Shown: positions 1-64,000 of the stretch, in pieces | Layout of the letters: each line of letters opens with the position of its first letter | Position numbering within the stretch: position 1 is the stretch's first letter | The notes under the pieces: model-generated | The model's database searches: none | What the model saw: only the letters and a program-made list of their open reading frames with translations | What the model was told of the DNA's origin: nothing | Assembly: GCA_963738405.1 (NCBI GenBank) | Contig: CAVTWJ010000011.1 | Location: forward strand, 27,903 to 91,902 | DNA length: 64,000 nucleotides | From: a candidate division FCPU426 bacterium | GTDB lineage: Bacteria; Oederibacteriota; Muellerivitia; Muellerivitales; Muellerivitaceae | Reading direction: 5' to 3' | Program-made: the position numbers and the translations under genes

Positions 1-11
1 TGTACAACAAC

Positions 12-2600
12 GTGACCGCGTCGCCCCAACAGCAGGGGTCGGTTTACATGCTCTTAAGGGTGAACGCGGGGGTCACCACGGGAACGGTTATTTCCAACGC
101 GGTTACGGGCATCGCCAACGGCATCGGGACGGTTATTTCCAATACCGCCACGGCCGTCGTGGGACCCAACCTGAGTATCGCCAAGTCCGAGTCGGAAATT
201 TTGGGAAGCTTGGGCGATTCGGTTACCTACCACCTCAATTGGTCGGTTTCGGGAGAAACCCTGGGGTTGATTGACACTTACGATTATTTGTCGGGCGGGA
301 TTACCAACATTATAGGAGCGGATGGGACTTCCTATACTTCCTACAGCGGGCCGGTGAGCTGGAGTTCGTGGATCTCGACCAATTCGAACGTGTTCCTTGA
401 AGCCTTCGGTTCTGGGGTGACGGGTTACCTGCTTCGAAACGCCCCCATCACGCTGTATGGCAATTACGCCATGTTTGGAAATGTTTATTTAGACCCAAAT
501 GACAATCCCTCCAATGCCGGGATGGTGCTTGCGGCCGACGCAACCAACCAAAACGCCTATGTGGCGGGTCTTTCGGGTTCGGCCAACCCCGGGAACCTTT
601 ATTTGCAAAAGATCACTTCGGGAAACACTTCCAACATCCTCGGGTCTATCAATAACGCTACCCTGCCCACCACGGTGGGGTCGGGCAATTGGTACAGCCT
701 CGAAGCCTATGTGGGCAGCAGCGGCGTCACCGGAAGCCCTGTTAGCATTTACCTAAAAACCTACCAAAGGGGCCAACCCCCGCCATCCAACTGGGCGATC
801 ACCGTGGTGGATAACAGTCCCCTCCCTACCGCCGGGGTCGTCTATCAAGCGGGTTGGCAGGCATCTGGAAGCAGCGCCGTTTCTGGCCTGGGCGCTTTCG
901 ACAATTTGCAGGTTTATTTACCCAATGCCCCGGTCAGCACCAATATTGTGGATACCCTGCCAACGGGTATGACTTATGTTAGCTCGATCCCAGCGGCCCC
1001 GGTTACCTCACCCGAGGTTGCTTGGAATTTCCCACCCACCATTTATGGAGGGATGGGTAATTACACCCTTGTGGCGCAGGTCACAACCCCATGCCAAGGA
1101 ACGATTGTTAACCAGGCTTCGATCAACGCCTCAAACTCTCTTTCGGGCTTTTCGAACCCGGTGACACTTACCATTGCCTGCCCGAACACGCCCACCAACA
1201 CCATGACGGTCACGCCCACGCAAACGATGACCGCCACCCCGACCGCGACCTTGACCTTCACGCAGACGGCAACCTCCACCAATACACAGACCGCTACGCC
1301 CACCTTTACTCAAACAGCCACACCGACCTTTACGCAGACTGTCACGCCAACTTTCACCCAAACCGCCACGCCCACGTTTACACAGACGGCAACCACCACC
1401 TTTACGCAAACGGCTACCCCCACGAGCACCCAGACTGCTACCCCGACCGTTACCAAGACAGCGACTCTGACTTTCACGCAGACGGCCACACCCACCTATA
1501 CACAGACGGCGACCCCGACCTCCACGCCAACACAAACCCCAACCAATACCCAGACTTTGGTTTTTACCCCGACGGTCACTAGGACCTTTACGACGACCGC
1601 GACTCCTACATTCACCCAAACGGCAACCCCCACCTTTACCCAAACCGCCACGTCCACCTTCACACAAACGGCGACCCTCACCTTTACGCAGACAGCGATC
1701 CCAACGGTTACTAAGACCGCCACACAAACATCCACACCCACTTCCACTCAAACCGCTACTCCAACTTTCACGCAAACCGCGACGCCTACTGTTACCAAAA
1801 CGGCTACCTTGACCTTTACACCAACCTTGACCTCCACGGTTACGCAGACAGCCACAACCACAAGCACACCGACCAACACGGGTACCTTCACCTCGACCTT
1901 TACCACTACTTCCACGTCTACGAATTCGCCAACCGTGACTGCGACCTTTACTTTCACCTCAACGCCAACGACGACTCCTACGAAAACACAGACGGCAACC
2001 CTTACCGCTAGCCCAACTCAAACCGCCACTTTCACCCAAACATCCACCTTCACGGCCGTATTTACCTCTACCCCCACTTGGACCCCATCCCCCACCAATA
2101 GCCCCACGGCAACCTTTACCCCTTCCAATACCCCCACTTGGACCCCCAGCTTTACCGTGACCTGGACTAACACCCCCACCCAAACCCCTACGCTTACTTT
2201 CACCTCATCGCCAACGCAAACCAATACCGTGACCTTTACGCCAACCATTACCTTTACTCCCACTATTACCCTGTCGCCCACCCCCACCGGGTCAGTCACT
2301 AATACTCCCACACCCGATGTGCCCATGTACCTGTCGGATAACTTTTTCAACCCGACTACTGGGGCCACTTTGGGAATAGATGTGCTGGTGGGGCAGGGCG
2401 GGGAAGTAAAGATCATCGTTTACAACATGCTGGCGGAAGAGGTGGATAAGCTAGTGGATCAAAGTCTTAACCCCGGCAGTTTCCATTTCACTTGGGATGG
2501 GCGCAATAGTTTTGGGAATTTAGTGGGGAACGGCGTTTATTTGGTTTTGATTGAACAACCCTCGGGCAATTTCACGAGAAAAGTAATCGTCTTAAAATAG
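12..2600 (+). CDS. Large secreted Thr-rich protein, 5'-truncated (DUF11-like Ig domains, TxT linker, FlgD/T9SS-like CTD)
   Basis: Frame is open to the window edge. DUF11-like motifs (LSIAKS..GDSVTY; IVDTLPTGMTYVSS), a long TFTQTATP linker (~1185-2310) and C-terminal NFFNP..WDGRNSFGNLVGNGVYLV..RKVIVLK. Confidence 0.8.
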   Translation: MTASPQQQGSVYMLLRVNAGVTTGTVISNAVTGIANGIGTVISNTATAVVGPNLSIAKSESEILGSLGDSVTYHLNWSVSGETLGLIDTYDYLSGGITNIIGADGTSYTSYSGPVSWSSWISTNSNVFLEAFGSGVTGYLLRNAPITLYGNYAMFGNVYLDPNDNPSNAGMVLAADATNQNAYVAGLSGSANPGNLYLQKITSGNTSNILGSINNATLPTTVGSGNWYSLEAYVGSSGVTGSPVSIYLKTYQRGQPPPSNWAITVVDNSPLPTAGVVYQAGWQASGSSAVSGLGAFDNLQVYLPNAPVSTNIVDTLPTGMTYVSSIPAAPVTSPEVAWNFPPTIYGGMGNYTLVAQVTTPCQGTIVNQASINASNSLSGFSNPVTLTIACPNTPTNTMTVTPTQTMTATPTATLTFTQTATSTNTQTATPTFTQTATPTFTQTVTPTFTQTATPTFTQTATTTFTQTATPTSTQTATPTVTKTATLTFTQTATPTYTQTATPTSTPTQTPTNTQTLVFTPTVTRTFTTTATPTFTQTATPTFTQTATSTFTQTATLTFTQTAIPTVTKTATQTSTPTSTQTATPTFTQTATPTVTKTATLTFTPTLTSTVTQTATTTSTPTNTGTFTSTFTTTSTSTNSPTVTATFTFTSTPTTTPTKTQTATLTASPTQTATFTQTSTFTAVFTSTPTWTPSPTNSPTATFTPSNTPTWTPSFTVTWTNTPTQTPTLTFTSSPTQTNTVTFTPTITFTPTITLSPTPTGSVTNTPTPDVPMYLSDNFFNPTTGATLGIDVLVGQGGEVKIIVYNMLAEEVDKLVDQSLNPGSFHFTWDGRNSFGNLVGNGVYLVLIEQPSGNFTRKVIVLK

Positions 2601-2655
2601 CCACGAGCCGCGTCATTTCCAATATTTCCAACCCCAAGATCCATTCCCCCAAGGC

Positions 2656-2661
2656 TATAAT
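2656..2661 (+). promoter_or_regulatory. Candidate sigma70 -10 box (TATAAT) upstream of yicC
   Basis: Perfect TATAAT ~40 nt before the ATG; AGGAGG SD at ~2688. No clear -35. Confidence 0.35.
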
Positions 2662-2697
2662 CCCATCGGTTTATTCAGATTAACCCCAGGAGGGTTT

Positions 2698-3570
2698 ATG
2701 CGCAGCATGACGGGTTTTGGCCGTGGCACGGGCCAGGGAAAGACAGTCCAGGTTGTGGCGGAGGTGAAGACGGTCAACCATAAGTACCACGATATTTCCC
2801 TCAAGGTGCCTTTGTCTTACCAGTTTTTGGAAACCGAAATGCGTGAACTTATCCTGGCCTCGGTCACCCGCGGCAAGGTGGATTTTTTCCTGAAAGACCT
2901 TTCCCCTAACCGCTCCCGTGTCGTGGAAATCAATGAGCCGCTCTTGGCGCAATATCTTCAAGCGGCCCACAAAGCCGCCAAAAAACACAAGCTCAAGGGT
3001 GAATTTACCGTTGAGTCGCTTCTCAAATTGCCGGATGTCATGATGGTGGTTGAATCGGACCGCCAAGAAGCCGATCAAAAAAAGGCCGCGGTGGAAGCGG
3101 TGGCCGAAGCCTTGAAGGCCCTCGAGAAAATGAGGCAGTCGGAAGGAGCCCGACTGGCCAAGGATATTCTGGAAAGGGCCAAGGATATTTCGGCCACGGT
3201 TCAAACCCTTCGCATTCGGCACAAAACGGTGGTGGCCGAGAAAATGAAAGTTTTCAAAGATAAAATTGCGGAATTTCTTCCCGAACCCCTTCAAGATCAG
3301 ACCCGGGTCGCTACCGAGGAGGCGGTGATCCTCCAGCGTTTTGATATCTCGGAAGAGATGACCCGGCTGGACAGCCATTTAACCGCCATGCAGGAAACGC
3401 TCCGGGAAAAGGGAAGCGTGGGACGAAAACTTGATTTCCTCATTCAGGAAATGAACAGGGAAACCAACACCATCGGATCAAAATCCGCCGATTCCAAGAT
3501 GGCCCATGGGGTGGTGAGATTAAAGGAACTTTTGGAGCAGATTCGGGAACAAATTCAAAACATTGAGTAA
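2698..3570 (+). CDS. yicC: YicC/YloC family endoribonuclease
   Basis: N-terminal MRSMTGFGRG and C-terminal GRKLDFLIQEMNRETNTIGSKS..EQIREQIQNIE signatures; canonical position before gmk. Confidence 0.95.
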   Translation: MRSMTGFGRGTGQGKTVQVVAEVKTVNHKYHDISLKVPLSYQFLETEMRELILASVTRGKVDFFLKDLSPNRSRVVEINEPLLAQYLQAAHKAAKKHKLKGEFTVESLLKLPDVMMVVESDRQEADQKKAAVEAVAEALKALEKMRQSEGARLAKDILERAKDISATVQTLRIRHKTVVAEKMKVFKDKIAEFLPEPLQDQTRVATEEAVILQRFDISEEMTRLDSHLTAMQETLREKGSVGRKLDFLIQEMNRETNTIGSKSADSKMAHGVVRLKELLEQIREQIQNIE

Positions 3571-3591
3571 TTACTTTTGAGAAAGCCATTC

Positions 3592-4185
3592 ATGAAACGT
3601 CGGGGATTTATGATCGTACTTTCCGCCCCCTCCGGAGGGGGGAAGACGACTTTGGCGGAATTCCTTTTAAAAAAAGAAAAAAACCTTATTCGGTCCGTGT
3701 CCTGTACCACGCGAAAACCCCGTATCGGCGAAAAAAATGGTAAAGATTATTTTTTCATTTCCTCCCCCCAATTTCGGGACAAAGTCCAAAAGAAGGGATT
3801 TTTGGAATGGGCAAAGGTTCACGAACACTATTATGGAACCCCCAAGGGGTGGGTGAATGCCCAGCTTAAAAAAGGCAAGGATGTCCTGTTTGTGATTGAT
3901 GTGCAGGGAGGGAAGGCGCTAAAACGGCAGGATCCTCGGGCGGTATTGATATTCGTAAATCCGCCCAGTTTGAAGGTTTTGAAGCAAAGATTAATGAAAC
4001 GGCGTGATACGGGCCCGAAGGATTTGGCGATCCGATTGAAAAACGCTTCGGGGGAAATAAAGCAGGGGCGCAAATACGATTACCAAGTTGTGAATGATCG
4101 AATTCCTAGGGCGGTTGCCGAAATAAGGGGTGTTTTGAAGGCAATTCGCGAAAAGGCCGCCCTCAAAAACCTTAATAAAGGGTAG
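3592..4185 (+). CDS. gmk: Guanylate kinase
   Basis: P-loop SAPSGGGKTT, SVSCTTRKPR.GE..G.DYFF, YYGTP, IDVQG. ATG 3592 preferred over TTG 3577. Confidence 0.97.
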   Translation: MKRRGFMIVLSAPSGGGKTTLAEFLLKKEKNLIRSVSCTTRKPRIGEKNGKDYFFISSPQFRDKVQKKGFLEWAKVHEHYYGTPKGWVNAQLKKGKDVLFVIDVQGGKALKRQDPRAVLIFVNPPSLKVLKQRLMKRRDTGPKDLAIRLKNASGEIKQGRKYDYQVVNDRIPRAVAEIRGVLKAIREKAALKNLNKG

Positions 4186-4289
4186 AGGTCAAACTCCATT
4201 TAGAGCCGTTTTTCAACATTTTTTCATTATTTTAAGTATAATTTCCATCCTTTGGCGGCAAGAAGCCGCTTAAATTTGCTGGAGGTAGC

Positions 4290-4526
4290 ATGGCAAGCAC
4301 GACTGATGAAAAACTGAATAAGAGTTTTGAAAACCCCGAGAACAAATATCTCTCGGTTTTGGCCGCCTCAAAGAGGGCCCGCCAACTGTTGGATAAGGCC
4401 GAAAAGCATAATTTGACCGTGGATACCGAAAAGGTCATTTTGCAGGCCTTGAGTGAGTTCAAATCGGGAAAAGTACAATTCACCCTTAACGAAACTCCCG
4501 TCAAAAAGAAAAAAGAAAAAGAGTAA
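4290..4526 (+). CDS. rpoZ: RNA polymerase omega subunit
   Basis: NKYLSVLAASKRARQL motif, 78 aa, between gmk and coaBC; GGAGG SD; TATAAT at 4237-4242. Confidence 0.9.
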   Translation: MASTTDEKLNKSFENPENKYLSVLAASKRARQLLDKAEKHNLTVDTEKVILQALSEFKSGKVQFTLNETPVKKKKEKE

Positions 4527-4577
4527 AGGCTGCTGTCGGCCTCGGTGTTGCGTAACCGGCTGACGGTTGATACCGGG

Positions 4578-5837
4578 ATGACCCAAGCCATCCGAAAACC
4601 TAGGGTTCTCCTCGGCGTAACTGGCAGTGTGGCCGCCTACAAAGCGGTTGAACTGATTAAGGCGCTGAAACCCCATGCCGAAGTGCGGGTCGTGGCCACC
4701 AAATCCGCAAGTCAACTGGTTCCTCTTTCGGCGTTGAAGAAGACTTCCGGATTTCCCGTTTGGAGCAGTTTGTTTTCGGGATCAACCCCCATTCCTCCCG
4801 GAACGCCCAGCGGCACCCACCCTTCCGCCACTGTTCCCCATATCGAATACGCCAAGCAGGCCGATTTGATTCTCATCGCGCCTGTCACGGCCAACTTCAT
4901 GGCCAAGCTGGCTTTAGGCATCGCCGACGATCTTCTCTCTTCCCTCTGCCTATACGCCGAATGCCCCCTATGGCTTGCCCCGGCCATGAACGTGAATATG
5001 TGGAACCACCCCGCGACCCGTCAAAACACCGGTGTTCTTCGCAAAAGAGGCGTTCGATTTCTCGGCCCGGATAAGGGCTACTTGGCCTGCGGGGATGTGG
5101 GGGAGGGAAGATTCGCGGAACCTTTGGAGATCGCCCTTCAGGTGCAAAAACATTTTGAGAAAAATGGAACTTGGCGGGGTTTGAGAGTTTTGGTGACCGC
5201 AGGTCCCACTCATGAAGCGCTGGACCCGGTAAGGGTATTAACCAATCACTCCAGCGGCAAGATGGGCTACGCGTTGGCCCAGGCGGCCTTGAACCGCGGC
5301 GCCCAAGTGACGCTGGTGCATGGTCCTGTTTCCCTCGCGCCTTTGACGAGGTCCAAAATGGTATCGGTTACCACCGCGCTTCAAATGAGGTCCGAAGTTT
5401 TAAAAGCCCTTCCCAATACCGATCTGGTCATTATGGCGGCGGCGGTCGCGGATTATCGCCCGGCCCAACAGGCATCGAGTAAGATCAAAAAAATAAAATC
5501 GAATTTCCATATACAACTCACAAAAAACCCAGACATTTTAAGCGAAGTACTCAAGCGCCGAAAACCTAAGCAGGTCATCATGGGATTCGCCGCCGAAACG
5601 GACCATCTACTCGCTCGGGCCGGCGAAAAGTGGAGTCGAAAGCCCTGCGACATTCTCGCGGCCAACCAAGTTGGGAAGGGCAAAGCTTTCGGAACAGACC
5701 AAAATGAACTCAGGGTGTTTTCGAGGTTAAGCCAAAAGCCCCTAAAAATGGGGCCCGCGACGAAAGCTAAACTTGCGGAAGATCTTTTGGATTTGGCGGT
5801 GAAATTATTAAAACCCGGGCCTAAGGGTCATTCGTGA
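4578..5837 (+). CDS. coaBC: Bifunctional phosphopantothenoylcysteine decarboxylase/ligase
   Basis: LGVTGSVAAYKA, PAMNVNMW, LACGDVGEGR, VTAGPTHEALDPVR.LTNHSSGKMG, GFAAET. Confidence 0.97.
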   Translation: MTQAIRKPRVLLGVTGSVAAYKAVELIKALKPHAEVRVVATKSASQLVPLSALKKTSGFPVWSSLFSGSTPIPPGTPSGTHPSATVPHIEYAKQADLILIAPVTANFMAKLALGIADDLLSSLCLYAECPLWLAPAMNVNMWNHPATRQNTGVLRKRGVRFLGPDKGYLACGDVGEGRFAEPLEIALQVQKHFEKNGTWRGLRVLVTAGPTHEALDPVRVLTNHSSGKMGYALAQAALNRGAQVTLVHGPVSLAPLTRSKMVSVTTALQMRSEVLKALPNTDLVIMAAAVADYRPAQQASSKIKKIKSNFHIQLTKNPDILSEVLKRRKPKQVIMGFAAETDHLLARAGEKWSRKPCDILAANQVGKGKAFGTDQNELRVFSRLSQKPLKMGPATKAKLAEDLLDLAVKLLKPGPKGHS

Positions 5838-7540
5838 AAATTCACATTTTTTGCTTATTGGCACTGACGGCAGGGACTGTTTTAGCGCAAGAATTGCCCA
5901 ATCTGAATGGAAAACCTCTTTTTGTTCCGGGTGAAATTCTGGTTCGGCTCAAGAACGGAATTGTTGAGGCGGACAAGTCCCGTGTTTTAGGCGCGAAAGC
6001 ACTGACTTCGACTACCTTTGAACCGGCAACTGGGGTTTACCGTATGGAGTTGGGGTCGGGGGAAGATGTTCGAGCCAGGGTTGATCTGCTGAAGAATGAT
6101 CCCGCAGTGGATTTAGCCCAGCCCAACTATTACTACTATGCGTCGGCATGTGATCCTACCACTGTAATGGATACCTACTATGCCGCTCCATACTATTGGC
6201 CACTCCAGAAAATATCAGCTCCCCAAGCATGGAACCTGTTCTCGAATTGTTCACTTTCGCCGACCGGCAGTGCTGTCACAATAGCGATTTTAGACACGGG
6301 TTTTTATGGTTCTCACCCTGATTTTTCTACTTTGGCTCCTGGGCCTGTTACCAATTGTATTTCCGATCAAGCGTCGAATGATGTTAGCGATAAATTTGGT
6401 CATGGTACCTACGTTGCGGGAATTATCGCGGCCCAATGGGGCATTTCATCGGGATACTCTTGTCCGTCCTCGGGTTTTACCACAGGCATGAAAGGGTTGT
6501 CTCCCAATGTTGTTTTGATGCCGATACGTGTTCTCGACGCCTGCGGAAGAGGAACCTCGGCTCAAATCGCGGCCGGCACCCTCTTTGCGGTCAATCATGG
6601 CGCGCGCGTGCTCAATTTTTCACTCGGCGGGGCTGGGACCGACAGCTTGGAACAGGGTGCCATCCAACAGGCCTTATCGTCCGGCTGTGTGGTGGTAGCG
6701 GCAGCGGGAAACGAATCGAATCTCCCCCAATCGGTCGCTCCTATAAATTATCCGGCGGCCTATCCAGGCGTCATCTCGGTCGGAGCCACGGACGCCAATG
6801 ACAAGGTGGCCTTTTATTCGAACGGCGGTACGGGGTTAGACCTGGTGGCTCCAGGAGGATCCGCGGTGACGGGGTCTTCTGTCTCTATTCTTGCGGCATC
6901 GGACATTTTCAGTACCCTACTTTGCCCTCTGCCGGCTCCATGCCCGGGGGTAAAATCATCCGATTTTATTGAGGATCCCTCGACTCCTTTTGGCGTGGCT
7001 TCTGGAACCTCCGCGGCTGCTCCCTATGTCACGGCGACGGCGGCGCTGATCTTTTCAATGTATCCCAATATGACCAATACGCAGGTGGCGGATGCCATCA
7101 TCAACAATACCGATAGTCTCAATAACAACACCGGCTGGGACGCTCAATCGGGCTATGGCCGGTTGAATGTTTTTAAAGCTCTCCTCAATGCTCAAAGTTC
7201 CATGGGGCAAATCACTACCTACCTCAAGACCTTTAACAGCCCTAACCCCTTTTATCCAGACGCGACCCCCCCCACCAATATCACCCTCGTCATGTCATCT
7301 CCCCGACCCGTGGACCTCACTATCCGTGATTCGGGAGGAGAATTGGTTTTCCATAAAAGTTTCCCAGTGAGCGGCTTGAACAATAATCCCGCTAACCCCC
7401 AATTCAAATCCTATTACGTTTCCTGGGATGGAAGAAACGCTTCCGGCCAATTGGTGAATACCGGAGTTTATTTTTATTCCGTTACCTCCGGGGGCGTGAC
7501 AGGAAGAAACAAGATTGCCGTTGTTCGAGGCAACCCATGA
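5834..7540 (+). CDS. Secreted S8 (subtilisin-like) peptidase with FlgD/T9SS-like CTD
   Basis: Signal peptide; triad motifs ILDTG, GHGTYVAGII, SGTSAAAPYV; AAAGNE; C-terminal SPNPF..WDGRNASGQLVNTGVYFY..KIAVVR. Confidence 0.92.
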   Translation: MKIHIFCLLALTAGTVLAQELPNLNGKPLFVPGEILVRLKNGIVEADKSRVLGAKALTSTTFEPATGVYRMELGSGEDVRARVDLLKNDPAVDLAQPNYYYYASACDPTTVMDTYYAAPYYWPLQKISAPQAWNLFSNCSLSPTGSAVTIAILDTGFYGSHPDFSTLAPGPVTNCISDQASNDVSDKFGHGTYVAGIIAAQWGISSGYSCPSSGFTTGMKGLSPNVVLMPIRVLDACGRGTSAQIAAGTLFAVNHGARVLNFSLGGAGTDSLEQGAIQQALSSGCVVVAAAGNESNLPQSVAPINYPAAYPGVISVGATDANDKVAFYSNGGTGLDLVAPGGSAVTGSSVSILAASDIFSTLLCPLPAPCPGVKSSDFIEDPSTPFGVASGTSAAAPYVTATAALIFSMYPNMTNTQVADAIINNTDSLNNNTGWDAQSGYGRLNVFKALLNAQSSMGQITTYLKTFNSPNPFYPDATPPTNITLVMSSPRPVDLTIRDSGGELVFHKSFPVSGLNNNPANPQFKSYYVSWDGRNASGQLVNTGVYFYSVTSGGVTGRNKIAVVRGNP

Positions 7541-8529
7541 AGGATTTTGTTTCAATGGGGCTGGCGTTTTTTTTCCTGATATTTGGATTTTTACCTACGG
7601 CACTTTTGGCTTCGGGCGGTCAAAGGCCCGATGCTTACCTGGAATATGGAGTGGGAGGGGTCCCTGAAGCCATGGCAGGGGCCGCGGCCGCCTCCAGGGA
7701 CGATCCTTCCTGCGGGTTTTGGAACCCCGCGGGTTTAACCGGAATTAAAAATATCGAGGTCGAGGCGCAGAATTCTTTTCTTTCGCTCAATCAGACGTTG
7801 GATTATTTCTCCATCGGCGCGAACCTTCAGGACAAGATTTACTGCGGGTTAACGCTCCTGGCTTACAGCGCGGGAAACGATTTGGAAGCGCGGAGCGGTC
7901 CCTCCTTGAATCCGGATAGTGCTTTCGGGGATTCGGAAATTGCGGGCCTGGTTTCTGGTGCCTTTCGCTTGAGTCCCAGATGGTCGGCGGGGTTCAACCT
8001 AAAACTTCTTCTCAATAGCTTGGGCTCTATTCAAAACGCTGGAGGAACCGGTTTTGGGTTTGATCTGGGACTGCAATATCGAGTCGATAACGACACAACC
8101 CTTGGTCTTGCCGCCCAGGACCCCTACACGGTTTTCACTTATCAAAATTCAATTACGACTGTCATTCCCATGACCTTGCGTTGCGGGGTGAATCGTTGGG
8201 TCGAGAGCCTTCAAGGGACGGGCGCCTTTGATTTGGAATGGAGTCAGGACCTTGGGTTTAGGCCCCGACTTGGCTTGGAATGGTTTCCGTTTGAAATTTT
8301 GGCTCTTCGGGGAGGGGCTTGGCTCGGCGATTTGACCTCGACTGGAACCGGGGCCCAGCCCAATCTCAACTTGACTTGTGGTGTTGGCTTTATTATTCCT
8401 CTTCATTCTTCAATGTTGGTTAGAAATTCCGAATCCGACCAGATTCTCATTGATTATTCGCTTTTGCCTGACCCTCAAGTGACCGGAGCGGTTCTTCAGC
8501 AGATAGCGGTTTCAGGAAAGTTTAATTAG
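7537..8529 (+). CDS. PorV/PorQ-like (UPF0164/FadL-like) outer-membrane beta-barrel
   Basis: YLEYGVGG..EAMAGA....DD....FWNPAGL N-terminal motif, GFDLGLQY, terminal Phe; ATGA overlap with the S8 gene. Confidence 0.8.
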   Translation: MKDFVSMGLAFFFLIFGFLPTALLASGGQRPDAYLEYGVGGVPEAMAGAAAASRDDPSCGFWNPAGLTGIKNIEVEAQNSFLSLNQTLDYFSIGANLQDKIYCGLTLLAYSAGNDLEARSGPSLNPDSAFGDSEIAGLVSGAFRLSPRWSAGFNLKLLLNSLGSIQNAGGTGFGFDLGLQYRVDNDTTLGLAAQDPYTVFTYQNSITTVIPMTLRCGVNRWVESLQGTGAFDLEWSQDLGFRPRLGLEWFPFEILALRGGAWLGDLTSTGTGAQPNLNLTCGVGFIIPLHSSMLVRNSESDQILIDYSLLPDPQVTGAVLQQIAVSGKFN

Positions 8530-8589
8530 GTCATTGAGGACAACTAAACCTTTGTTTAACTAAAAGAACAACCCGAACTTTAATTAAAG

Positions 8590-9426
8590 ATGGAAAGTGA
8601 AAGTATGAGTACGCAGAACTCTCTAAAATCTTATCTTGAACTTTGCAGACGGTTGGGCATTCGCTATCTTTCGGCGTCTTCACAGACGTTACTGGAAAAA
8701 CCCCTTTCGCCCGAAGCTAATGCTGACTTAACCCAACAAGAACAAAGGGTGAGTGCGCCCGTTTCTAAATCCCAATTGGTGGTTGAAGAAAGGGTCTCTT
8801 CCTCCCCAACACCAATTCCGGCCCCCGGTGGTTGGCTGACGCTGGACCCTGATTCGCTTGAAGCCATGGAACTCAAAGCCTTCGAGGCTGATATCCATGA
8901 CTGCCAGAATTGCCCCCTGGGGGCTACAAGAAAGCGTTTTGTTTTTGGGAGCGGAAATCCGAAGGCGGAAATCATGTTCGTGGGGGAAGCTCCAGGGGCG
9001 GATGAAGACGCCCAGGGGCTGCCTTTTGTCGGGCGGGCGGGCCAGTTGCTCACAAAGATTATCGAATCCACTAAAACCTGGAAAAGACAGGATGTTTTCA
9101 TTTGTAATGTTTTGAAGTGCCGTCCGCCAGGTAACCGCACCCCCTTGCCCGAGGAAGTGGAGCAATGCCGACCCTATTTGGAGGAACAAGTACGAATCAT
9201 TAAACCAAAACTAATCATGGCGTTGGGGGCAAGTGCTGCCCAAGCCCTTTTGTCTACCAAGGAACCGGTGGGGAAGCTTCGAAACCGGTGGCATGATTTT
9301 TCGGGGATTCCCTTGAGGGTAACCTATCATCCCGCGGCCCTTTTGAGATTTGAGGGTTATAAAAAGGATGTTTGGGGGGATATGAAGGAAATTACCGCCA
9401 AATACATGGAATTAATTGGAAAATAA
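8590..9426 (+). CDS. Uracil-DNA glycosylase family 4 (Fe-S)
   Basis: [45 protein letters not shown]. Confidence 0.95.
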
Positions 9427-9498
9427 GCACTTTGGGGAATTTCGTTTTTCCGTTAAAACTGTATAATCCCTGAAAATTCTGCCCAATTTCAGTTTTGA

Positions 9499-12400
9499 AT
9501 GGCTTTCATGACGCGGCTTAAGTTACCTATCCCAGTCCTTTTGACTACTTTTTTATTGGGGTTTGCCCAGTTTTCCCTCCACGCCCAGTGCCTTGTCTCG
9601 GATACTTTTAATAACGAAATCTCACCTTCTTGGTCCGTGTCGGAAATAGGAGCCGCCACAGGTGGCGCCACGGTCCTGGGTTCGGCATTGACGTTAACAA
9701 GCACCGATCCTGGAATGCCGGGAGGCGTTGGAACGGTGTCGGACTCTTTTTATTATCTTTATCAATCTTCAACCGGTGATCCGGAAGTAACACTTCAAAT
9801 TGACACCATGCCGTCCACAAGTGGAGCGCTATTGGGTTTGATGTTTCGAAATAGTCCGGATGCCGGGGATGTTTTTGCCTTTGTGGGCGCCTCAACAACC
9901 TCAGCGGGCTCCGGCAAATTTTTTATGATGTCACGAATAGTCCCAGACGGTGATACAAGCTTTAATACCATTGGTGGCAATTGGACGAATGGATCTCCCG
10001 TTTATGTCCGGATGGTCAAGGCGGGCTCCTCATTTAACGCTTACTATTCCATTGATGGCAGTGCGTGGAGCAATCTAACGACCGTCAGCCCGAACTTCAA
10101 TTCATCGCCTTTCGAGGTTGGAGTGGCGCTGGCCTCAGCCAATACCATCACCGGCGATACCGGTTCGGTAAGCAACTTCAATGTTTTATCTGGGTTTTGT
10201 ACCCCGACGCCTACTTTGACGTTGACACCCTCACCATCTCCCACGGCTACTCCTTCTCCCACGAATTCCATAACCGATACCTTTACTTTAACCCAAACCC
10301 CGACTTTCACCTTGACGCAGACACCAACCGACACTACGACATTCACAACAACGCCGACGCCGTATGTTTTAAGCGTGGCGACAGTAACCGGAACTCCGGC
10401 CGATTCGACGCAGATACCCGGGACTCAAAACGTGGGGATCATGCAGTTCAGCGTGAACAACCCGGGAACTGCCGGGACGACGATATTTGGGTTTGTCTTG
10501 CAGTCGGTGGGGGACGGCGCCCAGATTTCGGAGGTCAATCTTCTGCAAGGAGGGGTTGGAGGGTCGCCTTTGGTGAGTAAGGCTTACGGCGGGTCGGGCT
10601 TGGTGACCTTGGGCGGAGGGCCATTGACGGTGTTGGGTAATGGGACGGTGACTTATGGTGTGAGCTATAACTTCCAGCCGAACGCTTCAACGGGCAGCTA
10701 CAGTGTTTCATTGACAGGTTTAAGGGGTTTGGATGATACAGGACAAGTACTGCAAGTGAATGGGGCGCCCCTTGGAGGCGCCATGATTAATATTGTTCTG
10801 CCAACCTCGACTCCAACGGCCACTCCGACCGCTACCTTAACCACCACCCCCACCTACACCCTTACCGATACATCTACTTTTACCAAGACTGAAACCCAAA
10901 CCTTTACGGAAACTCCAACCCCAACGGATACATTGACTTGGACCCAGACCCAAACACCTATTGACACACCGACCTTTACGCAAACGGCCACACCAACCTT
11001 TACACAGACTGCAACCCCCACGGATACGCAGACCGCTACGCCGACTTTTACGCAAACCGCCACACCAACGGAAACACAGACGGCCACTCCGACAGATACA
11101 CCGACTGCGACAGCAACCTTTACGCAGACGGCGACCCCGACCTTTACCCAGACTGAAACCCCGACCTTTACGCAGACCGCCACGCCTACCTTCACGCAAA
11201 CGGCCACCACGACCTCGACGGCGACGGTGACGCCGACGGTGGCACTGGCGCTTTCGTGGAACAATCAACCGGTCAGTCAGACCTATCTTTTCAATCAGAC
11301 CAACGTTTCAAGCCTGCAGTTGGTGCTTACCTCCACGGCGCAGGAGAACGTGGTAGTGAAGCAGTTGGCGTTTACGGGCGGGGGGAGCCTGAACTGGAGC
11401 ACGGACGTGGTGGCGGGGAGCGTGAGGCTGTACCAGGACGCCTCGGGGAATGGGCTTTATTCCGCGGGGACGGACACACTTCTCATGGGAGGACAGAGTT
11501 TCAACGCATCGGGGTCGGTGACCTTCCAGAACGTTAACGGGGTAACGGCGCCCTTGGCGTCGGGAGCGCCCCAGACTTTCCTGCTGGTATTTGACCTGAA
11601 TATGTCGGGATTGGCGACCAAGAACTTCTCGAACCTTTTGGCGAATTCCGGGATCACGGCCAATGGGCAGACAACGGGCCAGGCGGCCATCCTGTCGGGA
11701 GGGCCGGTCGGAGGGATTCTGCACACGGTATCGGCCGCGACGGCGACGCCGACGGTGACAACCACCTCGACGCCGACTGCAACAGCAACCTTTACGCAGA
11801 CGGCAACTCCTACGGATACCCAGACGGCCACGCCCACTCATACACAGACAGAGACGCCTACGTTCAGCCAAACGGCCACTCCTACGACGACACCGACCTT
11901 TACGCAAACCGCTACCTCTACGGATACACCAACGGCGACACAGACCTTTACCCAGACGGCGACCCCAACGGATACATTGACTTGGACCCAGACCCAAACA
12001 CCTACTGACACACCGACCTTTACGCAAACGGCCACACCAACCTTTACACAGACTGCAACCCCCACGGATACGCAGACCGCTACGCCGACTTTTACGCAAA
12101 CCGCCACACCAACGGAAACACAGACGGCCACTCCGACAGATACACCGACTGCGACAGCAACCTTTACGCAGACGGCGACCCCGACCTTTACCCAGACTGA
12201 AACCCCGACCTTTACGCAGACCGCCACGCCTACCTTCACGCAAACGGCCACCACGACCTCGACGGCGACGGTGACGCCGACGGTGGCACTGGCGCTTTCG
12301 TGGAACAATCAACCGGTCAGTCAGACCTATCTTTTCAATCAGACCAACGTTTCAAGCCTGCAGTTGGTGCTTACCTCCACGGCGCAGGAGAACGTGGTAG

Positions 12401-15400
12401 TGAAGCAGTTGGCGTTTACGGGCGGGGGGAGCCTGAACTGGAGCACGGACGTGGTGGCGGGGAGCGTGAGGCTGTACCAGGACGCCTCGGGGAATGGGCT
12501 TTATTCCGCGGGGACGGACACACTTCTCATGGGAGGACAGAGTTTCAACGCATCGGGGTCGGTGACCTTCCAGAACGTTAACGGGGTAACGGCGCCCTTG
12601 GCGTCGGGAGCGCCCCAGACTTTCCTGCTGGTATTTGACCTGAATATGTCGGGATTGGCGACCAAGAACTTCTCGAACCTTTTGGCGAATTCCGGGATCA
12701 CGGCCAATGGGCAGACAACGGGCCAGGCGGCCATCCTGTCGGGAGGGCCGGTCGGAGGGATTCTGCACACGGTATCGGCCGCGACGGCGACGCCGACGGT
12801 GACAACCACCTCGACGCCGACTGCAACAGCAACCTTTACGCAGACGGCAACTCCTACGGATACCCAGACGGCCACGCCCACTCATACACAGACAGAGACG
12901 CCTACGTTCAGCCAAACGGCCACTCCTACGACGACACCGACCTTTACGCAAACCGCTACCTCTACGGATACACCAACGGCGACACAGACCTTTACCCAGA
13001 CGGCGACCCCAACGGATACATTGACTTGGACCCAGACCCAAACACCTACTGACACACCGACCTTTACGCAAACGGCCACACCAACCTTTACACAGACTGC
13101 AACCCCCACGGATACGCAGACCGCTACGCCGACTTTTACGCAAACCGCCACACCAACGGAAACACAGACGGCCACTCCGACAGATACACCGACTGCGACA
13201 GCAACCTTTACGCAGACGGCGACCCCGACCTTTACCCAGACTGAAACCCCGACCTTTACGCAGACCGCCACGCCTACCTTCACGCAAACGGCCACCACGA
13301 CCTCGACGGCGACGGTGACGCCGACGGTGGCACTGGCGCTTTCGTGGAACAATCAACCGGTCAGTCAGACCTATCTTTTCAATCAGACCAACGTTTCAAG
13401 CCTGCAGTTGGTGCTTACCTCCACGGCGCAGGAGAACGTGGTAGTGAAGCAGTTGGCGTTTACGGGCGGGGGGAGCCTGAACTGGAGCACGGACGTGGTG
13501 GCGGGGAGCGTGAGGCTGTACCAGGACGCCTCGGGGAATGGGCTTTATTCCGCGGGGACGGACACACTTCTCATGGGAGGACAGAGTTTCAACGCATCGG
13601 GGTCGGTGACCTTCCAGAACGTTAACGGGGTAACGGCGCCCTTGGCGTCGGGAGCGCCCCAGACTTTCCTGCTGGTATTTGACCTGAATATGTCGGGATT
13701 GGCGACCAAGAACTTCTCGAACCTTTTGGCGAATTCCGGGATCACGGCCAATGGGCAGACAACGGGCCAGGCGGCCATCCTGTCGGGAGGGCCGGTCGGA
13801 GGGATTCTGCACACGGTATCGGCCGCGACGGCGACGCCGACGGTGACAACCACCTCGACGCCGACTGCAACAGCAACCTTTACGCAGACGGCCACGCTGA
13901 CCTTTACACAAACGGCGACACTGACCTTTACGCAAACCCAAACACCTACAGACACCCAGACCGCAACACAAACTTTCACGCAGACAGCTACGCCTACGTT
14001 CACCCAAACGGCCACCCCTACGGATACACCAACGGCGACAGCAACCTTTACGCAGACGGCGACTCCTACGGATACCCAGACGGCCACCCCCACCTTTACC
14101 CAGACGGCCACGCCGACCTTTACGCAAACGGCCACCCCAACAGATACACCGACTGCGACAGCAACCTTTACGCAAACGGCTACACCGACCTTTACACAAA
14201 CCGCCACCCAAACCTTTACGCAAACAGCCACGCCAACCTTTACACAGACTCAGACGCCGACCTTCACCCAGACCGCCACGCCGACCCAGACGCAAACGGC
14301 CACCACGACCTCGACGGCGACGGTGACGCCGACGGTGGCACTGGCACTTTCGTGGAACAATCAACCGGCCAGTCAGACCTATCTTTTCAACCAGAACAAC
14401 GTTTCAAGCGTGCAGTTCATCCTGGAGTCAACGGCACAGGAGAACGTGTTGGTTAAACAACTAGTGTTAACCGGAGGGGGAAGCCTGGGTTGGAGCACGG
14501 ACGTGGTGGCGGGGAGCGTGAGGCTGTACCAGGACGCCTCGGGGAATGGGCTTTATTCCGCGGGGACGGACACACTTCTCATGGGAGGACAGAGTTTCAA
14601 CGCATCGGGGTCGGTGACCTTCCAGAACGTTAACGGGGTAACGGCGCCCCTGGTGTCGGGAGCTCCCCAGACATTCCTTATTATATTTGACCTGAATATG
14701 ACGGGGCTGACGACCAAGAACTTCTCGAACAGCCTAGCCGTAGGCGGAATCACGGCCAATGGGCAGACAACAGGCCAGGCGGCCATCCTGTCGGGAGGCC
14801 CGATCACAGGAAATCTGCATACGGTATCAGCCGCGACGGCAACGCCAACGGTAACGACTACATCCACACCCACATCAACACCGACCTTTACTCAGACCCA
14901 AACTCCCACCTTTACCCAGACGGCCACTCCGACCTTTACCCAAACTCAAACGCCTACAGACACCCCCACCTACACCCAAACTACTACCCCTACCTTTACC
15001 CAAACCTACACTCCCACCTTCACCCAAACGGCAACACCGACTGATACCCAGACGGCAACCCAAACCTATACTCAAACCGCAACGCCCACCTTCACCCAAA
15101 CGGCCACTCCCACCGTCACCCAGACCCATACGGCCACCTTCACCCAAACGGCAACACCGACTGATACCCAGACGGCAACTACGACTTCAACTCAAACGGC
15201 CACCCCTACAGCCACTCAGACCCACACTCCAACTTTCACGCAGACGGCCACGCCTACCGTTACAGCAACATTCACTCAAACCGCGACAACGACTTCTACC
15301 GCCACGGTCACGCCAACTCCCACCGCAACCTTCCAGCCGCCAGTCTCGCTAGCCATTCTTCCTGTTACAAGTTCTCTAATAGCCGGACCCGCTGGAGCGC

Positions 15401-16806
15401 CCTTAACCGTTGAAGCCTTAAATACTTCTGGTTTTCCGGCTACCCTTCAAACAGCTTTGACCTTGAGCTTGACTTCAACTTCAACGGGACAGAACGCCTT
15501 TTCGTTTAGTTCCGCCGGAGCCCCGATACAAACGGTCAACTTGTTAGCTGGCTCGGTAGCTCAAGCCCAGGTTTACTACAGCGACTACAAGGCAGGTACA
15601 TGGAATTTGACACTTTCGGGATCGGGTTACAGCGCCGCCTCTACCCTCGTGACGGTCATTCCCGGCCCTTATAACGGGCTCCAAGTTCTATTGCCCGGAC
15701 AAACCGCCGATCCTGGACAGCCAACCGCCGATCACTTAGGACGCATTGGAAACCCCGCGGCCCAGGCGGCTGGGTCACCCGTGCAAGTTACCCTTAACGC
15801 GGTAGACGCCTATTTCAACCCGATAACTTCCAACAATGATTTTGTGACGTTGGTTTCGTCTGATCCGGCGATGCCAGCCGGTGGGTCGGTCAACCTGGTC
15901 AACGGAACGGGCTCAAAGCCTGTAACCTTTTACAGCCCGGGGAACCAGTCTGTCACCGCAACGGATGGAACAAAGAATGGAGTCAGCGACCTCTTAACCG
16001 TTCAGGGTGGCACCACTAGCACACTTTTGAATGTTGTTCACAATTCTCCGGCGCTTTCAGGTCAAGGCTTGGGGGCGGTTGGGGTAACCTTTATGACATT
16101 CCGGTTGACGGTTGGGAGCGGGACGGACCCCATCCAGTTGAATAACCTGGTCGTGCACGCGAGAGATTCAAATGGAACGGATGTGCCGTTCAATACAGCC
16201 CTTCAAAGCCTGTCCGTGTCCTCGGGCTCGCAAACGATAGTGACGTCTATGACCACGGTGAATTCGGCCATTGTCACCTTGGGCGCCTTTCCTACAGGAA
16301 CCTTCCTGGTAAATCCTGGAACCCCCGTGACTCTGGTTTTGTCCGCTGATATTTCCTCCGGAGCCACGGCGAGCAGTCTTTCATTGAGCTTGGACGCCGC
16401 AGGATCGGTTGCGGCTATCGATTCCGTATCACCCTTTCCGCCCGTGGCGGTCGTCAGTTCGGGCGATCCTACCGGGTTCCCCATGTCGTCTGGGGTGCTT
16501 ATCCTTGAGCCGGCAGACGTGGCGAAAACATTTGGCAACTATCCCAACCCCTTCCGCCCGGATGTCGAAAACACCACGATTGAATTTTATTTGCCAGCCC
16601 CCGCCAACGTTTCGCTGGTTTTGTATGATGTTCTTGGGAACAAGGTCTTGACGCTCTTAAACAGCCAAAACCTTCCCGCGGGCCTTCAACGCGAGATTTG
16701 GACCGGCCGAAACGGTGTGGGTTCCCAGGTACTGAGCGGAGTTTATTACGCCCAGCTCACCGTGAATGGAACGAATTATCTTTTGAAAGTGGCGGTGGTT
16801 AAATAG
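9499..16806 (+). CDS. Giant (2435 aa) secreted surface protein: lectin-like N-domain, repeated Ig-like domains, Thr-rich linkers, FlgD/T9SS-like CTD
   Basis: Signal peptide; ConA-like/DUF1349-type domain (GLMFRNS..VYVRMVKAGSSFNAYYSIDG..W); four copies of a ~170-aa domain; C-terminal NYPNPF..WTGRNGVGSQVLSGVYYA..KVAVVK. Confidence 0.85.
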   Translation: MAFMTRLKLPIPVLLTTFLLGFAQFSLHAQCLVSDTFNNEISPSWSVSEIGAATGGATVLGSALTLTSTDPGMPGGVGTVSDSFYYLYQSSTGDPEVTLQIDTMPSTSGALLGLMFRNSPDAGDVFAFVGASTTSAGSGKFFMMSRIVPDGDTSFNTIGGNWTNGSPVYVRMVKAGSSFNAYYSIDGSAWSNLTTVSPNFNSSPFEVGVALASANTITGDTGSVSNFNVLSGFCTPTPTLTLTPSPSPTATPSPTNSITDTFTLTQTPTFTLTQTPTDTTTFTTTPTPYVLSVATVTGTPADSTQIPGTQNVGIMQFSVNNPGTAGTTIFGFVLQSVGDGAQISEVNLLQGGVGGSPLVSKAYGGSGLVTLGGGPLTVLGNGTVTYGVSYNFQPNASTGSYSVSLTGLRGLDDTGQVLQVNGAPLGGAMINIVLPTSTPTATPTATLTTTPTYTLTDTSTFTKTETQTFTETPTPTDTLTWTQTQTPIDTPTFTQTATPTFTQTATPTDTQTATPTFTQTATPTETQTATPTDTPTATATFTQTATPTFTQTETPTFTQTATPTFTQTATTTSTATVTPTVALALSWNNQPVSQTYLFNQTNVSSLQLVLTSTAQENVVVKQLAFTGGGSLNWSTDVVAGSVRLYQDASGNGLYSAGTDTLLMGGQSFNASGSVTFQNVNGVTAPLASGAPQTFLLVFDLNMSGLATKNFSNLLANSGITANGQTTGQAAILSGGPVGGILHTVSAATATPTVTTTSTPTATATFTQTATPTDTQTATPTHTQTETPTFSQTATPTTTPTFTQTATSTDTPTATQTFTQTATPTDTLTWTQTQTPTDTPTFTQTATPTFTQTATPTDTQTATPTFTQTATPTETQTATPTDTPTATATFTQTATPTFTQTETPTFTQTATPTFTQTATTTSTATVTPTVALALSWNNQPVSQTYLFNQTNVSSLQLVLTSTAQENVVVKQLAFTGGGSLNWSTDVVAGSVRLYQDASGNGLYSAGTDTLLMGGQSFNASGSVTFQNVNGVTAPLASGAPQTFLLVFDLNMSGLATKNFSNLLANSGITANGQTTGQAAILSGGPVGGILHTVSAATATPTVTTTSTPTATATFTQTATPTDTQTATPTHTQTETPTFSQTATPTTTPTFTQTATSTDTPTATQTFTQTATPTDTLTWTQTQTPTDTPTFTQTATPTFTQTATPTDTQTATPTFTQTATPTETQTATPTDTPTATATFTQTATPTFTQTETPTFTQTATPTFTQTATTTSTATVTPTVALALSWNNQPVSQTYLFNQTNVSSLQLVLTSTAQENVVVKQLAFTGGGSLNWSTDVVAGSVRLYQDASGNGLYSAGTDTLLMGGQSFNASGSVTFQNVNGVTAPLASGAPQTFLLVFDLNMSGLATKNFSNLLANSGITANGQTTGQAAILSGGPVGGILHTVSAATATPTVTTTSTPTATATFTQTATLTFTQTATLTFTQTQTPTDTQTATQTFTQTATPTFTQTATPTDTPTATATFTQTATPTDTQTATPTFTQTATPTFTQTATPTDTPTATATFTQTATPTFTQTATQTFTQTATPTFTQTQTPTFTQTATPTQTQTATTTSTATVTPTVALALSWNNQPASQTYLFNQNNVSSVQFILESTAQENVLVKQLVLTGGGSLGWSTDVVAGSVRLYQDASGNGLYSAGTDTLLMGGQSFNASGSVTFQNVNGVTAPLVSGAPQTFLIIFDLNMTGLTTKNFSNSLAVGGITANGQTTGQAAILSGGPITGNLHTVSAATATPTVTTTSTPTSTPTFTQTQTPTFTQTATPTFTQTQTPTDTPTYTQTTTPTFTQTYTPTFTQTATPTDTQTATQTYTQTATPTFTQTATPTVTQTHTATFTQTATPTDTQTATTTSTQTATPTATQTHTPTFTQTATPTVTATFTQTATTTSTATVTPTPTATFQPPVSLAILPVTSSLIAGPAGAPLTVEALNTSGFPATLQTALTLSLTSTSTGQNAFSFSSAGAPIQTVNLLAGSVAQAQVYYSDYKAGTWNLTLSGSGYSAASTLVTVIPGPYNGLQVLLPGQTADPGQPTADHLGRIGNPAAQAAGSPVQVTLNAVDAYFNPITSNNDFVTLVSSDPAMPAGGSVNLVNGTGSKPVTFYSPGNQSVTATDGTKNGVSDLLTVQGGTTSTLLNVVHNSPALSGQGLGAVGVTFMTFRLTVGSGTDPIQLNNLVVHARDSNGTDVPFNTALQSLSVSSGSQTIVTSMTTVNSAIVTLGAFPTGTFLVNPGTPVTLVLSADISSGATASSLSLSLDAAGSVAAIDSVSPFPPVAVVSSGDPTGFPMSSGVLILEPADVAKTFGNYPNPFRPDVENTTIEFYLPAPANVSLVLYDVLGNKVLTLLNSQNLPAGLQREIWTGRNGVGSQVLSGVYYAQLTVNGTNYLLKVAVVK
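10918..13892 (+). repeat. 1044-bp near-perfect intragenic tandem repeat (~2.85 units), plus a diverged fourth domain copy at ~14290-14850
   Basis: ccaacggatacattgacttggacccag recurs at 10921, 11965 and 13009; identical shadow ORFs at 11256, 12300 and 13344. Confidence 0.95.
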
Positions 16807-18437
16807 TGAAAACTAACCGTCAAATTCTAAATTTAGGAGCGGCCATCTTTCTGGCTTGGATGGGGGTCCGGTCGGCTGTTCTCGGGCAGACCGCCGAGAC
16901 CGGTGGCGTGGTGGATCCATTCGAGCTTGGAGCTTCGGCAAGGATTTTGGGGATGGGAAACGCTGGGGTGGCCCTCACGGGGGATGGGGCCGGCTTTCTT
17001 CAAAATCCAGCACTTCTTTCCACCGTTAACCAGGATGAGCTGTTGACCTTTCACTCGCCTCTTTTCGTGGATACCCTTTATGACAGTGTTGGATTGGCCC
17101 TTCCGCTCTCTGGTTCCTCGGGCGTGGCGCTGAGCCTTTCCCGGCTTGGTGTGGATAATCTTTTTCTGACCCAAACCAATATTCAGCCGAGTTCAACCTT
17201 TTCCACTCAGGAATGGGAGGCGACGATCAGCCTCGGAGCTGAGATTTATCCGGGATTGGGAATGGGCATCCTCATGAAAGGGATTCAAGAGCAGATCGCC
17301 AATTATCAAGGAGAAGGGGTTGGCATGGACGCGGGAATGATTTACCGGTTCGCCCAATCCCGATTAGACTACTCGAAAATCGGGATTTTGAATTTAGATT
17401 TGGGTTTGGCGGTCGCGAACTTAATACCTCCCCAGGTAACCCTTTTTCAGACCCCGGACAATCCAGCCGAGATTATCAAGCCCTCTGTCGGATACCGTTA
17501 TGATATTTCGCAAAATGGCGACCGGTTGTGGATGGTTTTGGAAGGAGAGTTGACCCAGGGGGGGAGCAATCTGGTAAAGGCGGGGGCCGAATATTGTTTT
17601 CAAAATACCTTTTTTGTCCGGGCGGGGTTTGACGGCGTGAGTCCCACGGCGGGCGCTGGAGTGAGCCTAGCGGGCTTTGAGCTGGATTATGCCTATAACC
17701 AAAGGGATTTGGGGACACTTCACCGTTTTTCCCTGGCTTACCGTTTCGGGGAATACCTGGATCCGGTTAGGGCCCAAAAGCTGGATCTTTTGAAATGGGT
17801 TGCCAGAAACTATGACCAGGACAATGATTACCCGGCGGCGCTGAAAGCTTGGACGGATGTTCAAAAAGAGGAACCTGATGACCTTGAAGCTCCGAAGGCG
17901 ATCGAAAACCTTAAACAGCGCCGAGCCCAAGAGGTGGAGCTGCTCATGAAACAAGCCCGTCCCGCCATGCAAAAGGGCGATTATGCCAAGGGTGTGCCGC
18001 TTTTAGGGAAAGTGTTAGCCCTTGACCCAAGTAATTCTGAGGCCAAATCCCTGCTCCGGCATGTGGACAACCACATGGTTCTTGAAACCGACTATCTGGC
18101 TGGAGTGGAGGCCTACCGCCACGAAAACTATAAGGAAGCGGCCGATTATTTGGGAGAGGTCTACGATACCGATCCCAATTACCGGGACACGTCGGTCCTG
18201 TACCGTGACGCTCAAAGCCGGTTCCAACCTCTTGAGACCCTGCCAAAGGATCTTTCCGATCTATATTCTCAAGGTGTGGAATTTTATCTGAAAGGCCAGT
18301 ATGCGCAAGCCATCTCGGTTTGGCAGAAGGTATTGGCCCGTTCTCCCAAAAACAGGCTGGTCGAAAGAAACCTGGAAGAGGCTCGAAGCCGATTGGGCGA
18401 TTCCGTCCCCATTCCCCAAGCGACGGAGGCCCCGTGA
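16806..18437 (+). CDS. PorV/PorQ-like beta-barrel fused to C-terminal TPRs
   Basis: FELGASARILGMGNAGVAL..D...FLQNPALL, GMDAGMIY, LDYAY...DLGTLHRFSLAYRF, then TPR helices (KVLALDPSNSEA; YSQGVEFYLKGQYAQAISVWQKVL). Confidence 0.85.
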   Translation: MKTNRQILNLGAAIFLAWMGVRSAVLGQTAETGGVVDPFELGASARILGMGNAGVALTGDGAGFLQNPALLSTVNQDELLTFHSPLFVDTLYDSVGLALPLSGSSGVALSLSRLGVDNLFLTQTNIQPSSTFSTQEWEATISLGAEIYPGLGMGILMKGIQEQIANYQGEGVGMDAGMIYRFAQSRLDYSKIGILNLDLGLAVANLIPPQVTLFQTPDNPAEIIKPSVGYRYDISQNGDRLWMVLEGELTQGGSNLVKAGAEYCFQNTFFVRAGFDGVSPTAGAGVSLAGFELDYAYNQRDLGTLHRFSLAYRFGEYLDPVRAQKLDLLKWVARNYDQDNDYPAALKAWTDVQKEEPDDLEAPKAIENLKQRRAQEVELLMKQARPAMQKGDYAKGVPLLGKVLALDPSNSEAKSLLRHVDNHMVLETDYLAGVEAYRHENYKEAADYLGEVYDTDPNYRDTSVLYRDAQSRFQPLETLPKDLSDLYSQGVEFYLKGQYAQAISVWQKVLARSPKNRLVERNLEEARSRLGDSVPIPQATEAP

Positions 18438-21283
18438 TTCTGGATCGTTTATTCCTCAACTTGCTTTTTATAACTACCCCGGATTCCAAGCGCCGCCAGT
18501 TTAGGCTGGAAGTACCAGCCCAGGAATTGGAGCTCTTGACGATTAAGGATTTTGTCCAGCGGGTTTGTGATTCGGCCGGCTGTTCACAAAAAGAAACATC
18601 CGGTATCAAACTGGCCATTGATGAAGCCTGTACGAACATTGTCCGTCACGCCTACCGCGGAAAAGGGGATGGGAAAATTCTATTGGAAATGGGGATCGGC
18701 CTCGGGGACCTCAAAACCAAGATCACTGATTACGGCAAACCCTTTGACTTTAAGGGCATCAAAGATCCGGATCTCAACCGTTATGTCGATATCGGCAAAA
18801 AAGGCGGCTTGGGGATTTGGCTGATCCGAAAGGTCATGTCCCGCGTCACTTACAAAGCCTATTCGGACCGCAACGAATTGGTGATGTACAAGAGCCTTTC
18901 GAAGGCTCCCCCGCCTCAATTAGGACTGAAGAAGGGAGCTGTTTCAGTTTCCATCAAATTTACCGTGGGTGCCGTGCTTTTAGTAGCCATTCTTTTCATC
19001 ACCTTTTATTTTTCCCTGAGCCGTCGTCAAGAAGCTGACGCCCTTAAACAACAGCGTGAGAACGTGAATTTGGTGCTTGGCTCCCTCGCTTCCCAATCGG
19101 GCCAATCGGTATCCCGTAAAGACGATTTAGGACTGGAAAATCTTGTCCGTCAAGTGAAGGCGCAGGATACGGGCAAGATGCTCGATTACGTCTTTATTGT
19201 GGGCTCTGAAGGTTTGTTTTTGGCCCACTCGGATATTCAACAGATCCTGCATCCCTACCAGCCCCCTCCCGGCGCCCGCCTTAAGCCCAAGGGCGGAATC
19301 CAAGCTTTTCAATTTCAAACCCCCGAGGGGGGAGTCAGCGATTACGGGTCTCCGATTTATTACCGCGGGCAATTTGTGGGGGAAGTGCACGTGGGGATCA
19401 CCGATACGACCCTTCGTAGGGCTGACCGGCGCATCAAAAGTGAAATTCAAGGACAGCTCCTATTCGCTTCTGTTTTCATCATGTTGGCGCTCTGGATATT
19501 GTCCCGCATCGTGATTCATCCCTTCCGAAAGATTTTGGATGGAGTGAACGCCATGTCCGCAGGCGATATGAACGCGAAAATCGATTTGGACACCCAGGAT
19601 GAATTCGGCCAATTGGCGGGTATTTTCAATGAAATGACCAACAAACTTCAGGAATCCCAAAAAGGAATGGTGGAAACGGAGCGGATGCAGAAAGAAATGC
19701 AGGTCGCTCAGCAGATCCAGCATACCCTTTTACCCGCGGATTTTCCCCAGGTGGAGGGCTATGAGATTGGCGCTACCTATCGGGCCGCCAAGGAAGTCGG
19801 CGGCGACTATTACGACTTTTTCTGGGTGGACCCCACCACTTTGGGGATCGTGGTGGCGGACGTGTCGGGTAAGGGCGTGCCCGGCTCCATGGTGATGACC
19901 ATGATCCGTACCGCCATGCGTCTTGAGGCGCGCGGCAATAAGAGCGCCTCGGACGTGCTGGGAAAGGTCAACCGGCACGTGACTTCGGACATGAAAAAGG
20001 GAATGTTTGTCACCATGTTTTATATCATCCTGGATTCACGCACCCGGGCCATTAATTTCGCCAGCGCGGGCCACAACCCTATGATTCTTTATCGGGGCGA
20101 AACCCAAGAAGTTTATTTCCTCAAACCCAAGGGTTTCCCCGTCGGAATCGATCTTCCCGAAGATGACATGTTCGCTAAAAGCTTAGCCCTGCAAAAGGTG
20201 AGTCTGGAAAAGAACGATATGCTGGTGATCTACACCGACGGCATCACCGAAGCCATGAACGCCGAAAAGGACCAATACGGCGAGGCGAGACTGATCCAGG
20301 TGATCAAGGACAATTCTCATTTGACGCCCCAGGAATTCGTCGAGCAATTGAATCTTTCAATAGCCCAATTCACCAAGGGCGCGGAACAAAACGACGACAT
20401 CACCGTGGTCGCCATTAAGGAAAAGATGCATGCCGAATCGGTGGAATACAAATTCAGAAAAAAACTATTGGAGCTGGTCGAAAAGAAGGGGCTTTCAGTG
20501 GTTGAAGCCTGCCGGCAGATGAATGTATCGACAAAGGCTTACTACCGGTTCAAGAAGATGCTCGCCGAAAAGGGGAAAAAGGGACTTCGGCCCATGAGGT
20601 CAGAGCGCAAGGGGGGCATTCGTGAACTGACCTTGCCCCAAAGGGACGCCTTAATGGCCTTGCTGTGCAAGAACCCCGAATTGGGGCCTCAAAGGCTTTC
20701 CGAGACGCTTAAGAAGATGGTGCCTCCCATTCGGGTAGAAGCCCGGCTGATTTATGAACATTTGAAACGGAAGAACTTGAGTACGGCGAACCAGAGAAAA
20801 GCCTTTTCTTCCCTTTCGGCCGAAGATACGGGAAGCCAAACAGAGGGGGATTCTCAAGCGTCTGAGGATGCCACCGATCAAATACAAGTAAAAAAAAATG
20901 ACGGGATTGGCGCGGGATCGTCCCAGCCCAAGCGGAAGGGCGTCAAACGGCAGTTGACGGCGCCCCAGAAAGAAGCCTTGATGAAGGTTCTTTGCCGGAA
21001 CCCTGAATTCGACGCGTTGAAACTCTCCGAGGTCCTGCGGACGGATATGACGCCTTCCATTCGAGTGAAGGCCGGATTGATCTCGGATCATTTGAAGCGA
21101 AAGAATTTGAGTACCGTGGATCAACGGAAAGCTTTTGCCCTTATCTCGGGCGTGGAGGAGCGTCATCAGATGGAAGAAAATGCCAGGCCGGCTGATGCTT
21201 CCGCCGGTTCCATCGAGAGCGGCAATAGAGTTATTGACGCCGGCGGGGTCTCGGTTGACACGGAGAAACCTGAAAGCCCATAA
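18434..21283 (+). CDS. Membrane hybrid: RsbW-type HATPase_c, 2 TM with periplasmic sensor, HAMP, SpoIIE/PP2C phosphatase, HTH tail
   Basis: LAIDEACTNIVRHAY, DYGKPFD, GGLGIWLIRK (anti-sigma kinase); DEFGQLAGIFNEM (HAMP); EVGGDYYD, ADVSGKG, AGHNP, YTDGITEA, DDITVV (PP2C). GTG 18434 after GGAGG overlaps the previous stop. Confidence 0.92.
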   Translation: MILDRLFLNLLFITTPDSKRRQFRLEVPAQELELLTIKDFVQRVCDSAGCSQKETSGIKLAIDEACTNIVRHAYRGKGDGKILLEMGIGLGDLKTKITDYGKPFDFKGIKDPDLNRYVDIGKKGGLGIWLIRKVMSRVTYKAYSDRNELVMYKSLSKAPPPQLGLKKGAVSVSIKFTVGAVLLVAILFITFYFSLSRRQEADALKQQRENVNLVLGSLASQSGQSVSRKDDLGLENLVRQVKAQDTGKMLDYVFIVGSEGLFLAHSDIQQILHPYQPPPGARLKPKGGIQAFQFQTPEGGVSDYGSPIYYRGQFVGEVHVGITDTTLRRADRRIKSEIQGQLLFASVFIMLALWILSRIVIHPFRKILDGVNAMSAGDMNAKIDLDTQDEFGQLAGIFNEMTNKLQESQKGMVETERMQKEMQVAQQIQHTLLPADFPQVEGYEIGATYRAAKEVGGDYYDFFWVDPTTLGIVVADVSGKGVPGSMVMTMIRTAMRLEARGNKSASDVLGKVNRHVTSDMKKGMFVTMFYIILDSRTRAINFASAGHNPMILYRGETQEVYFLKPKGFPVGIDLPEDDMFAKSLALQKVSLEKNDMLVIYTDGITEAMNAEKDQYGEARLIQVIKDNSHLTPQEFVEQLNLSIAQFTKGAEQNDDITVVAIKEKMHAESVEYKFRKKLLELVEKKGLSVVEACRQMNVSTKAYYRFKKMLAEKGKKGLRPMRSERKGGIRELTLPQRDALMALLCKNPELGPQRLSETLKKMVPPIRVEARLIYEHLKRKNLSTANQRKAFSSLSAEDTGSQTEGDSQASEDATDQIQVKKNDGIGAGSSQPKRKGVKRQLTAPQKEALMKVLCRNPEFDALKLSEVLRTDMTPSIRVKAGLISDHLKRKNLSTVDQRKAFALISGVEERHQMEENARPADASAGSIESGNRVIDAGGVSVDTEKPESP

Positions 21284-21321
21284 TGAAACATCTATCGGTT
21301 TTTTATTAATCTGGAGGAGTC

Positions 21322-21684
21322 ATGGACAATATCACGGTCAATGTGGCCGACCATTCCAATCATAAAGACATTGTTGTTTTGACGGTTAAAGGGTTTATTG
21401 ACACCACAACGGCCCCGGAATTCGAGAAAAAATTCCTGGGCGTCTTAAATGAGAAAAAATATAAACTGCTTGTGGATCTCAAGGACGTGAATTACATCAG
21501 TTCCGCGGGCTGGGGCATTTTTATCAGCGAAATTAAACGGATCCGGGCTCAAAAGGGAGACTTAGTTTTGGTCGGCATGAACCCCGAGGTGGGGGAAGTG
21601 TTTGAGCTTTTGGAATTCAATTCAATCCTGAAATCCTATCCTAATGTTGAGTTGGCCCTGAAAAAGGGATTCGAAAAATCATAA
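21322..21684 (+). CDS. STAS-domain anti-sigma-factor antagonist (RsbV/SpoIIAA-like)
   Basis: GFIDTTTAPEFE, VDLKDVNYISSAGWG with phospho-acceptor Ser, VFELL. Confidence 0.93.
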   Translation: MDNITVNVADHSNHKDIVVLTVKGFIDTTTAPEFEKKFLGVLNEKKYKLLVDLKDVNYISSAGWGIFISEIKRIRAQKGDLVLVGMNPEVGEVFELLEFNSILKSYPNVELALKKGFEKS

Positions 21685-21767
21685 AGGAGACTCCGGGCTT
21701 GGGAGGGAATCGGGATTCCGATTTGCTTTTTACCACAAGGATTTGAAGATCCGGAAAATGGACCCCT

Positions 21768-22910
21768 ATGGACGGCAACACTCTTAACTCGCTTCTGGAA
21801 ATCAACGGAAAGCATTTTGCCGTCGAAAGCAGCCTACCCCAGGGCAAGAACCGGGTCCTTTCAATGGCCCAACTGGAAGGAAGAATCCTTTCCCAGCGCG
21901 AATTTGAGATGCCGGATGGATTGGATGAGGACAACCGTAAACGGTTTCTCCAGGATACCCACAAAAACCGTCTCGTCGAGTTGGAATCCATTTTTAGGCT
22001 TAACCGCAAAATAGACGAAAAGCCCACCCCTGACGCCTGCTGGAAAATAGGGGTTATTTTCTTGTCCAATGGTTTTTACGAGGACGCCCGCCAGCGGTTT
22101 TTAAAATCCATGGAAATGGATCCCCAGCATCTTCAAGCGCTTAAATGCTACGGGATCAACCTGACGCTTCAGGAAGATTACGATGGCGCCTTGGCCATTC
22201 TTAACCGCGCCAAGGAATTGGGACCATCATTCGCCGACATTTATTACCATCTTGGCAATGTTCACCTTTACCGCAGGGAATTGGATGAAGCGGTCCAATC
22301 TTATCTCCAAGCTCTCCAGATCAATCCTCGTTATGCGGATGCCAGGCTGCGCCTCGCGACAGCCTGCGTGGGATATTTGACGATCGGGGATATGAGCGTC
22401 AGTGACTCGGAAAAAACAGCGGAATTGGCCGAAAGGGCGAAAACGGAGGCGGAAACGGCTGCGACCCTGAATCCCAAACTGCGCAACCGCGCCTTCATGA
22501 TGGCGACCGATTACCTGAAAAGCCGAAGGTATTCCAACGCTTTTCAAACCTTTTTGGGGGTGCGGCCTAAATTTGTCCCGCGGATCGGCGACGAGATCAT
22601 TTTTTTCTTCACGCTGACGCTTCTTTATGGGAGCGAGGGAATCGATTTGCAGATGACGGAGCAGTACATAGAAAAATTATCAAAAGTCATCGAAGAATAT
22701 CCCCATTACGCCGATCTTCACCACCATCTGGGAGTGGCTTACTTGATCAAATGCCGGTTTGATGTGAGCCGGTCCCTTAAAGAATTCAAAAAGGCTCTGG
22801 ATATCAACCCTCAGTTCCAGAAAGCCTTAACCAACGCGGCCGATACCGAGGATTTGCACCGTCGCGTGCTGGTTTCTTTGAAAAAGGCGATTATTACAAA
22901 AGGAAATTGA
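21768..22910 (+). CDS. Cytoplasmic TPR protein
   Basis: Several TPRs (PSFADIYYHLGNV..A...YLQALQINPRYADA; PHYADLHHHLGVAY..KALDINPQF). Confidence 0.85.
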   Translation: MDGNTLNSLLEINGKHFAVESSLPQGKNRVLSMAQLEGRILSQREFEMPDGLDEDNRKRFLQDTHKNRLVELESIFRLNRKIDEKPTPDACWKIGVIFLSNGFYEDARQRFLKSMEMDPQHLQALKCYGINLTLQEDYDGALAILNRAKELGPSFADIYYHLGNVHLYRRELDEAVQSYLQALQINPRYADARLRLATACVGYLTIGDMSVSDSEKTAELAERAKTEAETAATLNPKLRNRAFMMATDYLKSRRYSNAFQTFLGVRPKFVPRIGDEIIFFFTLTLLYGSEGIDLQMTEQYIEKLSKVIEEYPHYADLHHHLGVAYLIKCRFDVSRSLKEFKKALDINPQFQKALTNAADTEDLHRRVLVSLKKAIITKGN

Positions 22911-22976
22911 TGAGCTGAATGGACGGCACCGCAGGAACCGTTCGGCTAGGTCTGGATGATAGATGGTTTTACCGGG

Positions 22977-23357
22977 TTATTCTTCGGGAACGGTGCTGAG
23001 GGAGTAGTGCTTTTCGAGAAAATTGACCTGATCCAGGGTTGGATTTTCAAAATTGATCCCGTAAGCGAATCTCCCCATCGTCTTCATGGGGTTTTTTCTG
23101 GCCCAAACGACCTTGCCAGGAAAAGTCACGGCATGGCTTCCGTCAATGGAATCAAACTCAAGGATCAAATCCGTTTTGTCATTCATGGTTTTGTTGGAAT
23201 AAATTTGGGCTCCGGTCGAGCTAACATTGACCAGTTGGGCGCGGAAGGTGTCTCCCTGCGCTGAATTCAAGACACGGCCCTTGATGGATTTCACCATCAC
23301 GACCCTTTGGTTGGTTCTCTTGAAGCCTTCAGGATGAGGCCGGGGAATCTTTTTCAT
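22977..23357 (-). CDS. Stand-alone PilZ domain (c-di-GMP binding) protein
   Basis: RTNQR (RxxxR) and NVSSTG ([D/N]xSxxG), GKVVW..YGINF; GGAG SD before ATG 23357. Confidence 0.85.
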   Translation of the reverse strand: MKKIPRPHPEGFKRTNQRVVMVKSIKGRVLNSAQGDTFRAQLVNVSSTGAQIYSNKTMNDKTDLILEFDSIDGSHAVTFPGKVVWARKNPMKTMGRFAYGINFENPTLDQVNFLEKHYSLSTVPEE

Positions 23358-23475
23358 TTTGGTTCTCCAGGTCGTTTTATCGTTATAGCATATCATTCGT
23401 TTCCGCCTCTTGGGCGATAAAAATCCCATAAGATGGGATTCCATTTTAAGCATGGAAGAAGAGGTTTGTTTTTAT

Positions 23476-24975
23476 ATGTCCCAGGTCCGAGTACGTTTTG
23501 CTCCCAGTCCCACGGGTTATCTCCATGTCGGCGGAGCCCGAACCGCTTTGTTCAACTGGCTTTTTGCGAGGCATTTGGGCGGTAAATTCATTCTGCGAAT
23601 TGAGGATACCGACCGGGAGAGGTCTAAGGCCGAATACGAAGAAGGCATCATCAGGGACCTTCAATGGCTGGGTTTGGATTGGGACGAAGGACCGGGATTG
23701 GGAGGACCCTTTGGTCCTTATCGGCAAACCGAAAGGGCGCCGCTCTACCGGGACCAACTTAAGAAACTCATGGCCGGAGGCCACGCCTACCCCTGTTTTT
23801 GCAGCCATAAAGAATTGGAAGTGGAAAGAACAAAGGCCCAGGCCGCGGGCCAGGGTTATCACTATTCGGGGAAATGCCGGGCCCTCTTGCAAGGCGAGGC
23901 GGACGCCCGCAAGAAGGCCGGGGAAACTTTTTCGGTCCGGCTTCGTGTGCCGGAGGGGCGAACGGTTTTTAACGATCTGATCCGGGGCGAGGTTGCGGTC
24001 GAGCATTCCGAATTGGACGATTTCATATTGGTGCGAAGCGGAGGGGAGCCCACTTATAACTTCGTCGCGGCGGTTGACGACGCCTTGATGCAGATGAGCC
24101 ACGTGATCCGGGGCGAGGATCATATTTCCAATACACCCAAACAAATTTTGATTTACCGGGCCCTTGGGATGAGTCCGCCCCATTTCGCCCATATCCCTCT
24201 CATACTAGGGCCTGACCGCGCCCCCCTCTCCAAACGGCATGGAGCCAGTTCCGTTGGGGAATTCAAGCGCCAGGGTTACCTGCCCGAAGCCATGCTGAAT
24301 TACCTGGCTTTACTGGGGTGGTCGCTGGACGGAAAAAGCGAACTTTTCTCCAAGACGGATTTGGTACGCAAGTTCAGTTTGGAACGGGTTCAAAAGAGCC
24401 CCGCGGCCTTTGATTACGAAAAGCTTCAATGGCTCAACGGCCACTATATCCGGGAGGCCGATCCGGAAAGGGTGTACCAGCTTTGCCTGGAATACCTCTG
24501 GGACGCGGACGCCATCAACGAGAATTTTATGCGCCATGGGGGGGAAGCCCTCAAACGGATGGTGACCTCCGTCAAGAGCAGTCTGAAGACCATCTCCGAA
24601 GTCGGCAGCCAGCTGACTTATTTCTTGGGGGAGGTCCACACCTACGATCCCCAGGGACTGGCTAAATATATGGTTCCAGGCTCCATCCCGGCGTTGGAAC
24701 GGGCGGCTTTTCTCCTGGAAGAAACCATGGACTTTACAGCCATGACGCTGGAAAGCAAAATGCGGGAGGGTGCCGCCGAGCTGGGCGTGAAATTCGCCGA
24801 AATGGTGCATCCGATGCGGTTGGCCATTACGGGGCGTACCGCTTCCCCGAATATTTTTGAATTGATTGAAATTTTAGGAAAGGGCCGGTGCATTGTCAGG
24901 ATTTTGCGTTTTATTCGAATGATTCGAAACACTCCCGTAACCTCTCCTCTCCCTGAAACCGGGGAAAAACAGTGA
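23476..24975 (+). CDS. gltX: Glutamate--tRNA ligase
   Basis: VRFAPSPTGYLHVGGART, LRIEDTD, HVIRGEDHISNT, LSKRHG. Confidence 0.98.
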   Translation: MSQVRVRFAPSPTGYLHVGGARTALFNWLFARHLGGKFILRIEDTDRERSKAEYEEGIIRDLQWLGLDWDEGPGLGGPFGPYRQTERAPLYRDQLKKLMAGGHAYPCFCSHKELEVERTKAQAAGQGYHYSGKCRALLQGEADARKKAGETFSVRLRVPEGRTVFNDLIRGEVAVEHSELDDFILVRSGGEPTYNFVAAVDDALMQMSHVIRGEDHISNTPKQILIYRALGMSPPHFAHIPLILGPDRAPLSKRHGASSVGEFKRQGYLPEAMLNYLALLGWSLDGKSELFSKTDLVRKFSLERVQKSPAAFDYEKLQWLNGHYIREADPERVYQLCLEYLWDADAINENFMRHGGEALKRMVTSVKSSLKTISEVGSQLTYFLGEVHTYDPQGLAKYMVPGSIPALERAAFLLEETMDFTAMTLESKMREGAAELGVKFAEMVHPMRLAITGRTASPNIFELIEILGKGRCIVRILRFIRMIRNTPVTSPLPETGEKQ

Positions 24976-25054
24976 TGAAAGGGCCCTCGGGAAGGTTGTC
25001 ATAAAGGAAGGCTTGGGTTAGGTTAGGGTCATCCTATTTGTTTGAGAGGGCACC

Positions 25055-25612
25055 ATGCACGAAAGCATCGAGTTTGTTTTCCACCGGGGCGAGAAAAAAG
25101 GCCGTCTGAGGCCTGTGAGCCGAAAGGACTGGGCCCAGATCGTCGGCTGGTGGAACGACACAGAGGTTCGCCGTCTATTCGACGTCCATTTCGTTGACCA
25201 AACCTTTTCGGACGCCGAAAAGTGGTTCGCCCGCACCAATTCTCCCGATGACGAGAAACTACCCCGTTCCTTCGTTCTGGAGGTGGATCAGGATGGAAAA
25301 TGGATTCCGGTAGGCACAGCGGAGTTTTATAACGAGAGACCTTCCCACAAGAGCGCAGATTTTGGCTTTTTGATCGGCGACAAAAAATGGTGGGGAATGG
25401 GAATCGGCACCGAGGCCGCCAAACGCATGGTCAAATACGGCTTGGAACAGTTGGAGTACAAGCGGATCGGCGCGGTTTCGGCCGCTTATAACGTACGTTC
25501 CTTGAACGCCCTTCAGAAGGCGGGGTTCCAAATCGAGGGTATCCGCAAGAGCTTTGTTTTCCGCGACGGGGAATGGCACGACCAGACGATGATGTCCATC
25601 GTGAAGCCCTGA
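25055..25612 (+). CDS. GNAT (RimJ/RimL-like) N-acetyltransferase
   Basis: GFLIGDKKWWGMGIGTEA, NVRSLNALQKAGFQIEG. Confidence 0.9.
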   Translation: MHESIEFVFHRGEKKGRLRPVSRKDWAQIVGWWNDTEVRRLFDVHFVDQTFSDAEKWFARTNSPDDEKLPRSFVLEVDQDGKWIPVGTAEFYNERPSHKSADFGFLIGDKKWWGMGIGTEAAKRMVKYGLEQLEYKRIGAVSAAYNVRSLNALQKAGFQIEGIRKSFVFRDGEWHDQTMMSIVKP

Positions 25613-25753
25613 CTCTTCGATAAATCACATTTCAATCCCTTTTGGTTCAAACCTGGACATTAGGTTTGTTGGCTATTTCTATGTTTATTGGGAAAAATGC
25701 CTGTGATAAAATCCCACCCCCGCAAAAAGGGGGTGGCGCTTTTTGCCGTCTGT

Positions 25754-25827
25754 TGGGAGATCGTCTAATGGTAGGACAGCAGATTCTGGATCTGCTTATC
25801 TAGGTTCGAGTCCTAGTCTCCCAGCCA
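25754..25827 (+). tRNA. tRNA-Gln (anticodon CTG)
   Basis: Acceptor stem TGGGAGA/TCTCCCA, anticodon arm GCAGA-TTCTGGA-TCTGC, T-arm CTAGGTTCGAGTCCTAG, encoded CCA. Confidence 0.97.
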
Positions 25828-25891
25828 TTTTTCATTATTAATACTAAGATGTGAAAATAACTTGCCCGGCTTTTCATCTATTGAGGGAAAT

Positions 25892-26698
25892 ATGAAAAAA
25901 ACCATTCTTGCCTTGGCGCTGATCCTGTCCGGAACTGCCGGGGTTTATGCCACTACCGCCGAAGAATATTACGTAGCCGGACTTCAAACCTTTAAAGACA
26001 GCGACTACGACAAAGCCATCCGTTATTTCCACGCCGCCTTGCTTGAAAAGCCCGACTACTGGCAAGCCTACCAGTTCATGGGAGAGGCCTATTACCAAAG
26101 CGGCAACCGCACCGAGGCATTGGTCGCCATGAACGAGAGCCTGAGGCTCCATCCTGACAATTCCGAATTGGTAAGATTTGTTTCGAAGGTGGAAGCCAGC
26201 AGCCCCTGGATCTCCTCGGGTTCCCTGAGTTTCCGGGATAAGCTTTCCCTCATCTCCATTCTTTTATCTTTGGCGACCTTGGGTTGGGTGGGCTATTGGG
26301 TCTATTGGCTGCGCCCGAGGGAAATTGTCACGTTTCTTTTGAACTTCGGGGAACAGGACGCGAACGGGCTTGTCTCGCAGGTCACGGTTGACTTTACCGC
26401 TTTTAACTCCGGCAGCCGCCCGGCCCAAGTGGCGGGGTACAGGGTTCGAAAGTTCGGAAACAAGGCCTGGGAGTCATGGAAATACTTTGATCCTCCAACG
26501 CTTCTGAACGCCCCGGACAGCAAAAAGGTCCTGCACTTGGCCTTCACGCACGCCCATGAAAAGCTCGAAGGCCTGGAATTTGGAGATGCCGGCCGATGCC
26601 GGTGGGCCTTGACCCGCAATCAAATCAAAGTTACGAACGATGCCATTGAGGCGATTGGCCGTCCCAATCGGGAAATGCCCAAGTCGGTTTTGGGATAA
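25892..26698 (+). CDS. Signal peptide-TPR-TM protein of unknown function
   Basis: MKKTILALAL signal peptide, two TPRs, one TM (LSLISILLSLATLGWVGYWVYW), C-terminal beta-rich domain. Confidence 0.75.
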   Translation: MKKTILALALILSGTAGVYATTAEEYYVAGLQTFKDSDYDKAIRYFHAALLEKPDYWQAYQFMGEAYYQSGNRTEALVAMNESLRLHPDNSELVRFVSKVEASSPWISSGSLSFRDKLSLISILLSLATLGWVGYWVYWLRPREIVTFLLNFGEQDANGLVSQVTVDFTAFNSGSRPAQVAGYRVRKFGNKAWESWKYFDPPTLLNAPDSKKVLHLAFTHAHEKLEGLEFGDAGRCRWALTRNQIKVTNDAIEAIGRPNREMPKSVLG

Positions 26699-26728
26699 AA
26701 CCGCCGTTTCCGCAGTCAACCCTTTTTC

Positions 26729-27331
26729 TCACTGGGGCGAAAGATAGGTCAGATAGGTCCCGATGAGCCCCGAAACAAAAACGATAAAAAATCCAAGACC
26801 CATTCCTAGGGCCAAAAAAGCCCGTAAGGGACCCAGGCGTTGGGCGTAAAGTCCCGCCGGAATTCCTATTAAATAGCCGACGCCAATCCCGACAAGTGAG
26901 GCGCAAAGGCCGGCCGAAAAGGGAAGTTTTAAAAAGACGCCCGGGGCCAAAAATCCTCCGAAAAATCCAACAAACGCGAAAAACAAAAAGGTCCAAGGTT
27001 CGAATTCCAAATAGCTTAAAGGAGTTCCGGCGGTGGAAATCAGGCAATAAACCAAAAGTCCTATGATTCCGGCCGCGCCCAAGAGGCCCGCGAGCCATCC
27101 AATCGGGGAGTGGTTTTGAAGGGCATTGGGCATGCCCCAAGCGATTAAAAAACCGCAGACGGCAAGAGCTATGGGGATTTCAAAAAAGATATGGCCTTGC
27201 CGGGAATCGGGATGGTTTTTCATGTTTCGCCAAAGGCATTTGGGGAAATAGCGGAGGTGATACGCCATCGTCCAAAAGGAAGGCGCGGGGCCTAACGCCG
27301 TCTCTTCTTTAGGGGTTTGGAAAACAAGCAT
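26729..27331 (-). CDS. Hypothetical multi-pass membrane protein
   Basis: About five hydrophobic Gly-rich helices; AGAGG SD before ATG 27331. Confidence 0.7.
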   Translation of the reverse strand: MLVFQTPKEETALGPAPSFWTMAYHLRYFPKCLWRNMKNHPDSRQGHIFFEIPIALAVCGFLIAWGMPNALQNHSPIGWLAGLLGAAGIIGLLVYCLISTAGTPLSYLEFEPWTFLFFAFVGFFGGFLAPGVFLKLPFSAGLCASLVGIGVGYLIGIPAGLYAQRLGPLRAFLALGMGLGFFIVFVSGLIGTYLTYLSPQ

Positions 27332-27517
27332 TTAAACCTCTTTTTAAAATTTTAAACCTGTTCGAAATAGGGTTAATTCAACATCGGTTTATTATACTAG
27401 CCTTCCCAACTTGTTTCGTGTTTCGTCGGATGGATTCGACAAGGTGTCGCTGTGGCGAAAAGCACCGCCGTAAAATGGAAACGGTTCTGGATGCAAAAAA
27501 ACCGAGAAAAGGGCCGT

Positions 27518-28828
27518 GTGAAAAAATCATCCTTTGTCTTTCTTATGTTGGCCCTGCTTTGGGCTTCGGTCCGTCAAGATGTTCTTGGCGCCGATAGCTC
27601 AGTTCGAACCGAAACGGCCGCCACAACCAGCGTAAGGAGTGGTATTTTCCTGGACCCCGCCCAGGCGGGTCCCGGGGAAGTTTGGGATGTGGATGAGGAA
27701 AAGGCAGCAGCTTTCCCCCATGATTCTCCATCCCAGGGATATTTAAACCTCCATGGAAACGGTTTTTTTGAAGCCATGGCGGAAGAGGGGCCGGATAGGG
27801 GCCGAGCCGATTTTTCAGCGCCCAATCGGCTGACGGCGGACCTGGGAATCCCGTTGGGCTCTATTCAGTTTGTGAACTTGGAAGTCGCTCTGACCAGCGA
27901 CCTCGCGCTGGTTCCTCAAACGGGAACTCCGCAGATTTTTCAGATCGGGGAAAACCAAATGAGTTCTCCTTTCGTGGACGCGCAGGCCCCCAATCGCACC
28001 CCCCTGTCGGGTCTTACCTTAAGCGACACTTTGGCCTTGGACTCGGCGGATAAGAGCTGCCTAAAAATCTTCGCGGCACCGCGCGGCCAATCCACCGAAG
28101 GCCCTATCGCTTATTTCGACCGCCTTTCCGGAATCATGAATCCGGATAGGCCCCTGGGAGACTCGGTGGGACAGGGGGAAGGGATAGAATCCAGCATGGT
28201 CATCGGAGGGGCGTTGGAACTCGGGGGTCTTCATATTGAAACCTCCATGTTTAACGGAATGGAGTCCAATCCCACTCAGGTGGATCTACCCATCGGTACC
28301 CCCGATTCCTATGCCATTCGGCTGATTCAGGTGATCGACTCTGGGCTGATGCTCATGGCTTCCTATGCCGATGCCCATGATCCTGAGCCGGGTATTGCCG
28401 ATTCCAACCGCTATTCCGTTTCACTTTATACGGGTCTTCCCCTTTCGCCAGCCTGGACATGGCATAACACCCTTGTTTATGGCGGCATCACGAATATGGA
28501 TAACGCAGCATTTCTCAATTCAGCCCTGGAAGAGTTCACTCTTATTAATGAGAAGATGGCTGTTTATGGGCGGTTCGAGGCGGTTCAGAGAACACCCAAC
28601 CAATTGGGTATTCCTGGTCTTCCAGAACCGGATACCGGCCGGTGGGTCACGGCGCTCACCCTGGGTTACAGTCATCAGATCATCGCTTGGGATGGATGGG
28701 AACTAAGGGCCGGTGCCGAAGTGGCCAATAGCCAGACTCCGGCGGATTATTCGCTTTTTTACGCGGGCAATCCCTTTTCCTATAAATTTTTCTTTCAGTT
28801 GGGCGGGTTTCAGTCATATGGCCTGTAA
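27518..28828 (+). CDS. Putative outer-membrane beta-barrel protein of unknown function
   Basis: Signal peptide; alternating amphipathic strands in the C-terminal half (WTWHNTLVYG, VYGRFEAVQR, ALTLGYSH, LRAGAEV). Start uncertain (27452 or 27518). Confidence 0.6.
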   Translation: MKKSSFVFLMLALLWASVRQDVLGADSSVRTETAATTSVRSGIFLDPAQAGPGEVWDVDEEKAAAFPHDSPSQGYLNLHGNGFFEAMAEEGPDRGRADFSAPNRLTADLGIPLGSIQFVNLEVALTSDLALVPQTGTPQIFQIGENQMSSPFVDAQAPNRTPLSGLTLSDTLALDSADKSCLKIFAAPRGQSTEGPIAYFDRLSGIMNPDRPLGDSVGQGEGIESSMVIGGALELGGLHIETSMFNGMESNPTQVDLPIGTPDSYAIRLIQVIDSGLMLMASYADAHDPEPGIADSNRYSVSLYTGLPLSPAWTWHNTLVYGGITNMDNAAFLNSALEEFTLINEKMAVYGRFEAVQRTPNQLGIPGLPEPDTGRWVTALTLGYSHQIIAWDGWELRAGAEVANSQTPADYSLFYAGNPFSYKFFFQLGGFQSYGL

Positions 28829-28872
28829 CCCTTTGGCCCTTTATGTTCTACAAACCTAGGGGAGGAGATGAA

Positions 28873-29487
28873 ATGAATCGAGGGTTCAAAAAGCTTAACT
28901 TCGCGGTTTTAACGGCCATTTTTCTCGCGGTCATGCCTCAAGTCTTTGCCGCGGGGGCCGTCGCAACCTCAAAAAATGAGCCTGTCACAGAGACTCCCAT
29001 GTCCCTGGAGGACTTAGGTTTTACCAAGCAGGACATTCAAAGCGACCCCCAATTTCAGAAGGATTTGGAAACCCGTTCCGACATGCTAAGAATTCACCAG
29101 ACCCTGGGGCTCATCACCGCAGTGCCCATGACGGCCCAATTCGTGATCGGCCTTTCCACGGAGAACAGCGTGGCCCATGGAAATACGGATACCACGCTTC
29201 ATACCACTTTAGGCCTCGCCACCGCGGCCCTTTACGGCACCACCGCCATGTTCGCCATCCTCGCGCCCAAACCGCCGGGGCTCAAACCCAGCGGAAACAC
29301 CGAAGTTCATGAGGACCTTTCCTGGATCCATCTGCCCCTCATGATTCTGGTACCTCTGGTGGGTGATATGATCAATGACCGTATCGCCAACCACCAACCC
29401 ATCGGAAATTTGGGGGTGGTTCACGGCATCATGGCCACCACCTTGCTGGCTTCCTACCTAACTTCCGTGACGGTCATGACTTTTTAA
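28873..29487 (+). CDS. Four-helix His-containing membrane protein (cytochrome b561-like)
   Basis: Signal peptide, then four hydrophobic segments each starting near a His (IHQTLG, LHTTLG, VHEDLSWIH, VHGIMA); adjacent to yceI. Confidence 0.6.
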   Translation: MNRGFKKLNFAVLTAIFLAVMPQVFAAGAVATSKNEPVTETPMSLEDLGFTKQDIQSDPQFQKDLETRSDMLRIHQTLGLITAVPMTAQFVIGLSTENSVAHGNTDTTLHTTLGLATAALYGTTAMFAILAPKPPGLKPSGNTEVHEDLSWIHLPLMILVPLVGDMINDRIANHQPIGNLGVVHGIMATTLLASYLTSVTVMTF

Positions 29488-29500
29488 GGAGAGGCGCCCT

Positions 29501-30067
29501 ATGAAACACTTTTTAATCTTTATTGCGACCCTCTGCCTCCCCACTATCGGGTTTTGCGGTGAATCCCAATGGATACTCGACAAGTCGGAAATTTCCTATC
29601 AGGTGACCCATCCATTGCACGTGGTTCATGGTAAAAGTTTGTCCGCCAGGGGAAAGGGCATCCGGGAAGGGAGCCATTGGAATTTTTTAGTGGCCGTACC
29701 CGTGAAAACTTTTGATTCCGGGGATAACAACCGGGACCTTCATATGCTAGAAGTCACCAAGGCGGGCCTCTATCCCATCATTCAAGTGACCGCGCGAACG
29801 GGTGAAATCCCGGCCAATTCCAAGCCTTCGACCCTAACGGCTGATTTAGAAATCAACTTCGCGGGCAAAAAGGTGAAATGTCCCAATGTTTCCTTGAAGG
29901 TGATTGATTGGACAAAAGACGGAGCCCATATCGCCGCAAAAATCTCCTTAAGCCTCAAGGCCTATGACATTACGCCCCCAAGCCTTTTGGCCATGCCGGT
30001 GCAGGATGAAGTTCCGATCACTTTGGATATGGTTTGGAAGAGGGTTGAAAAGTCGGCCAACAAATAA
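29501..30067 (+). CDS. YceI-family lipid/polyisoprenoid-binding protein
   Basis: WILDKSEISYQVTHPLHVVHG, FDSGDNNRDLHM..YP.I, YDITPPS. Confidence 0.88.
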   Translation: MKHFLIFIATLCLPTIGFCGESQWILDKSEISYQVTHPLHVVHGKSLSARGKGIREGSHWNFLVAVPVKTFDSGDNNRDLHMLEVTKAGLYPIIQVTARTGEIPANSKPSTLTADLEINFAGKKVKCPNVSLKVIDWTKDGAHIAAKISLSLKAYDITPPSLLAMPVQDEVPITLDMVWKRVEKSANK

Positions 30068-30140
30068 GTTTCCTTGGAAAATTTATTCTTTTCGGGTCTT
30101 TTATGCTAAGTCTTGGATGAGTGAAAGGATTTAACGGGTT

Positions 30141-31766
30141 ATGAAATACGCTTTTTTTCTATTATTCATATTTAAAATGACCCCCATTTTTGCCGCTCCG
30201 GCCACCGCGCCAAAAGATAAACCCTTTGAGCTTTATCCCCAGTCCAACGGCGGCACGCCTGTCACCTTCACTAAAACCCCCATTCCCTGGGATAAAGACG
30301 GCAAAAACTGGGATTTCAAATACGGCACCAAGGTCAATATCACCATCGATGCCAGCCAGGTTCTGCGCAACATCACCCCCTACCAATTCGGCAACAACTT
30401 GTGCTGGTACGACGGGCGTGATTGGGTCAATGATTCGGACCGGACGGATAAGGCCCAGCAGGGCGGCTTTCGTTTCTGGCGTTTTCCGGGAGGCAGTTCC
30501 TCGGACCTCTATAACTGGGACGGCATTTACGACCAGGCCGCCCCGGACCAAACCAACCCCGGCCACATGAACGAAAGCTGGGCCACTTCCACGGACAATT
30601 ACATCGAATTTTGCGAGAACACCAATTCGGAAGGCATCATCACGGTCAATTACAGCGCCGCGCGCTATGCCACGGTGAAATATGCCGCCGACCTGGCCTC
30701 CCGCTGGGTGGGATATTTCAAACAGAAGGGCTTCAAAATACGTTACTGGGAAATCGGAAACGAGCTTTACGGCAACTGGGAAGAGGGAAATACCCTTGCC
30801 GGTAAGCCCCAACTGACGGGCGATGTCTATGGCGCTGATTTCCAGGTCATTGCCCAAGCCATGCGCCAGGCGGACCCGGATATTTTCATTGGCGCGGTGA
30901 CCTATGAAAAGGACGGGCCGGGGGAATGGGATGGCCACCACAACTGGACCCGCAAACTCATCGGCGCCCTAAGTGGAAAAGCCGACTTTTTCATTTTGCA
31001 CCAATATTTTCTTTACCCATTTAAAAATGGCGACGCGAATCAATATGTGGACCCTTCCAATGAGACCCTTTTCGGCAACCTGCATGAACTGGGAGATGAT
31101 CTAGCTTCCATGCGAAAGATGGCGGCTGAAACCTCTCCGGGCCAAGAGACCCTGCCGGTGGCCCTGACCGAATTCAACATCCTCAACGCCTCGCCCACCC
31201 AGACGATTCAGTTGATCAATGGGCTCTATACCTCCGAGGTTTTGGGAGAATCCATCAAGGTAGGTTATGCCGCTTCAAACTATTGGGACTGGAAAAATGG
31301 TATGGATACCAAATTGAATGGGGATATGGGCATGCTGGCCTGCCGGGATAACAACACCCGGGATGATACTCCCCGGCCCAGCTATTACGCCTACGCCCTC
31401 TATAACAAGGCCTTCGGGGACAAGATGATTGAGGCCGAGAGTTCGGACCCCGCTTTCAAGGTTTACGCCAGCCGCTTCTCGACGGGGGAGGTGGGTTTGA
31501 TTTTGGTGAATGAAAGCGGCGATAACCGCTGGGCCTCCTTTGATATCAAGGGTTTCCAGCCCAAGGGAAAGTTGATGGGATGGGTTTTGGCGGGGAAGGG
31601 CCTCAACGAAACCCAATGCACCTGGAACGGCCAGCCCGGGCCCATTGGCGGGGGCGGTCCCTTCCCGCTGGATAACATCAAACCCTATCGCGGAAGTTTC
31701 AAGACGGACCGAACGCTTCAACTGCCCCTGGCGCCCTATTCGGCGACGGGAATTATTTTGTATTGA
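30141..31766 (+). CDS. Secreted clan GH-A glycoside hydrolase (GH51/GH44/GH79-like), no CTD
   Basis: RFPGGSSSD, YWEIGNE (acid/base), ALTEFN (nucleophile), C-terminal beta-sandwich. Confidence 0.85.
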   Translation: MKYAFFLLFIFKMTPIFAAPATAPKDKPFELYPQSNGGTPVTFTKTPIPWDKDGKNWDFKYGTKVNITIDASQVLRNITPYQFGNNLCWYDGRDWVNDSDRTDKAQQGGFRFWRFPGGSSSDLYNWDGIYDQAAPDQTNPGHMNESWATSTDNYIEFCENTNSEGIITVNYSAARYATVKYAADLASRWVGYFKQKGFKIRYWEIGNELYGNWEEGNTLAGKPQLTGDVYGADFQVIAQAMRQADPDIFIGAVTYEKDGPGEWDGHHNWTRKLIGALSGKADFFILHQYFLYPFKNGDANQYVDPSNETLFGNLHELGDDLASMRKMAAETSPGQETLPVALTEFNILNASPTQTIQLINGLYTSEVLGESIKVGYAASNYWDWKNGMDTKLNGDMGMLACRDNNTRDDTPRPSYYAYALYNKAFGDKMIEAESSDPAFKVYASRFSTGEVGLILVNESGDNRWASFDIKGFQPKGKLMGWVLAGKGLNETQCTWNGQPGPIGGGGPFPLDNIKPYRGSFKTDRTLQLPLAPYSATGIILY

Positions 31767-31857
31767 GATATCTGAAAAACTCTAATAGAGCGTCAACCAG
31801 AGATCTCGACCCCTAAGATTTCCGCAGGAAATCGAGGGGTTACCTTGGAATGTTTTC

Positions 31858-31888
31858 CTGAAAAAGGCGGTGAAGCCGACTTTTTCAG
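31858..31888. terminator. Putative bidirectional intrinsic terminator
   Basis: CTGAAAAAG-G-CGG-TGAAG-CCG-A-CTTTTTCAG hairpin flanked by A and T tracts, downstream of the GH gene. Confidence 0.45.
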
Positions 31889-31924
31889 AGGTTAAATATT
31901 AGAAACGGCAAGGATTTACCAGCC

Positions 31925-32455
31925 GTGAAGAAACGATCCTTCGAAAAACAAAAGTCCACTGAAACCCCGGCGCAAAGGTTGGAACACGGCCTTCAGATCG
32001 GCATTCGGGCATCCCTGGCGGCCCTTCTTTCGGCCCTGGTCGCCTTTCGTTTGGGCATGGCCTATCCCATTTACGCCGTCATTGCCGCTGTGGTCGTTAC
32101 CGATAATTCCCCGGAAGTGACCCGCCGTCTGGTTATGGCGAGACTGATGGGAACAATCATTGGAGCCATTTTGGGCGCGCTCTTTGGCACCCTTCTAGGC
32201 CATGGACCGCTTGCCATGGCGGCTGGGGTTCTCATTTCTATCTTGTTTTGTGATTTGATCGGCTTAAGGAATACTCAACGCATCACAGGTTATATCGCTG
32301 GAATTGTCATTTTATTCCATGGGGATTCCCCTTGGAGTTACGCCAGGGACCGCTTTATCGAAACAACTCTAGGATTGGCATTCGCGTTTCTCGTCGGGTG
32401 GGCCATGGAGGTTGTGATGAAAAAAGCGAAGCTTGCCCTTCCGGTGAAGGATTGA
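31925..32455 (+). CDS. FUSC / aromatic-acid-exporter family membrane protein
   Basis: YAVIAAVVV, ARLMGTIIGAILG, RFIETTLG. Confidence 0.85.
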   Translation: MKKRSFEKQKSTETPAQRLEHGLQIGIRASLAALLSALVAFRLGMAYPIYAVIAAVVVTDNSPEVTRRLVMARLMGTIIGAILGALFGTLLGHGPLAMAAGVLISILFCDLIGLRNTQRITGYIAGIVILFHGDSPWSYARDRFIETTLGLAFAFLVGWAMEVVMKKAKLALPVKD

Positions 32456-32457
32456 AA

Positions 32458-33231
32458 ATGCTCCCGCAGATGTTATTGATTCTTGTTTGGGTGATTGGCT
32501 TTGGAATTTTTGGACCGGCAAATGGAGGGGTTTCGGAACCCGCAGTAACGGAAGTTCAGATTCAAAACCACCGTTGCTTATTGGTAACTCCCTCAAACCT
32601 TTCGGCGGAAGCTCCGGTGGTCTTTATTCTGCATGGCCTGGGCGCCAATGCCGAAGATCTGTTCCCCCTGATTGAAGCGATGAACCTGCCCCCCTGCCGC
32701 TATATTTTGCCGGACGCGCCTATTCCGATATCCGACCATGCTTTCGCCTGGTACAACCAACAAACCAACAGCCGCGAAGATGTGGTTAAGAGCCGGGATT
32801 ATTTGTTCGGGCTCATGAACCGGTTTTCAACCGAGGGTGAAAAACAAGGCCATGCCCGTCCGGTCATCCTGCTGGGTTTTTCCCAAGGGGGCGTCATGGC
32901 CCTGGAGGCAGGTTTGAATGACAAAGGCAAGGTGGCGGCGATTGTTTCAATGAGCGGTTATATCTGGAACCCCGGCAAAACCTTGGCCCATCCCCTGGCG
33001 CCCCTAAACACACCCATTCTCATGGTGCATGGAACGGAAGACGTAATTGTGCAGGAGGACTTGACCCAAAAGACTGTCACGGCACTTAAACAGGCAGGAT
33101 ACAAACCGATTTTTAAGGAATTTGAAATGGGCCATCAAATTTCCAAAGACTCCCTCGCCGAAGTCACCCAATATCTTCAAAAAATATTGATCCCTTTATC
33201 CTCTAATCCGGCTCCTTCTTCTATTATGTGA
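32458..33231 (+). CDS. Alpha/beta hydrolase (phospholipase/carboxylesterase)
   Basis: LHGLGA, GFSQGG nucleophile elbow, HGTEDVIV, MGHQI. Confidence 0.92.
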   Translation: MLPQMLLILVWVIGFGIFGPANGGVSEPAVTEVQIQNHRCLLVTPSNLSAEAPVVFILHGLGANAEDLFPLIEAMNLPPCRYILPDAPIPISDHAFAWYNQQTNSREDVVKSRDYLFGLMNRFSTEGEKQGHARPVILLGFSQGGVMALEAGLNDKGKVAAIVSMSGYIWNPGKTLAHPLAPLNTPILMVHGTEDVIVQEDLTQKTVTALKQAGYKPIFKEFEMGHQISKDSLAEVTQYLQKILIPLSSNPAPSSIM

Positions 33232-33308
33232 GTATGCAGCCTGACAAGCGTTTATAATTTTAGATAAGGTTTATCCCCCAATCCTTCGGCATTCAAGAAA
33301 GCCTTCCC

Positions 33309-33704
33309 ATGGCGCTCACTTTTCAAATTGAAACTCAAACGGACTATCTGCTGATGATTTATCACGGTGCCTACGATTCTTCGTTGGCTGATGAGTTCAC
33401 GGATCAAATATTGAACGCCTGTAAAACCCATAAGCCCGCCAGGCTTTTAATCGACCTGCGCAAGGTGAAGGGGAACATGACCACCATGGACAGGTTCAAC
33501 CTTTCCGTCATCGCGGCCGCAAAATATTTAGGAGCCAAGCTGACCGGAAAAATTCCAAGCTGCCGGTACGCCATCGTGGGGAACCATCCCTTGGTGGACC
33601 CCGGAAAATTCGAGGAAACGGTCGCCATTAACCGGGGAATCAACGTAAGAACCTTCACTTCAATGGACCATGCAGTTTCCTGGCTGGAAATTGGACTTCC
33701 ATAA
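33309..33704 (+). CDS. Hypothetical protein (SpoIIAA/STAS-like fold)
   Basis: LLIDLR..G, FEETVAINRG.NVRTF.S.DHAVSWL pattern typical of SpoIIAA-like small proteins. Confidence 0.65.
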   Translation: MALTFQIETQTDYLLMIYHGAYDSSLADEFTDQILNACKTHKPARLLIDLRKVKGNMTTMDRFNLSVIAAAKYLGAKLTGKIPSCRYAIVGNHPLVDPGKFEETVAINRGINVRTFTSMDHAVSWLEIGLP

Positions 33705-35595
33705 GGTGCCCCAACCCTTTCGATTTTCCTGGTGGTTTCTGCCACTGCTCGCGGGCTTTCTCCTTCTCTTCCTCTTTTCCGCCAAAGCCATCGTCAATTC
33801 GGACCTAGGCTTCCACTTAAAGAGCGGCCAGTGGATGGTTCAAAACCATGCCGTTCCCAGGGTGGATAGTTACACCTACACCTCGGCAGGGAACCCCTAT
33901 GTGGATTCCCATTGGTTTTATCAATTGGTACTTTATGGAGTTTATAAAGTTGGAAGTTATCCGGCTCTAACCCTCATGAATATGGCGGTTCTGGGCGCGG
34001 TTTTTATGCTCATTCTTGTTCGCTTTCGTCTGGCCCAGGCGCCTCTTTGGGCCTATTCACCCCTCATGGTCACGGCGGTATTTTGTATCGAACGCAGGAT
34101 TCTCATCCGCCCTGAAATCTTTTCCTGGTTTCTCCTTTGCGCCACGCTGGTCGTTTTGGACCTCTGGTATATGGAAAAGAAGAACCTCTTATGGGTATTG
34201 GTCGTTCTTCAGTTTTTTTGGGTGAACATTGAGGGACTGTTCGTTTTGGGCTGGATTGTCACGGCCTCCTATTGGGCCGGAAGCTGTCTCAAACGCAAAA
34301 GATTAGACAAAAAACTACTGCAATATGGGTTGATGGCCCTAGCCGCGGATTTGGCAAATCCTAATTTCATCACTGGCATGGCCTATCCCTTTTCCTTTAT
34401 CTCGAAACTTCAAGGCGATATTTACCATGAAACCATCACGGAACTTTTTTCCGTCTCTAAGTTTTTGTCCAAGCAGAACCTGCATTTCGACTCTAATTTG
34501 AACCTTTTTGTCTTTTTTGCCTTTGCGGGGGTTACCTTTGCGCTGGTGTTGTTAACCTTCCGGAATCGAAAAGCACATGAAATGCTGATTTTGGGGATAT
34601 TCTTTTATTTGGCCATGACCGCGGTGAGAAACATTCCTCTTTTTGTGCTGACGGCCCTTCCGATTTGCGCTGTTTCCTTGCGCGATTTGAAACCCCGTTG
34701 GGATGGCTGGGTGGGGAAGGCCATTCCCTTGGTTTGGACAAAGCGAAACCTTCCCATTCTTTTGACCCTCTTGTGTTTGCTTTTTGGCCTTCGGATTGTC
34801 ACCAATGCCTATTACCTTTCCGACCGCAGGTCGGAAAGGTTTGGGTTAGGGTTGGATAAAGACCAAATGCCGGTGGGCGCGGCTGAATTTCTGACCCAAA
34901 ACCATCTCGACGGCAAGATCATCAACATGACCAACTTCGGGGGGTGGTTCGATTGGGCGGCGCCCCAGCCCACCTTTATTGACGGCCGGTGGGAAATCCA
35001 AAACGGCGATATTTATAAACAATATTTGGATATGGCCTTCAACAATGGTCTTGCCCGTGGGGTCATTGTCTATAACCCACAATTGATCGTGTTTGAACCC
35101 CGCTATCCCCCCTCTTGGGTCAAGCAATTGATCCAGATGCCCGACTGGCGGCCCATTTACCTGGATGGATGCGCGGCTATTTACGCGAAAAAGGATTACG
35201 ACCCTCAAATACCGGCGTTGGAAGATAAGAATATTTTAAATGGGTTCGGCCTCAAGACGGCTAGCGACGCGGAAACGGAAAATGCCCTCAACCTTATCCA
35301 TCCCTCGTCCTTGGGCTCTTGGCTTGATGGTTTTATCAACCCGCAAAGCTATCCCTTGGGACTTCTGAATGGAGGCGTTTTCGCCAGTGATAATAACGAC
35401 CCCGTCCTCTCGAGCGCTTTCTACCTGGAAATGCTTCGGGAGACGGGGGGCCTCTATGAGGAAATTTGGTTTGATCTGGCCAACGAGAGCCTGAAATTGA
35501 GGAATTTAGAAACCGCGAAACTTTGTTATCGCAAGGTCCTGGAGGTTGATCCCTCCAACGGCATCGCAAGGCAAATGGCTCTCAAGAATTTTTAA
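33670..35595 (+). CDS. Polytopic membrane protein, probable GT-C-fold glycosyltransferase-like, with C-terminal TPR
   Basis: DLGFHL..G.W after TM1, RPEIFS, WVNIEGLFVLG, FIDGRWE, ~11 TMs, terminal TPR. The start may be GTG 33706. Confidence 0.65.
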   Translation: MQFPGWKLDFHKVPQPFRFSWWFLPLLAGFLLLFLFSAKAIVNSDLGFHLKSGQWMVQNHAVPRVDSYTYTSAGNPYVDSHWFYQLVLYGVYKVGSYPALTLMNMAVLGAVFMLILVRFRLAQAPLWAYSPLMVTAVFCIERRILIRPEIFSWFLLCATLVVLDLWYMEKKNLLWVLVVLQFFWVNIEGLFVLGWIVTASYWAGSCLKRKRLDKKLLQYGLMALAADLANPNFITGMAYPFSFISKLQGDIYHETITELFSVSKFLSKQNLHFDSNLNLFVFFAFAGVTFALVLLTFRNRKAHEMLILGIFFYLAMTAVRNIPLFVLTALPICAVSLRDLKPRWDGWVGKAIPLVWTKRNLPILLTLLCLLFGLRIVTNAYYLSDRRSERFGLGLDKDQMPVGAAEFLTQNHLDGKIINMTNFGGWFDWAAPQPTFIDGRWEIQNGDIYKQYLDMAFNNGLARGVIVYNPQLIVFEPRYPPSWVKQLIQMPDWRPIYLDGCAAIYAKKDYDPQIPALEDKNILNGFGLKTASDAETENALNLIHPSSLGSWLDGFINPQSYPLGLLNGGVFASDNNDPVLSSAFYLEMLRETGGLYEEIWFDLANESLKLRNLETAKLCYRKVLEVDPSNGIARQMALKNF

Positions 35596-35625
35596 AGCCG
35601 CCGGTTTGAAATCCCCGGCTTTAGC
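35523..35625 (+). repeat. Left copy of a diverged ~100-bp direct repeat (gene 3' end plus downstream 30 bp)
   Basis: Manual alignment to 53020-53121 shows about 11 substitutions and 1 gap. Confidence 0.9.
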
Positions 35626-35936
35626 CAAGGACGTGCGAACTACGCGCGTGGCAGCCGTGCCAACCGGTCCCCTTAAGGGGATCCGTCGTGGTGGTGAAAG
35701 AATAGGTTTTGTTTGAATCTCTAAGGATCGGTCAAGCCTTGCAACCTTCGAAGAAAAACGATTGGAAAAACCCCAAAACAGGCGATTATCTACCGAACCC
35801 AAGATCTCAAGCCCTGTGAATACCCCTCTTTCCCACCCGGTTCCATGTACCGGAGTTTATTTACCAACCTAAGGGACAAAAAAATGCTCAGGTATCACGG
35901 TACAATGGAATAAACCTGTTGGGTTAAAGCATTAAG

Positions 35937-36524
35937 GTGTTAGGAGATCTTTTGGAAGCAAGGGAATTAGTCCAAAAAGTCCTCCAGGGCGACGCGAAGG
36001 CGGCCCAGGAATTCGTGGATCGGTACCGAGGCTATATGTATAAGACCTGTTCCAACATCCTGGGCTATCGCGACCCCGATGCCGAAGACATGGTGCAAGA
36101 GGCATTTATCATTGTTTTTCGCAAGCTCTCCAAATTCGAGTTTCGTATATCACTGGAACCCTGGCTCGCCCAAATCTGTGTTTATTTATGCTTTCGCCAT
36201 ATCAGGAAACGGATGCGTATGATTTCCAAATTAGATGAGGATTTGGAGTCGCTGGCCCTTCCTTCCGCTTTGGCCCGCCAGGAGCGGCTGGAGGAGGAAA
36301 ATTTAAGGGCGCAAAAACAAGTTTTTTTGGACTTGTGTTTGAAACAAATCGGTGAAGATTGCCGCAAGATCATTGAATTAAGGGAAAAAGAGGAAAAAAG
36401 CTACGCCGAGATCGGGAAATCGATGAGTATCCCCATCGGCACCGTCATGTCGAGATTATCCCGCTGTAAACAGGCGCTCATTACGCTAGCCCAGCAACGA
36501 TTGAGGGATAAAAAGAATGGATGA
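35937..36524 (+). CDS. ECF sigma-70 factor
   Basis: DAEDMVQEAF (region 2), SYAEIG....IPIGTVMSRLSR (region 4.2). Confidence 0.95.
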   Translation: MLGDLLEARELVQKVLQGDAKAAQEFVDRYRGYMYKTCSNILGYRDPDAEDMVQEAFIIVFRKLSKFEFRISLEPWLAQICVYLCFRHIRKRMRMISKLDEDLESLALPSALARQERLEEENLRAQKQVFLDLCLKQIGEDCRKIIELREKEEKSYAEIGKSMSIPIGTVMSRLSRCKQALITLAQQRLRDKKNG

Positions 36525-37161
36525 TTTGGTTAAAGCTTACTTTGAGAGGAACCTGTCCGAGGCGGAAGCCGGGGAACTGGAAAACCTCCTGAAAAATTCA
36601 CCCGAAAAGGCCCAACAATTCGCGGAATTGTCGGAAAAGGCCTATTTGGCCACAGGCCTCCCTGCGCATCAATGGCCAGGGCATTCAATCTCCATTCCCA
36701 AAATCGGAGGATTGGGTGCCAGCTGGAAATGGTGGCTGGCCCTTAGCGCCGCCAGCCTGGGTGCTTTGCTTTGGCATTTGAAAACCCAGCCTCCCGCAGA
36801 TGTTCCTGTAAACCAAAGCGCCCCGGTCGTTTCAGGGGTTCAAAACCATTTGCCCCAGCCAGCTAAGCAGGTCATTCCTCAAAAAATCCAGGTTCTTCCG
36901 CCGCAAAAGCAATGGGAGGGGGATCAATTAAGCGTTTTGGTGGAGACGGAAAAATCATCGCTGGTGACGGTGCGCATCCTGGACGACCAGGGCAAGGAAG
37001 TCCGCGCTCTTTTCGCGGGAGTTTTGGACAAGGGACAATGGAATTTTGTTTGGGATGGCTTGTTGGCGAATGGGAGCCAGGCCTTGAACGGTTCTTACAA
37101 GATCCAAGTTCAGAACGGGTCCCGTATTCTCTCGAAAACGGTGCATCTCGATTACAAATAA
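36517..37161 (+). CDS. Single-pass anti-sigma factor with periplasmic FlgD/T9SS-CTD-like Ig domain
   Basis: Overlaps the sigma stop; N-terminal helical anti-sigma-like segment (LVKAYFERNLSEAEAGELENLL), TM WKWWLALSAASLGALLW, Pro-rich linker, then VTVRILDDQGKEVRAL..WDGLLANG..NGSYKI. Confidence 0.8.
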   Translation: MDDLVKAYFERNLSEAEAGELENLLKNSPEKAQQFAELSEKAYLATGLPAHQWPGHSISIPKIGGLGASWKWWLALSAASLGALLWHLKTQPPADVPVNQSAPVVSGVQNHLPQPAKQVIPQKIQVLPPQKQWEGDQLSVLVETEKSSLVTVRILDDQGKEVRALFAGVLDKGQWNFVWDGLLANGSQALNGSYKIQVQNGSRILSKTVHLDYK

Positions 37162-37345
37162 CCACGCCCATGGAATTGGGCCCTGATGGTTGACCCGAGG
37201 GGAAGATCTCGCCGATGGGTTGCCCCCACAACAAAAATCCGAAACGATTTTCCCTCCCGGTCCGCGAACCGGTTCCGGCCCCCGGATACACGCGCGGGAA
37301 CCGGAAATAACATTTAATGTGACTCCTTCAAAAGAAAACGACATA

Positions 37346-38797
37346 ATGAAAAAGAACTCCCGGGGGGTCTTTCACACCATGGGTTTAAAATGTTTCAAAC
37401 TTTTCGCCGCCCTTTTTCTCCTGGCGGCCCCTTCCATTCTCCGGGCCCAGTTCGGCGGCGACGGCATCTACGGCGTTTATTACAACGGCATCAATTTCAA
37501 TACCGCGGCTGTCAGCGAAGTGGACCCCAGTGTCGATTTCCTCTGGCAAGGATGCATGAACGTTCCAGGTGTTTCGGCTACGGCTTTTTCAGTGAAATGG
37601 ACGGGGCAGATCGAGCCCGCTTACAGCCAGGCTTACACCTTCACCGCTGCGGTGAACGGGGGAGTCAGCCTGATCGTCAACGGCCAGGTTTTAGTGAATC
37701 AATGGACCGAAAATACCACCACTTCTTACTTTACGGGCACCATCAACCTGACCGCAGGCGTGACGGTTCCCATGGAAGTCGATTATTTCGCCAACGGCGG
37801 AAGCCCCCAGATGCAGGTTTTCTGGCAGTGCGCTTCCCAGCCCTATGCGGTCATCCCCCGTGAAGATTCCTTTTCCGGCACGAATCCCGGACCCGCTCCG
37901 ACGCCCCAGGTCGTGACCGCCTGCGGGCAAACCGCCATGATCGACGGGGTCCTGAATGAGCCACCCTGGAATGAAGGGCTGCCCTTTTCCCAAGTCACCA
38001 AAACGGTCAGCGGGCAGGTTTTCGGCACCACAGCCCTTTTTAAGATCGTGTGGGATGCCAACAATTTGTATCTTGGAACCCAGGTGATGGACAGCCAGTT
38101 GACCAATGTGGGGACGAATGAGCCTTATACGGGTTCGGCGGTCGAACTTTTCCTTAATATGGATAATGACCGGTCCATCACCATCACTTCTCATGATTTT
38201 CAATATGTCTTTGGCTGGGGCCAAACCACTCCCTGGGAAAGTTTAAACCGGATCACTGGCGTCACGATGAAGACCCCCCCCACCTCAACTGGTTATATCG
38301 TCGAAGCGTCCATTCCCTGGTCCACCTTGGGGGTCACTCCGCTTCAAGGGACTGTGTTGGGGTTTGACGTAGGGGTGGATGTCAACCATAACGGCGGCAT
38401 CTGCAGGGACGGCCAAATGATGTTTAACGGAAACACCGATAATTATCTGGATACGAGCGCTTACGGCGTTTTGGATCTTGGCACGGCCTGTCCCACGCCG
38501 GTTGCCACCCCGCCCGCCCCCAATAATAAACCCTATGTTTATTCCAACCCTTCCAGCGGGCCCAATGTGACTTTCGTTTATGACATGGCGGAGAATGGCA
38601 GTGTCCAGATCGGCGTATTGAACGACGCGGGCGACGTGGTCGCCACGATACAAGACAAAAAACCCCCAGGCGTCCAGGAAAGCGTGTTGAACATCCAATC
38701 CTTCGCTCCTGGCCACTATTTCTACCGTGTGGTGTTAAGTTACAATTCCGGCCGGAAGAATGTTTATGCCCCGGCCGTCCTGGCTGTCTTCAAATAA
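37346..38797 (+). CDS. Secreted PA14 + CBM9/DOMON-like protein with CTD
   Basis: PA14 (GVYYNG.NF..VDP.VDF.W..FSVKWTGQI), CBM9-like (IDGVLNE..W, WDANNLYLG..V.D, GYIVEASIPWSTLG..GFDV), C-terminal YSNPS..PGHYFY..LAVFK. Confidence 0.85.
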   Translation: MKKNSRGVFHTMGLKCFKLFAALFLLAAPSILRAQFGGDGIYGVYYNGINFNTAAVSEVDPSVDFLWQGCMNVPGVSATAFSVKWTGQIEPAYSQAYTFTAAVNGGVSLIVNGQVLVNQWTENTTTSYFTGTINLTAGVTVPMEVDYFANGGSPQMQVFWQCASQPYAVIPREDSFSGTNPGPAPTPQVVTACGQTAMIDGVLNEPPWNEGLPFSQVTKTVSGQVFGTTALFKIVWDANNLYLGTQVMDSQLTNVGTNEPYTGSAVELFLNMDNDRSITITSHDFQYVFGWGQTTPWESLNRITGVTMKTPPTSTGYIVEASIPWSTLGVTPLQGTVLGFDVGVDVNHNGGICRDGQMMFNGNTDNYLDTSAYGVLDLGTACPTPVATPPAPNNKPYVYSNPSSGPNVTFVYDMAENGSVQIGVLNDAGDVVATIQDKKPPGVQESVLNIQSFAPGHYFYRVVLSYNSGRKNVYAPAVLAVFK

Positions 38798-38798
38798 C

Positions 38799-40151
38799 AT
38801 GGGCCCACCGGCTACATACTCCGACCAGAAAAATTCAAACCTCCATAAAATTTTGATCCTGATTTGCTGGCTTATCGCATCAACCATCTTCACCGCCCCA
38901 CCAGGGTCCGCCCAAACGGTTATCTCGAACGCCGCCGGGTCAGCGGAAAATCTTGAAAACGCCGGCGCGTCCGCCCGGGTGTACGGCATGGGCACGGCTT
39001 TCGTTGGGGTCGCTGATGACGTGTCCTCCCTCTTTTTCAACCCAGCGGGACTTTCAGGGATTTCCCTTTCTCAACTAGTCTTGAACCATAACAGCTACTT
39101 GGCGGGGACGTTCCAAGAGACCCTGGCTTATGGTTTTCCCGCCGGAAATGTGGGAGGCATTGCCACTGCGATCAATTACATTAATTGGGGCAGTTTGGAT
39201 TTGAGGGATAACTACGGTTTATCCCAGGGATCGTACACCGATACCGATGTGAGCCTGGTTTTGGGATGGGGCAAGGAATGGGCGAAGGGTTTATCGCTTG
39301 GGCTCGCGTTCGAGGGGGTCCAACAAAAAATAGTGAATAACCTCTACAACATCTTTTCAGCCCGGTTGGGATTGCTTTGGCGCCCGGCGGATTCCCTCAA
39401 GCTGGGAGCCTCCTATTCCAACCTGGGTACGGACGTGGCGGGGAATACTCTCGCCCAAAGCTTCCAGGCCGGGGGTTCCTATAGCCTCCCCTTGGAGAAA
39501 AACAAGGAACTTCTTTGGGCCATCACAGGAGACTGGGAACCCCTGGGGATCAGCAGGCTCCAATGCGGGATGGAAGGGGGATGGGACCGAACCGTAATGG
39601 TCCGGGCCGGTTACCAGACTCCACTTGACGGCCAGATAGCCGGGGGTTCCACGGCCTTTTCCCTAGGGGCTGGGTTGAAGCTGGGCGACTTCAGCCTGGA
39701 TTACGCCTATATCCCTTTCGGGGATTTCGGGGTTTCCAACCGGATCAGCCTCGGTTACGAGTTTCCGCCAGCGCCCAAGGAAGTGGTACAGGTGCCGGTG
39801 ACAGTCATCCAGCGGGTGATGGTTCCTGCGCCGACCCCCGCGGCCATATCCCCCGCGTTGGATTCTCCCAAAACTGCCATCCAAGTGAAATTCACGATTC
39901 CTTCCGGGCAGGGAGATGCCGGGGTCACGACCCTTTCCCCCACGCAGCAGGAAACCCGGATACAAAGCTTTCTTCAATTGATAAAAAGCGACCCTCAAAA
40001 CCCTAAGAATTGGTGGCAATTGGGGAGTCTTTACTACCAAATGCGTCAAAAAGCGTCCGCCATTCAGTGCTTTGAACAAGTCCTCCGTTTAAAACCGGAT
40101 AACAAGGCCCTCTCCGATTGGCTCGAAAAATATAAAGCCGCTGGTCCCTAA
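38799..40151 (+). CDS. PorV/PorQ-like beta-barrel with C-terminal TPR
   Basis: GASARVYGMGTAFVGVADDVSSLFFNPAGL, LDYAYIPFGDFGVSNRISLGYEF, Pro-rich linker, TPR (WWQLGSLYY..AIQCFEQVLRLKPDN). Confidence 0.88.
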   Translation: MGPPATYSDQKNSNLHKILILICWLIASTIFTAPPGSAQTVISNAAGSAENLENAGASARVYGMGTAFVGVADDVSSLFFNPAGLSGISLSQLVLNHNSYLAGTFQETLAYGFPAGNVGGIATAINYINWGSLDLRDNYGLSQGSYTDTDVSLVLGWGKEWAKGLSLGLAFEGVQQKIVNNLYNIFSARLGLLWRPADSLKLGASYSNLGTDVAGNTLAQSFQAGGSYSLPLEKNKELLWAITGDWEPLGISRLQCGMEGGWDRTVMVRAGYQTPLDGQIAGGSTAFSLGAGLKLGDFSLDYAYIPFGDFGVSNRISLGYEFPPAPKEVVQVPVTVIQRVMVPAPTPAAISPALDSPKTAIQVKFTIPSGQGDAGVTTLSPTQQETRIQSFLQLIKSDPQNPKNWWQLGSLYYQMRQKASAIQCFEQVLRLKPDNKALSDWLEKYKAAGP

Positions 40152-40202
40152 CAGGGTGCTGGAAAAGTCTTTTTCCACCCTGTCTACAGCCACGGGCCAT
40201 GA

Positions 40203-40283
40203 GCGAATCGCCTTAGATCCCTTGTTAATCAAGGGATGATTCGCGACACAGATTACGAAAAAATCCGTCGTTCGGACTTTTTT
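40203..40283 (+). terminator. Hairpins / putative terminator after the PorV-like gene
   Basis: ATCCCTTG-TTAAT-CAAGGGAT stem extended by GCGAATC/GATTCGC, then TCCG..CGGA-CTTTTTT. Confidence 0.35.
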
Positions 40284-40846
40284 ATCATTCCTGCTAAGCC
40301 ATTTAAAACCCGCCTTGTTTCTTCTTTGCCTTTTATAAACTCAAACTTGCATCACGGCAGAAACCGTCACAACCGTAGTCCCCATGAAAAATGTGGAACT
40401 ATCCTTCGTTCAAATTTCATGAAACAAGCGGTACGAAAGATTTCACCATTTACCAGCTCAGCCGGAATTTCCGAGCGTTTGGGAAATTCCGGGCAATCGT
40501 TGGACAAAGCCCGGCAAGGCCCTCCTGCTCCATTTTTTAAAAAAATATTTCAATCTTTTGGGAGTGCATCCATTAACGCTTTTAGGTTTACGGTTAAAAT
40601 TCGATGTTTTACCGCAGCCCGATCTATTTTTCCGATTTCCAAGATTTTCCGGTTCAGTGGAATAAACCGTCCTTGCCAAAGGATTTAAGTAATAGGGACT
40701 TCTTGGCTAACTCTTAAAAACAATCTTCGTGATCCGGGAAATCACCCCTGCCGGTTTTGAACATCCGGCCCAAACAACCAGGTTTGGGCATGATCGTTGA
40801 GGTGGGAGCGACGGGCAATTTATTTCTAATCTTGAAGGAGACGGAA

Positions 40847-43800
40847 ATGAAAAGCATAAAAACCGCATTGAAAGGCCTTTTCATTTTATTACTGGGGGGC
40901 AACCTTTCCGCGCTTTACGCCCAGGCCAACATCACCGTCAACGCCTCTTCGGTGGTCACGACAATCCCCTCCGAAATTTACGGCACCAATATGTCCACCT
41001 ATACCTCTTCCAACAACGGCTCGGACCCGGCTTATGTAACTGCCATGCAGGTTTCCGGCAGCCGCAACATCCGCTGGCCAGGAGGCTCTTACGCCGATTT
41101 CGTCAATTGGAATGATCTTCAATGCCAGGGCAACTTCGAGGTCACCACGCCCGAATACATCTCCTTCCTCCAGAAATTCGGTGGACAAATGCAGGCCATC
41201 GTGAATTTCAGCGGCAAATGGTGCGGCACCCAATATACCCATGCCCAGGCCGTCAGCCTAGCCGCCGCTTGGGTCTCTTGGAACCTGACTAACACGGGTT
41301 CGGCCCGCGCGAAATATTGGGAGATCGGGAACGAAGTTTACGGAAGTTGGGAAACAGGAGGACAGGGTTCGGCAGGTAGCACATTGACCGGCACGGTTTA
41401 TGGCAATTATTTCGCCGATTACTATAAAGCGATGAAAGCGGTGGACCCGACCATCCTCATCGGGGCGGTGGCTTCGCCCGGCGCCTCCGATTACAGCAAC
41501 TGGACCCCGCGTTTACTCACCGCCGCTAAAGCCGCCGGAGTCGTACCTGACTTCCTTATCATCCACAATTATCCTGATGGCGCAACCGGTACAGGTTCGG
41601 CCTTTGACGCCACAATGCTTAGCTACGCCAGCCTGCCCGCCAACTTCACTTCCAGCCTGAACAGCCTCGTGTCATCGAATGTGGGCAGTTCCTACGTCGG
41701 ACAAGTGAAATACTTTATGACCGAATACAACTCAGGTGGGCCAAGCGGTCCAAATGTTCAATGTGACGAGTACATCAATGCCATGTTCGTGTCCCAATGG
41801 ATCATGGAATGCGCCAAGAACGGGTGGATCGGGGCCAACCTATGGGCCGCAAAAAACGGAGGCACTCCCGATTACGCTTTCATCAATACCAGTACGGACG
41901 CCCCCTTCCCGGATTATTACATGTTCCCCATGCTGACGGGTAAGTTCGGCGCGGGAATGGTCTCCTGCTCCAGCAGCAATTCCAGTGTCAGGTCCTATGC
42001 TTCCAAAGATTCCGCCGGCAACCTTACCCTCTTCATGGTTAACAACAATCCAACTACGAGTATGCCGGCCAATGTCACAGTCTCGGGATTCACGCCGGCC
42101 TCATCAGGCCACGCCTGGGTGATGCTTCCTTCAGGAACTTCATCGAGCGGGGCGCCCCAGGAGGCGCCGAGCATTTCCATCAACGGAAACGTGAACCCGG
42201 CGCCTGCTAACCTTGCCTCTATCGCGGGGGTAGCCCAGACCACGGGATCAACCTTTACGGTCAATCTCCAGCCCAGCGAGATGGCCCTGATTGTCATTCC
42301 ACCTACCGGTGGTACTCCCCAACCCACGCCGACCAACACTCCCTGTACACCCACCGCCATCATCCCTTACCTTCAAGTGAACGCGGGGACATGGCAGCAG
42401 GCCAGCAGCGTTACCGTAAGTGCGGGCGCGACGGTCAACCTGGGACCCCAGCCCGTGACTGGCGGCACCTGGAGTTGGACCGGCCCCAACGGTTTTACCT
42501 CCACTTCGCGGGAGATCGACAACATCCCCTTGGGCGCCGGCAACAACACCTTCACGGCGACCTACACGAACGCCTGCGGCCTCAAGACCACGCAAACCTT
42601 CACCATCACGGTGCAATCCGCGCCGACGGCCACTTTCACCTTTACGCCCACCTCGGCGGCGCCTACAGCCACCTTTACCCATACCCCCACCCCGACTTCC
42701 ACGCCGACTCCGATTGTGTCCTCCAGCTGGCGTGTGAACGCCGGAGGCCCGGCCTATACCGATACCACGAGCAATATCTGGGCTTCGGACGAGAACTTTA
42801 GCGGCGGATCGGTGGCCAGCGGCGGGGCCGTGACCGGAACCTCCGATTCGACCCTTTACGACACCCAGCGCTACGGGAACAGTTTCAGCTATTCATTCTT
42901 CGTCCCTGCGGGCAGTTACCAGGTGACCCTGAAGTTTGCCGAGACCTATTCGGGCGACTTCTCGGCCGGAGCCCGTGTCTTCAACGTGGCCGTCAACGGG
43001 TCCACCGTGCTTTCCAACCTGGACGTTTACGCCCAGGTGGGCGCCAACACGGCGGACGACAAGCTGATCAACAACGTGTCACCCAGCGGAGGAATCATTA
43101 CTATCCAGTTCACGGGAGGGTCCAGCACGGACACGAACGCCATGGTGGAAGCCATCCAGGTCATTCCCCAGCCCGCCACGCCTACCTTTACGAATACACC
43201 GACGAGAACCTCGTCGGCCACGGGTACACCTACGGCAACGTCCACGGCCACTCGTACCTCGACGGCTACCTTTACCTTCACCCCGACGGTGACCAGTACG
43301 GCGACCGCGAGCCGGACCAGTACAGCGGTGCCGCCTACCGCGACGAATACGGCAATCCCGCCGACTTCGACCTTCACCTCGGTGCCTGCCACAGCGACCG
43401 CTACCAACAGCCCGGTACCGCCAACCGTGACCAATACGCCTGCTCCGCCGAGTCCAACGGTCTCCCAAACCCCAACCAATACCTATACGTTTACTGGGAC
43501 GGTTACCAACACCCCGGCGCCTCCAACGGCTACGAATACGGCCGCGCCGCCTACCTTTACCTTCACTGACACCCCGGTGCCTCCCACAACGACGGATTCG
43601 ATGACGCCTACGGCGTCCCTCACCGTTACGCCAACAAATAGTCCTGTGCCACCGACGGTGACGAACACGCCGGTACCGCCGACGGTCACGAATACCCCAG
43701 CGCCACCGACTGTTACCAGTACCAGCACGGCGGTTCCGCCGAGTCCAACGGTCTCCCAAACCCCAACCCATACCTATACGTTTACTGGGACGGCAACTTT

Positions 43801-44722
43801 CACCAATACCTTTACCCACACCAACACGCCGGTACCGCCGACTGCCACCTTCACGCCCACGCCTTCCGGGGCGGCGGCCTTGACCGTGGAACTGTTGTCG
43901 TCGATCACGGCCGATTCCACCAACAGCCCCCATCCTTTCATCGAGGTGGTCAATACCGGGAGCGGGTCCTTGAACCTGAACAACGTGGAAGTGCGCTATT
44001 GGTTCAACTGCGATTGCACCAACCAAAGCATCCAAACCTGGGTGGATTGGGCGGGGTTGATGCCCGCGGGGACTTCGGTGACGAATGACGTGTTGCACAC
44101 CACCGTAGCCACCAGCCAGGGCGGCCAGACCGACTACATCAGCTACAAGTTCACGGGCAACCTGGTGCTGCAGCCTGGGCAGGCTATCCAGATCCAGAGC
44201 CGGTTCAACAAGAGCGACTGGAGCAACATGCTCCAGGACAACGACTGGAGCTACGCGGCCTACACCAGCTACACCCCAGCGACCAAGGTCACAGCCTATG
44301 AGGGCGGGTCCCTGGTTTGGGGCCAAGAACCTTCCGGCTCCTCAGCGGCCTTGAAGGCGGCCAGCGTGATCGCCTACCCGAACCCCTCCACGGGGAACGG
44401 GGTAAACCTGGCGGTTAATTTGTCGGGTAACGGCACGGGCAGCTCCAATGCCAGCGCCAAGGCGCTGGGTTCGTCGGATGGAGAGGGAATTGATCCGAAC
44501 GCCGAGGTCACCCTCAAGGCCTATACCATCGACGGACGTCTGATCTGGTCGACCACGGTTTCAGGAGCTTCCATCGGGTCCACCGGCAACCATTCGGTTT
44601 ATTGGAACGAGAAGAACTACGTGGGGAATTACCTGGCCAACGGGCTTTACATCGTGACCTGCACGGTGAAATCCCAGGGCCAGACCAGCACCGCCACCTC
44701 TAAATTATTGATCCTGAGGTAG
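40847..44722 (+). CDS. Modular clan GH-A glycoside hydrolase: GH - Ig - malectin - P/T linker - CBM3 - CTD
   Basis: RWPGGSYAD, YWEIGNE, MTEYNS; WSWTGPNGF Ig; malectin (RVNAGG, LYDTQRYG, Y.VTLKFAE, RVFNV); CBM3 (VVNTGS..LNLNNVEVRYWF, IQSRFNKSDWSN..QDNDWSY); YPNP..KLLILR. Confidence 0.9.
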   Translation: MKSIKTALKGLFILLLGGNLSALYAQANITVNASSVVTTIPSEIYGTNMSTYTSSNNGSDPAYVTAMQVSGSRNIRWPGGSYADFVNWNDLQCQGNFEVTTPEYISFLQKFGGQMQAIVNFSGKWCGTQYTHAQAVSLAAAWVSWNLTNTGSARAKYWEIGNEVYGSWETGGQGSAGSTLTGTVYGNYFADYYKAMKAVDPTILIGAVASPGASDYSNWTPRLLTAAKAAGVVPDFLIIHNYPDGATGTGSAFDATMLSYASLPANFTSSLNSLVSSNVGSSYVGQVKYFMTEYNSGGPSGPNVQCDEYINAMFVSQWIMECAKNGWIGANLWAAKNGGTPDYAFINTSTDAPFPDYYMFPMLTGKFGAGMVSCSSSNSSVRSYASKDSAGNLTLFMVNNNPTTSMPANVTVSGFTPASSGHAWVMLPSGTSSSGAPQEAPSISINGNVNPAPANLASIAGVAQTTGSTFTVNLQPSEMALIVIPPTGGTPQPTPTNTPCTPTAIIPYLQVNAGTWQQASSVTVSAGATVNLGPQPVTGGTWSWTGPNGFTSTSREIDNIPLGAGNNTFTATYTNACGLKTTQTFTITVQSAPTATFTFTPTSAAPTATFTHTPTPTSTPTPIVSSSWRVNAGGPAYTDTTSNIWASDENFSGGSVASGGAVTGTSDSTLYDTQRYGNSFSYSFFVPAGSYQVTLKFAETYSGDFSAGARVFNVAVNGSTVLSNLDVYAQVGANTADDKLINNVSPSGGIITIQFTGGSSTDTNAMVEAIQVIPQPATPTFTNTPTRTSSATGTPTATSTATRTSTATFTFTPTVTSTATASRTSTAVPPTATNTAIPPTSTFTSVPATATATNSPVPPTVTNTPAPPSPTVSQTPTNTYTFTGTVTNTPAPPTATNTAAPPTFTFTDTPVPPTTTDSMTPTASLTVTPTNSPVPPTVTNTPVPPTVTNTPAPPTVTSTSTAVPPSPTVSQTPTHTYTFTGTATFTNTFTHTNTPVPPTATFTPTPSGAAALTVELLSSITADSTNSPHPFIEVVNTGSGSLNLNNVEVRYWFNCDCTNQSIQTWVDWAGLMPAGTSVTNDVLHTTVATSQGGQTDYISYKFTGNLVLQPGQAIQIQSRFNKSDWSNMLQDNDWSYAAYTSYTPATKVTAYEGGSLVWGQEPSGSSAALKAASVIAYPNPSTGNGVNLAVNLSGNGTGSSNASAKALGSSDGEGIDPNAEVTLKAYTIDGRLIWSTTVSGASIGSTGNHSVYWNEKNYVGNYLANGLYIVTCTVKSQGQTSTATSKLLILR
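42347..43440 (+). repeat. ~1.09-kb near-identical block (Ig-malectin-linker) repeated at 45910-47003
   Basis: Constant offset 3563; only three substitutions noticed by eye. Confidence 0.92.
43826..44697 (+). repeat. ~0.87-kb near-identical block (CBM3-CTD) repeated at 47275-48146; more diverged copy at ~52180-53000
   Basis: Constant offset 3449; encoded CBM3-CTD nearly identical in the two proteins. Confidence 0.92.
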
Positions 44723-44850
44723 GGAAAAGCTCGAAATTTGCCACAAGAATCGAAGAGAAATAAATGAAGATTTTTACTTTTGAATCAAGACAAGGTTGAA
44801 AAAGGGAGTCGCTAATAACGGGTTTAGAAACGAACTAGGGGAGGTTGAAG

Positions 44851-47800
44851 ATGAAAATATTCAAAGCCGTGCTGCCGGGACTCGTGATCCTATTGTTGGG
44901 GGCGAACGTTTCAGCGCTATACGCCCAAACCATTCCCACCTCGTTCTCATGGACATCGACCGGCCCTATCATCAGCGCCAAGAGCGACGCCACCCACAAT
45001 ATAGTCTCGGTCAAGGACCCATCAACCGTTTACTACAACGGCCAGTGGATCGTTTACGCCTCCAATGCTAACTCCGCTGGCGGCTGGGGCATGGAATACC
45101 TGCACTTCACCGACTGGAGCCAGGCCGGTGCCGCAACACCCTACTTCATGGATGACAACCCCAACTTCTCGGGCTATCACACCGCGCCGCAAGTGTTCTA
45201 TTTCGCCCCGCAGAACAAGTGGTACCTGATCTTCCAGAGCGGCCAGCCTCAGTATTCCACCAACAGCGACCCCACCCAGCCCCAGAACTGGACCGCTCCA
45301 AGGAATTTCTTCGCCTCGCAGCCCTCGAATGTGAGCGCTTGGCTCGATTTCTGGGTCATCTGCGATTCCACCAATGCCTACCTGTTCTTCTGCGGCGACA
45401 ACGGAAACTTCTACCGCAGCTCAACCCCCCTCGCGAACTTTCCCAACGGCTTCAGCGATCCCACTATCGTCTACTCGGAAGCCAATTCCGCCAATCTCTT
45501 CGAGGCCGACAATGTCTATACCGTCGAGGGGACCGGTATGTACCTGGCTAACATCGAGTGCATGGGTCCCAATGGGCACCGCTTCTTCCGGGCCTTGACC
45601 GCGACCAGCCTCGGCGGCGCCTGGACCCCGCTCGGCAATACGTTAAGTTTCAATACCCCGTTTTTGGGATTGGACAACGTTACCTTTCAATCCGGTGTCA
45701 CAACCTGGACCGACGACTTCAGCAGCGGCGGGGCGCTCATCGACGGCAATGACCAAACCGATCCGATCAACATCAACAACCTTCAGTTTCTCTACCAGGG
45801 CGTCAATCCAAATGTTCATGTCACGTCCTACGCACTGCTTCCCTACCAACTCGGCCTGGCGACCTCAAACGCCAACAAGCCCACTAGCCCGACCCCGACC
45901 CCCGGCTGCACACCCACCGCCATCATCCCTTACCTTCAAGTGAACGCGGGGACATGGCAGCAGGCCAGCAGCGTTACCGTAAGTGCGGGCGCGACGGTCA
46001 ACCTGGGACCCCAGCCCGTGACTGGCGGCACCTGGAGTTGGACCGGCCCCAACGGTTTTACCTCCACTTCGCGGGAGATCGACAACATCCCCTTGGGCGC
46101 CGGCAACAACACCTTCACGGCGACCTACACGAACGCCTGCGGCCTCAAGACCACGCAAACCTTCACCATCACGGTGCAATCCGCGCCGACGGCCACTTTC
46201 ACCTTTACGCCCACCTTGGCGGCGCCTACAGCCACCTTTACCCATACCCCCACCCCGACTTCCACGCCGACTCCGATTGTGTCCTCCAGCTGGCGTGTGA
46301 ACGCCGGAGGCCCGGCCTATACCGATACCACGAGCAATATCTGGGCTTCGGACGAGAACTTTAGCGGCGGATCGGTGGCCAGCGGCGGGGCCGTGACCGG
46401 AACCTCCGATTCGACCCTTTACGACACCCAGCGCTACGGGAACAGTTTCAGCTATTCATTCTTCGTCCCTGCGGGCAGTTACCAGGTGACCCTGAAGTTT
46501 GCCGAGACCTATTCGGGCGACTTCTCGGCCGGAGCCCGTGTCTTCAACGTGGCCGTCAACGGGTCCACCGTGCTTTCCAACCTGGACGTTTACGCCCAGG
46601 TGGGCGCCAACACGGCGGACGACAAGCTGATCAACAACGTGTCGCCCAGCGGAGGAATCATTACCATCCAGTTCACGGGAGGGTCCAGCACGGACACGAA
46701 CGCCATGGTGGAAGCCATCCAGGTCATTCCCCAGCCCGCCACGCCTACCTTTACGAATACACCGACGAGAACCTCGTCGGCCACGGGTACACCTACGGCA
46801 ACGTCCACGGCCACTCGTACCTCGACGGCTACCTTTACCTTCACCCCGACGGTGACCAGTACGGCGACCGCGAGCCGGACCAGTACAGCGGTGCCGCCTA
46901 CCGCGACGAATACGGCAATCCCGCCGACTTCGACCTTCACCTCGGTGCCTGCCACAGCGACCGCTACCAACAGCCCGGTACCGCCAACCGTGACCAATAC
47001 GCCGCTGCCTCCGACTGTGACGAATACCCCGGCCCCACCTACTGTCACAGACACACCAATGCCCCCGACGCCAACTGGAACCAGCACGCCCGTTCCCCCC
47101 ACGGCGACGGATTCGATGACGCCTACGGCGTCCCTCACCGTTACGCCAACAAATAGTCCTGTGCCACCGACTGTTACCAGTACCAGCACGGCGGTTCCAC
47201 CGAGTCCAACGGTCTCCCAAACCCCAACCCATACCTATACGTTTACTGGGACGGCTACCTTCACCTTTACCAATACGCCGGTACCGCCGACTGCCACCTT
47301 CACGCCCACGCCTTCCGGGGCGGCGGCCTTGACCGTGGAACTGTTGTCGTCGATCACGGCCGATTCCACCAACAGCCCCCATCCTTTCATCGAGGTGGTC
47401 AATACCGGGAGCGGGTCCTTGAACCTGAACAACGTGGAAGTGCGCTATTGGTTCAACTGCGATTGCACCAACCAAAGCATCCAAACCTGGGTGGATTGGG
47501 CGGGGTTGATGCCCGCGGGGACTTCGGTGACGAATGACGTGTTGCACACCACCGTAGCCACCAGCCAGGGCGGCCAGACCGACTACATCAGCTACAAGTT
47601 CACGGGCAACCTGGTGCTGCAGCCTGGGCAGGCTATCCAGATCCAGAGCCGGTTCAACAAGAGCGACTGGAGCAACATGCTCCAGGACAACGACTGGAGC
47701 TACGCGGCCTATACCAGCTACACCCCAGCGACCAAGGTCACAGCCTATGAGGGCGGGTCCCTGGTTTGGGGCCAAGAACCTTCCGGCTCCTCAGCGGCCT

Positions 47801-48171
47801 TGAAGGCGGCCAGCGTGATCGCTTACCCGAACCCCTCCACGGGGAACGGGGTGAACCTGGCGGTTAATTTGTCGGGTAACGGCACGGGCAGCTCCAATGC
47901 CAGCGCCAAGGCGCTGGGTTCGTCGGATGGAGAGGGAATTGATCCGAACGCCGAGGTCACCCTCAAGGCCTATACCATCGACGGACGTCTGATCTGGTCG
48001 ACCACGGTTTCGGGGGCTTCCCTGGGATCGACGGGGAACCACACGGTCTATTGGAACGAGAAAAACTACGTGGGGAATTACCTGGCCAACGGGCTATACA
48101 TCGTGACCTGCACGGTGAAATCCCAGGGCCAGACCAGCACCGCCTTATCCAAAATTCTAATCCTAAAATGA
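44851..48171 (+). CDS. GH62 alpha-L-arabinofuranosidase - Ig - malectin - linker - CBM3 - CTD
   Basis: SFSWTSTGP, VKDPS.VYYNG.W, APQVFYFAPQNKWYL.FQ, LDFWVICD..YLFF..DNG..YRS, LFEA.NVY, FLYQG..P..Y..LPY.LGL. Confidence 0.93.
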   Translation: MKIFKAVLPGLVILLLGANVSALYAQTIPTSFSWTSTGPIISAKSDATHNIVSVKDPSTVYYNGQWIVYASNANSAGGWGMEYLHFTDWSQAGAATPYFMDDNPNFSGYHTAPQVFYFAPQNKWYLIFQSGQPQYSTNSDPTQPQNWTAPRNFFASQPSNVSAWLDFWVICDSTNAYLFFCGDNGNFYRSSTPLANFPNGFSDPTIVYSEANSANLFEADNVYTVEGTGMYLANIECMGPNGHRFFRALTATSLGGAWTPLGNTLSFNTPFLGLDNVTFQSGVTTWTDDFSSGGALIDGNDQTDPININNLQFLYQGVNPNVHVTSYALLPYQLGLATSNANKPTSPTPTPGCTPTAIIPYLQVNAGTWQQASSVTVSAGATVNLGPQPVTGGTWSWTGPNGFTSTSREIDNIPLGAGNNTFTATYTNACGLKTTQTFTITVQSAPTATFTFTPTLAAPTATFTHTPTPTSTPTPIVSSSWRVNAGGPAYTDTTSNIWASDENFSGGSVASGGAVTGTSDSTLYDTQRYGNSFSYSFFVPAGSYQVTLKFAETYSGDFSAGARVFNVAVNGSTVLSNLDVYAQVGANTADDKLINNVSPSGGIITIQFTGGSSTDTNAMVEAIQVIPQPATPTFTNTPTRTSSATGTPTATSTATRTSTATFTFTPTVTSTATASRTSTAVPPTATNTAIPPTSTFTSVPATATATNSPVPPTVTNTPLPPTVTNTPAPPTVTDTPMPPTPTGTSTPVPPTATDSMTPTASLTVTPTNSPVPPTVTSTSTAVPPSPTVSQTPTHTYTFTGTATFTFTNTPVPPTATFTPTPSGAAALTVELLSSITADSTNSPHPFIEVVNTGSGSLNLNNVEVRYWFNCDCTNQSIQTWVDWAGLMPAGTSVTNDVLHTTVATSQGGQTDYISYKFTGNLVLQPGQAIQIQSRFNKSDWSNMLQDNDWSYAAYTSYTPATKVTAYEGGSLVWGQEPSGSSAALKAASVIAYPNPSTGNGVNLAVNLSGNGTGSSNASAKALGSSDGEGIDPNAEVTLKAYTIDGRLIWSTTVSGASLGSTGNHTVYWNEKNYVGNYLANGLYIVTCTVKSQGQTSTALSKILILK

Positions 48172-48242
48172 GGAGTTTTATCCGCCTTTGGCGGGAACAT
48201 TCTGGTTTCCAGGTTGTGGGGCAGTCCGGTGGGAGGGATTCG

Positions 48243-48410
48243 ATGGTGGAAAATCAAAAGCCTAGGTTGATGGTCGATAAAGTTTCCGATTGGGACTTGG
48301 AGGTCATGAACTTGGTTGAGGATACGCTCGGTAAAATCGAAACAGGAAATGGGAGCACGGCCAACGGCCTGCCGCCATCCCTCCGGAGCGAGGATGAGAC
48401 AGGAGAATGA
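48243..48410 (+). CDS. Possible small ORF (55 aa) coupled to the LacI-HTH gene
   Basis: GGAGG SD before ATG 48243; stop overlaps the next ATG (ATGA). No recognisable motif. Confidence 0.3.
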   Translation: MVENQKPRLMVDKVSDWDLEVMNLVEDTLGKIETGNGSTANGLPPSLRSEDETGE

Positions 48411-48637
48411 TGAATTTAGAAAGGCGCAGGTTCACGCCAAGGCCGACCATGAGCGACGTCGCGGGTATGGCAGGGGTCTGCCGCGCGACGGTTTGCATGG
48501 TGGTCAATCATGACCCGAGAGTCAGTGAAAAAACCCGGCAAAAGGTTTTGACGGTTGTGGATCAATTGAATTACCGGGTCAATGAAACGGCACGGGCATT
48601 AAGCCGCTGTCGGACTGAAAAATTGAAGAGGGTATGA
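48407..48637 (+). CDS. Stand-alone LacI-type HTH DNA-binding protein
   Basis: PTMSDVAGMAGVCRATVCMVVN..RVSEKTRQKVL....LNY..N..ARAL (HTH plus hinge helix); no effector domain. Confidence 0.85.
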   Translation: MMNLERRRFTPRPTMSDVAGMAGVCRATVCMVVNHDPRVSEKTRQKVLTVVDQLNYRVNETARALSRCRTEKLKRV

Positions 48638-48697
48638 AACCCTACTGAAATCGAGGTCCACTCACAAGCTAAAGATGGGGTAAAAAGGGGAGAAAAA

Positions 48698-51600
48698 ATG
48701 GGGAGATCAAACCGCAAGCTTGCGTCGTTGGCTGTGGCCTGTCTGCTGTGGATATGCTTGGGAAACGGTTCCTTGAAAGCGCAGGTCAGTTCGGTTTGGA
48801 CTTACCATTACGACAACGCCCGGACGGGAATCAACCCCAACGAAACGATCCTCAATCCAACCAACGTCAACCCCAACAGTTTTGGAAAGCTTTTCTCCTA
48901 TTCCGTCGATGGCAAGCTTTACGGGCAGCCTCTTTACGTCGCGGGGGTTACCGTCAACGGGGCTGTCCATAATGTCGTTTATGCGGTCACCATGCATGAC
49001 AGTGTTTATGCCTTCGACGCGGATAACAACCAAGGGGCGAACGCCAACCCCTTGTGGCATGTCAGTTTTCTTGGCACGGGAGCTGCGGTCACCCAGTCTG
49101 TTTCCTCCTCCATTGCCGGTTGTTCCGACACCCAGCCTGAATTCGGAATCCTAGGCACACCCGTCATCGATACTACGACCGGGACGATTTACCTGGTGGA
49201 CAATGTCCAGATCGTTTCCGGGGGCAATACCACCTATGCGGGCCATCTTCATGCCCTGGATATTTCCACCGGGGCTGAAAAATTCAACGGCCCGACCCTG
49301 ATTTCGGGCATAGCCGGCGGGCAGAGTTTTAACGCCCGCCAGGAAATCAATCGGCCCGGGTTATTTCTGCTGAATGGGGAAGTCTATGCGACCTTCGGGT
49401 CCCATTGCGATGACAGGCCTTACCAAGGCTGGGTCCTGGCCTACAACGCCGCGAATATAAGCCAGCAAACCCGCGTTTATTGCACCACTCCCAACGGCTC
49501 GGATGGGTCCATTTGGGAAAGCGGCTGCGCCCCGGGAATCGACGCGTCCGGGAATATTTTCGGGCTTGTCGCCAACGGAACCTTCGACGCGAATTCGGGC
49601 GGCCATGATTATGGGGACAGCTTCATCAAGATTTCGACCGCCGGGGGCGGCTTGTCCGTCTCCGATTACTTCACGCCCTACAACCAAGCCACCCTCAGCG
49701 CCGATGACTCGGACCTCGGGGCGAGCGGCCATATCCTTCTTCCGGATTCCTTCGGAAGCGCGGCCCACCCCCATCTCATCACCGGCTCGGACAAGACATC
49801 GGATATTTACCTGGTGGACCGGGATAATATGGGGAAATACAACGGGAGTTTTAACACCTCCCTCCAGAACTTCAACAACGGCGGGAGCGGTTACTCGGTT
49901 CCGGCCTGTTTCAGCAATGGAACCACCCACTGGGTTTATTGGGGAATGGTGAATGAACCTCTTAAGGCCTACACCCTTTCCAATGCTTCGTATAACACCA
50001 CTCCCTCCTCGCGGACCAGCACCACCTTTTCCTTTCCGGGCACCTCGCCCAGCGTTTCTTCCAACGGCACCGCGAACGCCATTGTTTGGACCAGCCAGTT
50101 TGGATCCCCTGAAATTCTCCATGCCTATGACGCCACCAACCTCGCCACTGAACTTTATAATTCAAGCCAGGCGGCGAACAGCCGGGATGCCGCCGGCTCG
50201 GGCCAAAAATTCAATCCTCCCGTGGTCGCCAACGGGAAGGTCTATTACGCCGCCGCCAATGGTCTATACGTTTACGGGCTGTTAAACCAGGGCACTCCCA
50301 CCTTCACCCACACGCCGAATCCCTCGAATACCGTGACACCCACTCCGACCCCTTCATCCACACCGTCCTCAACTTTTACCCGCACCCAAACTCCGACAGC
50401 CACTTTCACCGCCACCCCGGTTGTAGCCGCCACCTGGCGGGTGAATTCCGGCGGCCCCGCCTATACGGACAACCTTGGAAACCTTTGGTCGGCCGATACC
50501 CAGTTTATTGGGGGGACGGCGGCCACCCAGGGCGGGGCCATCACGGGAACCTCCAACCCAACCCTGTATGACACCCAGCGCTACGGCGGCAGTTTCAGCT
50601 ATGTGTTCAACGTCCCCGCCGGGACTTACCAGGTCACCTTGCTGTTCGCGGAAACCTATTCCGGTGATTTCGCGGCCGGGGACCGGGTGTTCAACGTTTT
50701 GGCAAATGGCGTCACCGTTTTAGCGAATCTTGATATTTTCGCTAAAGTCGGGGCGAACACGGCATTGAACGAGGCGCTTAACAACATCGCGCCCAACGGG
50801 GGGGCCATCACGCTTCAATTCATGGGAACCCCCAGCAAGGACGCCAACGCGGTGGTGGAAGCCATCCAGGTTATTCCCCAACCCCAAACACCAACCTTCA
50901 CACCGACCTCCACAGCTACCCTGACGCCCACGTTCACCGCTACCGCCACACTGACGAATACCCCCACGCCGGTAGTGGCCGCCACCTGGAGGGTCAACGC
51001 AGGAGGGCCTACCTACACCGATACCACGAGCAATATCTGGGCGGCGGACGAGAACTTTAGCGGCGGGTCGGTGGCCAGCGGCGGGGCCGTGACCGGAACC
51101 TCCGACTCCACCCTTTACGATACCCAGCGCTACGGGAACAGTTTCAGCTATTCCTTCAACGTGCCTGCCGGGAACTACCAGGTGACCCTGAAGTTCGCCG
51201 AGACCTATTCGGGAGATTTTTCGGCCGGAGCCCGTGTCTTCAACGTGGCCGTCAACGGGTCCACCGTGCTTTCCAACTTGGACGTTTACGCCCAGGTGGG
51301 CGCCAACACGGCGGACGACAAGCTGATCAACAACGTGTCGCCCAGCGGAGGAATCATTACCATCCAGTTCACGGGAGGGTCCAGCACGGACACGAACGCC
51401 ATGGTGGAAGCTATCCAGGTCATTCCCCAACCCGCCACGCCTACCTTTACGAACACCCCCACGAAGACTTCGACCGCTTCCTTTACATCCACGGCCACCA
51501 CAACCAATACAGCCGTGCCGCCGAGTGCGACAGCCTCCCAAACTCCAACCAATACCTATACCCTTACTGGGACAGCCACGAATACGGCGGTTCCGGCTAC

Positions 51601-53008
51601 TGCTACCAATACGAATAGCCCCGTACCGCCGAGTGCGACAGCCTCCCAAACCCCGACCAATACTTATACGTTTACTGGGACCCTCACCAACACCCCGGTT
51701 CCGCCCAGTGCGACGGCCTCCCAAACTCCAACCAATACCGAAACCCTTACAGGGACGGCCACGGACACGCCGATGCCGCCTACGCTCACATTTACGGCCG
51801 TTAATACCGACACGCCTGCGCCGCCCACACTCACCTTTACCCCGACTTGGACGCCGTCCCCGACGCCGGTGCCTCCGTCTCCCACGGAGACGTCCACACC
51901 CACGCTGACCGCGACCTACACATGGACCATGACTCCGACGCCGTCAAACACACCGGCGCCACCGACACTGACATTGACGCCGACTTGGACACCGTCCCCA
52001 ACGCCGGTACCTCCGTCCCCCACGGGAACGCCCACGCGAACTGAAACGGTGACCCATACCTTTACCCTGTCCCCGACGGCGACGAACACCCCGCGACCCC
52101 CGACCGCAACCCTCACTCCCGTGCCGCCCACGCCTACTTTTACGGCGGTGACGGGCATGGGTTCCTTCACGGTCGATCTGCTTTCGTCGATCACGGCCGA
52201 TTCCACCAACAGCCCCCATCCCTTTATTGAGGTGGTTAACACCGGGAATGGGCCTGTGAACCTGAACAATGTGGAAGTGCGTTACTGGTTCAACTGCGAC
52301 TGCACCAACCAAAGCATCCAAACCTGGGTGGATTGGGCGGGGTTGATGCCTTCGGGAACCTCGGTCACGGGAGATGTCCTGCATACGGCCGTTTTCACCA
52401 GCCAGGGCGGCCAGACCGACTACATCAGCTACAAGTTCACGGGGAACCTGGTACTCCAGCCGGGGCAAGCGATCCAGGTGCAAAGCCGGTTCAACAAGAG
52501 CGACTGGAGCGGCATGCTCCAGGACAACGACTGGAGCTTCGCGCCCTATACCAGCTACACCCCCGCAACCCACGTGACCGGATACCTGAATGGGTCGTTG
52601 GTCTGGGGGCAGGAACCCATGGCGATTTCCGCGGGATTGAAGGCGGCAAGCGTGGTGGCCTATCCAAACCCCTCGACGGGGAACGGGGTGAACCTGGCGG
52701 TGAACCTGTCAGGGGCTGGAACGCTCAGCTCAAATGCAAGCGCCAAGGCCGTGGGATCGTCGGGAGAGGAAGGAATGGATCCGAACGCGCGAATAGTCCT
52801 GAAGGTTTACACCCTTGAGGGCCGGATGATCTGGTCGACGACGGTGTCCGGCGCTTCAGTGGGTACGGCGGGCAACCACGCGGTTTATTGGAACGAGAAG
52901 AGCCTGGCGGGGAGCTATCTGGCCAATGGGCTTTATATCGTGGTCGCCACTGTCAAGTCGCAAGGACAAACCACCACCGCTTCCTCCAAAATACTCATCC
53001 TGAAGTAA
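48698..53008 (+). CDS. PQQ-like beta-propeller - 2x malectin - P/T linker - CBM3 - CTD
   Basis: TYHYDNARTG.NPNE..L, GILGTPVID, LHALDI.TG.EK, D.DLGASG, KFNPPVVANGKVY; two malectin copies; CBM3; YPNP..KILILK. Confidence 0.88.
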   Translation: MGRSNRKLASLAVACLLWICLGNGSLKAQVSSVWTYHYDNARTGINPNETILNPTNVNPNSFGKLFSYSVDGKLYGQPLYVAGVTVNGAVHNVVYAVTMHDSVYAFDADNNQGANANPLWHVSFLGTGAAVTQSVSSSIAGCSDTQPEFGILGTPVIDTTTGTIYLVDNVQIVSGGNTTYAGHLHALDISTGAEKFNGPTLISGIAGGQSFNARQEINRPGLFLLNGEVYATFGSHCDDRPYQGWVLAYNAANISQQTRVYCTTPNGSDGSIWESGCAPGIDASGNIFGLVANGTFDANSGGHDYGDSFIKISTAGGGLSVSDYFTPYNQATLSADDSDLGASGHILLPDSFGSAAHPHLITGSDKTSDIYLVDRDNMGKYNGSFNTSLQNFNNGGSGYSVPACFSNGTTHWVYWGMVNEPLKAYTLSNASYNTTPSSRTSTTFSFPGTSPSVSSNGTANAIVWTSQFGSPEILHAYDATNLATELYNSSQAANSRDAAGSGQKFNPPVVANGKVYYAAANGLYVYGLLNQGTPTFTHTPNPSNTVTPTPTPSSTPSSTFTRTQTPTATFTATPVVAATWRVNSGGPAYTDNLGNLWSADTQFIGGTAATQGGAITGTSNPTLYDTQRYGGSFSYVFNVPAGTYQVTLLFAETYSGDFAAGDRVFNVLANGVTVLANLDIFAKVGANTALNEALNNIAPNGGAITLQFMGTPSKDANAVVEAIQVIPQPQTPTFTPTSTATLTPTFTATATLTNTPTPVVAATWRVNAGGPTYTDTTSNIWAADENFSGGSVASGGAVTGTSDSTLYDTQRYGNSFSYSFNVPAGNYQVTLKFAETYSGDFSAGARVFNVAVNGSTVLSNLDVYAQVGANTADDKLINNVSPSGGIITIQFTGGSSTDTNAMVEAIQVIPQPATPTFTNTPTKTSTASFTSTATTTNTAVPPSATASQTPTNTYTLTGTATNTAVPATATNTNSPVPPSATASQTPTNTYTFTGTLTNTPVPPSATASQTPTNTETLTGTATDTPMPPTLTFTAVNTDTPAPPTLTFTPTWTPSPTPVPPSPTETSTPTLTATYTWTMTPTPSNTPAPPTLTLTPTWTPSPTPVPPSPTGTPTRTETVTHTFTLSPTATNTPRPPTATLTPVPPTPTFTAVTGMGSFTVDLLSSITADSTNSPHPFIEVVNTGNGPVNLNNVEVRYWFNCDCTNQSIQTWVDWAGLMPSGTSVTGDVLHTAVFTSQGGQTDYISYKFTGNLVLQPGQAIQVQSRFNKSDWSGMLQDNDWSFAPYTSYTPATHVTGYLNGSLVWGQEPMAISAGLKAASVVAYPNPSTGNGVNLAVNLSGAGTLSSNASAKAVGSSGEEGMDPNARIVLKVYTLEGRMIWSTTVSGASVGTAGNHAVYWNEKSLAGSYLANGLYIVVATVKSQGQTTTASSKILILK

Positions 53009-53019
53009 ACAGTAAAAGC

Positions 53020-53121
53020 TTGTTATCGAAAGATCCTGGATGTCGATCCCTCCAACGGCATGGCCAGGCAAATGGCTTTCAAAAATTATTGAAGCCGCCG
53101 GTTTGAAATCCAGGCTTTAGC
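53020..53121 (+). pseudogene. Orphan duplicate of the 3' end of the 33670-35595 gene (right copy of the direct repeat)
   Basis: Translates CYRKILDVDPSNGMARQMAFKNY* versus CYRKVLEVDPSNGIARQMALKNF*; no upstream gene body. Confidence 0.85.
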
Positions 53122-53267
53122 TGGGAAGGCAGGCGGTTGTGGAATGACGTCCGCTTACCCAAATCATTCGTCTTGTGGCCGCAATATCCCCCGTTTCGGG
53201 CAAAATTAAGGCGCCCCCAGCATGATGATTAAGGTCGGCTTGACTTCTTTTTTGTCCCATGGGAATA

Positions 53268-53286
53268 TGACCATAATAAGTGGTCA
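53268..53286. promoter_or_regulatory. Inverted repeat, probable antitoxin operator
   Basis: TGACCA-TAATAAG-TGGTCA just upstream of the SD of the Phd-family gene. Confidence 0.6.
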
Positions 53287-53299
53287 CGAAGGAGGGTTT

Positions 53300-53527
53300 A
53301 TGAAAACCATCGCCGCCGGTGTATTTAAGGCCAAATGCCTGTCGTTGCTAGATGAAGTGAGCAGCGCCCATGAGACTATCGTGGTTACCAAACACGGAAT
53401 TCCAGTGGCTAAAATCGGGCCTGTATTGAAGCAGAAAGGCAAACACGGGAATTCGCTTCATGGAAGTGTCTTGAGCGAAAAAGACATCCTCGCGCCCATT
53501 GAAGCTATTTGGGAAGCAGGTCAATGA
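53300..53527 (+). CDS. Phd/YefM-family antitoxin
   Basis: IAAGVFKAKCLSLLDEV....ETIVVTKHG.PVAK. Confidence 0.93.
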   Translation: MKTIAAGVFKAKCLSLLDEVSSAHETIVVTKHGIPVAKIGPVLKQKGKHGNSLHGSVLSEKDILAPIEAIWEAGQ

Positions 53528-53910
53528 TCCTTCTGGATACCCACGCCTGGATTTGGTGGGCGACTGGCTCTTCACAACTCTCCTCCAAGGCTTCCAAAGC
53601 CATTCGTGCCTCAGACAGCATTTATGTTAATGCCATCAGCTGTTGGGAAGTAGGTATGTTGGTGGCGAAAAGGCGTTTGGAACTTGATCGGGATGTTGAA
53701 GTGTGGGTGGATCAAGCTTTAAAACTTCCGAAAGTCCAATTGATTCCCCTGTCACCCGGTATCGCCGTGAAGAGCACCCGCTTGGAAGGTGAATTTCACG
53801 GAGATCCCGTGGATCGCATTCTCGTGGCAACCGCCAAAGAGTATGGGTGCCCTATTCTCAGCAAGGACAAACGCATCCGTGCATTCTCCGGACTGAAAGT
53901 GATCTGGTGA
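53524..53910 (+). CDS. vapC: PIN-domain (VapC) toxin
   Basis: ILLDTHAWIW, ISCWE, HGDPVDRILVATA, LSKD; ATGA overlap with the antitoxin. Confidence 0.95.
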   Translation: MILLDTHAWIWWATGSSQLSSKASKAIRASDSIYVNAISCWEVGMLVAKRRLELDRDVEVWVDQALKLPKVQLIPLSPGIAVKSTRLEGEFHGDPVDRILVATAKEYGCPILSKDKRIRAFSGLKVIW

Positions 53911-53964
53911 TCAAGCAAGATACCAAAAGCGGTAAATTCTCTATTTGGGTCTAAGCGTAGATAC

Positions 53965-53994
53965 CTGTCCACAACGGGGACCCGGAGTGGACAG
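53965..53994. repeat. REP-like palindrome, copy 1 (degenerate)
   Basis: CTGTCCACAACGGGGACCCGGAGTGGACAG. Confidence 0.8.
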
Positions 53995-54097
53995 ATATGG
54001 GCCCTCAGAAAGCGAAGCAACCAAAGGGGTCTGGCCCCTTTGTTATGTGTAAGCCGAGTAGGTAAAAAAAGTTTATAGAATTCAATCGAGGCTGGAA

Positions 54098-55414
54098 ATG
54101 GAATCCCCGCAGACAAACGCGCATCCGAAAGCACTCCTGTTTTCGGTCAGGACGCCTAAGGTGACTGATGCCGAAGCGATGGAATCGATGATCGAGCTCG
54201 AACGGCTGGTAACGACCTTGGGTTACGAGGTGACCGGGACTATGTCCCAGCGGCAACCCAGCACATCAGGGGTCACTGTGGTGGGTGAAGGAAAACTGAT
54301 GGAACTCGCCCAACTCACCGGCGGAAAGGGCTATCGGGATAGGATCAAGGGGAACTCCGAAGCGACAAAACAGGAGCCAGTCCCGGACTCTTCTCCCGAT
54401 GGACCCGCGATGGTCGCTTTTGACTGCGATTTGAGCCCGTCCCAGATACGGAACGTCGAAGAGGCTTTGGGAGTTCCGGTGCTTGATCGCACTGGCGTGA
54501 TCATCGAGATCTTCAACCGGCACGCGAAGACCCGGGCCGCGCGGCTCCAGATTGATATTGCGCGCCAAACCTATCAGGCTCCCCGTCTCAGGGATACGGG
54601 GGTAGGGAAGGAACGCCAGTCTGGCCGAGGATCCGGGGAAACCATCATCGAGACGGAAAAGCGCAAAGTTCGCGACCGCCTGGCTGAGCTGAGGCGCGAG
54701 TTAGAAGCGGTTCAAAGAGAAGAGGAGCATCGCCGGTTAAAACGCGCGGAACTGCTCGGCGCCGCGCTGGTGGGCTACACGAATGCCGGAAAATCGTCCC
54801 TCATGCGGGCGCTGACCGGCAGCGACGTCCTGGTGGAGGACAAGCTCTTCGCGACCTTGGATACGACCATACGCGCCCTACAACCCGAGACCCAGCCAAG
54901 GATCCTGATCACCGATACGGTGGGTTTTATCCACAAGCTTCCACACGATCTGGTGGCGTCTTTCCGCTCCACTCTGGATGAGGCCCGCGGCGCCGCCCTG
55001 CTGCTTTACGTGGTGGATGCCGCGGACCGCAACTTTCGTTCCCAGCTTGCGGTGGTTCGGGAAGTCTTGGGTGATATTGGCGCCGACACAACTCCCTATC
55101 TTCTTATCCTCAATAAGGCCGACTGCTTGAGCGAATGGCAGAAGAAGGTTCTCGGGGCGGAGTATCCAGACGCGGTTTTAACCTCGACCCGTAGTCCGGA
55201 GGACATGCAGACCGTCAGAGAACGCATTTTTCACTTCTTCGAGAAAGACATGATCGAAAAGGAGATCCTCGTTCCTTATAAATCTCAAGGTGTCATCAGC
55301 GAAATGCGTTTGAATATGAAAATCTTGAAGGAGAGTTTTGTTGAAGAAGGCGCTTTACTTCTTGTTCGCGCTCGTCCGATCGACCTTCAGCGCTTGAGTA
55401 AAATGATGAGGTAG
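54098..55414 (+). CDS. hflX: GTPase HflX
   Basis: VLDRTGVIIEIF.RHA, GYTNAGKSSL, LFATLD, DTVGF, NKAD. Confidence 0.96.
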   Translation: MESPQTNAHPKALLFSVRTPKVTDAEAMESMIELERLVTTLGYEVTGTMSQRQPSTSGVTVVGEGKLMELAQLTGGKGYRDRIKGNSEATKQEPVPDSSPDGPAMVAFDCDLSPSQIRNVEEALGVPVLDRTGVIIEIFNRHAKTRAARLQIDIARQTYQAPRLRDTGVGKERQSGRGSGETIIETEKRKVRDRLAELRRELEAVQREEEHRRLKRAELLGAALVGYTNAGKSSLMRALTGSDVLVEDKLFATLDTTIRALQPETQPRILITDTVGFIHKLPHDLVASFRSTLDEARGAALLLYVVDAADRNFRSQLAVVREVLGDIGADTTPYLLILNKADCLSEWQKKVLGAEYPDAVLTSTRSPEDMQTVRERIFHFFEKDMIEKEILVPYKSQGVISEMRLNMKILKESFVEEGALLLVRARPIDLQRLSKMMR

Positions 55415-55465
55415 TGTCCTGCGGTGTGGGCCGGACGGGCTCGCAAGCCCGGCTGATAAGAAATC

Positions 55466-55491
55466 GTCCACGACGGGGACCCGTCGTGGAC
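55466..55491. repeat. REP-like palindrome, copy 2
   Basis: GTCCACGACGG-GGAC-CCGTCGTGGAC. Confidence 0.9.
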
Positions 55492-55547
55492 ACCTAAAAA
55501 GTGTAAAAGTCTCTTTTGAGATTTTTTTGGTATTGGAGAGTTGCTCA

Positions 55548-55805
55548 ATGGAAAAGTGGAAAATTATTAAAAGCCTGGACGTTGAAAGGCAGTTGGCGCA
55601 ATTTTTGAAAGACCATCCGGACAGGGCGGGGGATGTCGATGGGCTTTTGGAGGATATCCAAAATTATCCGCATATCCGCTGGGCTATGGTTCACCGCGAC
55701 TCAGAAAGGTTTTATGCGGACCGTAACCAACAGTTGAGATTTGCGGGTAAGGCATACCCTTCTAAGCGAACGATTGTCTTGACCCACTTTTCCAGTCATA
55801 TTTGA
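55548..55805 (+). CDS. Small hypothetical protein, possible RelE/ParE-fold toxin
   Basis: 85 aa; pattern W.I..S..VERQL..., LRF, C-terminal IVLTHF..H; GGAG SD. Confidence 0.5.
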   Translation: MEKWKIIKSLDVERQLAQFLKDHPDRAGDVDGLLEDIQNYPHIRWAMVHRDSERFYADRNQQLRFAGKAYPSKRTIVLTHFSSHI

Positions 55806-55819
55806 AGAATAGTTAGGAA

Positions 55820-55840
55820 TGTGTTACACTATGTAACACA
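55820..55840. promoter_or_regulatory. Perfect 9-bp inverted repeat, probable RHH operator
   Basis: TGTGTTACA-CTA-TGTAACACA abutting the AGGAGG SD. Confidence 0.7.
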
Positions 55841-55855
55841 AGGAGGACTAAAAAA

Positions 55856-56185
55856 ATGAAAGAAACCATCACCTACCGTCCAACGATTGAGCCGGATAAG
55901 ATCGGCCGGATTATCAAGAAGCTCCATTACCCCAACGTGAACCGCTTTATTGACGAGGCGGTCCGGGAGAAGATAAAAAGGGAAGCTACAAACCCCGTTG
56001 ATGCCAAGACAGACAAAATGCTTTGGGAAATCAGCGAAGTAATAGGCCGGTACAAGAAAACCAACTTTTTAAAACCATCACCCGAATTAGCCCGTGAGAT
56101 TGATGAGAAGGCCGACGCGATAATGGAAGGCAAGGTTAAGGGAATACCCTGGACAGGCCCCAGGGTAAAGAAAACGAAAAAATAA
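55856..56185 (+). CDS. Ribbon-helix-helix protein (antitoxin-like)
   Basis: N-terminal strand ETITYR, then helices ..IIKKLHYPNVNRFIDEAVREKI (CopG/Arc-like); strong SD. Confidence 0.7.
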   Translation: MKETITYRPTIEPDKIGRIIKKLHYPNVNRFIDEAVREKIKREATNPVDAKTDKMLWEISEVIGRYKKTNFLKPSPELAREIDEKADAIMEGKVKGIPWTGPRVKKTKK

Positions 56186-56197
56186 TCCGATTCTAGC

Positions 56198-56225
56198 TGT
56201 CCACGACGGGGACCCGTCGTGGACA
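56198..56225. repeat. REP-like palindrome, copy 3
   Basis: TGTCCACGACGGGGACCCGTCGTGGACA, 12 nt after the stop codon. Confidence 0.9.
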
Positions 56226-56265
56226 ATATTTCCAACCCATAAATGTTTTCTGAAAGGAATTTAGG

Positions 56266-56697
56266 TTGATTCAAATCCTGGTCATCACTTTAACTTTAGT
56301 GGCTTTTGTGGGGTTGATGTGGCGTCGGCTTCATTTACCGGCACCTTATGGGGATCGTATCTGTCAGGGCAAAGATTGGCGTCGAGCGTTTCCAAATATT
56401 TCCAAGCAGGAAATCCGAAAATTCTTAATTCTCGTTATGAATTCATTTGCCTTCTCGGTTAAAGAGAAATTGAAAGTAAATCCAGACGATAGAGTTATGG
56501 ACATTTACCGGGCCATTAATCCGATTAAAGACATGCCGGACGTACTTGAATTGGAAACCCTAGCCTTGCAGGTGAAGAAGGTTTACAACTTGGAGTTGCA
56601 AAAGATTTGGAATGAGCGAGTGACTTTGGGAAACTTATTCTCTGAATGCTTGATGTCGCAATCGAGAGAAAATAGGCATCGTTTAGCCCGCGACTGA
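56266..56697 (+). CDS. AT-rich hypothetical protein, N-terminal TM, ACP-like C-terminus
   Basis: One TM; C-terminal PDVLELETLALQVKKVYNLEL..VTLGNL resembles acyl-carrier helices but has no DSL serine. Confidence 0.65.
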   Translation: MIQILVITLTLVAFVGLMWRRLHLPAPYGDRICQGKDWRRAFPNISKQEIRKFLILVMNSFAFSVKEKLKVNPDDRVMDIYRAINPIKDMPDVLELETLALQVKKVYNLELQKIWNERVTLGNLFSECLMSQSRENRHRLARD

Positions 56698-56705
56698 GAG
56701 GCAAA

Positions 56706-57161
56706 TTGAAAAGTTCTAAAGACAATTTTGATTTGATTAAGCGGCTTGATTTAATTTGGTATTCTTTTGCCTTTATTTTTCTGGCCGTTGTTACTGACTT
56801 TTTTAAGTTTTCTTCACTCAGTCATTTGGTTTTTACCCCATATATATTTTTGATGGGATTTTTTTCACTGACGTACGGAGCTTTAAAGGTTGTTTTTTTT
56901 AGAAGCGGGAGAGTCCTTAAATTGACCACGTTCGTGAAAATTAGGGGTTGGATCGCCTTCCTCGCTTCAATTATCGCCGCTTTTTGGTGTCTATTCAGTT
57001 TTAATTTTCCTTGGATTTATCGTTTGGCCTATTTTCTGTTCTGTTTATTCTTTGGCTTTCTTAACGGTCTAAGTCTTTATAAAGGTGTGAGTCTTGTCTT
57101 TTTTCATTGGGTTGACAACAAGTACGGAGAATCCATCCGGAAGTTAATATTAAGAAAATAA
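56706..57161 (+). CDS. AT-rich four-TM hypothetical membrane protein
   Basis: Phe-rich hydrophobic helices; GAGG SD before TTG. Confidence 0.65.
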   Translation: MKSSKDNFDLIKRLDLIWYSFAFIFLAVVTDFFKFSSLSHLVFTPYIFLMGFFSLTYGALKVVFFRSGRVLKLTTFVKIRGWIAFLASIIAAFWCLFSFNFPWIYRLAYFLFCLFFGFLNGLSLYKGVSLVFFHWVDNKYGESIRKLILRK

Positions 57162-57168
57162 TGCTATT

Positions 57169-57206
57169 CCCCTTGTCCACGACGGGGACCCTTCGTGGAC
57201 AAGGGG
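57169..57206. repeat. REP-like palindrome, copy 4 (extended stem)
   Basis: CCCCTTGTCCACGACGGGGACCCTTCGTGGACAAGGGG between convergent genes. Confidence 0.88.
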
Positions 57207-57307
57207 TTAAGGGACAAAATATGAAAGACGTTGTTTCGAGAAAAAAACAATTTTTTAGAGAGGAAGTCAGTTCCGGTCGAATTTCAGCGGCTTCCGACGG
57301 TAAAATT

Positions 57308-59140
57308 TTAGGTTGGGAATGTAAGGTATTGACTCGCTCTTTTTTTAATATATTTCCTAGGGGAAGCGCCGAATGTTCTCCGGAAAATAATGGAAAAAGT
57401 ACTGGCCGAAGCGAAACCGCATTCCTGGGCGATCCTTTCCAACTTCATATGCCCCTCTTTCAAAAGAGCTTCCGCTTTCGATAAACGGGCCTTACGCACA
57501 TAATGCCCGAAAGACTGTCCTGAAACTTTCTTAAACCATTTCAGGAATGTTGGCGGCGATAGTTCGGCTCTTTGGCTGAGTTTCGAAAGACGCCAAGGCC
57601 TTTGCGGTTCTTTGTTGATATCCACGAGGATGGCTTTCAACCTCGCGGTGACCGAGGCGTCCTGGGGCTTGTCCTGGTAATGGGCCAAGCTTTCGATGGA
57701 TTCCTTGAAGGCGCTGACGAGGTCTGGAATGGTGTTGGCCGATTCCAACCGAGCCATCAATTCCGACCCGAGAGTCCTTGCGGCGGTTTGACCCACGCCT
57801 GTACGACGCTCGAATTGCTCCAGAAGGACATAAAGGGCAGAAAGCATATAGGCTTTTGTTATTTCCGGCACATAACCGTTATAAAGCAACAGGCCTGTGA
57901 AATTTTCCCGTGCGTGGGCCAGCCGGGTGGGGGAAGAAAGGGCCATGGAAACGCACAGGTCGCGGATAAAATTTTGGATTTTGGGCTCTGACATTTCCGC
58001 GGTTGGGACTGAGTGGGTATTGGCAAAGAGGCTGTCTTTTCCCTCTTGCACTGCCGAGTGAAGGGAAGCAACGGCCTCGTGATAGGACCGTGACAGGTTC
58101 GCCCCTTGAGGCATGATGGACCCGACGCCCGCCACAACACCCATCTGGAGTTTTTGCTCAAGGGTTTTACGAAGGGCCTGTATCTTTTCCCTGATTTCCA
58201 TTCGAGCTTGGGCGGGTGACAGGTGAGGCTTCGCGGAAGTCAAAACGATGGATCCGTAGTCGCCAAGGGGAGAGCACGCGATCTCTCCCCATTCACGGGT
58301 CGTCAAGTAACATTCCTGCTGGAATTTCCGGGCTTGGCAGAGAAGTTCAAATGATCCCGCGTTTATTCCCGGTTTCCTGGGCATGAGGGCCGCCGCAACC
58401 GTCGGAACTCGGCTTACGCCGACCTCTTCCTTGACCCACTGGGGTATGGCATATCCCTTGTCGGGTTTGGAGAAGAATTTTTCCTTTCCGATGGCCCAAT
58501 CCACCCAATAGGGATGTGGCAGTTGCCGAGAAATAACGTCCACCCTTAACCGGTCCAGTTCCAGCCCAATACCCGGTACCCGGTTTTCGGTCGCCCAAAG
58601 CAACAGGAGTTCCAACAAGCGGAGACAGCCTTCCAAACCCTTTCGGTCCAGGACCGGCGAGTTCAAAGCCACCCGGGTAAAGTGCAGGAAATCCCGGTCC
58701 AAGTCCGAACCTTCCACCCCGGTCCAGGCCTTCCACTGCGAGCGGAGATTTTCAACGGTCAGACATTTTTCCAGGACGGGCCCGGAAATCAGGCAGCCCC
58801 TGTACCGGCCCTGGTCATGGAAAGGGACCATGAGGTCGATGTAATCCCCAAAACGCCCGATAAAGGGGCGTTTTTCCTTCCTCGCTTTTTTGAAATTTGA
58901 CCGCATGTAGCGGTCATGACCGGCCGACTTTCCAAAATAAATTCCGAAAGTGGAGGGATAGAGATGACCCTCGCCCGCGAAGAGAAACCACCATTCGGTG
59001 AGCTCGGCATTCACGAAATAACAAGGGCGTCCGATATAACTTTCGAACACGACCTGGAATTTGGAAAAAATTTGAAATTCGTTAAGTCGTTCATTCTGGG
59101 TAAAGTTTTTCCTGGTCATCGGACTTCCTCCCGCGTTCAT
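57308..59140 (-). CDS. AraC-family regulator with long N-terminal (PocR-like) sensor region
   Basis: C-terminal double HTH (LSPPTFLKWFKK..G.SF..YV...RL..A..LL...LERIAQECGF.S...F...FRR.FG.SP..Y); N-terminal DLMVPF..G.YRG.LISGP. Confidence 0.9.
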   Translation of the reverse strand: MNAGGSPMTRKNFTQNERLNEFQIFSKFQVVFESYIGRPCYFVNAELTEWWFLFAGEGHLYPSTFGIYFGKSAGHDRYMRSNFKKARKEKRPFIGRFGDYIDLMVPFHDQGRYRGCLISGPVLEKCLTVENLRSQWKAWTGVEGSDLDRDFLHFTRVALNSPVLDRKGLEGCLRLLELLLLWATENRVPGIGLELDRLRVDVISRQLPHPYWVDWAIGKEKFFSKPDKGYAIPQWVKEEVGVSRVPTVAAALMPRKPGINAGSFELLCQARKFQQECYLTTREWGEIACSPLGDYGSIVLTSAKPHLSPAQARMEIREKIQALRKTLEQKLQMGVVAGVGSIMPQGANLSRSYHEAVASLHSAVQEGKDSLFANTHSVPTAEMSEPKIQNFIRDLCVSMALSSPTRLAHARENFTGLLLYNGYVPEITKAYMLSALYVLLEQFERRTGVGQTAARTLGSELMARLESANTIPDLVSAFKESIESLAHYQDKPQDASVTARLKAILVDINKEPQRPWRLSKLSQRAELSPPTFLKWFKKVSGQSFGHYVRKARLSKAEALLKEGHMKLERIAQECGFASASTFSIIFRRTFGASPRKYIKKRASQYLTFPT

Positions 59141-59359
59141 CAGAGTTTAAAGCCGTTTAGTGGAACGTGTTAACGATTTTATTATTATAAATCTATTATT
59201 TAATCGAAATAAAATCCCTAATTTTTCTTTCCGGTATCCTTTTTACAGTCCTGAATTTTTAAATTTTTTAGCGCGCCGAAATGAAACGGGTCGCGTTGTT
59301 GTTCCGCTTCGTTTAACGGTTGAAACCCAAAACGTTTTTGATAAGGCGAATTTCTTGAA

Positions 59360-60823
59360 ATGAAATCTCGTTCATTTTCTTTAGCTATAAAAGCGCTCCC
59401 AATTTGGATGGTGCTTGCCTGCTCCCAGGTTTTGGCCCAAACCTACGCTTGGCAAAACGTGGTCGTGCCCGGCGGGGGTTTCGTCTCAGGGCTTGTCTAC
59501 AGCCGAGCCGTCTCGGGTTTAATCTACGCGCGTACCGACATTGGTGGTTTTTATCGTTGGGATAGTCCGACGAGCCGGTGGATTCCCCTGACGGATATGT
59601 TCGGGATCAACCAAGTCACCCTTTTCGGCGGGGAGAGCATCGCCCCGGACCCGGTCAACGCCAACAATGTCTACGCGGCGGCCGGTATGTACGAGGGCAG
59701 CGGAAACGGGGTTATCCTTTCCTCCACCAACCAAGGCAATACCTGGACCATCAATTCCATCCCGGTCCCTATGGGGGGCAACGAAGACGGCCGCCAAGCG
59801 GGGGAGCGGCTGGCGGTGGACCCAAACTTGAACAGTATTCTCTATTTCGGTTCCCGCAGAAACGGGCTTTGGAAAAGCACCAACTCGGCGGCCAGTTGGA
59901 GCCAGGTGACCTCTTTCCCGACGAACGGGGACGCGGGTTACGGCATCAGCTATGAGATTTTCCTTCCGGGTGGAAACCCTGGCACCGGGGCTGAAACTAT
60001 TTTTGTGGGCGTGGATTCCATGAACGCCGGAAACAGCAGCCTGTACCGGTCCACCAACGCCGGAGCCAGCTGGGCCGTGGTCCCCGGAGGGCCCACCAAT
60101 ATGATCTCTCCCCACGCCTCCCTGGGAACCGACGGAAATTTGTGGGTGGCCTATGACAGCGGAGGCTATGGTCCCGGCGGGATCACCACCGGCCAAATTT
60201 GGAAACTCAATACCTCGACCCTCGCCTGGACCAACGTAACGCCCGCAATCGGGCCGCCCGCAGGCAACGGGGGTTATGGCGACGTCAGCGTGGACGCCGA
60301 GAACGCCCAGCATGCCATAGCCTCCACACTCGATTGGTGGGGTGGTCCGGACAAGGTCTTCCAGACGGTCAATGGGGGGGCCAGCTGGACGGTCATCGCC
60401 AACATCACCGAGGGTTGGAACGCCGGTCCTTTCTCGGTCTACAACGACAACGGCGCCATTTGGACCTTGGGTTGCGGCACCGAAGCCGGAGGCACGGGTT
60501 GGGCGGGAAACTGCAAGATCGATCCCTTCAACTCCAACAACGCCTTTTACACGTCGGGAGGGGAACCCGGGGGCGGAGGGATTTGGTTCAGCGGCAACAT
60601 CAACGCCGCCGCTCAGCCCGCGGGCGTCACCTGGACTTTCGATACCTATGGGGAGGAAGAAACGGCGCCTATTTTCCTGCCCGCCTCCGCGGCGGGCGGG
60701 GTCTTCTTCAGCGCCGTGGGCGACATCGCCGGTATGCGCTACACCAACGTGGCCCAACCTTCAACCACGGGGGCTTATTGCAACCCGCAGTTCGGCAGCA
60801 TGGCAGGCATCGATTTCGCGGCC
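59360..60823 (+). CDS. GH74 xyloglucanase-like beta-propeller, 3'-truncated by chimeric junction
   Basis: YAWQNV..PGGGFVSG, IYARTDIGG.YRWD..W.PLTD, GGNEDGR..GERLAVDPN, GEEETA, SAVGDIAG; similarity stops after GIDFAA. Confidence 0.9.
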
Positions 60824-60852
60824 GCCGGCGAGGCGCTGGTAGAGATAGGCGG

Positions 60853-63800
60853 GGGACCGGGTGACCTACACCCAGCTGTGGGACCGGGCGGCCCGGGTGG
60901 CGGGCGGCCTGCGAGAAGCCGGGGTGCAGCCCGCGACCCGGGTGGCCCTTCGCCTGCCGAACGGCACCGGCTCCGGGCCCTGGCCTTCTGGGGGACCGTG
61001 TTCGCGGGCGCCGGTGGCATCATTCCGGTGAACCTCCGTTTCATCCCGGAAGAGGTGGCCTACGTGGTGGAGGACTCCGGCGCCGGGTACCTCGTCGAGC
61101 CCGGGGTCCCGCTCCCGGACGGCAGGCCGCTGGCCGTCGAGGATCAAGGGCGCGACGATCTCGCCGTCGTCTGTTCTACGCCCACGGCACGACGGGGTTC
61201 CCCAAGGGCGCCATGATGATCTCCACGAAAATTTCCTCTCCAGCATCGAGACCGTCATCCGCTGCGTGGCGCTCGATCGCACCGAAGAGTGGCGGACGCT
61301 CATCTCAGTCCCGTTGTTCCACGTCACCGGATGCAATACCCAGATGCTGACCACGACCGGCCTCGCCGGGACCTCGGTCATCATGCCGGCCTTCCACGTG
61401 AAGCAGTTCCTCCAGGGCAATCCCCGAGGAGCGTATCTGGTTTCTGGTGGCGCAGGCCCCGCCATCTACTGGCTGGCGATGAACCACGCTGAGCTGGCCG
61501 AGACGGACGTCTCGACCGTGCGCTCGCTCAACTACGGCGGCGCGCCCATCGCCCCGCACATGGTGACCCGCATCCAGGAGGCCTTCCCCGGGGCCCCAGC
61601 ACGCAACGGGTTCGGCCTCACCGGATAACGACGTCAATCGCCACCTACCTGCCCCACGAGTGGGCGGCCAGGTCACGCCGCGCTTGCAGCAGCTCGATTT
61701 CCATACTCACAACCTGATGGAAGATGTAAAGAAGGTCGGGCCTAACTTGAAGGACATCCGCCTCAAGCTGAATGAGAACTGGATTCCGGTGTGGCTGAAG
61801 AAGCCGACTGATTTCCGCCCGACAACCAAGATGCCGAACTTCCGCCTGAGCGAGCATCAGATCCAGACGATCACCGCTTACCTCTGGCAGTCGGCACTCA
61901 CCGATGCCCTGCCCAAGCAAAAGCCGGGCAACGCGGACCATGGCAAGGAGCTTTTCGAAACCGCGGTTGCCTGCCTGCCACTCGATTGGCGAGGGCAGCC
62001 AGATGATGGGCGGCACCTTTGCCGCCAATCTCACTCGCGAAGGCGAGAAGGCCAACTACGATTACCTTGTCCGCTGGATTCACAACGCCCGCGAGCGCAC
62101 CCGGCCCTACTGCCCGTACGAAAAGAAAGATATCGGTCCAGAGGACTACGCCAAGAAGGGCCTGCCCTTCGTCTTCGATCTGCAGCACAGCCAGTGCCCC
62201 AATGACGGCCACGAGCTGCAGGTGCAGAACATGACGGTCATGCCCAGCCTCCGCTTGAGCTGGGAAGACGCGCAGGATATTGCCAGCTTCCTGATGACCC
62301 AGAAAGAAAAAGATCAGTCTTCCTACGCGGCAGCTTCCTACATGGACGATCCCAAGCTGAAGGAAGAAGGCGGAGACGTCGAGTCGCCAGTTCGGTTGTG
62401 CAGCAATACGGCCCTTTATGTACATCTAACTCTCCACTTTTCAGTTACGTATTGCTGCACAACCGAACTGGCGAAAATCCCTGCTCTTCCTTCAGCTTCG
62501 GGATCGTCCATGTCAGAGAGCTGCCGCGTAGGAAGACTGATCTTTTCTTTCTCGGTAATCCCGAAGCTGGCAATATCCTGCGCGTCTTCCCAGCTCAAAC
62601 GAGGAGGCTGGGCATGACCGTCATGTTCTGCACCTGCAGCTCGTGGCCGTCATTGGGGCACTGGCTGTGCTGCAGATCGAAGACGAAGGGCAGGCCCTTC
62701 TTGGCGTAGTCCTCTGGACCGATATCTTTCTTTTCGTACGGGCGATCAGGGGAGGGAGCGCTAGCGGGCGTTGTGAATCCAGCGGACAAGGTAATCGTAG
62801 TTGGCCTTCTCGCCTTCGCGAGTGAGATTGGCGGCAAAGGTGCCGCCCATCATCTGGCTGCCCTCGCCAATCGAGTGGCAGGCGAGGCCGATCGCGAGCT
62901 TCTAAAAGCTCCTTGCCATGGTTCGCGTTGCCCGGCTTTTGCTTGGGCAGGGCGTGGGTAGGTGCCAACTGCCAGAGGTAAGCGGTGATCGTCTGGGACT
63001 GATGCTCGCTCAGGCGGAAGTTCGGCATCTTGGTTGTCGGGCGGAAATCAGTCGGCTTCTTACCCACGCCGAATGCAGCTTCTCGTTTCGGCTTGAGGCG
63101 GGGGGATCCTTCAAGTTAGGCCCGACCTTCTTTACATCTTCCATCAGGTTGTGGAGTTCGGAAATCGAGCTGCTGCAACCGCGGCGTGACCGGCCGCCCA
63201 CTCGTGGGGCAGGTAGGTGGCGATTAACGTCGTCTCGGTGAGGCCGAACCCGTTGGGGGGGGCACCGGGGAAGGCCTCCTGGATGCGGGTCACCATGTGC
63301 GGGGCGATGGGCGCGCCGCCGTAGTACCGACCAGCACCAGGTCGGACGCGCGTCTTCGGCCAGCTCAGCGTGGTTCATCGCCAGCCAGTGGATGGAGGAC
63401 GTCGGTGAGGAGAAACGAGATACGCTCCTCGGGGATTGCCCGGAGGAACTGCTTCACGTGGAAGGCCGGCATGATCGCCGAGGTCCCGGCGAGGCCGGTC
63501 GTGGTCAGCATCTGGGTATTGCATCCGGTGACGTGGAACAACGGGACTGGGATGGAGCGTCAGCCACTCTTCGGTGCGATCAGCGCCACGCAGCGGATGA
63601 CGGTCTCGATGCTGGAGAGGAAATTTTCGGAAATCATCATGGCGCCCTTGGGGAACCCCGTCGTGCCGCTGGTGTAGAAGATGACGGCGAGATCGTCGCG
63701 CCCTTGATCCTCGACGGCCAGCGGCCTCCCGTCCGGGAGCGGGACCCCGGGCTCGACGAGGTACCCGGCGCCGGAGTCCTCCACCACGTAGGCCACCTCT

Positions 63801-64000
63801 TCCGGGATGAAACGGAGGTTCACCGGAACGACGACCGCGCCCGCGAGCACGGTCCCCCAGAAGAGCCAGGCCCCCCGGTGAGGTTGCCGGTCGGCAGGCG
63901 GAGAAGGGCCACCCGGTCGCCGGGCTGCACCCCGGCTTCTCGCAGGCCGCCGCCACCCGGGCCGCCCGGTCCCACAGCTGGGTGTAGGTCACCCGGTCCC
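60853..64000. other. Fold-back (template+complement) chimeric artefact carrying frameshifted acyl-CoA ligase (~60830-61665) and c-type cytochrome (~61670-62395) fragments and their reverse-complement copies
   Basis: 60853 onward is the indel-ridden reverse complement of the sequence ending at 64000. YTSGTTGFPKG and YGGAP adenylation motifs; CHS heme-motif remnant; abrupt GC rise. Confidence 0.93.
62402..62456. other. Oxford Nanopore ligation adapter remnants
   Basis: TTCAGTTACGTATTGCT at 62440-62456 and its complement AGCAATACG at 62402-62410, exactly at the symmetry centre. Confidence 0.95.

Follow-up and report, generated by a model that had tools for sequence, protein, structure and literature searches.

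How do the large surface proteins encoded on this stretch of DNA leave the cell, and why are several of their genes joined to the gene of a PorV-like barrel? The window analysed here spans 64,000 nucleotides of contig CAVTWJ010000011.1 from a candidate division FCPU426 bacterium (assembly GCA_963738405.1, genome completeness 90.7%, hereafter G000). A first-pass annotation had proposed type 9 secretion system (T9SS)-like export in a lineage outside the Bacteroidota, with one PorV-like barrel for each type-A-like cargo. The export part of this proposal is borne out by a SprA homologue, by barrels closer to PorV than to FadL and by type-A-like C-terminal domains (CTDs): the genome contains one SprA/Sov translocon gene together with 68 genes for CTD cargo and 18 for PorV-family barrels. 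An ordinary Bacteroidota host with a standard T9SS could be rejected. A named Ca. Firestonebacteria homologue, 81% identical to a SprA of the same phylum, places the genome in that phylum, and the Firestonebacteria/FCPU426 affinity guessed earlier is thereby correct at phylum level.

Three cargo-barrel pairs were localized in the window, all on the forward strand, with overlapping or abutting codons; all three are co-directional, and the earlier description of the barrels as divergent holds in the sense of sequence divergence. The first pair consists of an S8 subtilase (5834–7540; PF00082, E 1.9e-47) with a signal peptide and a CTD ending in KIAVVRGNP, and a barrel (7537–8529) lacking a C-terminal tail. 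The two genes are translationally coupled through an ATGA overlap, and the barrel matches the NCBIfam model PorV_fam (NF033709) at 56 bits (E 4.5e-15), below the cut-off of 90. The second pair is headed by a giant surface protein of 2435 residues (9499–16806), which on reading of its sequence is composed of beta-sandwich domains with Thr/Pro-rich linkers between them and a repeated block of about 348 residues. Its CTD, ending in KVAVVK, scores 26.1 bits against TIGR04183 (cut-off 23) and is predicted to form seven strands (pLDDT 94.8). The coupled barrel (16806–18437; NF033709, 99 bits) overlaps the giant gene in TAGTG and ends in a TPR tail.

The third pair is part of a cassette headed by an ECF sigma factor (35937–36524, forward strand; Sigma70_r2 and r4_2) and a membrane anti-sigma factor (36517–37161, forward strand), in which a hydrophobic segment can be read and a FlgD-Ig/CTD-like domain forms the C-terminus (PF13860, E 3e-13). 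The cargo (37190–38797, likely start at 37346) combines PA14 (PF07691) and CBM9 (PF06452) domains with a short, hairpin-less CTD ending in VLAVFK, to which PF18962 matches weakly. The ATG of its barrel (38799–40151; NF033709, 107 bits) lies one base past the cargo stop codon, and the barrel carries a Pro-rich linker followed by one C-terminal TPR unit. The TPR tails noticed earlier on two of the barrels were both recovered by domain search.

Four further cargos of the window, all on the forward strand, have no adjacent barrel. One of them (3–2600; TIGR04183, 21.7 bits) is the C-terminal part of a 2215-residue protein whose gene begins upstream of the window at G000:C11:23855, the window ORF being 12–2600; it contains DUF7948, SBBP propeller repeats, a Thr/Pro linker and a CTD at 2310–2597. 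The other three carry CBM3 modules and lie behind the sigma cassette: a protein with a glycosidase-like N-terminus, malectin and a CTD ending in KLLILR (40757–44722), a GH62 protein with malectin (44845–48171) and a protein with two malectin domains (48698–53008), the last two both ending in KILILK. Cargo signal peptides were called by eye. Eight CTD proteins had been counted in this region. Eight ORFs do end in a CTD- or FlgD-Ig-like domain, but the number of cargos is seven, since 36517–37161 encodes the membrane anti-sigma factor behind the ECF sigma gene.

Pairing extends over the whole genome. In all, 75 ORFs of the genome terminate in a CTD-like domain, and removal of four anti-sigma factors and three atypical proteins leaves the 68 cargos used for tail counts; the genome has four sigma/anti-sigma pairs with a CTD-like anti-sigma factor. 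Ten of the 18 barrels lie directly behind a CTD gene (binomial p 4.6e-12, given 75 CTD ORFs among about 2915 genes). The idea of one barrel per cargo does not survive, however, as an adjacent barrel is absent for 58 of the 68 cargo genes. In three other families, 21/30, 21/30 and 18/30 of the top barrels are paired. Orthologues of the 7537 barrel are present in 26 of the 31 family genomes, and the S8 pair is kept in all 25 evaluable loci (two of 27 were left out for too little upstream sequence), as is the giant pair in 22 of 22. The third barrel type has a neighbouring cargo for all 21 barrels in 20 chosen regions, upstream in 14 cases and downstream in seven; at locus L254 the upstream CTD-like match is the end of a frameshifted anti-sigma gene and the cargo lies downstream. 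In the family search for this type, 6 of 30 upstream matches are likewise anti-sigma domains and not cargo. Its partners comprise at least six passenger types with a similar tail and a changing gene order. Partners of barrels include non-enzymes and also proteins of 125–128 residues made of a signal peptide and a tail alone.

The translocon gene (G000:C20:75216-81122) encodes 1968 residues, scores 238 bits against TIGR04189 (cut-off 200) and matches the PDB entry of SprA (6h3i) at E 1e-20. A CTD gene lies directly 3' of it, and the orthologue of that gene occupies this place in five of five related loci. SprA was found in 93 of 99 phylum genomes, and both CTDs and PorV-family barrels in all 99.

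NF033709 is passed by 11 of the 18 barrels, including 16806 and 38799, while the PorV and PorQ equivalog models are passed by none. The barrels have an N-terminal NPA motif and a barrel domain of about 290 residues. The predicted model of the 38799 barrel contains 14 strands (pLDDT 86), and its best fold match is PorV (6h3i_F; Z 31.3, rmsd 4.0, 274 aligned), with the same fold in FadL (Z 28.1) and BamG-type barrels (Z 25–26) close behind. In each of the two fold searches, PorV comes out ahead of FadL. Matches to UPF0164 and PF03349 (FadL/TodX) are weak; of the window barrels one reaches 29.1 bits over 47 residues against PF03349 (cut-off 29.7) and the other two give none. Assignment to the PorP/SprF family (TIGR03519) was tried and rejected, with best scores of 36.6 and 21 bits against a cut-off of 90.55 and no match for the remaining 16 barrels at E 0.001. 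Periplasmic tails across the genome are of TPR, FN3, FlgD-Ig and OmpA type, OmpA being found on two solo barrels. One solo barrel (G000:C16:65501-66457) is single-copy in 28 genomes, where it is 58–87% identical, and has a CTD gene within 1.5 kb in none of the 28 loci; it is the best candidate for a carrier shared by the unpaired cargos.

The best full-length matches of the tail profile in the PDB are the CTDs of PorZ (5m11) and PorU (6za2), at E 1e-7. FlgD scores equally well by sequence, most single tails score below curated cut-offs, and the fold is a common Ig-like sandwich, for which Vpr and alpha-2-macroglobulin score level with PorU (Z 11.5). A type-B (CHU_C) tail was considered and rejected, the sole PF13585 match being weak (16.8 bits against a cut-off of 27). 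Do barrels and tails match each other? Short-tailed partners make up 16 of 18 in one barrel clade against 3 of 51 outside it, tail classes having been set by alignment and the clade picked from a quick tree after the labels were seen. For the third barrel type, the tail class stays constant in 21 of 21 cases, across four families, despite new passengers and gene order. When genomes are compared with each other, the nearest barrel and the nearest tail belong to one and the same pair 38 times out of 204, where 13.4 are expected. For the ten pairs of G000, barrel similarity shows no correlation with tail similarity (rho 0.04, p 0.39), and the modest correlation in three other genomes (rho 0.19–0.40) is what co-duplication of operons would also predict. 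An alanine four residues before the end of the last strand is present in seven of the 10 paired tails of this genome and in three of the 58 unpaired ones; it is not a general signature, distant genomes having it in 18 of their 58 paired tails.

Searches for the remaining T9SS components gave little. GldM and GldN had no match in the 99 phylum genomes even at E 0.001. The GldM search was also silent on a sprA-bearing Parabacteroides record and its result therefore reads as not found rather than as proven absence; the GldN search ran without a positive control. GldK exceeded the cut-off in none of the 99 genomes, with partial sub-cut-off matches in 37 of them and none in G000, and GldL, searched in G000 only, gave a best E of 0.06. 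No motor-like gene was recognised among the sprA neighbours. Of five MotA/ExbB homologues, one is flagellar and four have ExbD or TonB-like neighbours, and none lies near sprA. A PorU-type C25 protease (PF01364) was found in none of the 31 family genomes by a search that detected it in 8 of the 99 phylum genomes. Neither PorU nor PorZ was found in the 90.7% complete G000, where matches to the PorU model NF033707 are confined to CTD regions.

The explanation that we favour, with a probability of about 0.6, is a T9SS-like system of reduced composition, whose paired barrels would each bind the tail of their own cargo and hold this cargo on the surface. Homology to SprA, PorV and type-A CTDs, the coupling of the genes and the conservation of these features in family and phylum are established by the data above. 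By analogy with Flavobacterium johnsoniae and Porphyromonas gingivalis, the cargo would cross the inner membrane via Sec and enter the SprA barrel, a PorV-family barrel docked to the lateral gate of SprA would bind the cargo CTD with its loops, and the complex of cargo and barrel would then exit the pore. The tail is likely retained, because no PorU-type sortase was found and most tails resemble the uncleaved CTDs of PorZ and PorU, and the paired barrel would thus be a lasting anchor, as PorQ is for PorZ. The 58 cargos without a paired barrel, for the most part large and Thr/Pro-linked, would share one or a few solo barrels, and the periplasmic tails of the barrels probably fix the complex, or signal, from inside.

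Bacteroidota substrates remain stalled on SprA when the motor is missing (PMC10994853), which together with the lack of a detected motor counts against this explanation. A complete T9SS, whose motor and ring (GldL, GldM, GldK, GldN) have diverged past detection and in which the pairs are dedicated shuttles in an ordinary energy chain, is nevertheless unlikely in our view. SprA itself is divergent, so that smaller subunits could escape HMM detection, a working positive control was lacking for both GldM and GldN, and extraction from SprA in F. johnsoniae needs energy (PMC10994853); but GldM and GldN stayed silent through 99 genomes, GldK and GldL gave only sub-threshold signals, the surroundings of sprA offer no motor-like gene, and one Bacteroidetes 'incertae sedis' group is already on record with Sov, PorV and PorQ but no PorK-N (PMC7323717). 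Somewhat less probable still is a pairing that reflects co-expression alone, with barrels as interchangeable carriers duplicated along with the cargo gene and free of cognate specificity. It would fit the missing barrel-tail correlation in the ten pairs of this genome, the 58 cargos without an adjacent barrel and the acceptance of varied type-A CTDs by PorV through mainly hydrophobic contacts (PMC12618676). Against it, the class of the tail goes with the barrel clade in four families, although the passengers and the order of the genes vary, and same-pair nearest neighbours are in excess of expectation.

The barrels might also be FadL-like channels that take up small products made by the enzymes encoded next to them, with the C-terminal domains as ordinary FlgD-like Ig domains and not export tags. 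The shared 14-stranded fold and NPA motif, the match of FlgD to the tail profile and the weak PF03349 and UPF0164 matches (UPF0164 is termed PorV/FadL-like in Treponema, PMC13749626) point in this direction, yet we regard it as very improbable: PorV outranks FadL and PF03349 remains below its cut-off, barrels adjoin CTD genes genome-wide, their partners include non-enzymes and bare tails, the domain is placed at the very end of 75 ORFs, and SprA accompanies it throughout the phylum. More plausible, though still doubtful, is that the barrels with TPR tails, if no others, act mainly as receptors that signal across the envelope, a surface cargo sensing glycan and the tail relaying to the anti-sigma factor. 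An ECF sigma and anti-sigma pair adjoins 19 of 21 barrels of the third-pair clade and is lacking at the other two; the PA14-CBM9 cargo has two sugar-binding modules and no catalytic domain, and genes for glycosidase cargos come after the cassette. Signalling leaves the S8 and giant pairs uncovered, and for the third pair it is compatible with the surface-anchoring explanation favoured here.

The known systems closest to these pairs include PorZ-PorQ and PorU-PorV, sub-complexes of the T9SS attachment complex of P. gingivalis, in each of which a PorV-family barrel is tied to one CTD-keeping protein (PMC5562754); the earlier premise of a single shared barrel for type-A CTDs leaves out the dedicated PorZ-PorQ pair. 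Most tails of our genome also have the longer loop after strand 5 of PorZ and PorU (PMC11285876). However, those are two machinery pairs, against ten pairs here and more than 20 in relatives, with varied passengers, genes coupled head to tail and many barrels with periplasmic tails. F. johnsoniae (6h3i, 8gl6) likewise has one SprA gene, PorV-fold barrels and many proteins with a signal peptide and a seven-stranded CTD, but its SprA has 2403 residues as compared to the divergent 1968-residue protein here, whereas our genome has 18 PorV-family barrels, no detected GldL, GldM, GldK or GldN, and a flagellated host outside the FCB superphylum. In the type-B CTD and PorP-SprF system, cargo is linked to its own barrel, orphan cargos share an orphan barrel (PMC12618676; PMC9143113) and PorE provides the cell-wall anchoring that OmpA domains fused to two solo barrels may provide here; our barrels instead belong to the PorV/PorQ family and the tails are type-A-like. 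FadL/TodX and Treponema UPF0164 share the 14-stranded barrel, the NPA motif and weak profile matches, and differ from the present barrels, which have a shorter barrel domain, are closer to PorV, are coupled to CTD genes and have SprA in the same genome.

T9SS genes have been described as absent from phyla outside the FCB group in a 2024 paper (PMC11285876), and the GldLM motor is considered necessary for extraction from SprA (PMC10994853). Our literature search found no such system for this lineage, and the accessible part of PMC12204202 contains nothing on one. Tentatively, and at somewhat less than even odds, we suggest that a whole phylum outside the FCB group exports by SprA, PorV and CTD without the GldLM motor, without the GldKN ring and mostly without a sortase, and that the barrels of its expanded family read an address code in the tail, anchor the cargo and link it, by way of their periplasmic tails, with the cell wall or with an ECF sigma switch. 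If true, the phylum would possess a naturally minimal, and possibly ancestral, version of type 9 secretion with another energy source. With a SprA-PorV-CTD core that extends through the phylum and has no detectable motor, the minimal needs of the translocon, and the discrimination of CTDs by PorV-type barrels, become testable, and the dozens of natural cognate pairs provide a ready specificity series. Cellulases of the Goldbacteria/FCPU426 lineage have been described in PMC7031533, which in its available text names no secretion system; the system described here is a possible export route for the plant-cell-wall enzymes of this lineage.

The three cargo-barrel gene pairs with overlapping or abutting codons claimed by the first-pass annotation are all present in the sequence of the window. 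An ATGA overlap joins the S8 subtilase gene (5834-7540) to its barrel gene (7537-8529), the gene of the 2435-aa giant protein (9499-16806) overlaps its barrel gene (16806-18437) in TAGTG, and the PA14-CBM9 gene runs to 38797 and is followed by a barrel with its ATG at 38799. All three barrels match NCBIfam PorV_fam, two of them above the cut-off, and the C-terminal TPRs attributed to two barrels were found by domain content. Eight ORFs end in a C-terminal export-tag-like domain (CTD, or tail) as claimed, but one of them encodes an anti-sigma factor and follows an ECF sigma gene, which leaves seven cargos, four of them lacking an adjacent barrel gene. Predicted signal peptides often seem to end just before Gln (e.g. 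AQ; genes at 5834, 9499, 37346, 38799, 40757, 44845 and 48698), reminiscent of the tendency of Bacteroidota towards an N-terminal pyroglutamate. Co-directional genes 3' of the giant's barrel (18320-22910) encode a SpoIIE phosphatase/anti-sigma kinase fusion, a STAS protein and a TPR protein, and paralogous AraC-type regulators of ~600 aa adjoin glycan-enzyme cargo clusters (window 57308-59140; G000:C14:199275-201089, G000 being the source genome and C its contigs). Towards the window end, the character of a glycosidase-like gene (59360-61216 and beyond) shifts around residue 500, and G+C climbs to 62-65% from ~60 kb onwards for the rest of the contig, which hints at a mis-join or foreign DNA.

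Searched with profiles built on the domains of the window, the source genome (3.18 Mb, 90.7% complete) yielded 18 barrels and 75 ORFs whose C-terminal domain is CTD-like. The adjacency holds genome-wide: a CTD gene lies directly 5' of 10 of the 18 barrels (binomial p = 4.6e-12; background 75 CTD ORFs in ~2915 genes), and an eleventh barrel is directly 3' of one of those ten. Removal of four anti-sigmas and three atypical ORFs leaves 68 cargo genes, 10 paired and 58 unpaired, so the earlier proposal of one barrel per cargo stands for a minority only. In eight unpaired proteins the C-terminus consists of three CTD-like domains in tandem, of which the last belongs to the short class (G000:C8, C10, C12:19284, C13:45354, C23:386359, C23:390630). 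One paired barrel (C13:41019) overlaps a histidine kinase gene. Four PorV-family barrels, including a tandem pair downstream of a single CTD gene, are located inside or at the end of a flagellar gene cluster (C1:185503-189220, C1:205872-209482). Two solo barrels of the PorV family (C5:59132-60877, C5:10219-12654) carry fused FlgD-Ig and OmpA peptidoglycan-binding domains and resemble a PorP-PorE anchor in fused form. Another genome, G014, carries five nearly identical barrels (L222-L226), most of which lack an intact CTD gene upstream; they look like a recent expansion or mobile copy.

A single SprA/Sov homologue of 1968 aa was found in the source genome (C20:75216-81122), scoring 238 bits on TIGR04189 (cut-off 200); in the PDB it significantly matches F. 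johnsoniae SprA alone (E 1e-20). The gene directly 3' encodes a 1599-aa CTD protein, and a similar gene ending KVAVIK occupies this position in 5/5 related loci. SprA relatives occur in 93, PorV-family barrels in 99 and CTDs in 99 of the 99 phylum genomes, the numbers of barrels and CTDs within each genome being lower bounds. One SprA region also exists as a separate copy: a 353-aa lipoprotein-like ORF (C23:416473-417534) is ~50% identical to SprA residues 865-1174, and a similar one occurs in genome G070. Ca. Firestonebacteria and Elusimicrobia proteins are among the named SprA homologues; the Firestonebacteria protein is 81% identical to SprA of genome G013, which belongs to the same phylum but to another order, and this places the suspected Firestonebacteria-like affinity at phylum level. 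From PMC7031533 we infer an FCPU426/Goldbacteria affinity of the host, whose translations also reveal flagellar and lipid A genes.

NCBIfam already names such barrels PorV/PorQ family; PorV_fam is passed by 11 of the 18 barrels and the PorV, PorQ and PorP models by none. The 38799 barrel is predicted to have 14 strands. FadL-like uptake would find its basis in the FadL matches of this model (Foldseek E 2e-8; FadL homologue Z 28.1), but PorV is the better match (E 7e-13; Z 31.3), with Bacteroidota BAM-complex barrels at Z 25-26; the PorV/PorQ-like assignment is thus upheld and we regard uptake as very improbable. The giant's tail is modelled as a seven-stranded sandwich for which PorU ranks first by fold (Z 11.5, rmsd 2.3, 90 aligned), tied with unrelated Ig domains. 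The tail profile matches PorZ and PorU best over the full length (E 1e-7), other T9SS CTDs more weakly, and FlgD similarly over part of the length. In most tails 12 residues separate the strand-5 Trp from the GxY motif; we read this spacing as the probable extra hairpin that PMC11285876 describes in uncleaved PorU and PorZ CTDs and states does not itself prevent cleavage. As for PorU itself, its model matched only CTD regions in the source genome, and a C25-family protease occurs in none of the 31 family genomes and in 8 of the 99 phylum genomes. GldM and GldN had no match in the 99 genomes, but no positive control matched either, so both count as undetected and not as shown to be missing. GldK matches were partial, below the cut-off and confined to other phylum genomes; in the source genome GldL reached E 0.06 and none of four ExbB-type loci is linked to sprA. 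A diverged motor is, in our estimate, unlikely. A motor-less gene set has precedent inside FCB: according to PMC7323717, Sov, PorV and PorQ are present and PorK-N missing in one Bacteroidetes group.

The pairing itself is conserved. An S8-type tail lies upstream of the S8 barrel in 25/25 evaluable loci out of 27 retrieved, counting the window's own; for the barrel of the giant protein, a giant-type tail is upstream in 22/22. In three genomes of other families a CTD gene is 5' of 21, 21 and 18 (one a weak truncated match) of the best 30 barrels among 36, 44 and 30 matches. Most informative on cognate pairing is the third barrel type (38799): in 20 regions chosen from 75 rows, 21/21 barrels are adjoined by a cargo gene, 14 upstream and 7 downstream, whose passenger varies (PA14-CBM9, pectate lyase-malectin, DUF11-containing, NHL, propeller-type, or tail only) and whose tail stays short and alike, in most cases with VLAxxK or KFxVxR at its end. 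Across four families, partners are short-tailed in 16/18 pairs of one barrel clade (SH-aLRT 98, quick tree) versus 3/51 outside; that clade was picked after seeing the labels and paralogues are non-independent, so the nominal p overstates the case. In the source genome, Ala four residues before the end of the last strand marks 7/10 paired versus 3/58 unpaired tails (p 1.3e-5), and long Thr/Pro linkers 52/58 unpaired versus 5/10 paired cargos. Against specificity, barrel and tail similarity are uncorrelated among the ten pairs (rho 0.04) and modestly correlated elsewhere (rho 0.19-0.40), and only 18/58 distant paired tails carry the Ala. Operon co-duplication explains part of the signal; pairing by co-expression only seems to us quite unlikely. 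The third pair may also signal, a doubtful reading that is compatible with export: its ECF sigma cassette is kept at 19/21 loci. Four ECF sigma/anti-sigma pairs, each anti-sigma ending in a FlgD-Ig/CTD-like domain, occur in the source genome (window 35937-40151; C14:195082-199168; C23:168851-171958; C9:89041-90347), three of them beside a short-tailed cargo and PorV-TPR barrel. The C23 cargo is a signal peptide and tail only (125 aa), and these cassettes are candidates for trans-envelope signalling.

The solo barrel C16:65501-66457 is the top scorer on PorV models. Another 27 genomes of the order each have one copy of it, 58-87% identical, and no CTD gene lies within 1.5 kb in 28/28 loci; the search threshold applied gave no orthologue outside the order. 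We infer that it is the best candidate for a general carrier.

PMC11285876 limits T9SS genes to FCB phyla, and searches of mostly open-access literature listed no account of such a system from this lineage. The logic parallels that of type-B CTD/PorP-SprF pairs (PMC12618676), but the protein families are different. The T9SS-like variant is real and well supported by the genomes, its biochemical role putative. With a probability of about 0.6, cargos would be exported through the SprA homologue with the tail held by a PorV-family barrel, as PMC10994853 describes. Paired barrels would retain uncleaved cargo, as PorQ retains PorZ (PMC5562754), and unpaired cargos would use a shared barrel.

Follow-up and report, generated by a model that had tools for sequence, protein, structure and literature searches.

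An ECF sigma factor, an anti-sigma-like protein with a FlgD-type Ig domain and a T9SS-like cargo/carrier pair encoded as one conserved module in a non-Bacteroidota diderm

Four co-directional genes on the plus strand of a 64-kb stretch of DNA (the window) from an uncultured non-Bacteroidota diderm form one conserved module that ties an ECF sigma factor to a single T9SS-like cargo/carrier pair. These genes encode, in this order, the ECF sigma factor, an anti-sigma-like protein, a CTD cargo, and a PorV/PorQ-family barrel. An ORF check confirmed their coordinates as first annotated, with open frames spanning 35937-36524 (195 aa), 36517-37161 (214 aa), 37190-38797 (535 aa), and 38760-40151 (463 aa). 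The module looks like an undescribed route joining gene control to a secretion pathway. The initial annotation knew of no regulator with this architecture, and no description of one joining a FlgD Ig-like domain with an anti-sigma factor was found in the literature either; FlgD is absent from the main text and one supplement of the ECF reclassification paper. The features are as follows:

35907..35935, plus strand: promoter-like motif 1, GGAATAAACC-N10-AAAGCATTAA, directly 5' of the sigma gene
35937..36524, plus strand: ECF (group 4) sigma-70 factor (Sigma70_r2, Sigma70_r4_2, TIGR02937)
36517..37161, plus strand: anti-sigma-like single-pass membrane protein, 214 aa, sigma-adjacent ORF
36517..36654, plus strand: its cytoplasmic N-terminal three-helix region, presumed sigma-binding (residues 1-46; AF2)
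36721..36783, plus strand: its transmembrane helix (residues 69-89; AF2 helix)
36784..36918, plus strand: its disordered Pro/Gln-rich periplasmic linker (residues 90-134; pLDDT <50)
36919..37152, plus strand: its C-terminal FlgD-type Ig-like beta-sandwich, the sole periplasmic domain (PF13860, AF2)
37346..38797, plus strand: lectin-type non-catalytic cargo with signal peptide, PA14, CBM9, and T9SS type-A-like CTD (Pfam)
38799..40151, plus strand: PorV/PorQ-family outer-membrane barrel with Pro-rich ~60-aa linker and C-terminal TPR tail (NF033709, TPR_8)
~39942-40124, plus strand: TPR tail of the barrel (residues ~400-450; TPR_8, E=8.5e-8)
40659..40687, plus strand: promoter-like motif 2, which repeats motif 1, ~160 nt 5' of ATG 40847
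40847..44722, plus strand: malectin/CBM3 CTD protein with PT-rich linkers, candidate member of the regulon (Pfam, NCBIfam)
44845-48171: GH62 protein, after the malectin/CBM3 protein gene
48698-53008: double-malectin protein, after the GH62 protein gene

The sigma factor matches Sigma70_r2 (E=8.2e-12), r4_2 (E=4.3e-9), and TIGR02937 (86.8 bits, cut-off 42.9). Inspection of the sequence and an alignment to the orthologues of three related loci (L001-L003) make TTG 35952 its probable true start, with AGGAG in front at 35942-35946. The anti-sigma-like gene shares its first 8 nt with the end of the sigma gene. Modelling shows its product to be N-in, crossing the membrane once and continuing through a flexible linker rich in Pro into one FlgD-type Ig domain in the periplasm. 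AF2 predicts N-terminal helices at residues 4-10, 15-27, and 29-45 (pLDDT 80-90), disorder at 89-135, and then one beta-sandwich at 139-211 (pLDDT ~85-90). The only Pfam match of the protein is FlgD_ig (PF13860; E=3e-13, 50 bits versus a gathering score of 27, residues 142-200). Since only one beta-sandwich lies beyond the membrane helix in this model, the protein holds a single extracytoplasmic domain, as the initial annotation had noted.

The same architecture was found in 146 of the 150 best representatives from a search of 1.84 billion proteins, and the smaller family set holds 12 proteins. Among 145 family members, a hydrophobic window scoring at least 1.5 is present in 119, and linker length runs from 11 to 156 aa around a median of 60 aa, with a median Pro fraction of 0.16. 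Conservation is highest in the Ig domain, which sits at the extreme C-terminus, with a median tail of 0 aa (5 aa or shorter in 132 members, longer in 13). The zinc motif HxxxCxxC occurs in none of 147 members, and the N-terminus matched no Pfam anti-sigma family at any threshold tried. Atlas feature leads for residues 1-95 pointed to zf-HC2, DUF4880, and RseA_N clusters, all with scores of 0.9 or lower that make them leads only. The anti-sigma role is suggested by gene order, topology, and these weak leads.

The third gene probably starts at ATG 37346, within an ORF open from 37190. Its product combines PA14 (E=3.1e-19) and CBM9_1 (E=1.1e-28) with no catalytic domain, as do the orthologues in L001-L003. 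The window cargo matches Por_Secre_tail weakly (18.3 bits, under the gathering score of 27), its orthologues in L001-L003 lie above the TIGR04183 cut-off (25.6-30 bits versus 23), and its CTD is modelled with a pLDDT of 89.5. The barrel gene, in an ORF open from 38760, has its ATG at 38799, directly after the cargo stop. Its product scores 107.3 bits against NF033709, the PorV/PorQ family model (cut-off 90), and falls under the cut-offs of the PorV and PorQ equivalog models. The initial description of these two genes as a CTD cargo and a PorV-TPR barrel held. The barrel has 102 homologues at E<=1e-10, with TPR Pfams among the matches listed, and its TPR tail is strongly conserved across 79 homologues, W416 and Y423 being invariant. 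Pfam and NCBIfam profile searches found no T9SS core genes within the 64-kb window.

The window and four of the six related loci (L001-L004) share one gene order, from sigma through anti-sigma and CTD cargo to PorV-like barrel, with the barrel genes of L001 and L004 cut by the contig end, and L005 has the order barrel-TPR, sigma, anti-sigma. Synteny of the anti-sigma with the PorV-like TPR barrel is kept in the window and in five of the six full-length related loci, at anti-sigma identities of 31-42%, and the sigma gene lies immediately 5' of the anti-sigma-like gene in five of the six. The sigma/anti-sigma synteny, for which the initial annotation had proposed a search in related genomes, is a recurrent one, as is the link to a PorV-like barrel. 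The exception is L006, where the anti-sigma-like gene has no adjacent sigma or barrel gene and is preceded by an autotransporter. In L004, the cargo is a different CTD protein of 995 aa, in which the domain search recognised no lectin domain.

In L001, L002, and L003, the promoter-like motif keeps its spacing to the sigma start. A model built from the four sigma leaders only finds a second window site (40635-40698, E=1.4e-4) as well as one in L002 (6752-6803, E=0.019), and syntenic copies lie 3' of the barrel in L002 (6762-6790) and L003 (13856-13884). The pattern derived from these copies, which was built from the same sites that it matches and whose block spacing is the analyst's own reading, matches exactly twice in the window, twice in L002, and twice in L003, one copy preceding the sigma gene and the other following the barrel in every case. 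Motif 2 precedes the gene of the next CTD protein, the head of a downstream cluster of hemicellulase-type CTD proteins (malectin/CBM3, GH62, malectin). In L003, the module is also flanked by proteins of the same CTD type, as judged by CTD and sequence comparison, one of which has N-terminal sequence in common with the window GH62 protein.

The initial annotation had described the anti-sigma domain as carrying the same signature that ends seven secreted proteins. Seven window proteins do have CTD-like ends (ending at 2600, 7540, 16806, 38797, 44722, 48171, and 53008), but the W.G...G....G.Y signature is a superfamily hallmark also present in flagellar FlgD, and the module's own cargo CTD is without its W.G part. 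Profile comparison by hhalign shows the Ig domain and the cargo CTDs to be homologous (probability 96.5%, E=7.5e-10, 16% identity), and both are modelled as small beta-sandwiches with common Foldseek neighbours (4g5a, 2p9r, 8jmw, 3osv, 3c12, 3sd2). In sequence and fold, however, the domain is closer to flagellar FlgD than to the local CTDs or to solved T9SS CTDs. The HMM of the anti-sigma Ig family gives true Marinobacter FlgD 43-46 bits and matches three of the seven window CTDs at E<=1 (35, 21, and 12 bits), the other four giving no match. With the cargo-CTD HMM, the anti-sigma domains reach 13-24 bits, which gives them no advantage over FlgD at 23-25 bits. Similarly, FlgD ranks best in the Foldseek search of the PDB (E ~2e-4, 30-34% identity), above the T9SS CTDs (E 5e-3 to 1e-2, 12-19% identity), and is the sole match of a PDB sequence-profile search. 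Of the two domain models named at the outset, the anti-sigma protein matched FlgD_ig and not TIGR04183. It has no match to Por_Secre_tail (PF18962) either, which was found in none of 145 family members at E<=0.01. The HMM scores from both directions ruled against the Ig domain being a copy of the local export signals.

The preferred reading, to which clearly less than an even chance is given, is that the module works like a cell-surface-signalling glycan sensor. The lectin cargo would be exported and then retained at the surface by a carrier barrel of its own, whose C-terminal TPR tail would sit in the periplasm, because an outer-membrane barrel normally has its two termini on that side. The Ig domain of the anti-sigma would be the receiver, touching the TPR tail or the cargo/carrier complex, and the long flexible linkers of both proteins (median 60 aa in the anti-sigma family, ~60 aa in the barrel) could bridge the periplasm. 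Binding of an arabinoxylan-type glycan by the lectin might then alter the Ig contact and leave the anti-sigma open to regulated proteolysis, and the released sigma factor would drive both motif-bearing promoters, that of its own module and that of the downstream CTD proteins. The non-lectin cargo of L004 and the lone anti-sigma-like gene of L006 weigh against this reading, as do the lack of a profile match for the anti-sigma N-terminus and the absence of T9SS core genes from the window. To our knowledge, no signalling role has been assigned to PorV-type carriers.

Comparable three-tier cell-surface signalling is exhibited by the ECF-sigma/anti-sigma/SusC-like systems of Bacteroides PULs. Cell-surface signalling by TonB-dependent transducers provides a functional precedent (PMC5411451, PMC11637429). 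As in FecA/FecR/FecI-type systems, the genes for an outer-membrane barrel that extends into the periplasm, for an anti-sigma that spans the membrane once and has a periplasmic receiver domain, and for an ECF sigma factor lie together beside nutrient-acquisition genes; group ECF240 has been linked to 'carbohydrate scavenging' (PMC7826278). Unlike them, the barrel here is of the PorV/PorQ family with a TPR tail, and a lectin secreted as a protein of its own is the presumed ligand binder. Neither a TonB-dependent transducer nor an STN domain is present here, and FecR, DUF4880, and DUF4974 gave no match at the thresholds used. Sensing of plant polysaccharides through an anti-sigma is also known from the SigI/RsgI systems, which control secreted glycoside hydrolases (PMC6852018, PMC10328401). 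The RsgI proteins of Clostridium thermocellum carry PA14/CBM sensor domains (PMC6852018) within the anti-sigma itself, in a monoderm host and with a SigI-type sigma factor, whereas the present anti-sigma holds an Ig domain only and the lectin, a CTD cargo in its own right, lies beyond the outer membrane.

The initial annotation had instead proposed that the Ig domain could be a membrane-tethered decoy CTD that lets the sigma factor sense export-machine status or CTD-binding partners, an interpretation that the results support in part. In a refined form of this model, which we consider unlikely, the domain would be a sensor of periplasmic CTD load, pairing with un-exported cargo CTDs or competing with them for a periplasmic CTD-binding factor, and the sigma factor would report how far the cargo/carrier pathway meets demand and raise the expression of carrier and cargo to match. 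The general idea of sigma activity reporting the state of a secretion machine recalls FlgM, a soluble anti-sigma that is itself exported at the sigma-28 export checkpoint. The protein described here, in contrast, is membrane-anchored and has no FlgM homology, the flagellar link being the FlgD Ig domain only. The nearest precedent is the PorA-PorXY-SigP cascade of Porphyromonas gingivalis. There, PorA, a small lectin-fold CTD protein that acts upstream of the ECF sigma factor SigP (PMC7712824), binds PorV (PMC7712824; PMC12152298) and, through its CTD, PorY in the periplasm, activating PorXY-SigP. Inner-membrane-tethered PorA is still functional, and periplasmic accumulation has been proposed as a robustness signal (PMC12152298). 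A CTD acting as a periplasmic regulatory ligand upstream of an ECF sigma factor thus has a published precedent (PMC12152298), although the P. gingivalis CTD lies on a free cargo and acts via a histidine kinase and a response regulator. In the present module, the Ig domain is fused directly to the anti-sigma-like protein and belongs to the FlgD type, not the TIGR04183 type, the host is not a Bacteroidota member, and the window contains neither PorX nor PorY. Besides this precedent, the profile homology and overlapping structural neighbours, the C-terminal position of the domain, the presence of carrier and CTD cargo in the module (window and L001-L004), and a basic residue that opens the last strand in the anti-sigma domain and most aligned cargo CTDs, absent from three aligned FlgD proteins, all favour the decoy. 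Against it stands the greater nearness to FlgD. The extreme C-terminal residues vary across the anti-sigma family, with the longer tails noted above, whereas in six of the seven window cargos a hydrophobic stretch and then K or R close the protein, with GNP added after that in the S8 protease. Moreover, the solved Flavobacterium translocon shows CTD binding to the extracellular loops of PorV within the pore of SprA (PMC10994853), a site that an inner-membrane-tethered domain cannot reach as cargo does.

We also think it unlikely that the pair is an ordinary ECF system responding to envelope stress or some ligand, with the Ig domain as a generic sensor or spacer and the cargo and barrel as regulon members or co-transcribed neighbours rather than input. 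FlgD_ig is a widespread general-purpose module (five to six copies in a Mesobacillus protein of L009, and four long multi-copy proteins among the best 150 representatives), the duplicated motif is equally expected, given that ECF sigma factors commonly control adjacent genes, and the L006 gene lies in an unrelated context. This is countered by the barrel link that persists across five of six loci at the identities given, by the lectin-only cargo, and by the strong conservation of the Ig domain, which argues for a specific conserved partner. Far less probable still is that the 214-aa protein is no anti-sigma but an inner-membrane-anchored structural or assembly factor, such as a tether or chaperone for the cargo/carrier, co-transcribed with the sigma gene by chance. 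It would suit the unmatched N-terminus and FlgD itself being an assembly scaffold, according to PDB entry titles. It sits poorly with the gene overlap, the sigma gene directly upstream in most related loci, the Atlas leads to three anti-sigma N-terminal families, and the usual anti-sigma layout of a conserved cytoplasmic three-helix region followed by a membrane helix.

A CTD cargo gene followed directly by its own carrier barrel gene occurs three times in the window, resembling T9SS type B, where a cargo gene precedes that of a dedicated PorP/SprF-like outer-membrane carrier (PMC9143113, PMC10994853). The carriers here, in contrast, match the PorV/PorQ family rather than PorP, two of the three bear TPR tails, and a sigma/anti-sigma pair precedes one of these TPR-bearing pairs. 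Membrane signalling genes adjoin both TPR-bearing PorV-like barrels of the window and not the TPR-less barrel at 7537-8529.

The four co-directional genes at 35937–40151, which the initial annotation had already set apart and which ORF calls and domain matches bear out, are rated here as an ECF sigma/anti-sigma system whose sensor domain is new, and so is its conserved partnership with T9SS-like components. ECF sigma/anti-sigma pairs are mostly classified through their sensor domain and their gene neighborhood, and both are described below for the following features:

35907–35935: first copy of a promoter-like motif, before the sigma gene
35937–36524, forward strand: ECF sigma factor, 195 aa
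36517–37161, forward strand: anti-sigma-like protein, 214 aa
ending at 38797, forward strand: cargo with a C-terminal domain (CTD) of the T9SS cargo type
ending at 40151, forward strand: PorV-like barrel with a TPR tail
40659–40687: second copy of the motif, after the barrel gene

The sigma factor matches Sigma70_r2 (E = 8.2e-12) and r4_2 (E = 4.3e-9), and reaches 86.8 bits against the general ECF model TIGR02937 (cut-off 42.9). Its domain content is σ2 and σ4 alone, that of the ECF (group 4) sigma factors, and it falls far under every cut-off of the NCBIfam models for named equivalogs (SigW, RpoE, and others). Comparison with its orthologues, together with an AGGAG at 35942–35946, suggests that the true start is the TTG at 35952.

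The start of the second gene lies 8 nt ahead of the sigma stop, and the product holds FlgD_ig (PF13860; E = 3e-13, 50 bits versus a gathering score of 27) as its sole family match. AF2 modeling with 12 relatives predicts three N-terminal helices (pLDDT 80–90), a membrane helix at residues 69–89, a disordered Pro/Gln-rich stretch at 89–135, and a single β-sandwich at 139–211 (pLDDT 85–90), hereafter the Ig domain. A word-indexed search returned 11 relatives with 36–89% identity, all of them bearing PF13860, and the C-terminal domain is the best-conserved region in their alignment. HMMER over 1.84 billion representatives gave 585 matches at E ≤ 1e-3, 238 of them reaching E ≤ 1e-10; among the best 150, 146 are proteins of 147–338 aa aligned across both the N-terminal and the C-terminal parts, and the other four are long multi-FlgD_ig proteins. 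The family alignment comprises 145 short members (the query plus 144 of these 146, with two short word-search hits left out). FlgD_ig is present in 144 of the 145, and a WDG or WNG in 143 of 147 family members. In the 145, the membrane helix and the Ig domain are separated by a linker with a median length of 60 aa (range 11–156), and the Ig domain ends the protein in most of them (median tail 0 aa, with more than 5 aa in 13/145).

The presumed anti-sigma role of this protein rests on the gene overlap, on the presence of a sigma gene upstream in five of six related loci, on the conserved helical N-terminus with its membrane helix, and on leads from the Atlas. In its layout—co-oriented directly downstream of the sigma gene, single-pass, N-in—it corresponds to the class I anti-sigma factors (ASDI/zf-HC2). 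The Atlas feature leads for residues 1–95, with scores of 0.84–0.89 that make them leads only, include clusters with zf-HC2 (39% of members), DUF4880 (65%), and RseA_N (100%); for the whole protein, all leads fall below 0.9 and belong to two clusters, one of Bacteroidota (Por_Secre_tail on 34% of members) and one of Ignavibacteriota (zf-HC2 on 45%). The models zf-HC2, RskA, RseA_N, and FecR match neither the module protein at E ≤ 0.1 nor any of the 145 family members at E ≤ 0.01, Por_Secre_tail is likewise found in 0/145 at E ≤ 0.01, and the HxxxCxxC zinc motif occurs in 0/147. No anti-sigma family was matched by the first 70 residues of four anti-sigma-like proteins in Pfam at E ≤ 10, where the lone match was DUF7667 (15 bits, one of the four proteins), and no anti-sigma structure by the family profile among PDB sequences at E ≤ 10.

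The initial annotation had described the periplasmic domain as CTD-like. Its kinship with the cargo CTDs stands, since hhalign aligns the family with 15 of them at a probability of 96.5% (E = 7.5e-10, 68 columns, 16% identity), but the domain is nearer to FlgD and is matched by neither TIGR04183 nor PF18962 at E ≤ 0.1, with PF18962 found in 0/145 family members at E ≤ 0.01. By these profile comparisons, the Ig domain is homologous to the local export signals without belonging to them. With an HMM of the family C-termini, true FlgD of three Marinobacter species genomes reaches 43–46 bits, versus 35, 21, and 12 bits for the window CTDs, four of the seven being without a match at E ≤ 1; the reverse HMM, made from these seven CTDs, gives 23–25 bits for FlgD and 13–24 bits for the anti-sigma Ig domains. 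In a Foldseek search of the PDB with the Ig model, FlgD from Salmonella and Pseudomonas rank at the top (E ~2e-4 to 1e-3, 26–34% identity), and the T9SS CTDs of PorZ, NucA, RgpB, and RemZ lower (E 5e-3 to 1e-2, 12–19% identity). Among PDB sequences, the family profile retrieves FlgD chains only, down to 2.4e-12, with the next matches from E = 0.11 and no T9SS CTD at E ≤ 10. These HMM scores, Foldseek ranks, and profile matches place the Ig domain on the FlgD side of what is one fold class and superfamily with the cargo CTDs, a homology visible only at the profile–profile level.

The module cargo CTD, modeled with a pLDDT of 89.5, has weak and generic Ig-like neighbors (PorU ranks 7–8, FlgD 16 and 29), several of which it has in common with the anti-sigma Ig model. 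A weak hint may lie in the basic residue that opens the last strand, which is present in the Ig domain and most aligned cargo CTDs, but not in the three aligned FlgDs. According to a review (PMC11611037), some Cytophaga type B CTDs are labeled as FlgD_ig superfamily, in agreement with the superfamily link. The Ig domain does sit at the extreme C-terminus, but the protein that carries it is membrane-anchored with an N-terminal domain in the cytoplasm, and is not made up of a signal peptide and a passenger.

In the cargo, a signal peptide, PA14, and CBM9 precede an end that matches Por_Secre_tail weakly, and no catalytic domain was matched. Its CTD scores 14.6 bits on TIGR04183 (cut-off 23) and 18.3 on PF18962 (cut-off 27), and its orthologues in three related loci score 25.6–30 on TIGR04183. 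CTD-like ends are found on seven window proteins, the number counted by the initial annotation. The fourth product belongs to the PorV/PorQ family (NF033709, 107.3 bits versus a cut-off of 90; 102.9 and 113.1 bits for the barrels of the related loci L002 and L003), and lies under the equivalog cut-offs of both PorV (NF033710, 37.5 versus 250) and PorQ (NF033711, 81.7 versus 220). The barrel is followed by a Pro-rich linker of ~60 aa and then by TPR. It has 102 homologues at E ≤ 1e-10, with TPR Pfams among the matches listed, and the TPR region is strongly kept across 79 aligned homologues. A complex prediction of the barrel-TPR protein (residues 50–461) with the linker and Ig domain of the anti-sigma-like protein (residues 120–214), run without controls, gave ipSAE values of 0.23 and 0.20 versus a mark of 0.32, and counts neither way on binding.

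Two further cargo–barrel neighborhoods occur in the window. An S8 protease with a FlgD_ig-like CTD (5834–7540) is followed by a TPR-less barrel (7537–8529; NF033709 56 bits, under cut-off), and a 2435-aa CTD protein (9499–16806; TIGR04183 26.1 versus 23) by a multi-TPR barrel (16806–18437; NF033709 99.1 versus 90). A dedicated carrier beside its cargo seems to be the rule in this genome. Membrane signaling genes adjoin both TPR-bearing window barrels, but not the one without TPR. The second TPR barrel is followed directly by one open frame of 987 aa (18320–21283) with an RsbW-like kinase (HATPase_c_2), sCache_3_2, HAMP, an SpoIIE/PP2C phosphatase, and terminal transposase-type HTH domains (IS481/IS630-like). 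This frame either encodes an unusual partner-switching sensor or runs into an insertion-sequence remnant.

A single scan of species-representative genomes yielded 11 loci. In five of them the match is to the Ig domain only (three Marinobacter FlgD genes, a Mesobacillus multi-repeat protein, and a Binatia protein), and the other six (L001–L006) encode full-length anti-sigma-like relatives with 31–42% identity. The order sigma, anti-sigma, CTD cargo, PorV-like barrel is found in L001–L004, the barrels of L001 and L004 ending at a contig edge, and L005 has the order barrel-TPR, sigma, anti-sigma. The exception is L006, where the anti-sigma-like gene follows an autotransporter, with neither sigma nor barrel nearby. 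The cargo of L001–L003 is PA14 + CBM9 + CTD, above the TIGR04183 cut-off, and that of L004 is an unrelated 995-aa CTD protein with no recognizable lectin. Thus, the sigma factor, the anti-sigma-like protein, and the carrier barrel are constant across L001–L005, and the cargo is exchangeable; the synteny that the initial annotation suggested looking for in related genomes is present in these five loci and not in L006.

The 75 nt that precede the start of the sigma gene are conserved across the window and L001–L003. When an nhmmer model is made from these four sigma leaders only, it detects a further window site at 40635–40698 (E = 1.4e-4) and one in L002 (6752–6803, E = 0.019), and a matching element is seen by eye at the syntenic place in L003. 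The motif has the form GGAATAAACC-N10-AAACACTAAT, and may be read as an ECF-type promoter, with its two conserved blocks as the −35 and −10 elements. In the window, the derived pattern GGAATAAASC-N10-AARSAYYNA has exactly two copies (at 35907 and 40659); L002 and L003 also have two each, and L001, with its early contig end, has one. All copies sit before the sigma gene or just past the barrel. The pattern has zero matches in shuffles, a control that is partly circular because the pattern was derived from the same sites. The gene after the second copy encodes a CTD-tagged protein in the window and in L003; the one in the window is a malectin/CBM3 protein, and genes for a GH62 protein and a double-malectin protein come after it.

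At the second copies, the ribosome-binding site and start codon are retained, and the tiny ORFs that they open span 4, 3, and 16 codons (window 40698–40730; L002 ~6803–6825; L003 ~13885–13950); these might encode a leader peptide or be what is left of a duplicated sigma 5′ end. An earlier pattern, GGAATAAACC-N7-GTTAAA with up to three mismatches, found its own site only, 0.72 being expected by chance, and was replaced by the nhmmer model. A sigma-70 promoter and terminator scan of 35500–41000 was uninformative (5 versus 4.1 and 6 versus 9.8 in shuffles). Comparison of the intergenic regions between anti-sigma and cargo revealed no motif copy in common, and inverted repeats in L001 and L003, not in the window. 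One of these, TGAATAA-N5-10-TTATTCA, lies ~45 nt before the cargo start (L001 ~10790–10815, L003 ~10875–10897), is partial in L002 and missing from the window, and could serve as an operator or form an RNA hairpin. A palindromic repeat with an internal GC hairpin, TTGCTTCGTC...CTCGCAATGAC, which looks like a REP or MITE-type element, is intergenic around the module in L001 (~9120–9170, ~10700–10745) and L003 (~10650–10820), and is absent at these positions from the window. Between the barrel stop and the second motif, ~500 nt (40152–40650) hold no convincing gene, and a 150-aa ORF at 40236–40688 reads as non-coding sequence.

The module is tentatively read as a relay resembling cell-surface signaling. 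The lectin-only cargo would be displayed on its dedicated PorV-like carrier, and the TPR tail of the carrier and the Ig domain of the anti-sigma factor, each on a long flexible linker, would meet in the periplasm. Glycan binding would shift the TPR–Ig contact, resulting in the loss of the anti-sigma factor, presumably by proteolysis, and the freed sigma factor would fire both motif-bearing promoters. The absence of a catalytic domain in the cargo, the location of the TPR barrels beside signaling genes, and the PUL-resembling setting argue for this relay. On the other hand, the cargo of L004 lacks a recognizable lectin, L006 breaks the synteny, and, to our knowledge, PorV-type carriers have no known signaling role. 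A more far-reaching form of the relay, which strikes us as rather doubtful, makes the TPR-tailed barrel an outer-membrane transducer that passes glycan binding by the cargo lectin to the anti-sigma factor via the Ig domain, within a new signaling class built of type IX parts, in place of a TonB-dependent transducer, outside Bacteroidota that controls CTD-tagged hemicellulases through the shared motif.

As a homologue of export signals, the Ig domain might instead act as a decoy or sensor of CTD load. This agrees with the hhalign result and with the CTD of PorA, which binds PorY in the periplasm, retains activity on an inner-membrane tether, and may report accumulation in the periplasm (PMC12152298, PMC7712824). 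However, the FlgD-like character of the Ig domain, the variability of its C-terminal end, and the binding of CTDs to extracellular PorV loops within SprA (PMC10994853) weaken this reading, which is held to be unlikely. A generic ECF sensor, with the neighboring genes merely as its regulon, is also judged improbable; an anti-sigma-like gene with neither sigma nor barrel nearby occurs in L006, and the barrel accompanies the sigma/anti-sigma pair in L001–L005. That the 214-aa protein is no anti-sigma factor at all would suit an N-terminus that no anti-sigma profile matches, and is very improbable given its overlap with the sigma gene and its membrane-anchored layout. The probability that remains falls to mechanisms beyond those named.

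Three known systems resemble the module most in their working, but it is a member of none of them: the PorA–PorXY–SigP cascade, the cell-surface signaling of FecIRA type and of Bacteroides PUL type, and the clostridial SigI/RsgI biomass sensors. The marks of the FecIRA type, a TonB-dependent transducer with STN and a FecR-type anti-sigma factor, are found in none of the four module proteins, and the likeness to it is functional only. Clostridial RsgI anti-sigma factors carry PA14 or CBM modules (PMC6852018). The initial annotation knew of no described regulator with this architecture, and our literature search was likewise negative, as no anti-sigma factor with a FlgD_ig or CTD-like periplasmic domain was found described; the text and one supplementary file of the ECF reclassification paper contain no FlgD, FlgD_ig, PF13860, or Por_Secre_tail. 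No description was found of FlgD_ig as a sensor domain in a neighborhood of T9SS-like cargo and PorV-like TPR carrier, yet such anti-sigma-like proteins fill 146 of the best 150 representatives. If the relay is true, T9SS-type carriers could be wired directly into transcriptional control, the CTD-type fold as a regulatory ligand, as found for PorA, would reach past Porphyromonas, and the module would be a diderm counterpart of the clostridial RsgI biomass sensors. The repeated promoter motif offers a concrete, testable regulon.

Judged by its sequence, the host lineage is deep, uncultured, and not part of Bacteroidota. For GltX of the window, relatives with names at phylum level first turn up at about 50% identity and are spread over several groups (Syntrophomonadaceae, Abyssobacteria, FCPU426, Bacillota, and Saganbacteria). 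The abstracts of T9SS papers describe the system as specific to Bacteroidota, and the window and L001–L006 document PorV-family carriers and CTD-tagged cargo outside this phylum. SprA/Sov, PorK/L/M/N, and PorU were not found among the window ORFs scanned (all of at least 180 aa by Pfam, a subset by NCBIfam).

Elsewhere in the window, the last ~95 residues of three malectin/CBM3 proteins are near-identical (44435–44722, 47884–48171, 52721–53008), with few differing positions between the ends of 40757–44722 and 44845–48171, which suggests a recent duplication or gene conversion. The long PT-rich linkers common to the three proteins give rise to many spurious antisense ORFs. A tRNA-Gln (CTG) at 25754–25827 is the only match in the window to Rfam at gathering thresholds or to ARAGORN. 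The GC content is 0.62–0.65 at 60001–64000, versus ~0.50–0.55 across the rest of the window, and the ORFs at 59360–61216 and 61904–62617 have no family match and odd C-termini; the sequence at the right end may belong to another genomic segment or reflect an assembly join.
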